Notes under the pieces: generated by a model
Database searches by the model: none
The model's input: the letters and a program-made list of their open reading frames with translations, nothing else
Told to the model about the DNA's origin: nothing
Program-made: the position numbers and the translations under genes
Shown here: one piece after another, positions 1 to 64,000 of the stretch
How the letters are laid out: the number at the start of each line of letters is the position of its first letter
How positions within the stretch are numbered: position 1 is the first letter of the stretch
NCBI GenBank assembly: GCA_965178125.1
Contig: OZ237735.1
Span: 868,001-932,000, forward strand
Direction: 5' to 3'
Origin: Bilabrum cf. latius
Taxonomy: Eukaryota
Length of the DNA stretch: 64,000 bases

Positions 1-74
1 AGGCTCAAGTTTTGGCCTCACAGGCCTATCTGCTCTTCTACAGACGCGTGGACCCAAAATCGCCAAAAGATTGA
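1..74 (+). CDS. 3' end of a ubiquitin-specific protease (USP/peptidase C19), partial
   Basis: Frame from base 3 reads AQVLASQAYLLFYRRVDPKSPKD then TGA (72-74). AYLLFYxR is the typical C-terminal motif of the USP catalytic domain. Only 23 codons are visible. Confidence 0.7.
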   Translation, partial: AQVLASQAYLLFYRRVDPKSPKD

Positions 75-196
75 TGGCGGCAGGGCGTGGAGAGGTCTGG
101 TATCGCATCAATCGACAGGCAGCTCTTAGTAAAGCGGTTTCATATTTGGGCTCGGCTGCTGGTGTTCCTTCTTCCGGTTTGAGTTGATGCACGCAA

Positions 197-2350
197 ATGG
201 TATCACACGACGATTTGACTGCGACTATGGATGATAGCACCGACAGAAGCGCCAAAATAACAAAGTTCTTCAACAACTTGACTGCTTCAGTTGACGCTCA
301 GGTCGTGCAAACGCTGGAGAGAGGCAACGAACTGCAGGCAACACGGCAGATTGATTAGGGCACGGTAGTATTCACTGAAGGACCAATTGCTGCGCACCAA
401 CACCAGGCTAATTCGTGGTCTGTGTAGTGCTGTAAACTGTGCTTGGGCCCACTGGGATCCGCAGCATCGCAGGTGCGTCAGGCTTGCAGTGTAACGGGCC
501 CGGCAGACTTAATCACGTCGCTTGGGGCCATAGTTGATAAAGATGCAGCTGCTACTGGCACCTCGGATAGCGAGGAAGAAGACGAAGTATGTGGGTTCTG
601 CATTAGCGCGTAGGATGCAGAGCTTGCAGTCGAAGAGGCACAATCGGCGGTACGCTAGGCTGCAACAGAAGCTGAACATGATGCGACCGGGATTCCTGCA
701 GCTGCAAGTGGGAGCTCCGAATCTCCACCAGTTGCATTCGCTCCAATCGATCTGAAAGTAGCTGTTAGTGCGTGCACTTGGCCCTGCGTGACGTCCGACT
801 CGTCTGGTTACTGGCAATTCTGCAGCCAGAGCTGTCGCGATGAAGCCATGCGTTCGATGCTGTTCGTTTTGGACTACGATTTTATGTAGGACGTGGCAGC
901 GGGATCAGCCGCGCTAATTCTCGATTCAAGCAGTCACAGTGTGGTTTGCGGTGTTGGTGCAGGCCGGATGGGTGGGCACGAGGCAAGCACAGTAGCAGCA
1001 GCAGCAGCGGGGGGTGCCGGCGAGAGCACCGATGAACTAGTAGTCCGCGCAGACCCAGAATCTGGAAGCTCACCTTCGGTAGCAACAAGCGCAAGCGACC
1101 TCACTAAATTCGATGGATCTATGGGATCGGCTGCGCTAAGTGGGGCCCGGCTTGTCGTCGCACGGGCCGCAGTCGGGGAGGGCAGCGAGGCGGTTGCGGA
1201 GGCAGCCGATGAGCTGGATGACATGCAGCGGGAGGTGATGGAATCCGCAGGGATGGCAGCTAGATGCTACTCACACATGTTAGCACTTTTGTGCGACTCG
1301 GTTGATGCCGCCGCCGCCGCAGCAGCAGCAGCAGCAGATCTGGTCTCACCAGCGAAAGACATTTCGATCAAGAGCCAGGGCGAGCGACCCGACAGCACCG
1401 CCAGCATCGCCGAATCATCGGGTTGCGCCGGAAAATCAGGAGCAGGAGCAGCCAGCGCGCTCGCAATTGTATCAAAATGCCTACTAGAAGCAGCTGCGCC
1501 GCTGCAAGACCATCTCCACGGTACCGCTATCGAGACTGTCATGAGCTGGCAGTGGCAGACCGAGGACGCCGATGCCGCACCAGCGGCCTCGAAAAGCGCA
1601 GCCGTGCGTGATGGATTGCATGAAGAATCACCGGATACGATGCAGCTATGCGATATCCTGTCTCGAGCGTTCTTGCCGCTTTTCTTGGCCGCATTTAGGG
1701 TGCTGCCACTATCGTCAGGAGCAGATGTGCAAACGGCCACGAAGCAGCTAGTCGAGGAGCGTTTCTTTTCTCCGCCCGCGGTGTCTCGGCTGCTCGGGGT
1801 GCTTGAACTTAACGGGATCGAGGTGGCAATCGATACTCCAGGAGCACTCGTCGGCAGAATGGTTCTGACCGGGGCGGCACGAGGGGGGAAATCTTGCCGA
1901 GTTCTGCATGAAGCGCTCGAGAGGACGGATGGGGCGCGCCAGGTGCTTGGAGCAAGCGCTAGCCCCGAAGGCGAAGCGCCGAGCGGGCATTCAGGCATGG
2001 CACCCAGATCAGTACCACCAGTCCGTGGCGTTGCTCTGTACTCTCTCGTCTCCCTGATGAATCATTCGTGCGAGCCTTGCGCAGTGGTGGATTACCCGCA
2101 CGGCAACTTCACGGCTGAGGTGAGGGCCACACGAAGTATCCGCCCCGGGTCACCGATCACGATCGCCTATGACTCAGCTGAAGGGGGTTGTTCTGCCAGA
2201 AGAAGGGCATTGCTTAGGTACGGGTTTGTGTGCCAGTGCAGTGCCTGCCTCAGGGAAGAAGCAGGGCCGGGTGCCGACAGCGATCTGACAGCTCGTGTGA
2301 GTCGCACAGCAGGGAATGGGCCGGCCACGGCAAGCTCGGGAGGAATGTAA
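197..2350 (+). CDS. SMYD-family lysine methyltransferase (split SET domain, MYND-type zinc finger, Cys-rich post-SET), 717 aa with TAG read as sense
   Basis: First ATG after in-frame TGA (185) is at 197. N-SET-like RGNELQATRQID*GTVVFTEGPIAA, zinc-finger halves CCKLC and FCSQSCR, SET motif LYSLVSLMNHSCEP...ATRSIRPGSPITIAY, post-SET YGFVCQCSAC. In-frame TAG at 356, 425, 611, 656, 887; ends TAA 2348-2350. The supplied 893..2350 ORF is only the part after the last TAG. Confidence 0.88.
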
Positions 2351-2594
2351 CCCAACGCAGCAACCTTTTTGCTGCTTGAACCAATGCAGTGCTTGGATTC
2401 TAATCCAATGTTTGCGCATTTAAAATCAAATCCGATCATGGCACACAACAATCTAAGGAAGGTAGTACTCGCCAAGTACTTTGAGCTAGATCTACCCCAC
2501 CCCGGGCAGCTGCTTGCACGCAGTCCATCCTATTCAGCATCTTTGTGTCATCAAGACAGCTAGGGGTGCCCGCCCTGCCACAACCTTCTTTCAG

Positions 2595-4262
2595 TTATTG
2601 AGACAGCGTGGCCGTGAGAAACTCGATTTCCTCTGCGGTATCTGCGTTGCTGTACGGGAAGAGGGCAGTCGCACCTGGGTGTCGCTGTCGAAATCGTCTC
2701 CGCACACTACCCGCGGCCAGCACCCTGGACCTACTTGAGGCTGCCTAGGAGACTGTCTGCTGCAGACCTCCACTGGCGGCCGAAATCGATCGTTTGAGCT
2801 TGACGATCGCATCTCGCGCCGACGTGGCAGGTTCCGTCGGAGACCCGGATGTGGCGCGCAGGCGTTGGGCCACCAACCCAGCGGCCACTACATCGGGGAG
2901 CACACCGCTCGCGGCCAGATCCACAAGCTCGTCGATGGTAGCGCTGCTGAAGGCTGCAGCTCCAGCTGCGGCCTAACGACTGCCGATCGCTTTACGATTC
3001 AGATGCTAGTGCCCATTGCTGCTTGGCCGTCTTCTCTGCTGCTCCATGGCGATCGATGCAGGGACAGGGCCAGCTAGGGTTGTTCGAAACGCACGATTGC
3101 TCCGTCGAGACGCACGCGTACTCCATACTGGAAATCTCGATCTAACGGCTGCAGAGGCCCCGCCGTTACTGGGCTGCGAGTGGTGGGAGGCGCGGCTCGT
3201 CTCAGCTGGCAGCGGCAGCGGGGGGAGCATGTGGTCAAACCGCGAATGGCTGCCACTAGGACACGTGAATGCGGCGTGATCGACATCCTAGGAACCCTTG
3301 CGCGATCGTGCCCGGGTCGACAACTCCTCTGCATCGCCCTCTGCCTCCCCACCACCACTCCTAGCCTCGCTGCGACTCACATCGAGATCGAGCAGCAGCG
3401 AGCGGCTGGGCGGTCTGCCCGATGACACCCCAGGCAGTGGCTTTGCCCAGCAGTTACCCGTAGAATTTGGCGAATACATACTCATGGGGCTCTTGGAGTC
3501 GCTGTGGACATGCTGGACTTCGCTTGGCGATTGCGCTGTCGCTCGCGATAGGCCAAGGCTAGCATCAAACCCGCTGGAAAGGTCGGTATTCAAGCTCGAT
3601 CCCGGCAGAGGCCGCCTTATTTCTAGTCGAGCGACGAGTGGTTGTACCGGTACGTGCGGCACCTTCCGACGACCTAACCCTATTTTTTCGGAATGGGATA
3701 GGTCAGCTGTCGAGGATCTGTCGTCGCCCGCTTGATCAACAACACTTGATCCGTCCGGCATGACCTTCCGCTTTGGCCATCTACGGTACGTAACAGGGCC
3801 CTTCGAATACCCTAAGACAGGCTTTCGTCGCAACTCAGGTGTGAATGCCCTCACGCTTGGGCGCAGGAGCCTAACCGCTGGGCTCTAATCCAATGGGCTT
3901 GGTCCATGCATTGGTGGCAAAATCCCAACGGGGGAAGCATCGGATCCTATGCCGATTTTCCGAATTGGAGACGTCCTCACCAGAAAGTGATCAGATCTCA
4001 GCGGTGGTGGATGTCCGAAGGCGCTCGAGGTCGTGTAGATAGGACCAGGAGATGAAGAGCCTCTCGAGTGCAAGTTGGCGTGGTCCTTGCTAATGAAACG
4101 GTCTGCAGCATAGAGTTTAGATACTTGGAGCGCGAAAGGGCTGACACCTAAGGCGGAATCTGGAAAGGGAGTAGTCTAGAGACCAGAGAGACTCACTCGG
4201 TTGATCAGAGTCGAAACGCTGCCCGCTGGGAGAAAACCGCACGGATCGGGCCGGCTGTCCAT
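2595..4262 (-). CDS. hypothetical Ser/Arg/Pro-rich, probably disordered protein, 555 aa with TAG read as sense
   Basis: ORF pieces 4176..4448, 3885..4073, 3288..3854 and 3006..3230 share one frame and are separated only by TAG (4176, 3885, 3288, 3006, then 2973, 2745). The frame closes at TAA 2595-2597 (...EEIEFLTATLSQ). Start taken as ATG at 4262 (MDSRPDPCG), next to an A-rich tract. No recognisable domain. Confidence 0.65.
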
Positions 4263-4730
4263 GCATGTTGACAGAAAACTTGGTATAAGTTCGTGATAGG
4301 CTTCTTGATTGGGAGCAAAACGAAATACAAAAAAAAGAGGTTGATTTGGCACGCAACAATTGAGACAAAACGAGCCAGGAGCTACACGCCTTCTTGTAGT
4401 CAGGCGCTGGCTACATTTTGGCAAGACAATGATGGCAACATTTGACACCGAGGAATAGCCTGCTAGGACAATTGTAGTGCAATCTCGCTCGGCTGTGCCA
4501 TGGTATTGGCCACGTCACGGCCCTCCCACACAAGGTCCCCTGCGGCCGCTGGCTTTATTGCTTGAACCCGAAGCCGTGATCTTCACAATAAGAGAGCAGC
4601 GATTCGCCCGCCTCTTCCATAAGGCTGCCCCCTCGCCGATTAGCTGCAAACCGCTATACTAGCACTCGTGTGGCAGAGGCACATATTCCTCCATCTGCGC
4701 ACTGGCAGCTCAGTCTAGACTGACGACCCC

Positions 4731-5582
4731 TCAAGATTGCAGTCCTCGCTATGCAGTGATACAGTGCACATCTATCCAGGGAATCCGTGATTCCTCCGAG
4801 GCAATCCCCAGTTCGCGCACCGCTGCCTCTGTTGACTCTGCGTCGGCAGTCGAGGGGAGTCGCAGGGACGGAGAGCAGCTGCTCAGGCATCGGGCAGCAT
4901 GCAAAGGCGAAATGCCGGCGTCGAATGCTCGCTATCGAAATTTTCGGTGCATCATGGGAGAAAATCCGCGTTTCGCCAGGCCGTTCCCGAGGCTCCCGTA
5001 GAGGGCATCCAAAAACTTGGTGGGCTCCAGCGCGAGCTCCGAGTCTCCTGTATCGCTGTCCAGCTGGGGGTGAATTGCCCCGACAGAAAATGAATCTGAG
5101 TCAGGTGGGAGCCTTGCCTGCAGCAGGCAAACGCTGCCCACTTCCTAATCCACTGCACCAGCTAAAGTCTCTGTGAGCATGTCGCTATAGTGCGCAGGTT
5201 GTAGCAACCTGAACGCCTGGGACACCACAGCAACATGATAGGGCTACCCGGTAGTTGATTCCCGCAAGTCTCGCAATAGCTGCTCTGCGGAGCATGAAAG
5301 CGTATCACCCACTGACGTGCATTCCACCGAATCACCAATTTCTCGCTTGATTGCCCAATGTAGCGTTCCTGATCCGGGTCCTACTGTGATTACACGCGGA
5401 AGCCCCCCTTGGGAAACTATCCCATTGTTTTGTCCTGGAAGCAGGGCAAACCTACGCAGCATAGCTCGAACCGGGCTTGCCCCCCATTCGATCTGAACAG
5501 TAGTCGAGGTGCTCGTCGATTTCGATCTGATTAGCCGCCGCGTCACGGATTGACAAGAATGTGATCTAAAACGGCCAATCAT
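4731..5582 (-). CDS. class I SAM-dependent methyltransferase-like protein, 283 aa with TAG read as sense; possible mitochondrial presequence
   Basis: ORFs 5244..5582 and 4932..5141 are in frame. TAG at 5244, 5145, 4932, 4749; ends TGA 4731-4733. Motif I-like VITVGPGSGTL, then SAE, then YHVAVVSQAFRLL (like FDLVxVAQAFHW) just after the first TAG, then GSVCLL. N-terminus is Arg/Ser/Thr-rich and lacks acidic residues. Confidence 0.6.
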
Positions 5583-5775
5583 GAGCTGAAATGAGACGTG
5601 ATCACTGCAGGTGGTCGCCTAAGGGAATAACTTTGCTGCGGCAGAATGTAGGGTGATGTTATCGGTATCGTTTTAGCTCCGGATTTTCTGTACCCAACTG
5701 TTCCAAAATGTTTGCAACGGCAATACTATCCATCTGTGAAGGTCGTGTCAATTATTTCTTTGCCAAGCAGTCGAC
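5583..5775. promoter_or_regulatory. short divergent intergenic region, probable bidirectional promoter
   Basis: 193 bp between the head-to-head ATGs at 5582 (-) and 5776 (+), more AT-rich than the flanking CDS. No specific element identified. Confidence 0.35.
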
Positions 5776-7788
5776 ATGGATGATAATGGGACGAATATGA
5801 GAGAAATTGAGCTGGAAGAATAGCCGTCTAGCTCGATTCGGTCAGATGCAAAGTCAGCTTCGGGCAATGTCGCACAAGCCGGTGAATCAATTGCAAGCAA
5901 ATCCGAGTCTGAAAAAGGTGCGTCGATTGATTCAGCTGGAGCCCCGAGGGCTTAGGGATCGGGAGTTTACGATGAAGAAGGCCGCGAGCTGATAGTAGAA
6001 GAGAGCAGTTCACCTGATGACCTCGAATAGGAAGACCTGCCAGAAACTTTGCGCGGAGAACCTGAGTGCGCATGTGGCGTGAAGTATGCCACGAAAGGGT
6101 ATCACTTAATGTTCTATCCGTTCGTCCACTACGTGAACGACTATCCGCAGCTGATCAAGGAGTGCCTTGCCGGGCTCTCTGTCGCCTTTGCGCAACTCAG
6201 CGATTCGATCGCTTTCTCTTTCATTGCTGGGGTGCCACCTGAGCAGGGCCTTCATGCTGCGTGGATCATTGGCTTAACAATGGGACTGCTGGGGTCGCGG
6301 CCAGGCATGATCAACGGGGCGACGGGCGTGCGAGCAGCGGTCATCGCACCGTATGTGGAGCAATACGGGGTCAGCTTTCTCTTCTACATCGTGGTGGCTA
6401 TCTCGATTTTCCAGTTTCTAGCTTCGTTCTTATCGCTGGCAAGGCTGGTCCGAATGGTGCCTCGTACCGTCATGGTCGGCTTCGTGTGCGGGCTTGCCAT
6501 CATCCTGGCGCTGGGGCAGCAGCTCGCGTTCAAGTACCCCGGGGAGGACAGGTGGAGGGACACGACGACCAGCCTCTGGATGCTGTTCGTGGCGACTTGT
6601 ACAGTTCTTGCTGCGGTGTTCGTGCCGATGATTCCGTATGCAGGCAAGGTCTTCCCGCCCTCCATGTGGGGAATTATCGCTGCCGTGGTGGTCGAGTTCG
6701 GCATAGTGCGCACGAGCGGGTACAGCACGCCCGCCATCGGAGATGTCGCGGACGCAGGCGGCAGCCTGCCAACTTTGTTCTTCCTGGACGATCGTTACGA
6801 CATCCCTCCCCTCAACTGGGAAGCCGTGCAGCAAGCAATCGTGCCTGCCTTTCTGGCTGCAGCCGCCGGAATGGTCGAAGCTGTCATGACCATGGAAGTG
6901 GTAAACGATCTAACGGAGACGGACAACCCGTATCCGGACCAGCAGCTGCTGTCACTTGGTATCGGCAACTTCCTGGCCGGGATGCTGGGAACAATGGGCG
7001 GGGGTGCAACCATCGGTCCCAGCATCATCAACTGCACCAACGGTGCCAATGGGCAGTACCGCCTGTCAGCCATTGTAGCTGCCGTGTTCATGCTCGTGAT
7101 CATCCTGGCGGCGAGCCCGCTCATTTCTGTGATTCCCACGGCGTCTTTGGTCGGCATTATGGCGGTGGTCTGCTTCCACACGTTCGAGTGGAGCGCGATT
7201 CCGGTGGTATTCTTCTCTCTCCTGCCGCAATCGTGGCGGGAGCACGAGTGGCTCGGAGGTCACGGGGTCAGGAAGATCAACAGGATGGAAGCAGTCGTCA
7301 TCATTGTCGTGACGGCGGTAACCGTCATCGCAGATCTATTCACCGCGGTGGCCGTAGGGGTTGCACTCACGGCTTGCGAGTACGCCTGGAGGGAAGGAGC
7401 CAGCCTCGCGGTTACCTCCAGGAAGGTCAGGGACGCCGATGGCAAGGTAGTCAGAGTGTACAGGCTGAATGGCCCGCTCTTCTTTGCATCAGCTATGGGG
7501 TTCATCAAGAAATTCGATCCGAAGCGGGACCCGGACGAAGTAGAGGTGCACTTTTAGGAGTCGCAGCTGCACGACTACTCTGGCATGCACGCGTTGAACG
7601 TGATCGGGGAGAAGTACAGGAAAGAAAAAAAGCACGTTCGCGTCCGTCACCTGTGCATACAGAGTGAGAGAAGGCTGCGAAAGGCCGATGCACTCGCGGA
7701 ATTTTTTTCGTACAAGCCCGAAGGAGTTGCTGAGGAGCTGTAGGACCCGGACCATCTCAACAGGGAGTCGACTAGCGTTCTTGTGTAA
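5776..7788 (+). CDS. SulP/SLC26 family anion transporter with C-terminal STAS domain, 670 aa with TAG read as sense
   Basis: ATG 5776, acidic N-terminal extension with TAG at 5821, 5953, 6028. SulP motifs LAGLSVAFAQL, AFSFIAGVPPEQGL, GSRPGMINGATG, VMVGFVCGLAI, QQLLSLGIGN...MGGGATIGPSIIN. STAS YRLNGPLFFASA...EVEVHF*ESQLHDYSGMHALNVIGEKY runs straight through TAG 7555; a further TAG at 7741; ends TAA 7786-7788. Confidence 0.93.
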
Positions 7789-7868
7789 GGTTGGTAAGAT
7801 TGCTAGGAGTGACTATTTATATTAATCGGTGTGTTACTTTATGAAAAGATATGTGTTAATGAATTCAA

Positions 7869-7888
7869 TGCATGCATGCATGCATGCA
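7869..7888. repeat. (TGCA)5 palindromic microsatellite in the convergent 3' intergenic region
   Basis: tgcatgcatgcatgcatgca read directly; lies in the AT-rich 187 bp between the SulP stop (7788) and the giant-gene stop (7976). Confidence 0.85.
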
Positions 7889-7975
7889 AAAATTGCAGTG
7901 CATTGCCTTGTGCCCACTTCTGCCTGGAACAAGGCCAAGCCGCACTCCTTAGTGAAGCACCCGTCTACTTGCTCT

Positions 7976-10900
7976 TTAGGTGTGTGCAGCGCCCTCAATC
8001 GCAATGACTTTCCACTGGTAGTCGCTGTTGACTTCAACGGTCCCTCCCAGAGCCATCGCTTGAACGTAAACATCACCATTGGCCAACGCGTGGGTCTAGC
8101 CAAACACGATGCCACCACCACTCGAATCGTACCGAGCTGAGGTTGCGGCTGCCGGGGCTTCCGCTAGCGTGAGCAGAATGATGGTAGCATCAGATGTCGT
8201 GAACGAAGTGCCATCCCACGAGATCGTGAGGCCGATCATCGCCATCTCGCCGTCTCGCACCTCCACCGTCGCGTCCGGGATTGCATCCCCTGTGGCGTAC
8301 TTGGTGACACCATAGTACGATGTGCCCACCTTGTGGAGTGAAACCATTTTACTCCCTCCAACGACCAGGTCGATGTGCCCACCGCTGGCTTCCACAGAGA
8401 CATCGTCTCCCTCGACGGAGACATCTCCAGTTGTGGTGATTTGAACACCACCTGATCCGCTTGTTATGTAGTGCGCCCCCGTCCCAGAGATACTGCTTCT
8501 AATATCCCCGCTTGCCTGTATGCTCACATCCCCGCCTGCTGCCTGCACGAGCACGTCGTTGTTGCTCCCAGTCGACTTGAGCACCGCGTGGCCGCCAGTG
8601 GCCAGGGCACTGACCGTTCCGCTGGTCGACTCGAGCAGAACATCGCTAGCTCTCAGTACGAGCTCCGTATCAGCCACGACGCTAACGCTTCCAAAAGAAG
8701 CGCGAGCTATCACCGACCCAGCTGCGCTCTAGATCAGCGCATCATCCGTTGCAAGCAATCTGAGGTCGTCAGTCGACCGGATCGTAGCAGTCGTCTCAGC
8801 TTTGATATCGACAGTGCCGCCCGTAGACACCATGTTTAAGCCGCCCGGTGATTCAAGGTGCATTCGGTTGGTCCCGCCGGCAGCAACAATGCTGACATGA
8901 CCCGCGGCAGCCTACAAGTCGATATCACCTCCTGAAGCTGCCAACCGCAAATCATCAGATGCTGCAAGCGCGATCTTACTGCTCGCCACTATCGACGTAT
9001 CACCAGCCGACTGAAGAACTATCCTCTTGGATGCACCAGGTGCCGAAAGCTCTACGTTCCCTTCAGACGATTGCACAGTCATGTCTCCCTCCGAGTCGAG
9101 ACTCATCTCTAGAGAAGTGCCCACGCTGGAATCAACTGCCCGAAGAGCGATGCCAGAGACAGGGTCGACGTCAAGAGCAACAGATCCGTCCCCTTGCGAG
9201 ATTTCAACGGATCCTGCAGAGGCCGAGCTAGCGGCCGAAGCGCCTTGTATACGAACAGTTCCACCCGAATTCCCTGCACCATTTCCAGAGCCGCCAATTA
9301 GACTGACGGAACCCCCGTTCCCAGACGAAGCTGCCGGACTGGACCGAAGAAGTAGGCCGGACCCACCACCACTAGATACCGTGACCGACGAACCCGACTG
9401 CAGAGAAACGATACCTGCAGATTCTACCGCAAACGTTGACGTAGTATCAACTGTAACCGCGCCAGACGCATCGATGTCCAGCGCGTCGCTCACCATACTC
9501 ACCATGCCGTCCGACACAAGGAACATGTCCTTGTTGTTGTCCGTCAGCAGGCTCATGTCTCCACTGGTGGCCTTCAGCGCCATGCCACTGGCGCCCACCA
9601 TGGCCACGGTGCTGTCCCCATCCAGCGTCACCTCGCCAGACGCATCGATGTCCAGCGCGTCGCTCACCATACTCACCATGCCGTCCGACACAAGGAACAT
9701 GTCCTTGTTATTGCCCGTCAGCAGGCTCATGTCTCCACTGGTGGCCTTCAGCGCCATGCCACTGGCGCCCACCATGGCCACGGTGCTGCCCCCATCCAGC
9801 GTCACCTCGCCAGACGCATCGATGTCCAGCGCCGCCGAGCTCAGGTCCATTTCGCCCGTGCTGGTCACGGCCACAGTGCTGTCCCCATCCAGCGTCACCT
9901 CGCCAGACGCATCGATGTCCAGCGCGTCGCTCACCATACTCACCATGCCGTCCGACACAAGGAACATGTCCTTGTTGTTGTCCGTCAGCAGGCTCATGTC
10001 TCCACTGGTGGCCTTCAGCGCCATGCCACTGGCGCCCACCATGGCCACAGTGCTGCCCCCATCCAGCGTCACCGTGCCAGACGCCTTTTGGTATAGACCA
10101 CTTGATGACATGATGGAGATTGATCCGGCAGCAGTACCGGTCCCAGTTGATAGAATTATGGCTCCTGATGCGGTAGTTCCACTTCCCGTCTGAATGTTTA
10201 TGTTCCCGCTGGCCCCGCTGCTTGCAGTTCCGGTTGCAAGTGAGACTGAGCCAGTTGGGCCTAGTGTGGACGCACCCGTTGACACTGAGACCGCACCTGA
10301 CGTAGCCGCCGGTCCAAGTGCCTGATGCGTCAAAATTGCGATTCCACCGCTTGTTCCAGTACTCCCAGATCTACCGCTGATGACCTAAACAGCCCCACCA
10401 TTTACTGCGGATGCCGTAGCAGCTCCAGCGTTAATCTCGATATTGGCGCCTACACCAGCTCCTGATGTGCCTGCAGCTAAAAGAACCTTGCCTGCTGCAC
10501 CCCCAGTCGTCGATCCAGTCATCAATGTGACCTGTCCAGACGTGCCCGACCCTGCAAGCCCGCTGCCCACTGTCACGCTCCCGCTCAGACCTGCCGTGGA
10601 CTTGCCAGTTACAACCGACACCGTGCCCGACGCTCCGTCAGACCCCACGCCATCCGCCGACCGCACCGTCACCAGCCCGCTCGTGGCCTCGCTGGCGCCC
10701 ACGCCAGATGCCACGGACACCAGCCCGCCCGTGCTGGACGTGTCCGTCGACTCACCGCCGAACACGTACACCGACCCGCCCACGCCCGATGACGCCTTCG
10801 AAGACGTCACTGACACAGACCCAGACGCGCCCAGCGAGGACTCGCCGGCCGACAGCACCAGCCATCCCACAGACCCGGACCCCACGTTCCCGGACTCCAC

Positions 10901-13900
10901 CAACACATGACCGCTGCTGCCCACGTGCGCCGCGCCGCTACGCAGCACCAGCCCGCCCGACGGGCCGCCGGAGCTCACGCCCGATCCCACCGTCACCGAC
11001 CCAGACCCGGAGCTTGACGCAGACCCGGACTCCAGACTCACAGACCCAGACGACCCCTTCACGCCAGACCCAGACCCCACTGACACTGACCCAGACGTGC
11101 CCGACCCTGCAAGCCCGCTGCCCACTGTCACGCTCCCGCTCAGACCCGCCGTGGACTTGCCAGATACCACCGACACCGTGCCCGACGCTCCGTCAGACCC
11201 CACGCCATCCGCCGACCGCACCGTCACCAGCCCGCTCGTGGCCTCGCTGGCGCCCACGCCAGATGCCACGGACACCAGCCCGCCCGTGCTGGACGTGTCC
11301 GTCGACTCACCGCCGAACACGTACACCGACCCGCCCACGCCCGATGACGCCTTCGAAGACGTCACTGACACAGACCCAGACGCGCCCAGCGAGGACTCGC
11401 CGGCCGACAGCACCAGCCATCCCACAGACCCGGACCCCACGTTCCCGGACTCCACCAACACATGACCGCTGCTGCCCACGTGCGCCGCGCCGCTACGCAG
11501 CACCAGCCCGCCCGACGGGCCGCCGGAGCTCACGCCCGATCCCACCGTCACCGACCCAGACCCGGAGCTTGACGCAGACCCGGACTCCAGACTCACAGAC
11601 CCAGACGACCCCTTCACGCCAGACCCAGACCCCACTGACACTGACCCAGACGTGCCCGACCCTGCAAGCCCGCTGCCCACTGTCACGCTCCCGCTCAGAC
11701 CCGCCGTGGACTTGCCAGATACAACCGACACCGTGCCCGACGCTCCGTCAGACCCCACGCCATCCGCCGACCGCACCGTCACCAGCCCGCTCGTGGCCTC
11801 GCTGGCGCCCACGCCAGATGCCACGGACACCAGCCCGCCCGTGCTGGACGTGTCCGTCGACTCACCGCCGAACACGTACACCGACCCGCCCACGCCCGAT
11901 GACGCCTTCGAAGACGTCACTGACACAGATCCAGACGCGCCCAGCGAGGACTCGCCGGCCGACAGCACCAGCCATCCCACAGACCCGGACCCCACGTTCC
12001 CGGACTCCACCAACACATGACCGCTGCTGCCCACGTGCGCCGCGCCGCTACGCAGCACCAGCCCGCCCGACGGGCCGCCGGAGCTCACGCCCGATCCCAC
12101 CGTCACCGACCCAGACCCGGAGCTTGACGCAGACCCGGACTCCAGACTCACAGACCCAGACGACCCCTTCACGCCAGACCCAGACCCCACTGACACTGAC
12201 CCAGACGTGCCCGACCCTGCAAGCCCGCTGCCCACTGTCACGCTCCCGCTCAGACCCGCCGTGGACTTGCCAGATACCACCGACACCGTGCCCGACGCTC
12301 CGTCAGACCCCACGCCATCCGCCGACCGCACCGTCACCAGCCCGCTCGTGGCCTCGCTGGCGCCCACGCCAGATGCCACGGACACCAGCCCGCCCGTGCT
12401 GGACGTGTCCGCCGACTCACCGCCGAACACGTACACCGACCCGCCCACGCCCGATGACGCCTTCGAAGACGTCACTGACACAGACCCAGACGCGCCCAGC
12501 GAGGACTCGCCGGCCGACAGCACCAGCCATCCCACAGACCCGGACCCCACGTTCCCGGACTCCACCAACACATGACCGCTGCTGCCCACGTGCGCCGCGC
12601 CGCTACGCAGCACCAGCCCGCCCGACGGGCCGCCGGAGCTCACGCCCGATCCCACCGTCACCGACCCAGACCCGGAGCTTGACGCAGACCCGGACTCCAG
12701 ACTCACAGACCCAGACGACCCCTTCACGCCAGACCCAGACCCCACTGACACTGACCCAGACGTGCCCGACCCTGCAAGCCCGCTGCCCACTGTCACGCTC
12801 CCGCTCAGACCCGCCGTGGACTTGCCAGATACAACCGACACCGTGCCCGACGCTCCGTCAGACCCCACGCCATCCGCCGACCGCACCGTCACCAGCCCGC
12901 TCGTGGCCTCGCTGGCGCCCACGCCAGATGCCACGGACACCAGCCCGCCCGTGCTGGACGTGTCCGTCGACTCACCGCCGAACACGTACACCGACCCGCC
13001 CACGCCCGATGACGCCTTCGAAGACGTCACTGACACAGATCCAGACGCGCCCAGCGAGGACTCGCCGGCCGACAGCACCAGCCATCCCACAGACCCGGAC
13101 CCCACGTTCCCGGACTCCACCAACACATGACCGCTGCTGCCCACGTGCGCCGCGCCGCTACGCAGCACCAGCCCGCCCGACGGGCCGCCGGAGCTCACGC
13201 CCGATCCCACCGTCACCGACCCAGACCCGGAGCTTGACGCAGACCCGGACTCCAGACTCACAGACCCAGACGACCCCTTCACGCCAGACCCAGACCCCAC
13301 TGACACTGACCCGGACTCGCCCACCGTCGCAGACCCAGACCCCACTGACACTGACCCAGACGTGCCCGACCCTGCAAGCCCGCTGCCCACTGTCACGCTC
13401 CCGCTCAGACCTGCCGTGGACTTGCCAGTTACCACCGACACCGTGCCCGACGCTCCGTCAGACCCCACGCCATCCGCCGACCGCACCGTCACCAGCCCGC
13501 TCGTGGCCTCGCTGGCGCCCACGCCAGATGCCACGGACACCAGCCCGCCCGTGCTGGACGTGTCCGTCGACTCACCGCCGAACACGTACACCGACCCGCC
13601 CACGCCCGATGACGCCTTCGAAGACGTCACTGACACAGACCCAGACGCGCCCAGCGAGGACTCGCCGGCCGACAGCACCAGCCATCCCACAGACCCGGAC
13701 CCCACGTTCCCGGACTCCACCAACACATGACCGCTGCTGCCCACGTGCGCCGCGCCGCTACGCAGCACCAGCCCGCCCGACGGGCCGCCGGAGCTCACGC
13801 CCGATCCCACCGTCACCGACCCAGACCCGGAGCTTGACGCAGACCCGGACTCCAGACTCACAGACCCAGACGACCCCTTCACGCCAGACCCAGACCCCAC

Positions 13901-16900
13901 TGACACTGACCCAGACGTGCCCGACCCTGCAAGCCCGCTGCCCACTGTCACGCTCCCGCTCAGACCCGCCGTGGACTTGCCAGATACCACCGACACCGTG
14001 CCCGACGCTCCGTCAGACCCCACGCCATCCGCCGACCGCACCGTCACCAGCCCGCTCGTGGCCTCGCTGGCGCCCACGCCAGATGCCACGGACACCAGCC
14101 CGCCCGTGCTGGACGTGTCCGTCGACTCACCGCCGAACACGTACACCGACCCGCCCACGCCCGATGACGCCTTCGAAGACGTCACTGACACAGACCCAGA
14201 CGCGCCCAGCGAGGACTCGCCGGCCGACAGCACCAGCCATCCCACAGACCCGGACCCCACGTTCCCGGACTCCACCAACACATGACCGCTGCTGCCCACA
14301 TGCGCCGCGCCGCTACGCAGCACCAGCCCGCCCGACGGGCCGCCGGAGCTCACGCCCGATCCCACCGTCACCGACCCAGACCCGGAGCTTGACGCAGACC
14401 CGGACTCCAGACTCACAGACCCAGACGACCCCTTCACGCCAGACCCAGATGACACAGACACTGACCCGGACTCGCCCACCGTCGCAGACCCAGACCCCAC
14501 TGACACTGACCCAGACGTGCCCGAACCTGCAAGCCCGCTGCCCACTGTCACGCTTCCGCTCAGACCCGCCGTGGACTTGCCAGATACCACCGACACCGTG
14601 CCCGACGCTCCGGCAGACCCCACGCCATCCGCCGACCGCACCGTCACCAGCCCGCTCGTGGCCACGCTGGCGCCCACGCCAGATGCCACGGACACCAGCC
14701 CGCCCGTGCTCGACGTGTCCGTCGACTCACCGCCGAACACGTACACCGACCCGCCCACGCCCGATGACGCCTTCGAAGACGTCACTGACACAGATCCAGA
14801 CGCGCCCAGCGAGGACTCGCCGGCCGACAGCACCAGCCATCCCACAGACCCGGACCCCACGTTCCCGGACTCCACCAACACATGACCGCTGCTGCCCACA
14901 TGCGCCGCGCCGCTACGCAGCACCAGCCCGCCCGACGGGCCGCCGGAGCTCACGCCCGATCCCACCGTCACCGACCCAGACCCGGAGCTTGACGCAGACC
15001 CGGACTCCAGACTCACAGACCCAGACGACCCCTTCACGCCAGACCCAGACCCCACTGACACTGACCCGGACTCGCCCACCGTCGCAGACCCAGACCCCAC
15101 TGACACTGACCCAGACGTGCCCGACCCTGCAAGCCCGCTGCCCACTGTCACGCTCCCGCTCAGACCCGCCGTGGACTTGCCAGATACCACCGACACCGTG
15201 CCCGACGCTCCGTCAGACCCCACGCCATCCGCCGACCGCACCGTCACCAGCCCGCTCGTGGCCTCGCTGGCGCCCACGCCAGATGCCACGGACACCAGCC
15301 CGCCCGTGCTGGACGTGTCCGTCGACTCACCGCCGAACACGTACACCGACCCGCCCACGCCCGATGACGCCTTCGAAGACGTCACTGACACAGACCCAGA
15401 CGCGCCCAGCGAGGACTCGCCGGCCGACAGCACCAGCCATCCCACAGACCCGGACCCCACGTTCCCGGACTCCACCAACACATGACCGCTGCTGCCCACG
15501 TGCGCCGCGCCGCTACGCAGCACCAGCCCGCCCGACGGGCCGCCGGAGCTCACGCCCGATCCCACCGTCACCGACCCAGACCCGGAGCTTGACGCAGACC
15601 CGGACTCCAGACTCACAGACCCAGACGACCCCTTCACGCCAGACCCAGACCCCACTGACACTGACCCAGACGTGCCCGACCCTGCAAGCCCGCTGCCCAC
15701 TGTCACGCTCCCGCTCAGACCCGCCGTGGACTTGCCAGTTACCACCGACACCGTGCCCGACGCTCCGTCAGACCCCACGCCATCCGCCGACCGCACCGTC
15801 ACCAGCCCGCTCGTGGCCTCGCTGGCGCCCACGCCAGATGCCACGGACACCAGCCCGCCCGTGCTCGACGTGTCCGTCGACTCACCGCCGAACACGTACA
15901 CCGACCCGCCCACGCCCGATGACGCCTTCGAAGACGTCACTGACACAGACCCAGACGCGCCCAGCGAGGACTCGCCGGCCGACAGCACCAGCCATCCCAC
16001 AGACCCGGACCCCACGTTCCCGGACTCCACCAACACATGACCGCTGCTGCCCACGTGCGCCGCGCCGCTACGCAGCACCAGCCCGCCCGACGGGCCGCCG
16101 GAGCTCACGCCCGATCCCACCGTCACCGACCCAGACCCGGAGCTTGACGCAGACCCGGACTCCAGACTCACAGACCCAGACGACCCCTTCACGCCAGACC
16201 CAGACCCCACTGACACTGACCCAGACGTGCCCGACCCTGCAAGCCCGCTGCCCACTGTCACGCTCCCGCTCAGACCCGCCGTGGACTTGCCAGTTACCAC
16301 CGACACCGTGCCCGACGCTCCGTCAGACCCCACGCCATCCGCCGACCGCACCGTCACCAGCCCGCTCGTGGCCTCGCTGGCGCCCACGCCAGATGCCACG
16401 GACACCAGCCCGCCCGTGCTCGACGTGTCCGTCGACTCACCGCCGAACACGTACACCGACCCGCCCACGCCCGATGACGCCTTCGAAGACGTCACTGACA
16501 CAGACCCAGACGCGCCCAGCGAGGACTCGCCGGCCGACAGCACCAGCCATCCCACAGACCCGGACCCCACGTTCCCGGACTCCACCAACACATGACCGCT
16601 GCTGCCCACGTGCGCCGCGCCGCTACGCAGCACCAGCCTGCCCGTCGGGCCGCCGGAGCTCACGCCCGATCCCACCGTCACCGACCCAGACCCGGAGCTT
16701 GACGCAGACCCGGACTCCAGACTCACAGACCCAGACGACCCCTCCACGCCAGACCCAGACCCCACTGACACTGACCCGGACTCGCCCACCGTCGCAGACC
16801 CAGACCCCACTGACACTGACCCAGACGTGCCCGACCCTGCAAGCCCGCTGCCCACTGTCACGCTCCCGCTCAGACCTGCCGTGGACTTGCCAGATACAAC

Positions 16901-19900
16901 CGACACCGTGCCCGACGCTCCGTCAGACCCCACGCCATCCGCCGACCGCACCGTCACCAGCCCGCTCGTGGCCTCGCTGGCGCCCACGCCAGATGCCACG
17001 GACACCAGCCCGCCCGTGCTGGACGTGTCCGTCGACTCACCGCCGAACACGTACACCGACCCGCCCACGCCCGATGACGCCTTCGAAGACGTCACTGACA
17101 CAGACCCAGACGCGCCCAGCGAGGACTCGCCGGCCGACAGCACCAGCCATCCCACAGACCCGGACCCCACGTTCCCGGACTCCACCAACACATGACCGCT
17201 GCTGCCCACGTGCGCCGCGCCGCTACGCAGCACCAGCCCGCCCGACGGGCCGCCGGAGCTCACGCCCGATCCCACCGTCACCGACCCAGACCCGGAGCTT
17301 GACGCAGACCCGGACTCCAGACTCACAGACCCAGACGACCCCTTCACGCCAGACCCAGACCCCACTGACACTGACCCAGACGTGCCCGACCCTGCAAGCC
17401 CGCTGCCCACTGTCACGCTTCCGCTCAGACCCGCCGTGGACTTGCCAGTTACAACCGACACCGTGCCCGACGCTCCGTCAGACCCCACGCCATCCGCCGA
17501 CCGCACCGTCACCAGCCCGCTCGTGGCCTCGCTGGCGCCCACGCCAGATGCCACGGACACCAGCCCGCCCGTGCTGGACGTGTCCGTCGACTCACCGCCG
17601 AACACGTACACCGACCCGCCCACGCCCGATGACGCCTTCGAAGACGTCACTGACACAGACCCAGACGCGCCCAGCGAGGACTCGCCGGCCGACAGCACCA
17701 GCCATCCCACAGACCCGGACCCCACGTTCCCGGACTCCACCAACACATGACCGCTGCTGCCCACGTGCGCCGCGCCGCTACGCAGCACCAGCCCGCCCGA
17801 CGGGCCGCCGGAGCTCACGCCCGATCCCACCGTCACCGACCCAGACCCGGAGCTTGACGCAGACCCGGACTCCAGACTCACAGACCCAGACGACCCCTTC
17901 ACGCCAGACCCAGATGACACAGACACTGACCCGGATGACACAGACACTGACCCGGACTCGCCCACCGTCGCAGACCCAGACCCCACTGACACTGACCCAG
18001 ACGTGCCCGACCCTGCAAGCCCGCTGCCCACTGTCACGCTCCCGCTCAGACCCGCCGTGGACTTGCCAGATACAACCGACACCGTGCCCGACGCTCCGTC
18101 AGACCCCACGCCATCCGCCGACCGCACCGTCACCAGCCCGCTCGTGGCCACGCTGGCGCCCACGCCAGATGCCACGGACACCAGCCCGCCCGTGCTCGAC
18201 GTGTCCGTCGACTCACCGCCGAACACGTACACCGACCCGCCCACGCCCGATGACGCCTTCGAAGACGTCACTGACACAGACCCAGACGCGCCCAGCGAGG
18301 ACTCGCCGGCCGACAGCACCAGCCATCCCACAGACCCGGACCCCACGTTCCCGGACTCCACCAACACATGACCGCTGCTGCCCACGTGCGCCGCGCCGCT
18401 ACGCAGCACCAGCCCGCCCGACGGGCCGCCGGAGCTCACGCCCGATCCCACCGTCACCGACCCAGACCCGGAGCTTGACGCAGACCCGGACTCCAGACTC
18501 ACAGACCCAGACGACCCCTTCACGCCAGACCCAGATGACACTGACACTGACCCAGACGTGCCCGACGTCGCAGACCCAGACCCCACTGACACTGACCCAG
18601 ACGTGCCCGACCCTGCAAGCCCGCTGCCCACTGTCACGCTCCCGCTCAGACCCGCCGTGGACTTGCCAGATACCACCGACACCGTGCCCGACGCTCCGGC
18701 AGACCCCACGCCATCCGCCGACCGCACCGTCACCAGCCCGCTCGTGGCCTCGCTGGCGCCCACGCCAGATGCCACGGACACCAGCCCGCCCGTGCTGGAC
18801 GTGTCCGTCGACTCACCGCCGAACACGTACACCGACCCGCCCACGCCCGATGACGCCTTCGAAGACGTCACTGACACAGACCCAGACGCGCCCAGCGAGG
18901 ACTCGCCGGCCGACAGCACCAGCCATCCCACAGACCCGGACCCCACGTTCCCGGACTCCACCAACACATGACCGCTGCTGCCCACGTGCGCCGCGCCGCT
19001 ACGCAGCACCAGCCCGCCCGACGGGCCGCCGGAGCTCACGCCCGATCCCACCGTCACCGACCCAGACCCGGAGCTTGACGCAGACCCGGACTCCAGACTC
19101 ACAGACCCAGACGACCCCTTCACGCCAGACCCAGACCCCACTGACACTGATCCAGACGTGCCCGACCCTGCAAGCCCGCTGCCCACTGTCACGCTCCCGC
19201 TCAGACCCGCCGTGGACTTGCCAGTTACCACCGACACCGTGCCCGACGCTCCGTCAGACCCCACGCCATCCGCCGACCGCACCGTCACCAGCCCGCTCGT
19301 GGCCTCGCTGGCGCCCACGCCAGATGCCACGGACACCAGCCCGCCCGTGCTGGACGTGTCCGTCGACTCACCGCCGAACACGTACACCGACCCGCCCACG
19401 CCCGATGACGCCTTCGAAGACGTCACTGACACAGACCCAGACGCGCCCAGCGAGGACTCGCCGGCCGACAGCACCAGCCATCCCACAGACCCGGACCCCA
19501 CGTTCCCGGACTCCACCAACACATGACCGCTGCTGCCCACGTGCGCCGCGCCGCTACGCAGCACCAGCCCGCCCGACGGGCCGCCGGAGCTCACGCCCGA
19601 TCCCACCGTCACCGACCCAGACCCGGAGCTTGACGCAGACCCGGACTCCAGACTCACAGACCCAGACGACCCCTTCACGCCAGACCCAGATGACACTGAC
19701 ACTGACCCAGACGTGCCCGACCCTGCAAGCCCGCTGCCCACTGTCACGCTCCCGCTCAGACCCGCCGTGGACTTGCCAGATACCACCGACACCGTGCCCG
19801 ACGCTCCGGCAGACCCCACGCCATCCGCCGACCGCACCGTCACCAGCCCGCTCGTGGCCTCGCTGGCGCCCACGCCAGATGCCACGGACACCAGCCCGCC

Positions 19901-22900
19901 CGTGCTGGACGTGTCCGTCGACTCACCGCCGAACACGTACACCGACCCGCCCACGCCCGATGACGCCTTCGAAGACGTCACTGACACAGACCCAGACGCG
20001 CCCAGCGAGGACTCGCCGGCCGACAGCACCAGCCATCCCACAGACCCGGACCCCACGTTCCCGGACTCCACCAACACATGACCGCTGCTGCCCACGTGCG
20101 CCGCGCCGCTACGCAGCACCAGCCCGCCCGACGGGCCGCCGGAGCTCACGCCCGATCCCACCGTCACCGACCCAGACCCGGAGCTTGACGCAGACCCGGA
20201 CTCCAGACTCACAGACCCAGACGACCCCTTCACGCCAGACCCAGATGACACTGACACTGACCCAGACGTGCCCGACGTCGCAGACCCAGACCCCACTGAC
20301 ACTGACCCAGACGTGCCCGACCCTGCAAGCCCGCTGCCCACTGTCACGCTCCCGCTCAGACCCGCCGTGGACTTGCCAGATACCACCGACACCGTGCCCG
20401 ACGCTCCGGCAGACCCCACGCCATCCGCCGACCGCACCGTCACCAGCCCGCTCGTGGCCTCGCTGGCGCCCACGCCAGATGCCACGGACACCAGCCCGCC
20501 CGTGCTGGACGTGTCCGTCGACTCACCGCCGAACACGTACACCGACCCGCCCACGCCCGATGACGCCTTCGAAGACGTCACTGACACAGACCCAGACGCG
20601 CCCAGCGAGGACTCGCCGGCCGACAGCACCAGCCATCCCACAGACCCGGACCCCACGTTCCCGGACTCCACCAACACATGACCGCTGCTGCCCACGTGCG
20701 CCGCGCCGCTACGCAGCACCAGCCCGCCCGACGGGCCGCCGGAGCTCACGCCCGATCCCACCGTCACCGACCCAGACCCGGAGCTTGACGCAGACCCGGA
20801 CTCCAGACTCACAGACCCAGACGACCCCTTCACGCCAGACCCAGACCCCACTGACACTGACCCAGACGTGCCCGACCCTGCAAGCCCGCTGCCCACTGTC
20901 ACGCTCCCGCTCAGACCCGCCGTGGACTTGCCAGATACCACCGACACCGTGCCCGACGCTCCGTCAGACCCCACGCCATCCGCCGACCGCACCGTCACCA
21001 GCCCGCTCGTGGCCTCGCTGGCGCCCACGCCAGATGCCACGGACACCAGCCCGCCCGTGCTGGACGTGTCCGTCGACTCACCGCCGAACACGTACACCGA
21101 CCCGCCCACGCCCGATGACGCCTTCGAAGACGTCACTGACACAGACCCAGACGCGCCCAGCGAGGACTCGCCGGCCGACAGCACCAGCCATCCCACAGAC
21201 CCGGACCCCACGTTCCCGGACTCCACCAACACATGACCGCTGCTGCCCACGTGCGCCGCGCCGCTACGCAGCACCAGCCCGCCCGACGGGCCGCCGGAGC
21301 TCACGCCCGATCCCACCGTCACCGACCCAGACCCGGAGCTTGACGCAGACCCGGACTCCAGACTCACAGACCCAGACGACCCCTTCACGCCAGACCCAGA
21401 CCCCACTGACACTGACCCGGACTCGCCCACCGTCGCAGACCCAGACCCCACTGACACTGACCCAGACGTGCCCGACCCTGCAAGCCCGCTGCCCACTGTC
21501 ACGCTCCCGCTCAGACCCGCCGTGGACTTGCCAGATACCACCGACACCGTGCCCGACGCTCCGTCAGACCCCACGCCATCCGCCGACCGCACCGTCACCA
21601 GCCCGCTCGTGGCCTCGCTGGCGCCCGCGCCAGATGCCACGGACACCAGCCCGCCCGTGCTGGACGTGTCCGTCGACTCACCGCCGAACACGTACACCGA
21701 CCCGCCCACGCCCGATGACGCCTTCGAAGACGTCACTGACACAGACCCAGACGCGCCCAGCGAGGACTCGCCGGCCGACAGCACCAGCCATCCCACAGAC
21801 CCGGACCCCACGTTCCCGGACTCCACCAACACATGACCGCTGCTGCCCACGTGCGCCGCGCCGCTACGCAGCACCAGCCCGCCCGACGGGCCGCCGGAGC
21901 TCACGCCCGATCCCACCGTCACCGACCCAGACCCGGAGCTTGACGCAGACCCGGACTCCAGACTCACAGACCCAGACGACCCCTTCACGCCAGACCCAGA
22001 CCCCACTGACACTGACCCGGACTCGCCCACCGTCGCAGACCCAGACCCCACTGACACTGACCCAGACGTGCCCGACCCTGCAAGCCCGCTGCCCACTGTC
22101 ACGCTCCCGCTCAGACCCGCCGTGGACTTGCCAGATACCACCGACACCGTGCCCGACGCTCCGTCAGACCCCACGCCATCCGCCGACCGCACCGTCACCA
22201 GCCCGCTCGTGGCCTCGCTGGCGCCCACGCCAGATGCCACGGACACCAGCCCGCCCGTGCTGGACGTGTCCGTCGACTCACCGCCGAACACGTACACCGA
22301 CCCGCCCACGCCCGATGACGCCTTCGAAGACGTCACTGACACAGATCCAGACGCGCCCAGCGAGGACTCGCCGGCCGACAGCACCAGCCATCCCACAGAC
22401 CCGGACCCCACGTTCCCGGACTCCACCAACACATGACCGCTGCTGCCCACGTGCGCCGCGCCGCTACGCAGCACCAGCCCGCCCGACGGGCCGCCGGAGC
22501 TCACGCCCGATCCCACCGTCACCGACCCAGACCCGGAGCTTGACGCAGACCCGGACTCCAGACTCACAGACCCAGACGACCCCTTCACGCCAGACCCAGA
22601 CCCCACTGACACTGACCCGGACTCGCCCACCGTCGCAGACCCAGACCCCACTGACACTGACCCAGACGTGCCCGACCCTGCAAGCCCGCTGCCCACTGTC
22701 ACGCTCCCGCTCAGACCCGCCGTGGACTTGCCAGATACCACCGACACCGTGCCCGACGCTCCGTCAGACCCCACGCCATCCGCCGACCGCACCGTCACCA
22801 GCCCGCTCGTGGCCTCGCTGGCGCCCACGCCAGATGCCACGGACACCAGCCCGCCCGTGCTGGACGTGTCCGTCGACTCACCGCCGAACACGTACACCGA

Positions 22901-25900
22901 CCCGCCCACGCCCGATGACGCCTTCGAAGACGTCACTGACACAGACCCAGACGCGCCCAGCGAGGACTCGCCGGCCGACAGCACCAGCCATCCCACAGAC
23001 CCGGACCCCACGTTCCCGGACTCCACCAACACATGACCGCTGCTGCCCACGTGCGCCGCGCCGCTACGCAGCACCAGCCCGCCCGACGGGCCGCCGGAGC
23101 TCACGCCCGATCCCACCGTCACCGACCCAGACCCGGAGCTTGACGCAGACCCGGACTCCAGACTCACAGACCCAGACGACCCCTTCACGCCAGACCCAGA
23201 CCCCACTGACACTGACCCAGACGTGCCCGACCCTGCAAGCCCGCTGCCCACTGTCACGCTCCCGCTCAGACCCGCCGTGGACTTGCCAGATACCACCGAC
23301 ACCGTGCCCGACGCTCCGTCAGACCCCACGCCATCCGCCGACCGCACCGTCACCAGCCCGCTCGTGGCCTCGCTGGCGCCCGCGCCAGATGCCACGGACA
23401 CCAGCCCGCCCGTGCTGGACGTGTCCGTCGACTCACCGCCGAACACGTACACCGACCCGCCCACGCCCGATGACGCCTTCGAAGACGTCACTGACACAGA
23501 CCCAGACGCGCCCAGCGAGGACTCGCCGGCCGACAGCACCAGCCATCCCACAGACCCGGACCCCACGTTCCCGGACTCCACCAACACATGACCGCTGCTG
23601 CCCACGTGCGCCGCGCCGCTACGCAGCACCAGCCCGCCCGACGGGCCGCCGGAGCTCACGCCCGATCCCACCGTCACCGACCCAGACCCGGAGCTTGACG
23701 CAGACCCGGACTCCAGACTCACAGACCCAGACGACCCCTTCACGCCAGACCCAGACCCCACTGACACTGACCCGGACTCGCCCACAGTCGCAGACCCAGA
23801 CCCCACTGACACTGACCCAGACGTGCCCGAACCTGCAAGCCCGCTGCCCACTGTCACGCTCCCGCTCAGACCCGCCGTGGACTTGCCAGATACCACCGAC
23901 ACCGTGCCCGACGCTCCGTCAGACCCCACGCCATCCGCCGACCGCACCGTCACCAGCCCGCTCGTGGCCTCGCTGGCGCCCACGCCAGATGCCACGGACA
24001 CCAGCCCGCCCGTGCTGGACGTGTCCGTCGACTCACCGCCGAACACGTACACCGACCCGCCCACGCCCGATGACGCCTTCGAAGACGTCACTGACACAGA
24101 TCCAGACGCGCCCAGCAAGGACTCGCCGGCCGACAGCACCAGCCATCCCACAGACCCGGACCCCACGTTCCCGGACTCCACCAACACATGACCGCTGCTG
24201 CCCACGTGCGCCGCGCCGCTACGCAGCACCAGCCCGCCCGACGGGCCGCCGGAGCTCACGCCCGATCCCACCGTCACCGACCCAGACCCGGAGCTTGACG
24301 CAGACCCGGACTCCAGACTCACAGACCCAGACGACCCCTTCACGCCAGACCCAGATGACACAGACACTGACCCAGACGTGCCCGACCCTGCAAGCCCGCT
24401 GCCCACTGTCACGCTTCCGCTCAGACCCGCCGTGGACTTGCCAGATACCACCGACACCGTGCCCGACGCTCCGTCAGACCCCACGCCATCCGCCGACCGC
24501 ACCGTCACCAGCCCGCTCGTGGCCTCGCTGGCGCCCACGCCAGATGCCACGGACACCAGCCCGCCCGTGCTGGACGTGTCCGTCGACTCACCGCCGAACA
24601 CGTACACCGACCCGCCCACGCCCGATGACGCCTTCGAAGACGTCACTGACACAGACCCAGACGCGCCCAGCGAGGACTCGCCGGCCGACAGCACCAGCCA
24701 TCCCACAGACCCGGACCCCACGTTCCCGGACTCCACCAACACATGACCGCTGCTGCCCACGTGCGCCGCGCCGCTACGCAGCACCAGCCCGCCCGACGGG
24801 CCGCCGGAGCTCACGCCCGATCCCACCGTCACCGACCCAGACCCGGAGCTTGACGCAGACCCGGACTCCAGACTCACAGACCCAGACGACCCCTTCACGC
24901 CAGACCCAGACCCCACTGACACTGACCCGGACTCGCCCACAGTCGCAGACCCAGACCCCACTGACACTGACCCAGACGTGCCCGACCCTGCAAGCCCGCT
25001 GCCCACTGTCACGCTCCCGCTCAGACCCGCCGTGGACTTGCCAGATACAACCGACACCGTGCCCGACGCTCCGTCAGACCCCACGCCATCCGCCGACCGC
25101 ACCGTCACCAGCCCGCTCGTGGCCTCGCTGGCGCCCACGCCAGATGCCACGGACACCAGCCCGCCCGTGCTGGACGTGTCCGTCGACTCACCGCCGAACA
25201 CGTACACCGACCCGCCCACGCCCGATGACGCCTTCGAAGACGTCACTGACACAGACCCAGACGCGCCCAGCGAGGACTCGCCGGCCGACAGCACCAGCCA
25301 TCCCACAGACCCGGACCCCACGTTCCCGGACTCCACCAACACATGACCGCTGCTGCCCACGTGCGCCGCGCCGCTACGCAGCACCAGCCCGCCCGACGGG
25401 CCGCCGGAGCTCACGCCCGATCCCACCGTCACCGACCCAGACCCGGAGCTTGACGCAGACCCGGACTCCAGACTCACAGACCCAGACGACCCCTTCACGC
25501 CAGACCCAGACCCCACTGACACTGACCCAGACGTGCCCGACCCTGCAAGCCCGCTGCCCACTGTCACGCTCCCGCTCAGACCCGCCGTGGACTTGCCAGA
25601 TACAACCGACACCGTGCCCGACGCTCCGGCAGACCCCACGCCATCCGCCGACCGCACCGTCACCAGCCCGCTCGTGGCCACGCTGGCGCCCACGCCAGAT
25701 GCCACGGACACCAGCCCGCCCGTGCTGGACGTGTCCGCCGACTCACCGCCGAACACGTACACCGACCCGCCCACGCCCGATGACGCCTTCGAAGACGTCA
25801 CTGACACAGACCCAGACGCGCCCAGCGAGGACTCGCCGGCCGACAGCACCAGCCATCCCACAGACCCGGACCCCACGTTCCCGGACTCCACCAACACATG

Positions 25901-28900
25901 ACCGCTGCTGCCCACGTGCGCCGCGCCGCTACGCAGCACCAGCCCGCCCGACGGGCCGCCGGAGCTCACGCCCGATCCCACCGTCACCGACCCAGACCCG
26001 GAGCTTGACGCAGACCCGGACTCCAGACTCACAGACCCAGACGACCCCTTCACGCCAGACCCAGATGACACTGACACTGACCCAGACGTGCCCGACCCTG
26101 CAAGCCCGCTGCCCACTGTCACGCTCCCGCTCAGACCCGCCGTGGACTTGCCAGATACCACCGACACCGTGCCCGACGCTCCGTCAGACCCCACGCCATC
26201 CGCCGACCGCACCGTCACCAGCCCGCTCGTGGCCACGCTGGCGCCCACGCCAGATGCCACGGACACCAGCCCGCCCGTGCTGGACGTGTCCGCCGACTCA
26301 CCGCCGAACACGTACACCGATCCGCCCACGCCCGATGACGCCTTCGAAGACGTCACTGACACAGACCCAGACGCGCCCAGCGAGGACTCGCCGGCCGACA
26401 GCACCAGCCATCCCACAGACCCGGACCCCACGTTCCCGGACTCCACCAACACATGACCGCTGCTGCCCACGTGCGCCGCGCCGCTACGCAGCACCAGCCC
26501 GCCCGACGGGCCGCCGGAGCTCACGCCCGATCCCACCGTCACCGACCCAGACCCGGAGCTTGACGCAGACCCGGACTCCAGACTCACAGACCCAGACGAC
26601 CCCTTCACGCCAGACCCAGACCCCACTGACACTGACCCAGACGTGCCCGACCCTGCAAGCCCGCTGCCCACTGTCACGCTCCCGCTCAGACCCGCCGTGG
26701 ACTTGCCAGATACAACCGACACCGTGCCCGACGCTCCGTCAGACCCCACGCCATCCGCCGACCGCACCGTCACCAGCCCGCTCGTGGCCTCGCTGGCGCC
26801 CACGCCAGATGCCACGGACACCAGCCCGCCCGTGCTCGACGTGTCCGTCGACTCACCGCCGAACACGTACACCGACCCGCCCACGCCCGATGACGCCTTC
26901 GAAGACGTCACTGACACAGACCCAGACGCGCCCAGCGAGGACTCGCCGGCCGACAGCACCAGCCATCCCACAGACCCGGACCCCACGTTCCCGGACTCCA
27001 CCAACACATGACCGCTGCTGCCCACGTGCGCCGCGCCGCTACGCAGCACCAGCCCGCCCGACGGGCCGCCGGAGCTCACGCCCGATCCCACCGTCACCGA
27101 CCCAGACCCGGAGCTTGACGCAGACCCGGACTCCAGACTCACAGACCCAGACGACCCCTTCACGCCAGACCCAGACCCCACTGACACTGACCCGGACTCG
27201 CCCACCGTCGCAGACCCAGACCCCACTGACACTGACCCAGACGTGCCCGACCCTGCAAGCCCGCTGCCCACTGTCACGCTCCCGCTCAGACCCGCCGTGG
27301 ACTTGCCAGATACCACCGACACCGTGCCCGACGCTCCGTCAGACCCCACGCCATCCGCCGACCGCACCGTCACCAGCCCGCTCGTGGCCACGCTGGCGCC
27401 CACGCCAGATGCCACGGACACCAGCCCGCCCGTGCTCGACGTGTCCGTCGACTCACCGCCGAACACGTACACCGACCCGCCCACGCCCGATGACGCCTTC
27501 GAAGACGTCACTGACACAGACCCAGACGCGCCCAGCGAGGACTCGCCGGCCGACAGCACCAGCCATCCCACAGACCCGGACCCCACGTTCCCGGACTCCA
27601 CCAACACATGACCGCTGCTGCCCACGTGCGCCGCGCCGCTACGCAGCACCAGCCCGCCCGACGGGCCGCCGGAGCTCACGCCCGATCCCACCGTCACCGA
27701 CCCAGACCCGGAGCTTGACGCAGACCCGGACTCCAGACTCACAGACCCAGACGACCCCTTCACGCCAGACCCAGACCCCACTGACACTGACCCAGACGTG
27801 CCCGACCCTGCAAGCCCGCTGCCCACTGTCACGCTCCCGCTCAGACCTGCCGTGGACTTGCCAGTTACCACCGACACCGTGCCCGACGCTCCGGCAGACC
27901 CCACGCCATCCGCCGACCGCACCGTCACCAGCCCGCTCGTGGCCTCGCTGGCGCCCACGCCAGATGCCACGGACACCAGCCCGCCCGTGCTGGACGTGTC
28001 CGTCGACTCACCGCCGAACACGTACACCGACCCGCCCACGCCCGATGACGCCTTCGAAGACGTCACTGACACAGACCCAGACGCGCCCAGCGAGGACTCG
28101 CCGGCCGACAGCACCAGCCATCCTACAGACCCGGACCCCACGTTCCCGGACTCCACCAACACATGACCGCTGCTGCCCACGTGCGCCGCGCCGCTACGCA
28201 GCACCAGCCCGCCCGACGGGCCGCCGGAGCTCACGCCCGATCCCACCGTCACCGACCCAGACCCGGAGCTTGACGCAGACCCGGACTCCAGACTCACAGA
28301 CCCAGACGACCCCTTCACGCCAGACCCAGACCCCACTGACACTGACCCAGACGTGCCCGACCCTGCAAGCCCGCTGCCCACTGTCACGCTCCCGCTCAGA
28401 CCCGCCGTGGACTTGCCAGATACAACCGACACCGTGCCCGACGCTCCGTCAGACCCCACGCCATCCGCCGACCGCACCGTCACCAGCCCGCTCGTGGCCT
28501 CGCTGGCGCCCACGCCAGATGCCACGGACACCAGCCCGCCCGTGCTGGACGTGTCCGTCGACTCACCGCCGAACACGTACACCGACCCGCCCACGCCCGA
28601 TGACGCCTTCGAAGACGTCACTGACACAGACCCAGACGCGCCCAGCGAGGACTCGCCGGCCGACAGCACCAGCCATCCCACAGACCCGGACCCCACGTTC
28701 CCGGACTCCACCAACACATGACCGCTGCTGCCCACGTGCGCCGCGCCGCTACGCAGCACCAGCCCGCCCGACGGGCCGCCGGAGCTCACGCCCGATCCCA
28801 CCGTCACCGACCCAGACCCGGAGCTTGACGCAGACCCGGACTCCAGACTCACAGACCCAGACGACCCCTTCACGCCAGACCCAGACCCCACTGACACTGA

Positions 28901-31900
28901 CCCAGACGTGCCCGACCCTGCAAGCCCGCTGCCCACTGTCACGCTCCCGCTCAGACCCGCCGTGGACTTGCCAGATACCACCGACACCGTGCCCGACGCT
29001 CCGGCAGACCCCACGCCATCCGCCGACCGCACCGTCACCAGCCCGCTCGTGGCCTCGCTGGCGCCCACGCCAGATGCCACGGACACCAGCCCGCCCGTGC
29101 TGGACGTGTCCGTCGACTCACCGCCGAACACGTACACCGACCCGCCCACGCCCGATGACGCCTTCGAAGACGTCACTGACACAGACCCAGACGCGCCCAG
29201 CGAGGACTCGCCGGCCGACAGCACCAGCCATCCCACAGACCCGGACCCCACGTTCCCGGACTCCACCAACACATGACCGCTGCTGCCCACGTGCGCCGCG
29301 CCGCTACGCAGCACCAGCCCGCCCGACGGGCCGCCGGAGCTCACGCCCGATCCCACCGTCACCGACCCAGACCCGGAGCTTGACGCAGACCCGGACTCCA
29401 GACTCACAGACCCAGACGACCCCTTCACGCCAGACCCAGATGACACTGACACTGACCCAGACGTGCCCGACGTCGCAGACCCAGACCCCACTGACACTGA
29501 CCCAGACGTGCCCGACCCTGCAAGCCCGCTGCCCACTGTCACGCTCCCGCTCAGACCCGCCGTGGACTTGCCAGATACCACCGACACCGTGCCCGACGCT
29601 CCGGCAGACCCCACGCCATCCGCCGACCGCACCGTCACCAGCCCGCTCGTGGCCTCGCTGGCGCCCACGCCAGATGCCACGGACACCAGCCCGCCCGTGC
29701 TGGACGTGTCCGTCGACTCACCGCCGAACACGTACACCGACCCGCCCACGCCCGATGACGCCTTCGAAGACGTCACTGACACAGACCCAGACGCGCCCAG
29801 CGAGGACTCGCCGGCCGACAGCACCAGCCATCCCACAGACCCGGACCCCACGTTCCCGGACTCCACCAACACATGACCGCTGCTGCCCACGTGCGCCGCG
29901 CCGCTACGCAGCACCAGCCCGCCCGACGGGCCGCCGGAGCTCACGCCCGATCCCACCGTCACCGACCCAGACCCGGAGCTTGACGCAGACCCGGACTCCA
30001 GACTCACAGACCCAGACGACCCCTTCACGCCAGACCCAGACCCCACTGACACTGACCCAGACGTGCCCGACCCTGCAAGCCCGCTGCCCACTGTCACGCT
30101 CCCGCTCAGACCCGCCGTGGACTTGCCAGATACCACCGACACCGTGCCCGACGCTCCGTCAGACCCCACGCCATCCGCCGACCGCACCGTCACCAGCCCG
30201 CTCGTGGCCTCGCTGGCGCCCACGCCAGATGCCACGGACACCAGCCCGCCCGTGCTGGACGTGTCCGTCGACTCACCGCCGAACACGTACACCGACCCGC
30301 CCACGCCCGATGACGCCTTCGAAGACGTCACTGACACAGACCCAGACGCGCCCAGCGAGGACTCGCCGGCCGACAGCACCAGCCATCCCACAGACCCGGA
30401 CCCCACGTTCCCGGACTCCACCAACACATGACCGCTGCTGCCCACGTGCGCCGCGCCGCTACGCAGCACCAGCCCGCCCGACGGGCCGCCGGAGCTCACG
30501 CCCGATCCCACCGTCACCGACCCAGACCCGGAGCTTGACGCAGACCCGGACTCCAGACTCACAGACCCAGACGACCCCTTCACGCCAGACCCAGACCCCA
30601 CTGACACTGACCCGGACTCGCCCACCGTCGCAGACCCAGACCCCACTGACACTGACCCAGACGTGCCCGACCCTGCAAGCCCGCTGCCCACTGTCACGCT
30701 CCCGCTCAGACCCGCCGTGGACTTGCCAGATACCACCGACACCGTGCCCGACGCTCCGGCAGACCCCACGCCATCCGCCGACCGCACCGTCACCAGCCCG
30801 CTCGTGGCCTCGCTGGCGCCCACGCCAGATGCCACGGACACCAGCCCGCCCGTGCTGGACGTGTCCGTCGACTCACCGCCGAACACGTACACCGACCCGC
30901 CCACGCCCGATGACGCCTTCGAAGACGTCACTGACACAGACCCAGACGCGCCCAGCGAGGACTCGCCGGCCGACAGCACCAGCCATCCCACAGACCCGGA
31001 CCCCACGTTCCCGGACTCCACCAACACATGACCGCTGCTGCCCACGTGCGCCGCGCCGCTACGCAGCACCAGCCCGCCCGACGGGCCGCCGGAGCTCACG
31101 CCCGATCCCACCGTCACCGACCCAGACCCGGAGCTTGACGCAGACCCGGACTCCAGACTCACAGACCCAGACGACCCCTTCACGCCAGACCCAGACCCCA
31201 CTGACACTGACCCAGACGTGCCCGACCCTGCAAGCCCGCTGCCCACTGTCACGCTCCCGCTCAGACCCGCCGTGGACTTGCCAGATACCACCGACACCGT
31301 GCCCGACGCTCCGGCAGACCCCACGCCATCCGCCGACCGCACCGTCACCAGCCCGCTCGTGGCCTCGCTGGCGCCCACGCCAGATGCCACGGACACCAGC
31401 CCGCCCGTGCTGGACGTGTCCGTCGACTCACCGCCGAACACGTACACCGACCCGCCCACGCCCGATGACGCCTTCGAAGACGTCACTGACACAGACCCAG
31501 ACGCGCCCAGCGAGGACTCGCCGGCCGACAGCACCAGCCATCCCACAGACCCGGACCCCACGTTCCCGGACTCCACCAACACATGACCGCTGCTGCCCAC
31601 GTGCGCCGCGCCGCTACGCAGCACCAGCCCGCCCGACGGGCCGCCGGAGCTCACGCCCGATCCCACCGTCACCGACCCAGACCCGGAGCTTGACGTAGGC
31701 CCGGATTGTAGTCGTACTTCGCCAGATGCCTGTTGTATTAGATCACTTGATGACATGATGGAGACTGATCCGGCAGCAGCGCCAGTCCCAGTTGATAGAA
31801 TTATGGCTCCCGATGAAGTAGTCCCACTTCCAGTCTGAATGTTTATATTCCCGCTGGCCCCGCTGCTCGCAGTTCCGGTTGCAAGTGAGACCGAACCAGT

Positions 31901-34900
31901 TGGGCCTAGTGTGGACGCACCCGTTGACACTGAGACCGCACCTGACGTAGCCGCCGGTCCAAGTGCCTGATGCGTCAAAATTGCGATTCCTCCGCTTGTT
32001 CCAGTACTCTCGGATCTACCGCTGATGACCTAAACAGCCCCACCATTTGCTGCGGATGCCGTAGCAGCTCCAGCGTTTATCTCGATATTGGCGCCAACCC
32101 CAGTTCCGGATGTGCCTGCAGCTAAAAGAACCTTGCCTGCTGCACCCCCAGTAGTAGATCCAGTGCCCAACGTGAGCTGTCCAGACGACCCTGCGGTAGC
32201 ATCTCCGGTTTCGATCGCAATAGCCCCTGACGATCTCGAAATACCCGACTGGATGTTGACAACCCCAGAGGATGTGCTTCCACCAGCCGTCTAGAGCTGA
32301 AGTTCACCACCGGAACCAGATGATGATGAACCAGATACAACCGAAACAATTCCACCACTGCCAGAGTTGGTGCCACCAGAGGCAATAGACACAGCTGCAG
32401 CCGCACCATCTATTGATGAGCCGGCAACCAGACTGACATCACCAGCACTACCGCTAGTTCCGGTTCCTGAGGCAATCGCAACATCGCCAGACCCACCTAC
32501 GGCCCCACCCATGCCTGACGATATTTGAATACTGCCGGAGTCACCTCCATTCACAGAGTTTCCACTTCCGGAAAGCAGTGATACATGCCCACCAGTCGGT
32601 TGAGCAGAGGCATCTGATCCACCAACTCCCGCAGAGAGAACAATGGAGCCCCCAGCTCCTGCGACACCATTATTGCTTGCACCTGCCCCACCATAGATGA
32701 GAACAGCGCCACCAGATCCAGTTCCACCAACGCCAGCATCAACCAAAACGTTGCCGCCGCTTCCAACAACAGATGAACCAATAACAAGCGAAATATCGCC
32801 TGCTTGGGACGACCCCACGGAAGAGCCGACCTACGCAACCAAATCACCAGTACCGGCTCCTTGACCTGATCGCAGATACAAACTACCCGACGCTGCGGAT
32901 GAAAGCCCACTAGAAAAATACACATCACCAGAATCACCAGATACTGCTGACCCACTGCCAACACTGACTTCTCCGGATGAACCACCAGCCAAACCAGATC
33001 TAAGCCAAATAGAACCAGACAAAGACCTTGATCCTGCCCCTGTCGTCAAACTCAAAGCTCCAGATACCCCGCTAGACGTCGACCCAGACCCCACTGACAC
33101 TGACCCAGACGTGCCCGACCCTACAAGCCCGCTGCCCACTGTCACGCTCCCGCTCAGACCCGCCGTGGACTTGCCAGATACCACCGACACCGTGCCCGAC
33201 GCTCCGTCAGACCCCACGCCATCCGCCGACCGCACCGTCACCAGCCCGCTCGTGGCCTCGCTGGCGCCCACGCCAGATGCCACGGACACCAGCCCGCCCG
33301 TGCTGGACGTGTCCGTCGACTCACCGCCGAACACGTACACCGACCCGCCCACGCCCGATGACGCCTTCGAAGACGTCACTGACACAGACCCAGACGCGCC
33401 CAGCGAGGACTCGCCGGCCGACAGCACCAGCCATCCCACAGACCCGGACCCCACGTTCCCGGACTCCACCAACACATGACCGCTGCTGCCCAAAACGCTA
33501 GACCCGGTGCCCATACGCAGCGACCCAGTCGACCCGGACCAAGCCGACCCAGTCAGCAGTGATCCTGACCCACTGCTGCCCACGTGCGCCGCGCCGCTAC
33601 GCAGCACCAGCCCGCCCGACGGGCCGCCGGAGCTCACGCCCGATCCCACCGTCACCGACCCAGACCCGGAGCTTGACGCAGACCCGGACTCCAGACTCAC
33701 AGACCCAGACGATCCCTTCACGCCAGACCCAGATGACACAGACACTGACCCGGACTCGCCCACCGTCGCAGACCCAGACCCCACTGACACTGACCCAGAC
33801 GTGCCCGACCCTGCAAGCCCGCTGCCCACTGTCACGCTCCCGCTCAGACCCGCCGTGGACTTGCCAGATACCACCGACACCGTGCCCGACGCTCCGGCAG
33901 ACCCCACGCCATCCGCCGACCGCACCGTCACCAGCCCGCTCGTGGCCTCGCTGGCGCCCACGCCAGATGCCACGGACACCAGCCCGCCCGTGCTGGACGT
34001 GTCCGTCGACTCACCGCCGAACACGTACACCGACCCGCCCACGCCCGATGACGCCTTCGAAGACGTCACTGACACAGACCCAGACGCGCCCAGCGAGGAC
34101 TCGCCGGCCGACAGCACCAGCCATCCCACAGACCCGGACCCCACGTTCCCGGACTCCACCAACACATGACCGCTGCTGCCCACATGCGCCGCGCCGCTAC
34201 GCAGCACCAGCCCGCCCGACGGGCCGCCGGAGCTCACGCCCGATCCCACCGTCACCGACCCAGACCCGGAGCTTGACGCAGACCCGGACTCCAGACTCAC
34301 AGACCCAGACGACCCCTTCACGCCAGACCCAGATGACACAGACACAGACCCGGACTCGCCTACCGTCGCAGACCCAGACCCCACTGACACTGACCCAGAC
34401 GTGCCCGACCCTGCAAGCCCGCTGCCCACTGTCACGCTCCCGCTCAGACCCGCCGTGGACTTGCCAGATACCACCGACACCGTGCCCGACGCTCCGGCAG
34501 ACCCCACGCCATCCGCCGACCGCACCGTCACCAGCCCGCTCGTGGCCTCGCTGGCGCCCACGCCAGATGCCACGGACACCAGCCCGCCCGTGCTGGACGT
34601 GTCCGTCGACTCACCGCCAAACACGTACACCGACCCGCCCACGCCCGATGACGCCTTCGAAGACGTCACTGACACAGACCCAGACGTGCCCAGCGAGGAC
34701 TCGCCGGCCGACAGCACCAGCCATCCCACAGACCCGGACCCCACGTTCCCGGACTCCACCAACACATGACCGCTGCTGCCCACGTGCGCCGCGCCGCTAC
34801 GCAGCACCAGCCCGCCCGACGGGCCGCCGGAGCTCACGCCCGATCCCACCGTCACCGACCCAGACCCGGAGCTTGACGCAGACCCGGACTCCAGACTCAC

Positions 34901-37900
34901 AGACCCAGACGACCCCTTCACGCCAGACCCAGACCCCACTGACACTGACCCGGACTCGCCCACCGTCGCAGACCCAGACCCCACTGACACTGACCCAGAC
35001 GTGCCCGACCCTGCAAGCCCGCTGCCCACTGTCACGCTCCCGCTCAGACCCGCCGTGGACTTGCCAGATACCACCGACACCGTGCCCGACGCTCCGTCAG
35101 ACCCCACGCCATCCGCCGACCGCACCGTCACCAGCCCGCTCGTGGCCTCGCTGGCGCCCACGCCAGATGCCACGGACACCAGCCCGCCCGTGCTCGACGT
35201 GTCCGCCGACTCACCGCCGAACACGTACACCGACCCGCCCACGCCCGATGACGCCTTCGAAGACGTCACTGACACAGACCCAGACGCGCCCAGCGAGGAC
35301 TCGCCGGCCGACAGCACCAGCCATCCCACAGACCCGGACCCCACGTTCCCGGACTCCACCAACACATGGCCGCTGCTGCCCACGTGCGCCGCGCCGCTAC
35401 GCAGCACCAGCCCGCCCGACGGGCCGCCGGAGCTCACGCCCGATCCCACCGTCACCGACCCAGACCCGGAGCTTGACGCAGACCCGGACTCCAGACTCAC
35501 AGACCCAGACGACCCCTTCACGCCAGACCCAGATGACACAGACACTGACCCAGACGTGCCCGACCCTGCAAGCCCGCTGCCCACTGTCACGCTCCCGCTC
35601 AGACCCGCCGTGGACTTGCCAGATACCACCGACACCGTGCCCGACGCTCCGTCAGACCCCACGCCATCCGCCGACCGCACCGTCACCAGCCCGCTCGTGG
35701 CATCGCTGGCGCCCACGCCAGATGCCACGGACACCAGCCCGCCCGTGCTCGACGTGTCCGTCGACTCACCGCCGAACACGTACACCGACCCGCCCACGCC
35801 CGATGACGCCTTCGAAGACGTCACTGACACAGACCCAGACGCGCCCAGCGAGGACTCGCCGGCCGACAGCACCAGCCATCCCACAGACCCGGACCCCACG
35901 TTCCCGGACTCCACCAACACATGGCCGCTGCTGCCCACGTGCGCCGCGCCGCTACGCAGCACCAGCCCGCCCGACGGGCCGCCGGAGCTCACGCCCGATC
36001 CCACCGTCACCGACCCAGACCCGGAGCTTGACGCAGACCCGGACTCCAGACTCACAGACCCAGACGATCCCTTCACGCCAGACCCAGATGACACAGACAC
36101 AGACCCGGACTCGCCCACCGTCGCAGACCCAGACCCCACTGACACTGACCCAGACGTGCCCGACCCTGCAAGCCCGCTGCCCACTGTCACGCTCCCGCTC
36201 AGACCCGCCGTGGACTTGCCAGATACCACCGACACCGTGCCCGACGCTCCGTCAGACCCCACGCCATCCGCCGACCGCACCGTCACCAGCCCGCTCGTGG
36301 CCTCGCTGGCGCCCACGCCAGATGCCACGGACACCAGCCCGCCCGTGCTCGACGTGTCCGTCGACTCACCGCCGAACACGTACACCGACCCGCCCACGCC
36401 CGATGACGCCTTCGAAGACGTCACTGACACAGACCCAGACGCGCCCAGCGAGGACTCGCCGGCCGACAGCACCAGCCATCCCACAGACCCGGACCCCACG
36501 TTCCCGGACTCCACCAACACATGACCGCTGCTGCCCACATGCGCCGCGCCGCTACGCAGCACCAGCCCGCCCGACGGGCCGCCGGAGCTCACGCCCGATC
36601 CCACCGTCACCGACCCAGACCCGGAGCTTGACGCAGACCCGGACTCCAGACTCACAGACCCAGACGACCCCTTCACGCCAGACCCAGATGACACAGACAC
36701 AGACCCGGACTCGCCCACCGTCGCAGACCCAGACCCCACTGACACTGACCCAGACGTGCCCGACCCTGCAAGCCCGCTGCCCACTGTCACGCTCCCGCTC
36801 AGACCCGCCGTGGACTTGCCAGATACCACCGACACCGTGCCCGACGCTCCGTCAGACCCCACGCCATCCGCCGACCGCACCGTCACCAGCCCGCTCGTGG
36901 CCTCGCTGGCGCCCACGCCAGATGCCACGGACACCAGCCCGCCCGTGCTCGACGTGTCCGTCGACTCACCGCCAAACACGTACACCGACCCGCCCACGCC
37001 CGATGACGCCTTCGAAGACGTCACTGACACAGACCCAGACGCGCCCAGCGAGGACTCGCCGGCCGACAGCACCAGCCATCCCACAGACCCGGACCCCACG
37101 TTCCCGGACTCCACCAACACATGGCCGCTGCTGCCCACGTGCGCCGCGCCGCTACGCAGCACCAGCCCGCCCGACGGGCCGCCGGAGCTCACGCCCGATC
37201 CCACCGTCACCGACCCAGACCCGGAGCTTGACGCAGACCCGGACTCCAGACTCACAGACCCAGACGACCCCTTCACGCCAGACCCAGATGACACAGACAC
37301 AGACCCGGACTCGCCCACCGTCGCAGACCCAGACCCCACTGACACTGACCCAGACGTGCCCGACCCTGCAAGCCCGCTGCCCACTGTCACGCTCCCGCTC
37401 AGACCCGCCGTGGACTTGCCAGATACCACCGACACCGTGCCCGACGCTCCGTCAGACCCCACGCCATCCGCCGACCGCACCGTCACCAGCCCGCTCGTGG
37501 CCTCGCTGGCGCCCACGCCAGATGCCACGGATACCAGCCCGCCCGTGCTCGACGTGTCCGTCGACTCACCGCCGAACACGTACACCGACCCGCCCACGCC
37601 CGATGACGCCTTCGAAGACGTCACTGACACAGACCCAGACGCGCCCAGCGAGGACTCGCCGGCCGACAGCACCAGCCATCCCACAGACCCGGACCCCACG
37701 TTCCCGGACTCCACCAACACATGGCCGCTGCTGCCCACGTGCGCCGCGCCGCTACGCAGCACCAGCCCGCCCGACGGGCCGCCGGAGCTCACGCCCGATC
37801 CCACCGTCACCGACCCAGACCCGGAGCTTGACGCAGACCCGGACTCCAGACTCACAGACCCCGACGACCCCTTCACGCCAGACCCAGACCCCACTGACAC

Positions 37901-40900
37901 TGACCCAGACGTGCCCGACCCTGCAAGCCCGCTGCCCACTGTCACGCTCCCGCTCAGACCCGCCGTGGACTTGCCAGATACCACCGACACCGTGCCCGAC
38001 GCTCCGGCAGACCCCACGCCATCCGCCGACCGCACCGTCACCAGCCCGCTCGTGGCCTCGCTGGCGCCCACGCCAGATGCCACGGACACCAGCCCGCCCG
38101 TGCTGGACGTGTCCGTCGACTCACCGCCGAACACGTACACCGACCCGCCCACGCCCGATGACGCCTTCGAAGACGTCACTGACACAGACCCAGACGCGCC
38201 CAGCGAGGACTCGCCGGCCGACAGCACCAGCCATCCCACAGACCCGGACCCCACGTTCCCGGACTCCACCAACACATGACCGCTGCTGCCCACGTGCGCC
38301 GCGCCGCTACGCAGCACCAGCCCGCCCGACGGGCCGCCGGAGCTCACGCCCGATCCCACCGTCACCGACCCAGACCCGGAGCTTGACGCAGACCCGGACT
38401 CCAGACTCACAGACCCAGACGACCCCTTCACGCCAGACCCAGATGACACAGACACAGACCCGGACTCGCCCACAGTCGCAGACCCAGACCCCACTGACAC
38501 TGACCCAGACGTGCCCGACCCTGCAAGCCCGCTGCCCACTGTCACGCTCCCGCTCAGACCCGCCGTGGACTTGCCAGATACCACCGACACCGTGCCCGAC
38601 GCTCCGGCAGACCCCACGCCATCCGCCGACCGCACCGTCACCAGCCCGCTCGTGGCCTCGCTGGCGCCCACGCCAGATGCCACGGACACCAGCCCGCCCG
38701 TGCTGGACGTGTCCGTCGACTCACCGCCGAACACGTACACCGACCCGCCCACGCCCGATGACGCCTTCGAAGACGTCACTGACACAGACCCAGACGCGCC
38801 CAGCGAGGACTCGCCGGCCGACAGCACCAGCCATCCCACAGACCCGGACCCCACGTTCCCGGACTCCACCAACACATGGCCGCTGCTGCCCACGTGCGCC
38901 GCGCCGCTACGCAGCACCAGCCCGCCCGACGGGCCGCCGGAGCTCACGCCCGATCCCACCGTCACCGACCCAGACCCGGAGCTTGACGCAGACCCGGACT
39001 CCAGACTCACAGACCCAGACGACCCCTTCACGCCAGACCCAGATGACACAGACACAGACCCAGACTCGCCCACCGTCGCAGACCCAGACCCCACTGACAC
39101 TGACCCAGACGTGCCCGACCCTGCAAGCCCGCTGCCCACTGTCACGCTCCCGCTCAGACCCGCCGTGGACTTGCCAGTTACAACCGACACCGTGCCCGAC
39201 GCTCCGTCAGACCCCACGCCATCCGCCGACCGCACCGTCACCAGCCCGCTCGTGGCCTCGCTGGCGCCCACGCCAGATGCCACGGACACCAGCCCGCCCG
39301 TGCTGGACGTGTCCGTCGACTCACCGCCGAACACGTACACCGACCCGCCCACGCCCGATGACGCCTTCGAAGACGTCACTGACACAGACCCAGACGCGCC
39401 CAGCGAGGACTCGCCGGCCGACAGCACCAGCCATCCCACAGACCCGGACCCCACGTTCCCGGACTCCACCAACACATGGCCGCTGCTGCCCACTGTGCTA
39501 GACCCGGTGCCAAGTCGCAGCGACCCAGATGACCCAGACCCTGCCGACCCGGTCAGGAACGATCCCGATCCACTATTGTCCTCGTACGCCCTGCCGCTAC
39601 GCAGCACCAGCCCGCCCGACGGGCCGCCGGAGCTCACGCCCGATCCCACCGTCACCGACCCAGACCCGGAGCTTGACGCAGACCCGGACTCCAGACTCAC
39701 AGACCCAGACGACCCCTTCACGCCAGACCCAGATGACACAGACACTGACCCAGACGTGCCCGACCCTGCAAGCCCGCTGCCCACTGTCACGCTCCCGCTC
39801 AGACCCGCCGTGGACTTGCCAGATACCACCGACACCGTGCCCGACGCTCCGTCAGACCCCACGCCATCCGCCGACCGCACCGTCACCAGCCCGCTCGTGG
39901 CCTCGCTGGCGCCCACGCCAGATGCCACGGACACCAGCCCGCCCGTGCTCGACGTGTCCGCCGACTCACCGCCGAACACGTACACCGACCCGCCCACGCC
40001 CGATGACGCCTTCGAAGACGTCACTGACACAGACCCAGACGCGCCCAGCGAGGACTCGCCGGCCGACAGCACCAGCCATCCCACAGACCCGGACCCCACG
40101 TTCCCGGACTCCACCAACACATGGCCGCTGCTGCCCACGTGCGCCGCGCCGCTACGCAGCACCAGCCCGCCCGACGGGCCGCCGGAGCTCACGCCCGATC
40201 CCACCGTCACCGACCCAGACCCGGAGCTTGACGCAGACCCGGACTCCAGACTCACAGACCCAGACGACCCCTTCACGCCAGACCCAGATGACACAGACAC
40301 AGACCCGGACTCGCCCACCGTCGCAGACCCAGACCCCACTGACACTGACCCAGACGTGCCCGACCCTGCAAGCCCGCTGCCCACTGTCACGCTCCCGCTC
40401 AGACCCGCCGTGGACTTGCCAGATACCACCGACACCGTGCCCGACGCTCCGGCAGACCCCACGCCATCCGCCGACCGCACCGTCACCAGCCCGCTCGTGG
40501 CCTCGCTGGCGCCCACGCCAGATGCCACGGACACCAGCCCGCCCGTGCTCGACGTGTCCGCCGACTCACCGCCGAACACGTACACCGACCCGCCCACGCC
40601 CGATGACGCCTTCGAAGACGTCACTGACACAGACCCAGACGCGCCCAGCGAGGACTCGCCGGCCGACAGCACCAGCCATCCCACAGACCCGGACCCCACG
40701 TTCCCGGACTCCACCAACACATGGCCGCTGCTGCCCACGTGCGCCGCGCCGCTACGCAGCACCAGCCCGCCCGACGGGCCGCCGGAGCTCACGCCCGATC
40801 CCACCGTCACCGACCCAGACCCGGAGCTTGACGCAGACCCGGACTCCAGACTCACAGACCCAGACGACCCCTTCACGCCAGACCCAGATGACACAGACAC

Positions 40901-43900
40901 AGACCCGGACTCGCCCACCGTCGCAGACCCAGACCCCACTGACACTGACCCAGACGTGCCCGACCCTGCAAGCCCGCTGCCCACTGTCACGCTCCCGCTC
41001 AGACCCGCCGTGGACTTGCCAGATACCACCGACACCGTGCCCGACGCTCCGGCAGACCCCACGCCATCCGCCGACCGCACCGTCACCAGCCCGCTCGTGG
41101 CCTCGCTGGCGCCCACGCCAGATGCCACGGACACCAGCCCGCCCGTGCTCGACGTGTCCGCCGACTCACCGCCGAACACGTACACCGACCCGCCCACGCC
41201 CGATGACGCCTTCGAAGACGTCACTGACACAGACCCAGACGCGCCCAGCGAGGACTCGCCGGCCGACAGCACCAGCCATCCCACAGACCCGGACCCCACG
41301 TTCCCGGACTCCACCAACACATGACCGCTGCTGCCCACGTGCGCCGCGCCGCTACGCAGCACCAGCCCGCCCGACGGGCCGCCGGAGCTCACGCCCGATC
41401 CCACCGTCACCGACCCAGACCCGGAGCTTGACGCAGACCCGGACTCCAGACTCACAGACCCAGACGACCCCTTCACGCCAGACCCAGATGACACAGACAC
41501 AGACCCGGACTCGCCCACCGTCGCAGACCCAGACCCCACTGACACTGACCCAGACGTGCCCGACCCTGCAAGCCCGCTGCCCACTGTCACGCTCCCGCTC
41601 AGACCCGCCGTGGACTTGCCAGATACCACCGACACCGTGCCCGACGCTCCGGCAGACCCCACGCCATCCGCCGACCGCACCGTCACCAGCCCGCTCGTGG
41701 CCTCGCTGGCGCCCACGCCAGATGCCACGGACACCAGCCCGCCCGTGCTCGACGTGTCCGTCGACTCACCGCCGAACACGTACACCGACCCGCCCACGCC
41801 CGATGACGCCTTCGAAGACGTCACTGACACAGACCCAGACGCGCCCAGCGAGGACTCGCCGGCCGACAGCACCAGCCATCCCACAGACCCGGACCCCACG
41901 TTCCCGGACTCCACCAACACATGGCCGCTGCTGCCCACATGCGCCGCGCCGCTACGCAGCACCAGCCCGCCCGACGGGCCGCCGGAGCTCACGCCCGATC
42001 CCACCGTCACCGACCCAGACCCGGAGCTTGACGCAGACCCGGACTCCAGACTCACAGACCCCGACGACCCCTTCACGCCAGACCCAGATGACACAGACAC
42101 AGACCCGGACTCGCCCACCGTCGCAGACCCAGACCCCACTGACACTGACCCAGACGTGCCCGACCCTGCAAGCCCGCTGCCCACTGTCACGCTCCCGCTC
42201 AGACCCGCCGTGGACTTGCCAGATACCACCGACACCGTGCCCGACGCTCCGGCAGACCCCACGCCATCCGCCGACCGCACCGTCACCAGCCCGCTCGTGG
42301 CCTCGCTGGCGCCCACGCCAGATGCCACGGACACCAGCCCGCCCGTGCTGGACGTGTCCGTCGACTCACCGCCGAACACGTACACCGACCCGCCCACGCC
42401 CGATGACGCCTTCGAAGACGTCACTGACACAGACCCAGACGCGCCCAGCGAGGACTCGCCGGCCGACAGCACCAGCCATCCCACAGACCCGGACCCCACG
42501 TTCCCGGACTCCACCAACACATGGCCGCTGCTGCCCACATGCGCCGCGCCGCTACGCAGCACCAGCCCGCCCGACGGGCCGCCGGAGCTCACGCCCGATC
42601 CCACCGTCACCGACCCAGACCCGGAGCTTGACGCAGACCCGGACTCCAGACTCACAGACCCAGACGACCCCTTCACGCCAGACCCAGATGACACAGACAC
42701 AGACCCGGACTCGCCCACCGTCGCAGACCCAGACCCCACTGACACTGACCCAGACGTGCCCGACCCTGCAAGCCCGCTGCCCACTGTCACGCTCCCGCTC
42801 AGACCCGCCGTGGACTTGCCAGATACCACCGACACCGTGCCCGACGCTCCGTCAGACCCCACGCCATCCGCCGACCGCACCGTCACCAGCCCGCTCGTGG
42901 CCTCGCTGGCGCCCACGCCAGATGCCACGGACACCAGCCCGCCCGTGCTGGACGTGTCCGTCGACTCACCGCCAAACACGTACACCGACCCGCCCACGCC
43001 CGATGACGCCTTCGAAGACGTCACTGACACAGACCCAGACGCGCCCAGCGAGGACTCGCCGGCCGACAGCACCAGCCATCCCACAGACCCGGACCCCACG
43101 TTCCCGGACTCCACCAACACATGGCCGCTGCTGCCCACATGCGCCGCGCCGCTACGCAGCACCAGCCCGCCCGACGGGCCGCCGGAGCTCACGCCCGATC
43201 CCATCGTCACCGACCCAGACCCGGAGCTTGACGCAGACCCGGACTCCAGACTCACAGACCCAGACGACCCCTTCACGCCAGACCCAGATGACACAGACAC
43301 AGACCCGGACTCGCCCACCGTCGCAGACCCAGACCCCACTGACACTGACCCAGACGTGCCCGACCCTGCAAGCCCGCTGCCCACTGTCACGCTCCCGCTC
43401 AGACCCGCCGTGGACTTGCCAGATACCACCGACACCGTGCCCGACGCTCCGGCAGACCCCACGCCATCCGCCGACCGCACCGTCACCAGCCCGCTCGTGG
43501 CCTCGCTGGCGCCCACGCCAGATGCCACGGACACCAGCCCGCCCGTGCTCGACGTGTCCGTCGACTCACCGCCGAACACGTACACCGACCCGCCCACGCC
43601 CGATGACGCCTTCGAAGACGTCACTGACACAGACCCAGACGCGCCCAGCGAGGACTCGCCGGCCGACAGCACCAGCCATCCCACAGACCCGGACCCCACG
43701 TTCCCGGACTCCACCAACACATGGCCGCTGCTGCCCACGTGCGCCGCGCCGCTACGCAGCACCAGCCCGCCCGACGGGCCGCCGGAGCTCACGCCCGATC
43801 CCACCGTCACCGACCCAGACCCGGAGCTTGACGCAGACCCGGACTCCAGACTCACAGACCCAGACGACCCCTTCACGCCAGACCCAGATGACACAGACAC

Positions 43901-46900
43901 AGACCCGGACTCGCCCACCGTCGCAGACCCAGACCCCACTGACACTGACCCAGACGTGCCCGACCCTGCAAGCCCGCTGCCCACTGTCACGCTCCCGCTC
44001 AGACCCGCCGTGGACTTGCCAGATACCACCGACACCGTGCCCGACGCTCCGTCAGACCCCACGCCATCCGCCGACCGCACCGTCACCAGCCCGCTCGTGG
44101 CCTCGCTGGCGCCCACGCCAGATGCCACGGACACCAGCCCGCCCGTGCTGGACGTGTCCGCCGACTCACCGCCGAACACGTACACCGACCCGCCCACGCC
44201 CGATGACGCCTTCGAAGACGTCACTGACACAGACCCAGACGCGCCCAGCGAGGACTCGCCGGCCGACAGCACCAGCCATCCCACAGACCCGGACCCCACG
44301 TTCCCGGACTCCACCAACACATGACCGCTGCTGCCCACGTGCGCCGCGCCGCTACGCAGCACCAGCCCGCCCGACGGGCCGCCGGAGCTCACGCCCGATC
44401 CCACCGTCACCGACCCAGACCCGGAGCTTGACGCAGACCCGGACTCCAGACTCACAGACCCAGACGACCCCTTCACGCCAGACCCAGATGACACAGACAC
44501 AGACCCGGACTCGCCCACCGTCGCAGACCCAGACCCCACTGACACTGACCCAGACGTGCCCGACCCTGCAAGCCCGCTGCCCACTGTCACGCTCCCGCTC
44601 AGACCCGCCGTGGACTTGCCAGATACCACCGACACCGTGCCCGACGCTCCGTCAGACCCCACGCCATCCGCCGACCGCACCGTCACCAGCCCGCTCGTGG
44701 CCTCGCTGGCGCCCACGCCAGATGCCACGGACACCAGCCCGCCCGTGCTGGACGTGTCCGTCGACTCACCGCCGAACACGTACACCGACCCGCCCACGCC
44801 CGATGACGCCTTCGAAGACGTCACTGACACAGACCCAGACGCGCCCAGCGAGGACTCGCCGGCCGACAGCACCAGCCATCCCACAGACCCGGACCCCACG
44901 TTCCCGGACTCCACCAACACATGACCGCTGCTGCCCACGTGCGCCGCGCCGCTACGCAGCACCAGCCCGCCCGACGGGCCGCCGGAGCTCACGCCCGATC
45001 CCACCGTCACCGACCCAGACCCGGAGCTTGACGCAGACCCGGACTCCAGACTCACAGACCCAGACGACCCCTTCACGCCAGACCCAGATGACACAGACAC
45101 AGACCCGGACTCGCCCACCGTCGCAGACCCAGACCCCACTGACACTGACCCAGACGTGCCCGACCCTGCAAGCCCGCTGCCCACTGTCACGCTCCCGCTC
45201 AGACCCGCCGTGGACTTGCCAGATACCACCGACACCGTGCCCGACGCTCCGGCAGACCCCACGCCATCCGCCGACCGCACCGTCACCAGCCCGCTCGTGG
45301 CCTCGCTGGCGCCCACGCCAGATGCCACGGACACCAGCCCGCCCGTGCTGGACGTGTCCGTCGACTCACCGCCAAACACGTACACCGACCCGCCCACGCC
45401 CGATGACGCCTTCGAAGACGTCACTGACACAGACCCAGACGCGCCCAGCGAGGACTCGCCGGCCGACAGCACCAGCCATCCCACAGACCCGGACCCCACG
45501 TTCCCGGACTCCACCAACACATGGCCGCTGCTGCCCACGTGCGCCGCGCCGCTACGCAGCACCAGCCCGCCCGACGGGCCGCCGGAGCTCACGCCCGATC
45601 CCACCGTCACCGACCCAGACCCGGAGCTTGACGCAGACCCGGACTCCAGACTCACAGACCCAGACGACCCCTTCACGCCAGACCCAGATGACACAGACAC
45701 AGACCCGGACTCGCCCACAGTCGCAGACCCAGACCCCACTGACACTGACCCAGACGTGCCCGACCCTGCAAGCCCGCTGCCCACTGTCACGCTCCCGCTC
45801 AGACCCGCCGTGGACTTGCCAGATACCACCGACACCGTGCCCGACGCTCCGTCAGATCCCACGCCATCCGCCGACCGCACCGTCACCAGCCCGCTCGTGG
45901 CCTCGCCGGCGCCCACGCCAGATGCCACGGACACCAGCCCGCCCGTGCTCGACGTGTCCGTCGACTCACCGCCGAACACGTACACCGACCCGCCCACGCC
46001 CGATGACGCCTTCGAAGACGTCACTGACACAGACCCAGACGCGCCCAGCGAGGACTCGCCGGCCGACAGCACCAGCCATCCCACAGACCCGGACCCCACG
46101 TTCCCGGACTCCACCAACACATGGCCGCTGCTGCCCACATGCGCCGCGCCGCTACGCAGCACCAGCCCGCCCGACGGGCCGCCGGAGCTCACGCCCGATC
46201 CCACCGTCACCGACCCAGACCCGGAGCTTGACGCAGACCCGGACTCCAGACTCACAGACCCCGACGACCCCTTCACGCCAGACCCAGATGACACAGACAC
46301 AGACCCGGACTCGCCCACCGTCGCAGAACCAGACCCCACTGACACTGACCCAGACGTGCCCGACCCTGCAAGCCCGCTGCCCACTGTCACGCTCCCGCTC
46401 AGACCCGCCGTGGACTTGCCAGATACCACCGACACCGTGCCCGACGCTCCGTCAGACCCCACGCCATCCGCCGACCGCACCGTCACCAGCCCGCTCGTGG
46501 CCTCGCTGGCGCCCACGCCAGATGCCACGGACACCAGCCCGCCCGTGCTGGACGTGTCCGCCGACTCACCGCCGAACACGTACACCGACCCGCCCACGCC
46601 CGATGACGCCTTCGAAGACGTCACTGACACAGACCCAGACGCGCCCAGCGAGGACTCGCCGGCCGACAGCACCAGCCATCCCACAGACCCGGACCCCACG
46701 TTCCCGGACTCCACCAACACATGGCCGCTGCTGCCCACGTGCGCCGCGCCGCTACGCAGCACCAGCCCGCCCGACGGGCCGCCGGAGCTCACGCCCGATC
46801 CCACCGTCACCGACCCAGACCCGGAGCTTGACGCAGACCCGGACTCCAGACTCACAGACCCAGACGACCCCTTCACGCCAGACCCAGATGACACAGACAC

Positions 46901-49900
46901 AGACCCGGACTCGCCCACCGTCGCAGACCCAGATCCCACTGACACTGACCCAGACGTGCCCGACCCTGCAAGCCCGCTGCCCACTGTCACGCTCCCGCTC
47001 AGACCCGCCGTGGACTTGCCAGATACCACCGACACCGTGCCCGACGCTCCGTCAGACCCCACGCCATCCGCCGACCGCACCGTCACCAGCCCGCTCGTGG
47101 CCTCGCCGGCGCCCACGCCAGATGCCACGGACACCAGCCCGCCCGTGCTGGACGTGTCCGTCGACTCACCGCCGAACACGTACACCGACCCGCCCACGCC
47201 CGATGACGCCTTCGAAGACGTCACTGACACAGACCCAGACGCGCCCAGCGAGGACTCGCCGGCCGACAGCACCAGCCATCCCACAGACCCGGACCCCACG
47301 TTCCCGGACTCCACCAACACATGGCCGCTGCTGCCCACGTGCGCCGCGCCGCTACGCAGCACCAGCCCGCCCGACGGGCCGCCGGAGCTCACGCCCGATC
47401 CCACCGTCACCGACCCAGACCCGGAGCTTGACGCAGACCCGGACTCCAGACTCACAGACCCAGACGACCCCTTCACGCCAGACCCAGATGACACAGACAC
47501 AGACCCGGACTCGCCTACCGTCGCAGACCCAGACCCCACTGACACTGACCCAGACGTGCCCGACCCTGCAAGCCCGCTGCCCACTGTCACGCTCCCGCTC
47601 AGACCCGCCGTGGACTTGCCAGATACCACCGACACCGTGCCCGACGCTCCGTCAGACCCCACGCCATCCGCCGACCGCACCGTCACCAGCCCGCTCGTGG
47701 CCTCGCTGGCGCCCACGCCAGATGCCACGGACACCAGCCCGCCCGTGCTCGACGTGTCCGTCGACTCACCGCCGAACACGTACACCGACCCGCCCACGCC
47801 CGATGACGCCTTCGAAGACGTCACTGACACAGACCCAGACGCGCCCAGCGAGGACTCGCCGGCCGACAGCACCAGCCATCCCACAGACCCGGACCCCACG
47901 TTCCCGGACTCCACCAACACATGGCCGCTGCTGCCCACGTGCGCCGCGCCGCTACGCAGCACCAGCCCGCCCGACGGGCCGCCGGAGCTCACGCCCGATC
48001 CCACCGTCACCGACCCAGACCCGGAGCTTGACGCAGACCCGGACTCCAGACTCACAGACCCAGACGACCCCTTCACGCCAGACCCAGATGACACAGACAC
48101 AGACCCGGACTCGCCCACCGTCGCAGACCCAGACCCCACTGACACTGACCCAGACGTGCCCGACCCTGCAAGCCCGCTGCCCACTGTCACGCTCCCGCTC
48201 AGACCCGCCGTGGACTTGCCAGATACCACCGACACCGTGCCCGACGCTCCGTCAGACCCCACGCCATCCGCCGACCGCACCGTCACCAGCCCGCTCGTGG
48301 CCTCGCTGGCGCCCACGCCAGATGCCACGGACACCAGCCCGCCCGTGCTGGACGTGTCCGTCGACTCACCGCCGAACACGTACACCGACCCGCCCACGCC
48401 CGATGACGCCTTCGAAGACGTCACTGACACAGACCCAGACGCGCCCAGCGAGGACTCGCCGGCCGACAGCACCAGCCATCCCACAGACCCGGACCCCACG
48501 TTCCCGGACTCCACCAACACATGACCGCTGCTGCCCACGTGCGCCGCGCCGCTACGCAGCACCAGCCCGCCCGACGGGCCGCCGGAGCTCACGCCCGATC
48601 CCACCGTCACCGACCCAGACCCGGAGCTTGACGCAGACCCGGACTCCAGACTCACAGACCCAGACGACCCCTTCACGCCAGACCCAGATGACACAGACAC
48701 AGACCCGGACTCGCCCACCGTCGCAGACCCGGACCCCACTGACACTGACCCAGACGTGCCCGACCCTGCAAGCCCGCTGCCCACTGTCACGCTCCCGCTC
48801 AGACCCGCCGTGGACTTGCCAGATACCACCGACACCGTGCCCGACGCTCCGTCAGACCCCACGCCATCCGCCGACCGCACCGTCACCAGCCCGCTCGTGG
48901 CCTCGCTGGCGCCCACGCCAGATGCCACGGACACCAGCCCGCCCGTGCTCGACGTGTCCGTCGACTCACCGCCGAACACGTACACCGACCCGCCCACGCC
49001 CGATGACGCCTTCGAAGACGTCACTGACACAGACCCAGACGCGCCCAGCGAGGACTCGCCGGCCGACAGCACCAGCCATCCCACAGACCCGGACCCCACG
49101 TTCCCGGACTCCACCAACACATGGCCGCTGCTGCCCACGTGCGCCGCGCCGCTACGCAGCACCAGCCCGCCCGACGGGCCGCCGGAGCTCACGCCCGATC
49201 CCACCGTCACCGACCCAGACCCGGAGCTTGACGCAGACCCGGACTCCAGACTCACAGACCCAGACGACCCCTTCACGCCAGACCCAGATGACACAGACAC
49301 AGACCCGGACTCGCCCACCGTCGCAGACCCAGACCCCACTGACACTGACCCAGACGTGCCCGACCCTGCAAGCCCGCTGCCCACCGTCACGCTCCCGCTC
49401 AGACCCGCCGTGGACTTGCCAGATACCACCGACACCGTGCCCGACGCTCCGTCAGACCCCACGCCATCCGCCGACCGCACCGTCACCAGCCCGCTCGTGG
49501 CCTCGCTGGCGCCCACGCCAGATGCCACGGACACCAGCCCGCCCGTGCTGGACGTGTCCGCCGACTCACCGCCGAACACGTACACCGACCCGCCCACGCC
49601 CGATGACGCCTTCGAAGACGTCACTGACACAGACCCAGACGCGCCCAGCGAGGACTCGCCGGCCGACAGCACCAGCCATCCCACAGACCCGGACCCCACG
49701 TTCCCGGACTCCACCAACACATGACCGCTGCTGCCCACGTGCGCCGCGCCGCTACGCAGCACCAGCCCGCCCGACGGGCCGCCGGAGCTCACGCCCGATC
49801 CCACCGTCACCGACCCAGACCCGGAGCTTGACGCAGACCCGGACTCCAGACTCACAGACCCAGACGACCCCTTCACGCCAGACCCAGATGACACAGACAC

Positions 49901-52900
49901 AGACCCGGACTCGCCCACCGTCGCAGACCCAGACCCCACTGACACTGACCCAGACGTGCCCGACCCTGCAAGCCCGCTGCCCACCGTCACGCTCCCGCTC
50001 AGACCCGCCGTGGACTTGCCAGATACCACCGACACCGTGCCCGACGCTCCGTCAGACCCCACGCCATCCGCCGACCGCACCGTCACCAGCCCGCTCGTGG
50101 CCTCGCTGGCGCCCACGCCAGATGCCACGGACACCAGCCCGCCCGTGCTGGACGTGTCCGTCGACTCACCGCCGAACACGTACACCGACCCGCCCACGCC
50201 CGATGACGCCTTCGAAGACGTCACTGACACAGACCCAGACGCGCCCAGCGAGGACTCGCCGGCCGACAGCACCAGCCATCCCACAGACCCGGACCCCACG
50301 TTCCCGGACTCCACCAACACATGGCCGCTGCTGCCCACATGCGCCGCGCCGCTACGCAGCACCAGCCCGCCCGACGGGCCGCCGGAGCTCACGCCCGATC
50401 CCACCGTCACCGACCCAGACCCGGAGCTTGACGCAGACCCGGACTCCAGACTCACAGACCCAGACGACCCCTTCACGCCAGACCCAGATGACACAGACAC
50501 AGACCCGGACTCGCCCACAGTCGCAGACCCAGACCCCACTGACACTGACCCAGACGTGCCCGACCCTACAAGCCCGCTGCCCACTGTCACGCTCCCGCTC
50601 AGACCCGCCGTGGACTTGCCAGATACCACCGACACCGTGCCCGACGCTCCGGCAGACCCCACGCCATCCGCCGACCGCACCGTCACCAGCCCGCTCGTGG
50701 CCTCGCTGGCGCCCACGCCAGATGCCACGGACACCAGCCCGCCCGTGCTGGACGTGTCCGTCGACTCACCGCCGAACACGTACACCGACCCGCCCACGCC
50801 CGATGACGCCTTCGAAGACGTCACTGACACAGACCCAGACGCGCCCAGCGAGGACTCGCCGGCCGACAGCACCAGCCATCCCACAGACCCGGACCCCACG
50901 TTCCCGGACTCCACCAACACATGGCCGCTGCTGCCCACGTGCGCCGCGCCGCTACGCAGCACCAGCCCGCCCGACGGGCCGCCGGAGCTCACGCCCGATC
51001 CCACCGTCACCGACCCAGACCCGGAGCTTGACGCAGACCCGGACTCCAGACTCACAGACCCAGACGACCCCTTCACGCCAGACCCAGATGACACAGACAC
51101 AGACCCGGACTCGCCCACCGTCGCAGACCCAGACCCCACTGACACTGACCCAGACGTGCCCGACCCTGCAAGCCCGCTGCCCACTGTCACGCTCCCGCTC
51201 AGACCCGCCGTGGACTTGCCAGATACCACCGACACCGTGCCCGACGCTCCGTCAGACCCCACGCCATCCGCCGACCGCACCGTCACCAGCCCGCTCGTGG
51301 CCTCGCTGGCGCCCACGCCAGATGCCACGGACACCAGCCCGCCCGTGCTGGACGTGTCCGTCGACTCACCGCCAAACACGTACACCGACCCGCCCACGCC
51401 CGATGACGCCTTCGAAGACGTCACTGACACAGACCCAGACGCGCCCAGCGAGGACTCGCCGGCCGACAGCACCAGCCATCCCACAGACCCGGACCCCACG
51501 TTCCCGGACTCCACCAACACATGGCCGCTGCTGCCCACATGCGCCGCGCCGCTACGCAGCACCAGCCCGCCCGACGGGCCGCCGGAGCTCACGCCCGATC
51601 CCACCGTCACCGACCCAGACCCGGAGCTTGACGCAGACCCGGACTCCAGACTCACAGACCCAGACGACCCCTTCACGCCAGACCCAGATGACACAGACAC
51701 AGACCCGGACTCGCCCACCGTCGCAGACCCAGACCCCACTGACACTGACCCAGACGTGCCCGACCCTGCAAGCCCGCTGCCCACTGTCACGCTCCCGCTC
51801 AGACCCGCCGTGGACTTGCCAGATACCACCGACACCGTGCCTGACGCTCCGTCAGACCCCACGCCATCCGCCGACCGCACCGTCACCAGCCCGCTCGTGG
51901 CCTCGCTGGCGCCCACGCCAGATGCCACGGACACCAGCCCGCCCGTGCTGGACGTGTCCGTCGACTCACCGCCAAACACGTACACCGACCCGCCCACGCC
52001 CGATGACGCCTTCGAAGACGTCACTGACACAGACCCAGACGCGCCCAGCGAGGACTCGCCGGCCGACAGCACCAGCCATCCCACAGACCCGGACCCCACG
52101 TTCCCGGACTCCACCAACACATGGCCGCTGCTGCCCACGTGCGCCGCGCCGCTACGCAGCACCAGCCCGCCCGACGGGCCGCCGGAGCTCACGCCCGATC
52201 CCACCGTCACCGACCCAGACCCGGAGCTTGACGCAGACCCGGACTCCAGACTCACAGACCCAGACGACCCCTTCACGCCAGACCCAGATGACACAGACAC
52301 AGACCCGGACTCGCCCACCGTCGCAGACCCAGACCCCACTGACACTGACCCAGACGTGCCCGACCCTGCAAGCCCGCTGCCCACTGTCACGCTCCCGCTC
52401 AGACCCGCCGTGGACTTGCCAGATACCACCGACACCGTGCCTGACGCTCCGTCAGACCCCACGCCATCCGCCGACCGCACCGTCACCAGCCCGCTCGTGG
52501 CCTCGCTGGCGCCCACGCCAGATGCCACGGACACCAGCCCGCCCGTGCTCGACGTGTCCGTCGACTCACCGCCGAACACGTACACCGACCCGCCCACGCC
52601 CGATGACGCCTTCGAAGACGTCACTGACACAGACCCAGACGCGCCCAGCGAGGACTCGCCGGCCGACAGCACCAGCCATCCCACAGACCCGGACCCCACG
52701 TTCCCGGACTCCACCAACACATGGCCGCTGCTGCCCACGTGCGCCGCGCCGCTACGCAGCACCAGCCCGCCCGACGGGCCGCCGGAGCTCACGCCCGATC
52801 CCACCGTCACCGACCCAGACCCGGAGCTTGACGCAGACCCGGACTCCAGACTCACAGACCCAGACGACCCCTTCACGCCAGACCCAGATGACACAGACAC

Positions 52901-55900
52901 AGACCCGGACTCGCCCACCGTCGCAGACCCAGACCCCACTGACACTGACCCAGACGTGCCCGACCCTGCAAGCCCGCTGCCCACTGTCACGCTCCCGCTC
53001 AGACCCGCCGTGGACTTGCCAGATACCACCGACACCGTGCCCGACGCTCCGGCAGACCCCACGCCATCCGCCGACCGCACCGTCACCAGCCCGCTCGTGG
53101 CCTCGCTGGCGCCCACGCCAGATGCCACGGACACCAGCCCGCCCGTGCTCGACGTGTCCGCCGACTCACCGCCGAACACGTACACCGACCCGCCCACGCC
53201 CGATGACGCCTTCGAAGACGTCACTGACACAGACCCAGACGCGCCCAGCGAGGACTCGCCGGCCGACAGCACCAGCCATCCCACAGACCCGGACCCCACG
53301 TTCCCGGACTCCACCAACACATGGCCGCTGCTGCCTACTGTGCTAGACCCGGTGCCAAGTCGCAAAGACCCAGACGACCCAGACCCAGCCGACCCAGTCA
53401 GCAGCGATCCAGACCCACTGCTGCCCACGTGTGCCGCGCCGCTACGCAGCACCAGCCCGCCCGACGGGCCGCCGGAGCTCACGCCCGATCCCACCGTCAC
53501 CGACCCAGACCCGGAGCTTGACGCAGACCCGGACTCCAGACTCACAGACCCAGACGACCCCTTCACGCCAGACCCAGATGACACAGACACAGACCCGGAC
53601 TCGCCCACCGTCGCAGACCCAGACCCCACTGACACTGACCCAGACGTGCCCGACCCTGCAAGCCCGCTGCCCACTGTCACGCTCCCGCTCAGACCCGCCG
53701 TGGACTTGCCAGATACCACCGACACCGTGCCTGACGCTCCGGCAGACCCCACGCCATCCGCCGACCGCACCGTCACCAGCCCGCTCGTGGCCTCGCTGGC
53801 GCCCACGCCAGATGCCACGGACACCAGCCCGCCCGTGCTGGACGTGTCCGTCGACTCACCGCCGAACACGTACACCGACCCGCCCACGCCCGATGACGCC
53901 TTCGAAGACGTCACTGACACAGACCCAGACGCGCCCAGCGAGGACTCGCCGGCCGACAGCACCAGCCATCCCACAGACCCGGACCCCACGTTCCCGGACT
54001 CCACCAACACATGGCCGCTGCTGCCCACAACGCTAGACCCGGTGCCAAGTCGAAAAGAACCAGATGATCCAGACACAGCCGACCCAGTCAGCAACAATCC
54101 TGATCCACTGCTGCCCACGTGCGCCGCGCCGCTACGCAGCACCAGCCCGCCCGACGGGCCGCCGGAGCTCACGCCCGATCCCACCGTCACCGACCCAGAC
54201 CCGGAGCTTGACGCAGACCCGGACTCCAGACTCACAGACCCAGACGACCCCTTCACGCCAGACCCAGATGACACAGACACAGACCCGGACTCGCCCACCG
54301 TCGCAGACCCAGACCCCACTGACACTGACCCAGACGTGCCCGACCCTGCAAGCCCGCTGCCCACTGTCACGCTCCCGCTCAGACCCGCCGTGGACTTGCC
54401 AGATACCACCGACACCGTGCCCGACGCTCCGGCAGACCCCACGCCATCCGCCGACCGCACCGTCACCAGCCCGCTCGTGGCCTCGCTGGCGCCCACGCCA
54501 GATGCCACGGACACCAGCCCGCCCGTGCTGGTCGTGTCCGTCGACTCACCGCCGAACACGTACACCGACCCGCCCACGCCCGATGACGCCTTCGAAGACG
54601 TCACTGACACAGACCCAGACGCGCCCAGCGAGGACTCGCCGGCCGACAGCACCAGCCATCCCACAGACCCGGACCCCACGTTCCCGGACTCCACCAACAC
54701 ATGGCCGCTGCTGCCCACGTGCGCCGCGCCGCTACGCAGCACCAGCCCGCCCGACGGGCCGCCGGAGCTCACGCCCGATCCCACCGTCACCGACCCAGAC
54801 CCGGAGCTTGACGCAGACCCGGACTCCAGACTCACAGACCCAGACGACCCCTTCACGCCAGACCCAGATGACACAGACACAGACCCGGACTCGCCCACCG
54901 TCGCAGACCCAGACCCCACTGACACTGACCCAGACGTGCCCGACCCTGCAAGCCCGCTGCCCACTGTCACGCTCCCGCTCAGACCCGCCGTGGACTTGCC
55001 AGATACCACCGACACCGTGCCCGACGCTCCGTCAGACCCCACGCCATCCGCCGACCGCACCGTCACCAGCCCGCTCGTGGCCTCGCTGGCGCCCACGCCA
55101 GATGCCACGGACACCAGCCCGCCCGTGCTCGACGTGTCCGTCGACTCACCGCCGAACACGTACACCGACCCGCCCACGCCCGATGACGCCTTCGAAGACG
55201 TCACTGACACAGACCCAGACGCGCCCAGCGAGGACTCGCCGGCCGACAGCACCAGCCATCCCACAGACCCGGACCCCACGTTCCCGGACTCCACCAACAC
55301 ATGGCCGCTGCTGCCCACGTGCGCCGCGCCGCTACGCAGCACCAGCCCGCCCGACGGGCCGCCGGAGCTCACGCCCGATCCCACCGTCACCGACCCAGAC
55401 CCGGAGCTTGACGCAGACCCGGACTCCAGACTCACAGACCCAGACGACCCCTTCACGCCAGACCCAGATGACACAGACACAGACCCGGACTCGCCCACCG
55501 TCGCAGACCCAGACCCCACTGACACTGACCCAGACGTGCCCGACCCTGCAAGCCCGCTGCCCACTGTCACGCTCCCGCTCAGACCCGCCGTGGACTTGCC
55601 AGATACCACCGACACCGTGCCCGACGCTCCGGCAGACCTCACGCCATCCGCCGACCGCACCGTCACCAGCCCGCTCGTGGCCTCGCTGGCGCCCACGCCA
55701 GATGCCACGGACACCAGCCCGCCCGTGCTGGACGTGTCCGTCGACTCACCGCCGAACACGTACACCGACCCGCCCACGCCCGATGACGCCTTCGAAGACG
55801 TCACTGACACAGACCCAGACGCGCCCAGCGAGGACTCGCCGGCCGACAGCACCAGCCATCCCACAGACCCGGACCCCACGTTCCCGGACTCCACCAACAC

Positions 55901-58900
55901 ATGGCCGCTGCTGCCCACATGCGCCGCGCCGCTACGCAGCACCAGCCCGCCCGACGGGCCGCCGGAGCTCACGCCCGATCCCACCGTCACCGACCCAGAC
56001 CCGGAGCTTGACGCAGACCCGGACTCCAGACTCACAGACCCAGACGACCCCTTCACGCCAGACCCAGATGACACAGACACAGACCCGGACTCGCCCACCG
56101 TCGCAGACCCAGACCCCACTGACACTGACCCAGACGTGCCCGACCCTACAAGCCCGCTGCCCACTGTCACGCTCCCGCTCAGACCCGCCATGGACTTGCC
56201 AGTTACCACCGACACCGTGCCCGACGCTCCGGCAGACCCCACGCCATCCGCCGACCGCACCGTCACCAGCCCGCTCGTGGCCTCGCTGGCGCCCACGCCA
56301 GATGCCACGGACACCAGCCCGCCCGTGCTCGACGTGTCCGCCGACTCACCGCCGAACACGTACACCGACCCGCCCACGCCCGATGACGCCTTCGAAGACG
56401 TCACTGACACAGACCCAGACGCGCCCAGCGAGGACTCGCCGGCCGACAGCACCAGCCATCCCACAGACCCGGACCCCACGTTCCCGGACTCCACCAACAC
56501 ATGACCGCTGCTGCCCACGTGCGCCGCGCCGCTACGCAGCACCAGCCCGCCCGACGGGCCGCCGGAGCTCACGCCCGATCCCACCGTCACCGACCCAGAC
56601 CCGGAGCTTGACGCAGACCCGGACTCCAGACTCACAGACCCAGACGACCCCTTCACGCCAGACCCAGATGACACAGACACAGACCCGGACTCGCCCACCG
56701 TCGCAGACCCAGACCCCACTGACACTGACCCAGACGTGCCCGACCCTGCAAGCCCGCTGCCCACTGTCACGCTCCCGCTCAGACCCGCCGTGGACTTGCC
56801 AGATACCACCGACACCGTGCCCGACGCTCCGGCAGACCCCACGCCATCCGCCGACCGCACCGTCACCAGCCCGCTCGTGGCCTCGCTGGCGCCCACGCCA
56901 GATGCCACGGACACCAGCCCGCCCGTGCTGGACGTGTCCGTCGACTCACCGCCGAACACGTACACCGACCCGCCCACGCCCGATGACGCCTTCGAAGACG
57001 TCACTGACACAGACCCAGACGCGCCCAGCGAGGACTCGCCGGCCGACAGCACCAGCCATCCCACAGACCCGGACCCCACGTTCCCGGACTCCACCAACAC
57101 ATGACCGCTGCTGCCCACGTGCGCCGCGCCGCTACGCAGCACCAGCCCGCCCGACGGGCCGCCGGAGCTCACGCCCGATCCCACCGTCACCGACCCAGAC
57201 CCGGAGCTTGACGCAGACCCGGACTCCAGACTCACAGACCCAGACGACCCCTTCACGCCAGACCCAGACCCCACTGACACTGACCCAGACGTGCCCGACC
57301 CTGCAAGCCCGCTGCCCACTGTCACGCTCCCGCTCAGACCCGCCGTGGACTTGCCAGATACCACCGACACCGTGCCCGACGCTCCGGCAGACCCCACGCC
57401 ATCCGCCGACCGCACCGTCACCAGCCCGCTCGTGGCCTCGCTGGCGCCCACGCCAGATGCCACGGACACCAGCCCGCCCGTGCTGGACGTGTCCGTCGAC
57501 TCACCGCCAAACACGTACACCGACCCGCCCACGCCCGATGACGCCTTCGAAGACGTCACTGACACAGACCCAGACGCGCCCAGCGAGGACTCGCCGGCCG
57601 ACAGCACCAGCCATCCCACAGACCCGGACCCCACGTTCCCGGACTCCACCAACACATGGCCGCTGCTGCCCACGTGCGCCGCGCCGCTACGCAGCACCAG
57701 CCCGCCCGACGGGCCGCCGGAGCTCACGCCCGATCCCACCGTCACCGACCCAGACCCGGAGCTTGACGCAGACCCGGACTCCAGACTCACAGACCCAGAC
57801 GACCCCTTCACGCCAGACCCAGATGACACAGACACAGACCCGGACTCGCCCACCGTCGCAGACCCAGACCCCACTGACACTGACCCAGACGTGCCCGACC
57901 CTGCAAGCCCGCTGCCCACTGTCACGCTCCCGCTCAGACCCGCCGTGGACTTGCCAGATACCACCGACACCGTGCCCGACGCTCCGGCAGACCCCACGCC
58001 ATCCGCCGACCGCACCGTCACCAGCCCGCTCGTGGCCTCGCTGGCGCCCACGCCAGATGCCACGGACACCAGCCCGCCCGTGCTGGACGTGTCCGTCGAC
58101 TCACCGCCGAACACGTACACCGACCCGCCCACGCCCGATGACGCCTTCGAAGACGTCACTGACACAGACCCAGACGCGCCCAGCGAGGACTCGCCGGCCG
58201 ACAGCACCAGCCATCCCACAGACCCGGACCCCACGTTCCCGGACTCCACCAACACATGGCCGCTGCTGCCCACGTGCGCCGCGCCGCTACGCAGCACCAG
58301 CCCGCCCGACGGGCCGCCGGAGCTCACGCCCGATCCCACCGTCACCGACCCAGACCCGGAGCTTGACGCAGACCCGGACTCCAGACTCACAGACCCAGAC
58401 GACCCCTTCACGCCAGACCCAGATGACACAGACACAGACCCGGACTCGCCCACCGTCGCAGACCCAGACCCCACTGACACTGACCCAGACGTGCCCGACC
58501 CTGCAAGCCCGCTGCCCACTGTCACGCTCCCGCTCAGACCCGCCGTGGACTTGCCAGATACCACCGACACCGTGCCCGACGCTCCGGCAGACCCCACGCC
58601 ATCCGCCGACCGCACCGTCACCAGCCCGCTCGTGGCCTCGCTGGCGCCCACGCCAGATGCCACGGACACCAGCCCGCCCGTGCTCGACGTGTCCGTCGAC
58701 TCACCGCCGAACACGTACACCGACCCGCCCACGCCCGATGACGCCTTCGAAGACGTCACTGACACAGACCCAGACGCGCCCAGCGAGGACTCGCCGGCCG
58801 ACAGCACCAGCCATCCCACAGACCCGGACCCCACGTTCCCGGACTCCACCAACACATGGCCGCTGCTGCCCACGTGCGCCGCGCCGCTACGCAGCACCAG

Positions 58901-61900
58901 CCCGCCCGACGGGCCGCCGGAGCTCACGCCCGATCCCACCGTCACCGACCCAGACCCGGAGCTTGACGCAGACCCGGACTCCAGACTCACAGACCCAGAC
59001 GACCCCTTCACGCCAGACCCAGATGACACAGACACAGACCCGGACTCGCCCACCGTCGCAGACCCAGACCCCACTGACACTGACCCAGACGTGCCCGACC
59101 CTGCAAGCCCGCTGCCCACTGTCACGCTCCCGCTCAGACCCGCCGTGGACTTGCCAGATACCACCGACACCGTGCCCGACGCTCCGTCAGACCCCACGCC
59201 ATCCGCCGACCGCACCGTCACCAGCCCGCTCGTGGCCTCGCTGGCGCCCACGCCAGATGCCACGGACACCAGCCCGCCCGTGCTGGACGTGTCCGCCGAC
59301 TCACCGCCGAACACGTACACCGACCCGCCCACGCCCGATGACGCCTTCGAAGACGTCACTGACACAGACCCAGACGCGCCCAGCGAGGACTCGCCGGCCG
59401 ACAGCACCAGCCATCCCACAGACCCGGACCCCACGTTCCCGGACTCCACCAACACATGACCGCTGCTGCCCACGTGCGCCGCGCCACTACGCAGCACCAG
59501 CCCGCCCGACGGGCCGCCGGAGCTCACGCCCGATCCCACCGTCACCGACCCAGACCCGGAGCTTGACGCAGACCCGGACTCCAGACTCACAGACCCAGAC
59601 GACCCCTTCACGCCAGACCCAGATGACACAGACACAGACCCGGACTCGCCCACCGTCGCAGACCCAGACCCCACTGACACTGACCCAGACGTGCCCGACC
59701 CTGCAAGCCCGCTGCCCACTGTCACGCTCCCGCTCAGACCCGCCGTGGACTTGCCAGATACCACCGACACCGTGCCCGACGCTCCGGCAGACCCCACGCC
59801 ATCCGCCGACCGCACCGTCACCAGCCCGCTCGTGGCCTCGCTGGCGCCCACGCCAGATGCCACGGACACCAGCCCGCCCGTGCTCGACGTGTCCGTCGAC
59901 TCACCGCCGAACACGTACACCGACCCGCCCACGCCCGATGACGCCTTCGAAGACGTCACTGACACAGACCCAGACGCGCCCAGCGAGGACTCGCCGGCCG
60001 ACAGCACCAGCCATCCCACAGACCCGGACCCCACGTTCCCGGACTCCACCAACACATGGCCGCTGCTGCCCACATGCGCCGCGCCGCTACGCAGCACCAG
60101 CCCGCCCGACGGGCCGCCGGAGCTCACGCCCGATCCCACCGTCACCGACCCAGACCCGGAGCTTGACGCAGACCCGGACTCCAGACTCACAGACCCAGAC
60201 GACCCCTTCACGCCAGACCCAGATGACACAGACACAGACCCGGACTCGCCCACCGTCGCAGACCCAGACCCCACTGACACTGACCCAGACGTGCCCGACC
60301 CTGCAAGCCCGCTGCCCACTGTCACGCTCCCGCTCAGACCCGCCGTGGACTTGCCAGATACCACCGACACCGTGCCCGACGCTCCGTCAGACCCCACGCC
60401 ATCCGCCGACCGCACCGTCACCAGCCCGCTCGTGGCCTCGCTGGCGCCCACGCCAGATGCCACGGACACCAGCCCGCCCGTGCTGGACGTGTCCGTCGAC
60501 TCACCGCCGAACACGTACACCGACCCGCCCACGCCCGATGACGCCTTCGAAGACGTCACTGACACAGACCCAGACGCGCCCAGCGAGGACTCGCCGGCCG
60601 ACAGCACCAGCCATCCCACAGACCCGGACCCCACGTTCCCGGACTCCACCAACACATGACCGCTGCTGCCCACGTGTGCCGCGCCGCTACGCAGCACCAG
60701 CCCGCCCGACGGGCCGCCGGAGCTCACGCCCGATCCCACCGTCACCGACCCAGACCCGGAGCTTGACGCAGACCCGGACTCCAGACTCACAGACCCAGAC
60801 GACCCCTTCACGCCAGACCCAGATGACACAGACACAGACCCGGACTCGCCCACCGTCGCAGACCCAGACCCCACTGACACTGACCCAGACGTGCCCGACC
60901 CTGCAAGCCCGCTGCCCACTGTCACGCTCCCGCTCAGACCCGCCGTGGACTTGCCAGATACCACCGACACCGTGCCCGACGCTCCAGCAGACCCCACGCC
61001 ATCCGCCGACCGCACCGTCACCAGCCCGCTCGTGGCCTCGCTGGCGCCCACGCCAGATGCCACAGACACCAGCCCGCCCGTGCTCGACGTGTCCGTCGAC
61101 TCACCGCCGAACACGTACACCGACCCGCCCACGCCCGATGACGCCTTCGAAGACGTCACTGACACAGACCCAGACGCGCCCAGCGAGGACTCGCCGGCCG
61201 ACAGCACCAGCCATCCCACAGACCCGGACCCCACGTTCCCGGACTCCACCAACACATGACCGCTGCTGCCCACGTGCGCCGCGCCGCTACGCAGCACCAG
61301 CCCGCCCGACGGGCCGCCGGAGCTCACGCCCGATCCCACCGTCACCGACCCAGACCCGGAGCTTGACGCAGACCCGGACTCCAGACTCACAGACCCAGAC
61401 GACCCCTTCACGCCAGACCCAGATGACACAGACACAGACCCGGACTCGCCCACCGTCGCAGACCCAGACCCCACTGACACTGACCCAGACGTGCCCGACC
61501 CTGCAAGCCCGCTGCCCACTGTCACGCTCCCGCTCAGACCCGCCGTGGACTTGCCAGATACCACCGACACCGTGCCCGACGCTCCGTCAGACCCCACGCC
61601 ATCCGCCGACCGCACCGTCACCAGCCCGCTCGTGGCCTCGCTGGCGCCCACGCCAGATGCCACGGACACCAGCCCGCCCGTGCTCGACGTGTCCGTCGAC
61701 TCACCGCCGAACACGTACACCGACCCGCCCACGCCCGATGACGCCTTCGAAGACGTCACTGACACAGACCCAGACGCGCCCAGCGAGGACTCGCCGGCCG
61801 ACAGCACCAGCCATCCCACAGACCCGGACCCCACGTTCCCGGACTCCACCAACACATGGCCGCTGCTGCCCACGTGCGCCGCGCCGCTACGCAGCACCAG

Positions 61901-64000
61901 CCCGCCCGACGGGCCGCCGGAGCTCACGCCCGATCCCACCGTCACCGACCCAGACCCGGAGCTTGACGCAGACCCGGACTCCAGACTCACAGACCCAGAC
62001 GACCCCTTCACGCCAGACCCAGATGACACAGACACAGACCCGGACTCGCCCACCGTCGCAGACCCAGACCCCACTGACACTGACCCAGACGTGCCCGACC
62101 CTGCAAGCCCGCTGCCCACTGTCACGCTCCCGCTCAGACCCGCCGTGGACTTGCCAGATACCACCGACACCGTGCCCGACGCTCCAGCAGACCCCACGCC
62201 ATCCGCCGACCGCACCGTCACCAGCCCGCTCGTGGCCTCGCTGGCGCCCACGCCAGATGCCACGGACACCAGCCCGCCCGTGCTGGACGTGTCCGTCGAC
62301 TCACCGCCGAACACGTACACCGACCCGCCCACGCCCGATGACGCCTTCGAAGACGTCACTGACACAGACCCAGACGCGCCCAGCGAGGACTCGCCGGCCG
62401 ACAGCACCAGCCATCCCACAGACCCGGACCCCACGTTCCCGGACTCCACCAACACATGGCCGCTGCTGCCCACGTGCGCCGCGCCGCTACGCAGCACCAG
62501 CCCGCCCGACGGGCCGCCGGAGCTCACGCCCGATCCCACCGTCACCGACCCAGACCCGGAGCTTGACGCAGACCCGGACTCCAGACTCACAGACCCAGAC
62601 GACCCCTTCACGCCAGACCCAGATGACACAGACACAGACCCGGACTCGCCCACCGTCGCAGACCCAGACCCCACTGACACTGACCCAGACGTGCCCGACC
62701 CTGCAAGCCCGCTGCCCACTGTCACGCTCCCGCTCAGACCCGCCGTGGACTTGCCAGATACCACCGACACCGTGCCCGACGCTCCGGCAGACCCCACGCC
62801 ATCCGCCGACCGCACCGTCACCAGCCCGCTCGTGGCCTCGCTGGCGCCCACGCCAGATGCCACGGACACCAGCCCGCCCGTGCTCGACGTGTCCGTCGAC
62901 TCACCGCCGAACACGTACACCGACCCGCCCACGCCCGATGACGCCTTCGAAGACGTCACTGACACAGACCCAGACGCGCCCAGCGAGGACTCGCCGGCCG
63001 ACAGCACCAGCCATCCCACAGACCCGGACCCCACGTTCCCGGACTCCACCAACACATGACCGCTGCTGCCCACGTGCGCCGCGCCGCTACGCAGCACCAG
63101 CCCGCCCGACGGGCCGCCGGAGCTCACGCCCGATCCCACCGTCACCGACCCAGACCCGGAGCTTGACGCAGACCCGGACTCCAGACTCACAGACCCAGAC
63201 GACCCCTTCACGCCAGACCCAGATGACACAGACACAGACCCGGACTCGCCCACCGTCGCAGACCCAGACCCCACTGACACTGACCCAGACGTGCCCGACC
63301 CTGCAAGCCCGCTGCCCACTGTCACGCTCCCGCTCAGACCCGCCGTGGACTTGCCAGATACCACCGACACCGTGCCCGACGCTCCGGCAGACCCCACGCC
63401 ATCCGCCGACCGCACCGTCACCAGCCCGCTCGTGGCCTCGCTGGCGCCCACGCCAGATGCCACGGACACCAGCCCGCCCGTGCTCGACGTGTCCGTCGAC
63501 TCACCGCCGAACACGTACACCGACCCGCCCACGCCCGATGACGCCTTCGAAGACGTCACTGACACAGACCCAGACGCGCCCAGCGAGGACTCGCCGGCCG
63601 ACAGCACCAGCCATCCCACAGACCCGGACCCCACGTTCCCGGACTCCACCAACACATGGCCGCTGCTGCCCACGTGCGCCGCGCCGCTACGCAGCACCAG
63701 CCCGCCCGACGGGCCGCCGGAGCTCACGCCCGATCCCACCGTCACCGACCCAGACCCGGAGCTTGACGCAGACCCGGACTCCAGACTCACAGACCCAGAC
63801 GACCCCTTCACGCCAGACCCAGATGACACAGACACAGACCCGGACTCGCCCACCGTCGCAGACCCAGACCCCACTGACACTGACCCAGACGTGCCCGACC
63901 CTGCAAGCCCGCTGCCCACTGTCACGCTCCCGCTCAGACCCGCCGTGGACTTGCCAGATACCACCGACACCGTGCCCGACGCTCCGGCAGACCCCACGCC
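7976..64000 (-). CDS. giant Gly/Ser/Val-rich tandem-repeat protein, at least 18,674 aa, 5'-partial; putative beta-solenoid fibre
   Basis: ORFs 32831..63997, 32291..32818, 10385..31978, 8912..10333 and 8096..8713 share one frame. The gaps translate cleanly and contain only TAG (32831, 32291, 32030, 10385, 8912, 8729, 8096). First TAA is 7976-7978 (...YQWKVIAIEGAAHT). The frame is still open at the window edge. Confidence 0.88.
9461..10085 (-). repeat. coding tandem repeat: three 174-bp (58-aa) units plus one 93-bp (31-aa) unit
   Basis: Anchor gccagacgc recurs at 9461, 9635, 9809, 9902, 10076. Unit GxVTLDGxSTVAMVGASGMALKATSGDMSLLTDNNKDMFLVSDGMVSMVSDALDIDAS. Confidence 0.92.
10076..10540 (-). 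repeat. dispersed ~465-bp intragenic duplication, copy 1 (copy 2 at 31721-32185)
   Basis: Colinear with 31721-32185 at an offset of 21,645 bp; both encode GKVLLAAG...NGGAV*VISGRS...THQALGPAATSGAV... Confidence 0.92.
10536..31695 (-). repeat. coding macrosatellite array A: 37 units, periods 555 bp (21x), 600 bp (14x), 621 bp (1x)
   Basis: Counted from the recurring gtgcccgaccctgcaagc anchor, 10542 to 31218; the 36 intervals sum to 20,676 bp. Units encode 185/200/207 aa. Confidence 0.95.
31721..32185 (-). repeat. dispersed ~465-bp intragenic duplication, copy 2, inside the ~1.4-kb non-array linker (31696-33080)
   Basis: Aligns to 10076-10540 without gaps by eye, including the shared in-frame TAG (32030 vs 10385). 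Confidence 0.92.
33081..64000 (-). repeat. coding macrosatellite array B: 51 full units plus a partial one, mostly 600 bp, also 555 (3x), 645 (1x), 690 (3x); continues beyond the window
   Basis: Same unit as array A; anchors from 33111 to 63891. 90-bp inserts near 33490, 39490, 53335 and 54025. Confidence 0.95.

Follow-up and report, generated by a model that had tools for sequence, protein, structure and literature searches.

A nuclear genetic code in which UAG alone is probably read as glutamine, from a compact, GC-rich microbial eukaryote

In the window (the whole 64-kb stretch of DNA analysed here), genes on both strands carry in-frame TAG codons. The best explanation, which we hold to be very probable, is that UAG alone has been reassigned to glutamine in the nucleus of a compact, GC-rich microbial eukaryote that has kept UAA and UGA as stops (NCBI table 15). 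The window would represent the nuclear genome of an intron-poor organism in which UAG turned from a stop into an ordinary sense codon, most probably for glutamine, with UAA and UGA staying terminators and table 15 being the appropriate translation. The trait would be common to at least two relatives, one that is a near-identical strain or species and another that is more distant. The frame statistics, the unchanged TAGs in four sequencing runs, and the TAGs and shared stops of the relatives all agree with the UAG-only reassignment that the earlier note on this DNA had proposed; the term 'genome-wide' is an extrapolation from six genes in the window, comprising about 8 kb of ordinary genes together with the giant one, and about five in relatives.

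Reading frames and gene content of the window

When TAG is read as sense in an ORF scan of the window, five long genes emerge on both strands from otherwise fragmented frames: 197-2350 (+), 2595-4448 (-), 4731-5582 (-), 5776-7788 (+) and 7976-64000 (-), with 5, 6, 4, 5 and 7 TAGs, respectively. A spliced contig revealed an intron at 4103-4196 in the second of these, hereafter gene 2, so the frame previously drawn 5' of this intron was wrong. Because the TAG at 4176-4178 sits in this intron, the in-frame total is 26, not the 27 counted in the earlier note, whose genes and strands stand; gene 2, described there as hypothetical with six TAGs, retains five in frame. The features are listed below.

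3..74, + strand: C-terminal end of the upstream gene, presumably the C-terminus of a USP-type hydrolase; translation ...AYLLFYRRVDPKSPKD; stop TGA at 72-74
197..2350, + strand: SET-domain protein gene, 717 codons; TAG at 356, 425, 611, 656 and 887; stop TAA at 2348-2350
2595..4266, - strand: gene 2, 525 codons in two exons (4266-4197 and 4102-2595) joined in a spliced contig from run X5; TAG at 3885, 3288, 3006, 2973 and 2745; stop TAA at 2595-2597
4103..4196, - strand: spliceosomal intron of gene 2, 94 nt, GTGAGT...CAG; joint 4102^4197 in the run X5 contig
4731..5582, - strand: gene 3, 283 codons; TAG at 5244, 5145, 4932 and 4749; stop TGA at 4731-4733
5776..7788, + strand: SulP/SLC26 anion transporter with a STAS-like C-terminus, 670 codons; TAG at 5821, 5953, 6028, 7555 and 7741; stop TAA at 7786-7788
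7976..64000, - strand: giant G/S-rich repeat protein, more than 18,674 codons, 5' end beyond the window; TAG at 8096, 8729, 8912, 10385, 32030, 32291 and 32831; stop TAA at 7976-7978

The SET-domain gene matches Pfam SET at residues 619-658 (E=9e-8), SulP matches Sulfate_transp (1.9e-28), and the giant protein contains DUF2345 in its C-terminal part (3e-14). Gene 2 matches no known family and has an orthologue in the related sequence L002, whereas gene 3, without a Pfam family, is represented in relatives by fragments (P0097, P0098 and P0099). SulP also shows a STAS match that remains below threshold (19.9 bits vs a cut-off of 22.6) and includes the TAG at codon 594 (TAG-594); TAG-656 lies just past it, and both codons fall in variable columns. 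The former statement that TAGs lie inside recognisable domains thus holds for TAG-594, within this sub-threshold match, and fails for the SET match, which is TAG-free; the proposed MYND finger and the methyltransferase label of gene 3 found no match in Pfam.

In frame, the four small genes (2,195 codons) contain 19 TAG, no TAA and no TGA, and the giant ORF (18,674 codons) contains seven TAG and again neither of the other two, which bears out the claim that internal TAA and TGA are absent. For comparison, TAG, TAA and TGA occur out of frame at 11.6, 5.0 and 18.0 per 1000 in the four small genes. On these rates, about 50.5 TAA and TGA would be expected in 2,195 codons and none was observed (crude Poisson P(0) = 1e-22), a deficit far beyond chance; in these genes TAG is not avoided in frame, whereas TAA and TGA are excluded. 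Present in all five unrelated genes, TAG has a frequency of 8.7 per 1000 codons. The bases 3' of it (G16, C5, A4, T1, correcting an earlier tally of G 16, A 5, C 5, T 1) form no common motif, as had been stated, G being mildly above the 41% G found at codon position 1 (p=0.045). All seven TAGs of the giant gene lie outside its repeat arrays, in which antisense frames of 7,016 and 10,324 amino acids are likewise open; because skewed repeat composition also opens antisense frames, the length of the giant ORF is weak evidence alone.

Relatives, the meaning of UAG and termination

In-frame TAGs also occur, partly at other positions, in the orthologues of a close relative and of a distant one (SulP identity about 81%). 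Orthologues in L001 and L002, which represent one organism and are 99.85% identical to each other, likewise need TAG as sense and carry their TAGs at other positions. Predicted proteins of the close relative stop right before the window TAGs SulP-594, gene3-113, gene3-217 and giant-1635, and public protein collections hold SulP, gene 3 and the giant protein only as fragments ending at TAG. Because TAGs stand elsewhere in orthologues, TAG and CAG are exchanged, and TAA or TGA marks the shared C-terminus, the relatives constitute independent support. SulP is under strong purifying selection, also across its TAGs (pN 0.136 vs pS 0.80-0.85, synonymous sites being saturated). It branches beside Cafeteria-like sequences, with Cafeteria and choanoflagellates providing its nearest named homologues; in the Cafeteria-like, more distant relatives no TAG was seen, and the trait is apparently absent there.

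That TAG is a translated sense codon is highly likely, and sequence comparison indicates that its meaning is probably glutamine. Residues opposite the 26 TAG-aligned positions, a small sample, were Q and E (five each), K, S, R and G (two each) and eight singletons, pairings that are confounded by mutational proximity because CAG, GAG and AAG are each one mutation from TAG. Whichever of the four context thresholds was applied, a BLOSUM-based likelihood favoured Q most, and E trailed by 2.0 to 4.7 log units. Glutamine is the meaning best supported by conserved contexts and likelihood, in line with the earlier suggestion of 'table 15 if Gln', and would make the code, in which UAA and UGA are still terminators, equivalent to table 15.

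If TAG is sense for some other residue, which we consider unlikely, glutamate would be the likeliest alternative, followed by lysine or arginine. Glutamate has precedents (UAG in some ciliates, UAR in Blastocrithidia), is paired with TAG as often as glutamine, and lies just 2.0 log units below Q when all pairs are used. However, among the six contexts in which 10 or more of the 12 flanking residues are identical, the opposite residue is Q in four, K in one and D in one, and never E; SulP column Q125, which is at least 90% Q across 21 homologues and is the one case of TAG aligned to a deeply conserved column, is TAG in L001 and L002; and a protein of the close relative, 93% identical, reads Q at gene3-146.

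It also appears likely that TAG never acts as a terminator, a conclusion with some circularity in it, since TAA and TGA were used to define where the ORFs end. The six gene ends in the window, found in the bases as previously noted, are TAA at 2348, 2595, 7786 and 7976 and TGA at 72-74 and 4731. TAG is needed at none of these and at none of four ends in L001/L002, a small sample to which the same circularity applies, and at the six and the four alike TAA or TGA coincides, or nearly so, with the end of the orthologue. SulP, for example, ends in ...NRESTSVLV-TAA in the window and in ...NRESASVLV-TGA in L002, at the same position.

A dual, position-dependent UAG, read as sense within genes and as a terminator near mRNA 3' ends, would find a precedent in the ambiguous codes of the Condylostoma type, where stop meaning depends on position. 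With gene ends set by the first TAA or TGA, a terminating TAG slightly upstream would escape notice, and the TAG at codon 278 of gene 3, five codons ahead of the TGA, could in principle terminate. We nevertheless judge this reading very unlikely: SulP TAG-656 lies 14 codons before the end, L002 conserves the residues that follow it (10 of the 12 flanking positions are identical), and all the window and L001/L002 ends that were checked use TAA or TGA near the end of the orthologue.

Sequencing runs, transcript-like contigs and weaker alternatives

Contigs, which drop rare variants, were available from four runs of four studies and showed no differing letter and no indel over positions 150-8000. 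They cover the TAG sites of the small genes to different extents (19 of 19 in run X1, 18 in X5, and 13 each in X6 and X7). In X5 and X6 the contigs stop at the borders between genes, and one of them joins the exons on either side of the GT..AG intron; their RNA status is deduced from this joint and the gene-wise breaks, the automatic label for X5 being 'probably DNA'. These transcript-like contigs span the SET gene over 183-1298 and 1345-2364, end 14 nt past its TAA and 41 nt past that of SulP, and jointly contain all 19 small-gene TAGs unchanged. The earlier note had named internal TAA, reads with CAG at the TAG sites, and splicing out or editing of the TAGs as grounds for refutation, and the checks that were run favoured the reassignment: internal TAA was absent, no run showed CAG or any other letter, and in the transcript-like contigs only the intronic TAG was spliced out and none was edited.

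It is extremely unlikely that the TAGs go untranslated, whether as relics in pseudogenes, as sequencing errors, or through RNA editing to CAG or splicing out. One of the 27 TAGs first counted does leave with an intron, but pseudogenes or errors are hard to reconcile with the lack of TAA and TGA where about 50 were expected, with identical letters in runs of four studies, and with purifying selection on SulP across its TAGs. Moreover, the transcript-like contigs that keep the 19 TAGs are collinear with the DNA except for one intron, and among relatives the TAG positions vary and the frames stay open. A virus or phage using 'code 15' (TAG=Gln), rather than a cellular nuclear genome, might come to mind since the recent literature found on this code is almost wholly about phages, yet the chance of this is negligible given the spliceosomal GT..AG intron, a separate transcript-like contig per gene, the eukaryote-type SET and SulP genes, one gene that exceeds 56 kb, and a viral sequence collection that yielded no relative.

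Three other decoding schemes did not fit. In table 6, the code of ciliates, diplomonads and ulvophytes, UAA and UAG both mean glutamine; the reading of UAG is shared, but UAA is a stop here, never in frame (0/2,195 and 0/18,674) and ending four of the six genes. Ambiguous codes in which all stops are also sense (tables 27/28, Blastocrithidia type) do not accommodate zero in-frame TAA and zero TGA against about 50 expected. Pyrrolysine decoding of UAG, confined to few genes (methylamine methyltransferases) in archaea and bacteria carrying pyl genes, is at odds with TAG in five unrelated genes of a eukaryote-type stretch and with the spliceosomal intron.

Comparison with known codes and implications

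Nuclear reassignment of UAG alone to glutamine is reported for Iotanema spirale (Fornicata), for Protocruzia tuzeti and for two lineages of phyllopharyngean ciliates (PMC5304391, PMC11687900). The present case is alike in that UAG is sense, probably glutamine, with UAA and UGA as terminators, and in that ordinary genes often contain UAG in frame, without a fixed context. Unlike ciliate nanochromosomes or a fornicate, the window is chromosomal DNA bearing several genes, with 55-70% GC and a Cafeteria-adjacent SulP. UAG-only reassignment to leucine is described for the rhizarian exLh and some phyllopharyngeans and to serine for Scotinosphaera (PMC11687900, PMC5304391); there, too, UAG and UAA are decoupled and UAA and UGA are still stops, but here leucine stands opposite TAG at 0 of 26 positions and serine at two, and glutamine fits best. 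Code 15 of crAss-like and Lak phages (PMC9523058) has the same codon table (TAG = Gln), whereas the setting here is eukaryotic nuclear, with a spliceosomal intron.

Mechanistically, UAG but not UAA would be read by a tRNA with anticodon CUA that probably arose from tRNA-Gln(CUG), and the N-terminal domain of eRF1 would be expected to lack efficient UAG recognition. For UAG-only codes, both tRNA-Gln(CUA) and changes in the eRF1 N-domain have been discussed (PMC5304391). Neither the window nor L001-L004 yielded a tRNA gene, and the 64-kb window contains no eRF1 gene.

The source organism is possibly bicosoecid-like, and its lineage may be one for which such a code change had not been reported. 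More tentatively, and at somewhat less than even likelihood, this could be the first nuclear code change in stramenopiles, with UAG alone reassigned to glutamine in Cafeteria-related (bicosoecid-like) flagellates with compact genomes and the sister Cafeteria clade retaining the standard code; the proposed flagellate clade would comprise three or more sequenced members, spread over two levels of divergence. The sequence of the organism occurs in runs that carry four different organism labels; one possibility is that a co-cultured flagellate has been overlooked, with its genes regularly mis-called owing to its code. Standard gene callers split its genes at every TAG, and for this reason annotation, metagenome binning and homology searches would be systematically wrong for the lineage as long as the proper code is not applied.

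Nuclear codes that split UAG from UAA are rare, and each independent origin tests ideas of stop capture, in which a tRNA(CUA) arising from tRNA-Gln(CUG) combines with a weaker hold of eRF1 on UAG. Because relatives at two levels of divergence share the trait and Cafeteria-like ones apparently do not, the transition could be bracketed on a tree. If the stramenopile reading is true, the reassignment would be young and bracketed phylogenetically, and one could work out the order in which tRNA(CUA) was gained and eRF1 changed.

TAG in the reading frames of the window

The window opens with 8 kb of DNA that has a GC content of 55–58% and a very high gene density and that yields nothing but fragments under the standard or bacterial code. 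Once TAG is read as sense, the same stretch resolves into four contiguous genes followed by the 3′ end of a giant fifth, which fills the remaining 56 kb (GC ~70%, strong strand skew).

Genes of the window with TAG read as sense
Window start to TGA at 72–74: last 23 codons of an upstream gene
197–2350, plus strand: SET-domain protein (Pfam SET)
2595–4266, minus strand: gene 2, no known family; spliced start ATG at 4266 (contig-based gene model)
4731–5582, minus strand: gene 3, no known family
5776–7788, plus strand: SulP/SLC26 transporter (Pfam Sulfate_transp) with a STAS-like tail (STAS below threshold)
7976–64000, minus strand: giant G/S-rich repeat protein of more than 18,674 codons; DUF2345 in its C-terminal part (Pfam)

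The four small genes contain 19 in-frame TAGs and neither TAA nor TGA in 2,195 codons. In their other two frames TAG, TAA and TGA occur at 11.6, 5.0 and 18.0 per 1000, so that TAG, with an in-frame rate of 8.7 per 1000, is about equally common in and out of frame, while some 50 TAA and TGA codons are missing from the reading frames relative to the out-of-frame rates. The giant ORF, whose 5′ end lies outside the window, adds seven TAGs and again no TAA or TGA. This agrees with an earlier, sequence-only note, which had found no internal TAA or TGA and had proposed that TAG alone is sense while the other two remain stops; its per-gene counts (5, 6, 4, 5 and 7) were reproduced exactly, but its total of 27 falls to 26 because one of the TAGs counted in gene 2 sits inside an intron. 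The TAG observation is thus real at 26 TAGs, with some of the domain labels attached to it over-confident: Pfam upheld SET, STAS was matched only below threshold, and the labels ‘MYND’ and ‘methyltransferase’ found no Pfam support. The absence of a fixed readthrough motif also held, since the codons flanking TAG share none; G follows 16 of the 26 TAGs, compared with a 41% share of G at codon position 1 (p=0.045).

All six gene ends are TAA (four) or TGA (two), as previously noted, although ‘TAG never a stop’ is to be read in the light of the few genes concerned and of ORFs that are themselves delimited by TAA and TGA. The SulP terminator is placed at the same residue in the window (...NRESTSVLV-TAA) and in its metagenomic relative L002 (...NRESASVLV-TGA). 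At SulP TAG-656, only 14 codons before the end, the residues that come next are conserved, which speaks against a termination that depends on position. Table 6 and the ambiguous codes were rejected in view of the lack of in-frame TAA or TGA, and pyrrolysine decoding of UAG was rejected as well, TAG being spread over all five unrelated genes of a eukaryote-type stretch.

The giant protein is rich in Gly, Ser and Val and built of near-identical tandem units, with a repeat lag of 555/1155 nt at ~10.4–31.9 kb and of 600 nt (91% self-identity) at ~33–64 kb; its DUF2345 match (3e-14), a beta-helical domain, lies in the non-repetitive C-terminal part. Because of the composition skew of the arrays, the antisense strand has open frames too, of 7,016 and 10,324 aa, and the length of the giant ORF by itself is weak evidence for TAG as sense. 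All seven of its TAGs fall outside the repeat arrays. One segment (...NGGAV-TAG-VISGRS...) is duplicated with TAG in the same place (aa 10656 and 17871), which is evidence of retention and silent on codon meaning; the internal repeats, being too degenerate, were rejected as a means of telling which residue TAG encodes.

Contigs from public sequencing runs

The window stretch is present in nine runs from five studies, and contigs of four runs from four studies (X1, X5, X6 and X7) were aligned to positions 150–8000. No differing letter or indel was reported in these contigs, nor CAG at any TAG site, for which the earlier note had suggested looking, with the proviso that contigs can hide rare variants and raw reads are stronger evidence. 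X1 consists of two long collinear pieces of even depth across the region and is DNA-like. The contigs of X5 and X6 are read as assembled transcripts because they break in intergenic gaps, include one splice and change in depth from gene to gene, their RNA status being deduced in this way from runs never recorded as RNA and labelled automatically only as ‘RNA?’, with X5 as ‘probably DNA’.

Transcript-like contigs
X5: 183–1298 and 1345–2364; 2415–4102 joined to 4197–4245; 4340–5602; 5737–7731; 7833 onwards
X6: 4478–5584; 5737–7829

By joining 4102 to 4197, an X5 contig omits 94 nt whose minus-strand sequence (GTGAGT...CAG) is that of a canonical spliceosomal intron, here within gene 2; the spliced gene starts with ATG at 4266 and retains five in-frame TAGs. 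Taken together, the pieces listed above for X5 and X6 carry all 19 small-gene TAGs unchanged (18 of 19 in X5, 13 of 19 in X6). Accordingly, there is no support for errors in sequencing, for editing of TAG to CAG or for its removal by splicing, the last two having been raised in the earlier note, apart from the single intronic TAG that is spliced out. We reject RNA editing on the strength of the transcript-like contigs that keep TAG, sequencing error on the identical letters in the contigs of four runs, and the pseudogene reading on the missing TAA and TGA codons and the purifying selection on SulP. Transcript-like contigs stop 14 nt past the SET TAA and 41 nt past the SulP TAA.

Genes at 150–8000 are packed extremely tightly, with the shortest UTRs at ~14 nt. 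The transcript-like contigs leave gaps of ~50 nt (2365–2414), 94 nt (4246–4339) and 134 nt (5603–5736), and the smallest untranscribed gap, between the X6 SulP end at 7829 and the X5 start at 7833, is 3 nt (7830–7832). The SulP contigs of X5 and X6 share the exact start 5737. The 3′ UTR of gene 3 (4340–4730, minus strand) is seemingly long, at 391 nt in X5 and at least 253 nt in X6 compared with 14–180 nt for its neighbours; searches of it for an ORF or an RNA family were negative. A low-complexity GCN tract (1299–1344), encoding poly-Ala in the SET protein, interrupts the contigs in all runs. Words of ~20 nt at 989–1010, 3208–3225 and 4049–4067, loose ends in four runs, are shared with unrelated contigs of the same runs and may represent a small dispersed repeat.

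Relatives and the residue at TAG

A metagenome scan with SulP recovered four loci (L001–L004), and SulP scans of genome and viral contigs returned no relative. L001 and L002, which represent one organism (99.85% mutual identity, ~54% GC), keep the gene order of the window and are 81%, 46% and 41% identical to it in SulP, gene 3 and SET, respectively. Their orthologues also require sense TAG (2, 5 and 3 TAGs in the same order), at positions mostly unlike those of the window. Synonymous sites are saturated (pS 0.80–0.85), while pN is 0.136 in SulP, 0.37 in gene 3, 0.45 in SET and 0.57 in gene 2; the low SulP value against saturated pS indicates strong purifying selection across TAGs, at least in SulP. 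The exhaustive HMMER search with gene 3 gave five matches, all short fragments from close relatives, and no wider family. The SET protein search returned no homologue, the query probably being swamped by low-complexity words.

A second, much closer relative is visible only through fragments of predicted proteins, all encoded on a single 5,161-nt contig. Its SulP fragment, 99% identical to the window, terminates exactly before TAG-594; gene 3 fragments (85% and 93% identity) terminate just before TAG-113 and TAG-217; and a giant-protein fragment (77%) terminates just before TAG-1635 of the protein P0005. Public proteins of the lineage exist only as such inter-TAG pieces (P0006, P0061–63, P0097–P0100, P0102) because gene callers stop at TAG.

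One gene 3 fragment of this closer relative carries Q at TAG-146 of the window, and together with 25 positions from the L-locus alignments (seven duplicate L001 rows dropped) this gave 26 positions at which TAG is aligned with a sense codon. The partners are Q (5), E (5), K, S, R and G (2 each), and D, H, T, I, V, M, P and A (once each), simple pair counts that are confounded by CAG, GAG and AAG each lying one step from TAG. Glu, which is a possible alternative, partners TAG as often as Gln over all 26 positions, but it is absent where 10 or more of the 12 flanking residues are identical, the partners there being Q, Q, Q, Q, K and D. A BLOSUM62-based likelihood places Gln on top at all four context thresholds, with Glu behind by 2.0 (n=26), 2.2 (n=17), 4.7 (n=10) and 3.5 (n=6) log units and Arg second at n=10, 4.0 log units behind. 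Moreover, the sole deeply conserved column containing TAG is SulP Q125, at which at least 90% of the 21 homologues have Q, the window has CAG and L001/L002 have TAG. Two of the window's own SulP TAGs, 594 within the STAS match and 656 a little past it, occupy variable columns of the 21-sequence alignment. Conserved-context partners, likelihood and Q125 make Gln the best reading, and TAG probably encodes glutamine in this lineage; the earlier suggestion of table 15 ‘if Gln’ therefore fits best.

Source lineage and type of code

The nearest named SulP homologue is that of Cafeteria roenbergensis (54%), followed by choanoflagellates (45–48%). In a quick maximum-likelihood SulP tree, the window and L002 are sister (SH-aLRT 92) to the fully supported group formed by Cafeteria, L004 and the protein P0035. 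Based as it is on a single gene, this gives only a hint that the source is a bicosoecid-like stramenopile. A phage or prokaryote is excluded by the intron, by genes of eukaryotic type and by transcripts that are separate for each gene, and the phage reading of code 15 is excluded with it. The window sequence occurs at ≥99% identity in X1, X5, X6 and X7 under four organism labels from four studies, so that the organism in those runs may be a co-cultured or contaminating flagellate and not the subject of each run.

The more distant L003 and L004 (SulP identity 57% and 61%; L004 groups with Cafeteria) have no TAG in 556 and 544 SulP exon codons, where ~4.8 would be expected at the window rate, and both terminate in TGA. 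These thin data suggest that they use the standard code. The C-terminal architecture of the SET-like gene of L004 differs and is uninformative on TAG as a stop in the outgroup.

The window behaves like the known nuclear codes in which UAG alone encodes Gln, and translates as NCBI table 15. Such codes are described for Iotanema spirale, Protocruzia tuzeti and two phyllopharyngean lineages, alongside UAG-only Leu in the rhizarian exLh and some phyllopharyngeans and UAG-only Ser in Scotinosphaera (PMC11687900, PMC5304391). The machinery would comprise a tRNA-Gln(CUA) together with an eRF1 changed in its N-domain (PMC5304391); a tRNA scan of the window and L001–L004 found no tRNA, and an Rfam search of the same sequences gave no match. 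The eRF1 of Iotanema carries such a change, T32G, near the GTS motif. Full-text searches of articles outside subscription journals, supplementary files apart, found no report of a nuclear code change in a stramenopile or bicosoecid, and the available part of the Halocafeteria genome preprint (46.8% GC) does not mention the genetic code.

The earlier note's interpretation, a reassignment of UAG alone, is supported. SulP has one intron in L003 (2140–3967), two in L004 (4004–6255) and none in the window or L001/L002, which suggests that intron loss and genome compaction may have taken place in the TAG-recoded clade.

Follow-up and report, generated by a model that had tools for sequence, protein, structure and literature searches.

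The window analysed here, a stretch of 64,000 nucleotides, is best explained as nuclear DNA of a protist with a compact genome in which UAG specifies an amino acid like any other sense codon, most probably glutamine, and UAA and UGA are the sole terminators, a reading to which we assign a probability of about 80%. With UAG read as sense and the other two codons alone terminating, the code therefore corresponds in pattern to NCBI table 15, and a change of UAG to glutamine, though rare, has precedents among genetic codes. Conserved and apparently transcribed genes, one of them spliced, have TAG as a sense codon within them in the window organism and two or more relatives, in many cases at differing positions, and TAA is still a stop, only TAG having been reassigned.

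TAG as a sense codon in five syntenic genes

In-frame TAG codons occur in five genes. On the plus strand, a SET-domain gene of 717 codons (197..2350; Pfam SET, 9e-8), whose orthologue lies at L002 3-2042, ends in TAA and carries TAG at 356, 425, 611, 656 and 887; its N-terminus, which holds these five sites, had no match in the protein collection over the near-length range. Two genes of unassigned family lie on the minus strand, namely unkA (2595..4245; stop TAA; TAG at 2745, 2973, 3006, 3288 and 3885) and unkB (4731..5582; 283 codons; stop TGA; TAG at 4749, 4932, 5145 and 5244). A SulP/STAS anion transporter gene of 670 codons (5776..7788, plus strand; Sulfate_transp, 1.9e-28; stop TAA) has TAG at 5821, 5953, 6028, 7555 and 7741, and three of these TAGs, near the N-terminus, precede the transporter domain, for which identity to the relative's is 81% overall.

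The remainder of the window is taken up by a giant gene (7976..64000, minus strand), the 5' end of which lies beyond the window. Its frame holds exactly seven TAG codons and neither TAA nor TGA ahead of the terminal TAA at 7976-7978. The gene comprises at least 18,673 codons, with 88 tandem units in the window (57 of 200 aa and 24 of 185 aa), and its product is dominated by Ser (29%), Gly (24%) and Val (16%). The units, of about 600 nt, were counted by script; Tandem Repeats Finder returned 0 rows because this length exceeds its 500-nt limit. Within an 807-aa C-terminal piece, residues 456-542 match Pfam DUF2345 (PF10106; score 54.0 bits, cut-off 30.7 bits, E = 2.1e-14), which is the C-terminal beta-helix of VgrG-type proteins, and the orthologous C-terminus in the related species is found at L001 5257-6912. 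A sequence search of the PDB with the C-terminus found no solved-structure relative, the matches to catalase-peroxidases being at chance level (E = 0.28). An AlphaFold model of the C-terminal 408 aa, built from a two-row alignment, is all-beta at low confidence (mean pLDDT 55.6).

Codons were counted in 11 non-repeat gene pieces from these five syntenic genes, taken from the window and the related species (L001/L002). The 5,891 in-frame codons include 38 TAG (26 in exons of the window's five genes and 12 from the relative), with TAA and TGA both absent, whereas reading these pieces in their other two frames gives 75 and 62 TAG, 36 and 21 TAA, and 128 and 126 TGA. None of ten gene ends is a TAG: the window genes end in four TAA and one TGA, and the relative uses TGA in 5/5, in what is a small sample. 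If TAG is read as glutamine, it makes up about one fifth of the glutamine codons in the sampled genes (38 of 179 TAG, CAG and CAA).

The same counts reject the UAR = Gln code (table 6), known from many ciliates, Hexamita, Streblomastix, ulvophyte algae and Amoeboaphelidium. That code also turns a stop codon into glutamine, for which a tRNA-Gln is one anticodon change away, as would be so for the window. TAA, however, is not reassigned here: given CAA:CAG = 58:83, a glutamine meaning of TAR predicts 26.6 in-frame TAA, and none was seen (P = 3e-12), and TAA terminates four of the five window genes.

Four sequencing runs, each from a different study, have contigs that match positions 150-8800 of the window without a single differing letter or gap. 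Those of runs X5 and X6 break at gene borders, and one from X5 has a joint that skips the 94 nt at 4103-4196, which is a GT..AG intron on the coding strand of unkA; a TAG at 4176, part of the naive unkA reading frame, is thus intronic and hence stands outside the exonic count. These transcript-like contigs, which are RNA by guess since no listed run is recorded as such, cover all 21 exonic TAG codons of 150-8800 with TAG unchanged. As far as assembled contigs can show, the TAGs are genuine and free of RNA editing.

It is accordingly very improbable that TAG is still a stop and that its in-frame occurrences are pseudogene lesions, assembly errors, introns, RNA-edited positions or sites of low-level readthrough. 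The intronic TAG at 4176 and the run records fit such a view, but the interruptions in five genes of two species are TAG alone, never TAA or TGA, protein conservation carries on past them, and the identical sequence recurs in contigs of four studies, including the spliced, gene-bounded set that retains the TAGs. The SulP TAGs are not introns because homologues align across them without gaps, a density of five TAGs in some 700 codons would be too high for inefficient readthrough, and no gene end uses TAG as terminator.

The residue encoded by TAG

The first-pass annotation had read TAG as glutamine from the repeats of the giant protein. The proposal is supported by orthologue data beyond its reach, in which glutamine is the maximum-likelihood identity. 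The comparison it had suggested, the alignment of TAG columns to orthologues, was run on the five syntenic genes and gives moderate support. Codon-level comparison of the window with the related species (L001/L002), supplemented by fragmentary proteins from a third relative that is closer, gave seventeen well-aligned TAG sites. Glutamine is the commonest partner (5/17, against a background of 2.3%; P = 3e-5), followed by E (3), K (2), M (2) and one each of D, H, G, V and S. The strict window-versus-relative subset of 13 sites has four Q, all CAG, two E and one each of D, K, H, G, V, M and S, and the glutamine partners of TAG sites are mostly CAG in general. At the 17 sites Gln has the best likelihood, with Glu behind by 3.4 lnL units under BLOSUM62 or 11.9 under a matrix estimated from the same alignments, and Lys by 5.6 or 11.5, respectively. 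Leu, Tyr, Trp and Ser fall below the best six candidates listed for these sites, the sixth of which already trails Gln by more than 10 lnL; on the first 13 TAG sites Ser stands at -9.6 under BLOSUM62.

Individual columns point the same way. The third relative has Q at the window TAG 5145, and also at a His codon of the window that is TAG in the L002 relative. At a TAG of the relative's SulP gene (DYP*LIKEC, the asterisk marking TAG), for which the window has CAG, Q occupies the column in 22 of 25 distant homologues and E in one.

Other columns count against glutamine. The relative's TAG137 (K103 in the window) falls in a column with E in ten, K in five and Q in none of 22 homologues. In these alignments ordinary Gln residues are conserved as Gln in 52% of cases, which is above the 5/17 share of glutamine partners at TAG, and the sample is small (38 TAG sites, 17 of them well aligned). 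Three of the four TAG sites readable in the third relative, all in unkA, are E, K and M rather than Q, and two TAG sites of the giant protein are Ser and Gly in its orthologue.

These last two are among the seven TAG codons of the giant gene, all on the minus strand. The TAG at 8096..8098 (IVFG*THAL) corresponds to GGC (Gly) in a gapped context of the orthologue, the one at 8729..8731 (DDALI*SAAG) to CAA (Gln) in a loose alignment, and the one at 8912..8914 (GDIDL*AAAG), within the DUF2345-like stretch, to a gap. At 10385..10387 (GAV*VISG) the orthologue has AGC (Ser); this site is a paralogue of that at 32030..32032, which has the same context and lies in a duplicated segment. The remaining two are at 32291..32293 (GELQL*TAG) and 32831..32833 (DLVA*VGSS), the latter with V or G on sibling strands.

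The earlier argument compared such contexts with sibling strands of the same protein. All the contexts that it quoted are present in the translation (DDALI*SAAG, GDIDL*AAAGHVSI, GELQL*TAG and, twice, GAV*VISG), as are its siblings with Gln or Glu, namely NDVLVQAAGGDVSIQASG, RIVLQSAG, NINIQTG, VNIQSG, VRLQSG, GSIQISSG, VLVESG and VSLESG. When, for each TAG site, the eight best ungapped matches of ±6 residues were collected elsewhere in the non-redundant part of the giant protein, the 52 non-TAG neighbours comprised six Q (background 1.6%), three E and 11 S. The statement that siblings carry Gln proved selective: Q occurs among the neighbours of 8729, 8912 and 32291, and of 8096 as well, but both GAV*VISG sites have S in five of seven neighbours each. 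Likewise, the claim that TAG occupies polar strand positions does not extend to 32831, a site that had been left undiscussed and that is not consistently polar since its neighbours, V, G, V, G, A, M, D and G, are mostly V or G. The test ranks Tyr first (0), followed by Gln (-0.3 lnL), Glu (-2.5) and Leu (-7.7), and calibration on known residues gave it low power (P of the same residue for Q = 0.06). Because the test is weak and Gln, Glu and Tyr are inseparable in it, the internal-repeat pattern alone fails to establish Gln, and the caution that it could not exclude Glu was correct.

Glutamate itself is an improbable meaning for a sense TAG. In Blastocrithidia UAR means Glu, and in a ciliate described by McGowan in 2023 UAG reportedly does so. 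In the present data E is the second-commonest partner, including a site at which PLD*SPAV is PLDESPAV in the close third relative, several TAGs lie within acidic runs (LE*ED, EEL*DPD), and the TAG137 column and the small deficit in the sibling test agree with it. Against this, the likelihood of Glu is lower than that of Gln under both matrices, and although Glu is 69% self-conserved, TAG pairs with only two of 38 conserved Glu positions where 22% would be expected (P = 0.005). Q partners, at 4/13, are far above what Glu-to-Gln exchange predicts (P = 0.001), and E is nearly absent from the DYP*LIKEC column.

Quite improbable, too, is a sense TAG read as Lys or another residue (Leu, Ser, Tyr or Trp), or decoded ambiguously by more than one tRNA. 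Two partners are K and nine different residues appear among the 17, Ser is both the sibling and the orthologue residue at GAV*VISG, and Tyr is level with Gln in the underpowered sibling test. Lys nevertheless lags Gln under both matrices, the other four residues are missing from the best six candidates listed, and Leu, Tyr and Trp have 0/17 strict partners, despite a self-conservation of 76% for Leu. Leucine, the meaning of UAG in the rhizarian exLh, was rejected on this count; it accounts for 3/32 loosely aligned partners, all in contexts of at most 17% identity.

Glutamine is thus retained as the preferred identity. Scans of the window and L001-L004 found no tRNA gene, and the DNA analysed contains no eRF1 gene. 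The decoding tRNA would be a tRNA-Gln whose anticodon, CUA, differs by a single change from that of tRNA-Gln(CUG) and could not read UAA, and eRF1 may have lost recognition of UAG. Precedent and mechanistic logic for UAG = Gln are set out in the available portions of Panek 2017 (PMC5304391) and McGowan 2024 (PMC11687900).

Known codes and the lineage of the window

Separate meanings of UAG and UAA are rare in nuclear codes, the cases named in the available text of McGowan 2024 (PMC11687900) and Panek 2017 (PMC5304391) being Iotanema, an uncultured rhizarian, Scotinosphaera and a few ciliate lineages. The closest parallel is the fornicate Iotanema spirale, in which UAG is Gln and UAA and UGA are stops; according to the accessible sections of Panek 2017 (PMC5304391), 104 of the transcripts examined end in UAA and 15 in UGA, and eRF1 shows a change in its GTS motif, the eRF1 motifs named there being GTS, NIKS and YxCxxxF. 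As far as those sections go, Iotanema resembles the window in that UAG alone became Gln, UAA is the main stop (in four of five window genes), UGA is also used, and neither occurs in frame. Nothing, however, ties the window organism to fornicates, and flank GC is 55-58%.

Among ciliates, Protocruzia tuzeti and two phyllopharyngean lineages read UAG as Gln and other phyllopharyngeans read it as Leu, and suppressor tRNAs with CUA anticodons occur in two ciliate MAGs (McGowan 2024, PMC11687900, in the portion available). These codes share with the window the uncoupling of UAG from UAA and the recurrent outcome Gln. In the same portion of that source, Phyllopharyngea have a GC content of 27.4-53.6% and UGA as the rarest stop (PMC11687900), whereas the coding GC of the window is 55-70% and the relative ends all its sampled genes in TGA. 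The exLh rhizarian (UAG = Leu) and Scotinosphaera (UAG = Ser) also combine a UAG-only reassignment with a non-ciliate nuclear genome, judging from the available parts of PMC11687900 and PMC5304391, but the 17 sites give Leu 0 and Ser 1. A literature search, with subscription journals outside its scope, for a GC-rich non-ciliate with UAG = Gln returned known cases only.

The SulP protein is nearest to Cafeteria, at 54% identity, and no ciliate is found among its named relatives. A quick SulP tree, from which the truncated or mis-predicted models P0009 and P0029 were left out, groups it with Cafeteria (SH-aLRT 93), a placement flagged for long-branch attraction and taken as a lead only. An ESM Atlas search gave only generic SulP clusters without taxon signal, and genome-contig and viral-contig collections searched with protein P0003 held no further DNA of the lineage. 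The SulP genes L003 and L004 are more distant and show intron-like gaps across which the frame switches; they yield no TAG columns because their matched parts are without in-frame TAG.

A tentative reading, which we hold at slightly less than even odds, is that these sequences belong to an undescribed clade of GC-rich, compact-genome protists, perhaps stramenopiles near the bicosoecids on the strength of one gene tree, whose UAG = Gln code, with UAA and UGA still stops, arose separately from those of Iotanema and the ciliates. The clade would have at least three diverged members (the window organism, a relative with a SulP 99% identical, and, with 74% DNA identity, the L001/L002 species) that share the code, which would place the change in the group's common ancestor. 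TAG codons would turn over fast between species and already make up about one fifth of glutamine codons.

Consequences of the reassignment

Public-database proteins P0058, P0106, P0107 and P0108 stop exactly at TAG positions of the window. Since gene callers using the standard code already cut proteins at TAG, these assemblies must be annotated with TAG = Gln, failing which a gene of over 18,000 codons is broken up along with its neighbours. A further GC-rich and probably non-ciliate lineage would add another independent origin of split UAG and UAA meanings. Such a lineage would matter, too, for the codon-capture idea to which McGowan 2024 refers (PMC11687900), because low GC is unable to explain the loss of UAG here.

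Genes held open by in-frame TAG

The first 8,000 nt of the window (GC 0.55-0.58) contain, besides the giant gene, four further genes that need TAG readthrough to stay open: a SET-domain protein gene (197-2350, five TAGs), two genes with the working names unkA (2595-4245, minus strand, five exonic TAGs) and unkB (4731-5582, minus strand, four TAGs), and a SulP/STAS transporter gene (5776-7788, five TAGs). TAG readthrough is thus, as these flank genes show, a property of the whole organism. The homologues of the SulP protein are eukaryotic, the closest named one being from Cafeteria roenbergensis (54% identity), followed by those of two Choanoeca species (45-48%).

The same order (SET, unkA, unkB, SulP, C-terminus of the giant Ser/Gly-rich protein) was found in a related species, represented by L001 and L002, two pieces of metagenome DNA from a single metagenome scan. 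Its SulP shares 74% identity with that of the window at the DNA level and 81% at the protein level, and its genes also carry in-frame TAGs, at positions mostly unlike those of the window. Gene ends comprise four TAA and one TGA in the window and five TGA out of five in the relative, so that stop preference differs between two related species that both avoid TAG.

Across 11 pooled gene pieces (5,891 codons), TAG occurs 38 times in frame, TAA and TGA never; as an off-frame control, frames 2 and 3 of these pieces contain 36 and 21 TAA and 128 and 126 TGA. If TAA shared the meaning of TAG, 26.6 in-frame occurrences would be expected from the CAA:CAG ratio of 58:83, against none observed (P = 3e-12), and therefore TAG alone is reassigned. 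TAG is almost certainly a sense codon, and any explanation other than reassignment is very improbable.

The TAGs are genuine rather than artefactual. The region 150-8800 is present in nine public runs from five studies. Contigs of four of these runs, from four studies, match it without a single differing letter or gap, the stretch 1299-1344 having been skipped as a repeat in the mapping; this is a short GCN (poly-Ala) repeat in the SET gene, at which the contigs of all four compared runs break. In the runs coded X5 and X6, contig ends coincide with gene borders. SET is covered by 183-1298 and 1345-2364, unkA by 2415-4102 joined to 4197-4245, unkB by 4340-5602, SulP by 5737-7731 or 5737-7829, and the giant gene from 7833 on. 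The junction in the unkA contig leaves out 94 nt with GT..AG ends on the minus strand (4103-4196), skipped in one X5 contig and included in the DNA-like X1 assembly, where a single contig spans 1345-8800. It is the sole intron seen among the four flank genes, and the TAG at 4176 of the naive unkA reading frame falls inside it and was excluded from the coding count. We infer that X5 and X6, whose run type is itself only a guess ('RNA?'), represent transcripts; taken as such, they indicate nuclear, spliced genes whose TAGs escape editing, to the extent that assembled contigs can show it.

Gene packing in 150-8800 is very tight. For SET and SulP, the distance between the start or stop codon and the end of a transcript-like contig is 14-41 nt, and the spacers without contig cover between neighbouring genes measure 3-134 nt (2365-2414, 4246-4339, 5603-5736, 7830-7832). 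The identity of 8.6 kb, to the letter, in X1, X5, X6 and X7, which bear four coded organism labels and come from four studies, suggests one strain accompanying, or contaminating, other cultures or samples.

The giant gene

Translation table 11 breaks the minus-strand region 8096-63997 into five long open reading frames, which merge into a single frame (7976-64000, minus strand, 5' end open) once TAG is read through. This frame comprises at least 18,673 codons, its 5' end lying beyond the window, and ends at a TAA (7976-7978, minus strand); its translation contains no TAA or TGA and seven TAGs (plus-strand positions 8096, 8729, 8912, 10385, 32030, 32291 and 32831), all within two non-repetitive stretches, in the middle of the protein and at its C-terminus. 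The predicted protein is rich in Ser (29%), Gly (24%) and Val (16%), and includes 88 near-identical tandem units of 185-200 residues (57 of 200 and 24 of 185).

The C-terminal part matches Pfam DUF2345 with 54 bits (cut-off 30.7), and the related species has a conserved orthologous C-terminus in the same place and with the same end (L001 5257-6912, minus strand). On these two grounds the minus-strand frame was preferred over the long antisense frames of the plus strand (10708-31698 and 33028-63999; 6,996 and more than 10,000 residues), which were rejected as genes and attributed to a GC-rich, stop-poor repeat. DUF2345 is a VgrG-type beta-helix otherwise described from bacteria.

The residue specified by TAG

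The first-pass annotation had argued for Gln from sibling strands of the giant protein's own repeats. Its coordinates and quoted peptides are correct, and the pattern was re-examined by taking, for each TAG site, the best eight ungapped matches of the surrounding ±6 residues elsewhere in the non-redundant protein. Among 52 non-TAG neighbours, Ser (11), Gln (6) and Glu (3) were found, Gln exceeding its 1.6% background; the two GAV*VISG sites (asterisk, TAG) have Ser as sibling residue in 5/7 matches each, and site 32831 has Val, Gly, Ala, Met or Asp. When calibrated on known residues, the test ranked Tyr first, with Gln at -0.3, Glu at -2.5 and Leu at -7.7 lnL. The Gln sibling pattern is thus genuine yet selective, and too weak to name the residue; the assignment to Gln itself is supported, but by evidence other than these repeats.

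That evidence comes from TAG columns aligned to orthologues in five genes, where Gln is both the commonest partner and the maximum-likelihood residue. Aligning the five gene pairs codon by codon yielded 38 TAG sites, 32 of them opposite a residue (Gln 7, Glu 4, Gly, Leu and Ser 3 each, Thr and Lys 2 each, and seven singles). Requiring at least 40% identity in a gap-free ±6 context left 13 strict sites, with Gln at four (all CAG), Glu at two, and Asp, Lys, His, Gly, Val, Met and Ser at one each. A third relative, closer to the window organism (99% identity in SulP) and known from protein fragments, adds to these. Its fragments (P0058, P0106, P0107, P0108) end right before window TAG positions in SulP (residue 594), unkA (2973) and unkB (5244 and 4932), having been cut at TAG by a standard-code gene caller; where they run across window TAGs, they have Gln at 5145, Glu at 3885, Lys at 3288 and Met at 3006, and P0107 has Gln opposite an L002 TAG where the window encodes His.

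Across the 17 strict sites the likelihood is highest for Gln, with 5/17 Gln partners against a background of 2.3% (P = 3e-5). Glu, which is the partner at two of the 13 strict sites and at 3885 in the third relative, falls below Gln by 3.4 lnL in a BLOSUM62 conditional model and by 11.9 with a matrix estimated from the same alignments. Moreover, if TAG encoded Glu, a TAG should face 22% of the conserved Glu positions, and faces only 2/38 (P = 0.005); for Gln the expected 33% compares with 4/18 (P = 0.23). A Glu assignment is unlikely. Slightly less probable still is decoding as Lys, which trails Gln by 5.6 and 11.5 lnL in the same two models, as another residue, or ambiguously.

Conserved columns were checked in a SulP alignment of 27 sequences. 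The relative's TAG in DYP*LIKEC occupies a column where 22/25 distant homologues have Gln and the window has CAG. Contrary evidence comes from its other TAG in a conserved region, which faces Glu in ten, Lys in five and Gln in none of 22 homologues, with Lys in the window; the window's own TAG at SulP residue 594 falls in a variable column (Asp 7, Ile 5, His 3, Leu 3, others) where the relative has CAG. Conservation is somewhat lower at TAG sites than at ordinary Gln sites (5/17 vs 52% Gln). This could mean that TAG is tolerated mostly where the sequence is unconstrained; alternatively, a minority of alignments may be off. From the 17 good sites and the one strongly conserved column, Gln is probably the residue specified by TAG (probability about 0.8).

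Decoding and placement

Codon usage is the part of the mechanism observed here. Following the logic of Panek 2017 and McGowan 2024, UAG and not UAA would be decoded by a tRNA with anticodon CUA, required because only in this way can UAA stay a stop, and eRF1 would have lost its recognition of UAG. The eRF1 N-domain motifs named in Panek 2017 are GTS, NIKS and YxCxxxF. Neither a tRNA(CUA) gene nor an eRF1 gene is present in the window or in the L001-L004 DNA. In L003 (2368-3991) and L004 (4211-6315), on contigs of GC 0.64 and 0.71, there are more distant SulP genes (56-61% identity), broken by frame-switching gaps that resemble introns. No in-frame TAG occurs in their matched parts, and L003 and L004 may for this reason be neighbours of the TAG-recoded lineage that use the standard code.

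Two papers (PMC11687900, PMC5304391) list UAG as Gln with UAA retained in Iotanema spirale, Protocruzia tuzeti and two phyllopharyngean ciliate lineages, UAG as Leu in an uncultured rhizarian and other phyllopharyngeans, and UAG as Ser in Scotinosphaera; within the clade of Iotanema, the change is confined to Iotanema according to PMC9161772. The window organism does not resemble a ciliate, because its coding GC is 55-70% (against 27-54% reported for Phyllopharyngea in McGowan 2024), TGA is a frequent stop in its relative, and several genes share 64 kb; nothing connects it to the fornicates, to which Iotanema belongs. A quick SulP tree places it next to Cafeteria (SH-aLRT 93), a position that carries a long-branch warning. 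No description of such a lineage was found in the literature, most subscription journals being outside the scope of the search. The finding adds one more case to a rare, previously known code variant; the case may already be published elsewhere, and it has an immediate practical consequence for the annotation of these assemblies.

Follow-up and report, generated by a model that had tools for sequence, protein, structure and literature searches.

Does the minus strand of this stretch of DNA (hereafter the window, 64,000 nucleotides in all) carry one giant gene in which TAG is read as an amino acid, and, if so, what kind of protein would it encode? We consider it reasonably likely that the locus is a single protein-coding gene of a eukaryotic microbe in which TAG encodes glutamine and TAA and TGA are stops, and that the product (at least 18,674 aa, 1.64 MDa) is made almost wholly of a periodic beta-strand repeat and forms a beta-helical, probably trimeric, fibre.

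Extent of the reading frame

With TAG translated as a residue, the minus-strand frame 7976..64000 encodes 18,674 aa and is open at the window end. Of the three standard stop codons, it contains seven TAG (32831-3, 32291-3, 32030-2, 10385-7, 8912-4, 8729-31, and 8096-8), no TGA, and one TAA, which is terminal:

7976..7978, minus strand: TAA stop of the giant frame (codon count of the frame)

The two non-repetitive stretches of the frame (848 and 466 codons) contain no TAA or TGA, whereas the other five frames carry 8-36 and 7-27 of these codons, respectively, in the same stretches; thus, the openness of the giant frame exceeds chance. Long plus-strand ORFs (e.g., 10708..31698) arise from the repeat as mirror effects and are interrupted in the non-repeat parts. 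Under table 11, the frame falls into eight pieces when counted stop to stop, of which three are ≥300 aa (32831..64000, 5'-open, 10,389 aa; 10385..31978, 7,197 aa; 8912..10333, 473 aa; all minus strand). The product has a mass of 1.645 MDa with TAG as Gln, which is a lower bound since the N-terminus lies beyond the window; it is rich in Ser (28.8%), Gly (24.2%), and Val (16%), with no Cys, and no hydrophobic C-terminal tail emerged when the final 850 aa were scanned crudely. The sequence-only reading of this DNA is borne out on each of these points: it had described one continuous frame with TAG as sense that standard-code annotation would split, starting outside the window and encoding a product of roughly 1.6 MDa or more that lacks a hydrophobic tail at its C-terminus.

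Genetic code

All five genes that flank the giant frame contain in-frame TAGs (four of these genes have 5, 6, 5, and 4), conserved transporter parts included, and the flanking genes terminate at TAA (three genes; four TAA stops with the giant frame) or TGA. Stops in the window are TAA (4) and TGA (1), and those at L001 and L002, two loci of a related metagenome organism that provided the orthologues for TAG pairing, are TGA in six of six cases. The reference gene, both for the code and for the related loci, is the convergent neighbour of the giant frame:

5776..7788, plus strand: SulP/STAS anion transporter, 670 aa, with five in-frame TAGs and a TAA stop

This transporter is closest to marine sequences and, among named organisms, to Cafeteria (54%) and Choanoeca (45-48%). 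When the window genes are paired with their orthologues at L001/L002, TAG most often falls opposite Gln (6/22 pairs), followed by Glu (4/22); the pairs are few, and most of the 16 that are not Gln lie in poorly conserved stretches. All three pairs in highly conserved contexts are Gln (SulP 594, SulP 125, and position 217 of the 4731..5582 gene), and at SulP 125 the TAG is in the relative, at a site where Gln is ≥90% conserved among 24 homologues. Pfam domains also run past TAGs: the STAS domain includes TAG 594, and the DUF2345 match includes the one at 8912. No tRNA genes were found in the window. Judged from the flanking genes and the orthologue pairings, TAG is a sense codon at this locus, as had been proposed, and is best matched by Gln.

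The pattern corresponds to NCBI table 15 (UAG = Gln): conserved genes contain in-frame TAGs for which Gln is the best match, and both TAA and TGA end genes. The same nuclear code, in which UAG specifies Gln and UAA and UGA are kept as stops, is described for the fornicate Iotanema spirale (Panek et al., 2017; PMC5304391). The SulP affinities of the present host (Cafeteria, Choanoeca) do not suggest a fornicate; a literature search by title or abstract showed no stramenopile case of this code. UAG alone is reassigned in few eukaryotes, to which the locus would add a lineage with a GC-rich, compact genome.

Repeat arrays

Most of the frame consists of 88 repeat units of 185-230 aa (~98.9% DNA identity, range 97.2-100%), which are arranged in two arrays (A and B) connected by a degenerate linker:

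33080..64000, minus strand: array A, 51 units, in most cases of 200 aa (otherwise 185, 215, or 230), running off the window (anchor count and spacing, unit map)
31694..33079, minus strand: middle linker, ~462 aa, degenerate Gly/Ser/Val/Ala sub-repeats of the same type, with three in-frame TAGs
10535..31693, minus strand: array B, 37 units of either 185 or 200 aa, with an allele signature unlike that of array A (anchor spacing, unit map)
10100..10534, minus strand: duplicate of the linker's second half, ~145 aa, with the same TAG (10385-7) (matching blocks between linker and C-terminal region)

The units are built from a 15-residue sub-repeat (consensus about G-S-S-G-S-V-S-V-x-S-G-S-x-x-x; ~13 per unit and ~1,200 in total), and unit lengths differ by multiples of 15 aa. 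The hydrophobic autocorrelation of the product is 0.40, 0.41, and 0.30 at lags of 15, 30, and 45, respectively, and 1,229 strand cores were counted, with spacings of 15 (697), 16 (187), 17 (181), and 14 (94). The 57 units of 200 aa comprise 49 different DNA sequences, and their variants recur as alleles in a mosaic that is non-periodic and free of long exact duplications; arrays A and B differ systematically both in the proportions of unit lengths and in which allele occupies site 2. These 57 units have 49 variable sites, 28 of which are synonymous third positions in the giant frame; four of the alternative frames give 8-10, and the antisense frame with the common wobble position gives 25. Purifying selection acts on the units.

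For the repeat unit, there was no match in NCBIfam or PHROG, only sub-threshold Kelch noise in Pfam, and no match in the PDB by sequence search (E up to 1) or profile search (E up to 10); the earlier label of "unknown family" thus holds for the repeat body. The linker has no match in Pfam, PHROG, or NCBIfam, and its frame contains no TAA or TGA (7-27 in the other frames).

C-terminal region and relatives

Downstream of the arrays, the frame ends in a region with a recognizable family match:

9464..10099, minus strand: 89-aa (267-bp) repeat, two to three copies, motif 'LDIDASGEVTLDG' (TRF period 267, 97% matches)
8774..9034, minus strand: best Pfam DUF2345 match (PF10106, C-terminal beta-helix of VgrG spikes), spanning the TAG at 8912-4
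7979..8347, minus strand: terminal 123-aa non-repeat domain, with the TAG at 8096-8 (conserved in P0053)

The DUF2345 match (E 5.6e-14; 52.7 bits, Pfam cut-off 30.7) occupies residues 452-538 of the last 803 aa and covers <1% of the protein (<100 of 18,674 residues); a second, weaker DUF2345 stretch lies closer to the C-terminus, and a PHROGs search returned a single weak baseplate match (E 0.004). The 89-aa repeat resembles repeats in P0057 (a phage tail-collar domain protein), P0055, and P0061, and the 123-aa end domain is present in P0053 (86% identity, query residues 565-763) and recognizable in L001.

Of 22 relatives found by a representative search, 15 were scanned with Pfam: eight pass the DUF2345 cut-off and three that of Sarcoglycan_1, and one each carries a phage tail Collar domain (P0057) and a Peptidase_S74 fibre chaperone (P0062). 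The relatives' profile matches the needle part of VgrG (6sjl_A, 3.2e-7; 8gra_I, 1.8e-3). L001 has a 5'-open, Ser/Gly-rich ORF of the same architecture that is convergent on its SulP gene, and a 5,161-base contig is listed both for P0053 (86% identical) and for a member of the SulP cluster; by these matches, an orthologue of the giant gene adjoins the same SulP gene in the relative. The database ORFs of two relatives (P0053 and P0054) stop exactly at TAG positions, so that such proteins are invisible in catalogues.

Stop codons and assembly as alternative explanations

If TAG were a true stop, the region would be several separate ORFs, a decayed pseudogene, or a non-coding satellite that merely lacks stops. 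The splitting of the frame by table 11 is in keeping with this, as are the several frames that the repeat leaves open on both strands and the lack of any run on record as RNA among the runs listed. Nevertheless, we regard it as very improbable: five of five neighbouring genes carry in-frame TAGs and end at TAA or TGA, the relative's SulP has TAG at a conserved Gln site, 1,314 non-repeat codons of the giant frame are free of TAA and TGA, variation among units shows a synonymous excess, the DUF2345 match crosses a TAG, and the relatives' database ORFs break off precisely at TAGs. An alternative that we rate higher, although still as unlikely, is that the gene is real and the assembly inflated or mis-joined, with fewer units than counted here or with arrays A and B being a pair of alleles or paralogues joined end to end by a long-read assembler via the duplicated linker segment. 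The array length comes from a single assembly, and the contig comparison covered 5700-10400. Contigs from three studies (X1, X5, and X6) include all four TAGs at 8096-10387 and span 7833-9316 and 10044-10396, where no difference was listed; one X5 piece (10044-10400) has one differing letter. These short-read contigs break at the repeats, already within the 267-bp repeat, and both the near-identity of the units and the recurrence of the second half of the linker, with its TAG, at the end of array B (a possible false join) are compatible with an assembly error. Against it stand the mosaic of recurrent alleles in place of long exact duplications, the systematic differences between arrays A and B, and a reading frame that is preserved across all junctions.

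Predicted fold and role

For the single giant gene that we favour, the 15-residue beta-strand periodicity and the C-terminal DUF2345 match above the Pfam cut-off support the fibrous, filament-like product suggested by the sequence-only reading. The chain is predicted to form a long beta-helix, most likely homotrimeric and triple-stranded, as in the needle of VgrG/gp5, the stalks of phage tail fibres, and the tower of the sarcoglycans. Trimerization and registration may be nucleated by the conserved C-terminal beta-helix together with the 123-aa end domain, and the arrays would set the fibre length, roughly 0.6-1.6 micrometres according to the geometry assumed (an estimate from general geometric constants rather than from a model), which could evolve via unequal crossing-over in the arrays. 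The most probable role would be that of a cell-surface or extracellular fibre (a hair, or an attachment or prey-contact filament).

The same gene might instead encode a product that is not a trimeric beta-helix, either a monomeric beta-solenoid with ~15 residues per coil or a largely extended, heavily O-glycosylated, Ser/Gly-rich, mucin-like tether that is folded only at its C-terminal module; we hold this to be doubtful, albeit the most serious of the alternatives. The high Ser and Gly contents leave room for a flexible, glycosylated chain, the repeat has no family or PDB match, and AlphaFold2 models are of low confidence (two repeat units from single sequence, pLDDT 40.5; the L001 C-terminal protein from a 10-row alignment, all-beta, pLDDT 41.9). 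Furthermore, 15 residues per turn fits known monomeric solenoids, such as the spruce budworm antifreeze protein. However, a V-x-V core with strict alternation returns at intervals of 14-17 residues through ~1,200 repeats, which argues for regular beta structure rather than disorder; non-synonymous variation among units is kept low; and the sole homologous modules (DUF2345, Sarcoglycan_1, and the relatives bearing tail Collar and S74 domains) come from trimeric fibres. The trimeric beta-helix is thus the fold that we prefer. A bolder version, to which we give little credence at present, is that of a eukaryotic, micrometre-long homotrimeric triple-stranded beta-helix encoded by a single intronless exon of >56 kb, in which a phage/T6SS-type needle module, possibly from a virus or bacterium, was amplified ~1,200-fold into a rigid surface hair or harpoon-like filament.

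Significance

Standard-code gene calling fragments giant, near-identical arrays in recoded genomes. If the favoured reading is correct, the product would be a megadalton, Cys-free beta-helical fibre with an undescribed repeat family and detectable kinship only to trimeric spike and fibre modules; it would be a candidate for the unexplained surface filaments of heterotrophic flagellates and a natural test case for the folding and length evolution of very long beta-helices. A trimeric, micrometre-long needle, if true, would exceed every known beta-helix in length and would represent a new type of eukaryotic fibre, hidden by standard-code annotation.

Comparison with known systems

VgrG needles are trimeric, triple-stranded beta-helices. 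The giant product resembles the VgrG/phage gp5-type needle (DUF2345; VgrG 6SJL and 8GRA) in its C-terminal DUF2345 match and in the match of its relatives' profile to the needle, and the two have in common an all-beta structure (predicted for the giant product) and a short periodic repeat. It differs in its eukaryotic host, in being ~20-30 times longer than any VgrG, and in a main 15-residue repeat that has no DUF2345 match. A Pfam search that covered the last 803 aa together with the linker and the repeat found no gp27-like/gp5 OB-fold head (Phage_GPD / T6SS_Vgr), the N-terminus being outside the window. With trimeric phage and viral tail fibres, the giant product shares a long periodic shaft and a small C-terminal domain, although it is two orders of magnitude larger than phage tail fibres. 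Tail-fibre modules (Collar, PF07484; Peptidase_S74, PF13884) are absent from the window protein by Pfam and are carried by proteins weakly related to the C-terminal region and the repeat (P0057 and P0062), which also share the 'SG-x-I/V-x-I/V-x-S/T-G' 15-mers or 'LDIDASG' repeats.

Sarcoglycans are described as forming a trimeric beta-helix (PMC12404760), and the beta/gamma/delta tower offers a eukaryotic precedent for such a helix outside the cell. Three relatives of the C-terminal region pass both Sarcoglycan_1 and DUF2345; the window protein itself has no Pfam match to Sarcoglycan_1 (PF04790) and, unlike sarcoglycans, shows no transmembrane anchor in the part that is present.

Bacteria have giant repetitive surface adhesins, among them the 1.5-MDa Marinomonas ice-binding adhesin, and eukaryotic giant genes include titin and PKZILLA. 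The product described here is comparable to these in its megadalton size, its dozens to hundreds of near-identical tandem units, and an extender that sets length. Those proteins consist of Ig-like or enzymatic modules, whereas this one is built from a Cys-free Ser/Gly/Val 15-mer beta repeat without a family, and, unlike those giant genes, it is read only with a non-standard code.

Reading Frame and Genetic Code

We conclude that the minus strand between the window end and position 7976 carries one real gene, read with TAG as glutamine, whose fibrous product has a mass of 1.64 MDa or more. Bacterial or standard stops split this strand into three listed pieces (32831..64000, 10385..31978, and 8912..10333), as the sequence-only reading had expected of a standard-code annotation. 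With TAG as a residue there is one frame of 18,674 codons, which is open at its 5' end (64000, the window end) and closes with a TAA at 7976-7978; the earlier proposals of a single uninterrupted frame (at least 56 kb and 18,674 aa) and of an N-terminus outside the window are both borne out. The frame contains seven TAG codons, no TGA, and one TAA, which is the terminal codon. All seven TAGs (first bases at 32831, 32291, 32030, 10385, 8912, 8729, and 8096) fall in two non-array stretches. In 7979-10522, the gene frame has no TAA or TGA in 848 codons, against 8-36 in the other five frames, and in 31690-33090 it has none in 466 codons, against 7-27; these stretches are too little repetitive to remain open by themselves.

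Table 11 also yields very long plus-strand ORFs (10708..31698 and 33559..63999, of 6,996 aa at most), which are mirror images of the array and which a gene caller could wrongly favour. They were rejected as genes, being interrupted in the non-repeat stretches and by-products of the repeat.

Every gene flanking the giant frame contains in-frame TAG, whereas TGA and TAA are absent from their frames.

Genes flanking the giant frame
197..2350, plus strand, SET-domain gene, 5 TAG
2595..4448, minus strand, gene without assigned function, 6 TAG
4731..5582, minus strand, 283-aa ORF without family assignment, 4 TAG, TGA stop
5776..7788, plus strand, SulP/STAS transporter, 5 TAG

With the giant frame included, the window genes stop at TAA in four cases and at TGA in one. 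A scan of metagenomes with the SulP protein found four loci, of which L003 and L004 were left out of the comparison as too distant (SulP 58-61%); L001 and L002 represent one related organism, whose SulP is 82% identical to that of the window. The genes of this organism also have in-frame TAGs, and all six stop at TGA, none at TAA. Stop preference differs markedly between these close relatives (mostly TAA in the window vs. TGA throughout in L001/L002).

Each TAG in either organism was matched with the aligned residue of the other, giving 22 pairs; three others, from a spurious alignment of 'unk' with L002 4492-5625 (score 43), had been excluded before counting. Gln is the commonest partner (6 of 22), followed by Glu (4) and by Lys, Gly, and Ser (2 each), and in highly conserved contexts all three pairs are with Gln. 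The TAG at SulP position 594 is matched by Gln, which is also present in the SulP homologue P0001 (89% identical); at SulP position 125, where the relative has TAG, Gln is conserved at 90% or more among 24 homologues; and the TAG at position 217 of the gene at 4731..5582 is matched by Gln in a 13-residue context that is otherwise identical. The latter gene aligns with L001 1303..2436 (minus strand) at 47% identity over 268 aa, and is a real gene. Within the giant gene, the TAG contexts (hydrophobic residue, TAG, S/T/A, A/G, G) resemble those of its CAG and CAA codons, and Glu is also present there. A nuclear code with UAG for Gln and with UAA and UGA as stops is described as a known, rare type (PMC5304391). 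No tRNA genes were found within the window.

The closest named relatives of the SulP protein are from Cafeteria (54%) and Choanoeca (45-48%). The SET-domain protein (717 aa) has a Pfam match in its C-terminal SET half only, and a long Ala/Ser-rich insert in the middle; its orthologue in L002 is 41% identical.

Array Architecture and Repeat Composition

A 9-residue anchor occurs 88 times in the giant frame, at spacings of 200 aa (57 times), 185 aa (24 times), 230 aa (three times), and 215 and 207 aa (once each); one interval, of 631 aa, corresponds to the middle linker.

Parts of the giant frame
33080-64000, minus strand, array A, 51 units
31694-33079, minus strand, linker in the middle, between the arrays
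10535-31693, minus strand, array B, 37 units
7979-10534, minus strand, C-terminal region, downstream of array B

The second half of the linker (31694-32150, ~145 aa) recurs at 10100-10534, where array B ends, and the copy retains the in-frame TAG; this suggests that a segment made up of an array and its linker was duplicated to give the present pair of arrays.

Unit lengths differ in steps of 15 aa. The autocorrelation of hydrophobicity has maxima at lags of 15 (0.40), 30 (0.41), and 45 (0.30), and a V/L-x-V/L core occurs 1,229 times, mostly spaced by 15 residues (697), 16 (187), 17 (181), or 14 (94). The protein is rich in Ser (28.8%), Gly (24.2%), and Val (15.9%), followed by Ala (7.7%) and Thr (6.2%), and is devoid of Cys. 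The mass computed for the part in the window is 1.645 MDa, in agreement with the earlier estimate of about 1.6 MDa or more.

Pfam returned nothing real for the repeat unit or the linker, and neither has a match in NCBIfam or PHROGs. PDB sequences likewise gave no real match, whether searched with the C-terminal 803 aa, with the repeat, or with a repeat-family profile (profile E up to 10). The absence of the repeat from these four libraries fits the earlier view that the protein belongs to a family without description. Homologue searches with two repeat units retrieved only three proteins (P0075, P0076, and P0077), at 30-35% identity that is possibly composition-driven; P0076 (939 aa) is built of similar 'SG-x-I/V-x-I/V-x-S/T-G' 15-16-mers. 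P0077, a 1,316-aa protein of Durusdinium trenchii annotated as alanyl-tRNA synthetase, matches the Ser/Gly/Val repeat in its tail (33% identity); a fusion, an annotation error, or similar composition could explain this. In the ESM Atlas, the repeat led to unnamed clusters only, with low recognition, and P0054 (a relative of the C-terminal region) led to nothing. No related locus was found with the repeat unit in genome or viral contigs, or with P0053, another such relative, in genome contigs, hence no relative with an N-terminus.

C-Terminal Region and Orthologue

The C-terminal 803 aa match DUF2345 (PF10106), the C-terminal beta-helix of VgrG spikes, with E 5.6e-14 and 52.7 bits (cut-off 30.7), and the match spans the TAG at 8912. 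PHROGs gave a single weak baseplate match (E 0.004) and NCBIfam none. Only 22 proteins match this region in an exhaustive HMMER search of 1.84 billion representatives (E up to 1e-3). Two of them are close: P0053 is 86% identical and has as its limits two TAGs of the window, and P0054, the ORF of L001, ends at a TAG of that organism. Among 15 of the 22 relatives scanned against Pfam, eight pass the cut-off for DUF2345 and three that for Sarcoglycan_1 (PF04790), and one each has a phage tail Collar domain (PF07484) and a Peptidase_S74 fibre chaperone (PF13884). The relatives' profile matches the needle part of VgrG structures (6sjl_A, 3.2e-7; 8gra_I, 1.8e-3). Sarcoglycans are described as a trimeric beta-helix (PMC12404760). 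Taking the DUF2345, Sarcoglycan_1, Collar, S74, and VgrG needle matches together with the sarcoglycan trimer, every module with detectable kinship belongs to trimeric beta-helical fibres or spikes.

The L001 ORF (5254..6912, minus strand; 552 aa, 5'-open) converges on SulP, as in the window, and its parts follow the same order: Ser/Gly 15-mers, duplicated segment, beta-helix, and terminal domain. It is 28% identical to the C-terminal region of the window gene (compared over 7979-9800; 172/609 columns), vs. 82% for the adjacent SulP between the same genomes. The giant gene thus keeps its position and architecture but diverges very fast in sequence. Surface proteins often evolve fast, and the giant gene may resemble them in this respect.

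Proposed Structure and Alternatives

The earlier proposal of a very large filament stands as to a fibrous product. Most likely, the chain would fold into a very long beta-helix, which by homology is probably homotrimeric; the conserved DUF2345-like helix at the C-terminus would nucleate it together with a 123-aa end domain, and the two arrays would serve as a length-setting shaft. By geometric estimate, the portion inside the window would have a length of ~0.6 micrometres if it is a monomeric 15-residue solenoid, ~1.1 micrometres if it is a triple-stranded beta-helix, and ~1.6 micrometres if it is a triple beta-spiral. A candidate role that fits is at the surface or outside the cell, for example as a hair, attachment, or prey-contact fibre. 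It is possible, if doubtful, that the product is instead a monomeric solenoid or a mucin-like chain; the modules with kinship point to a trimer. AlphaFold2 gave low-confidence models both for two repeat units (pLDDT 40.5) and for P0054 with its alignment (pLDDT 41.9).

That the assembly is inflated or mis-joined is unlikely. Short-read contigs break in a 267-bp repeat at 9.5-10.1 kb and are thus uninformative on the big arrays; against inflation stand the units themselves, in which variants are recurrent alleles in a mosaic, with systematic differences between arrays A and B. The units thus have the look of a real array that evolves in concert and not of a copy-paste assembly, although this does not prove the number of copies. 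Among the 57 units of 200 aa there are 49 different DNA sequences, which encode 21 different proteins; mean pairwise DNA identity is 98.9% (minimum 97.2%). In the gene frame, 28 of their 49 variable sites are third positions with synonymous change; the same count is 8-10 in four other frames and 25 in the antisense frame with the same wobble position. It is very improbable that TAG is a stop or that the locus is a non-coding satellite, given two non-array stretches that do not stay open by repetitiveness.

The stretch 5700-10400 is present in runs of four studies. Contigs of four runs have no tabulated differences from the window, and one piece (run X5, 10044-10400) has one other letter. The four TAGs within 8096-10387 are all covered, in three studies, by contigs of X1 (to 9489), X5 (7833-9489), and X6 (7718-9316) and by further contigs at 10044-10396; no contig of X8 covers the giant gene. 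Among the runs listed for 5700-10400, none is recorded as RNA. Contigs of X5 and X8 (different studies; RNA kind guessed) both begin at 5737, which is 39 nt upstream of the SulP start codon, and end or begin at 7829/7833, in the interval that separates SulP from the convergent giant gene; a contig of X1 continues through both points. As a weak hint, the X5 and X8 contig ends are possibly transcript ends.

Comparison With Known Systems

In the titles and abstracts listed by literature searches on UAG/Gln codes in stramenopiles, and on giant genes or beta-solenoids in protists, neither the gene nor the lineage is described. Giant repetitive fibre proteins and a code with UAG for Gln are each already known. 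It is their combination that is without a described counterpart in the libraries and literature searched: a Cys-free 15-residue Ser/Gly/Val repeat, in ~1,200 copies within one intronless frame, with a terminal spike-type beta-helix, in a eukaryotic host.
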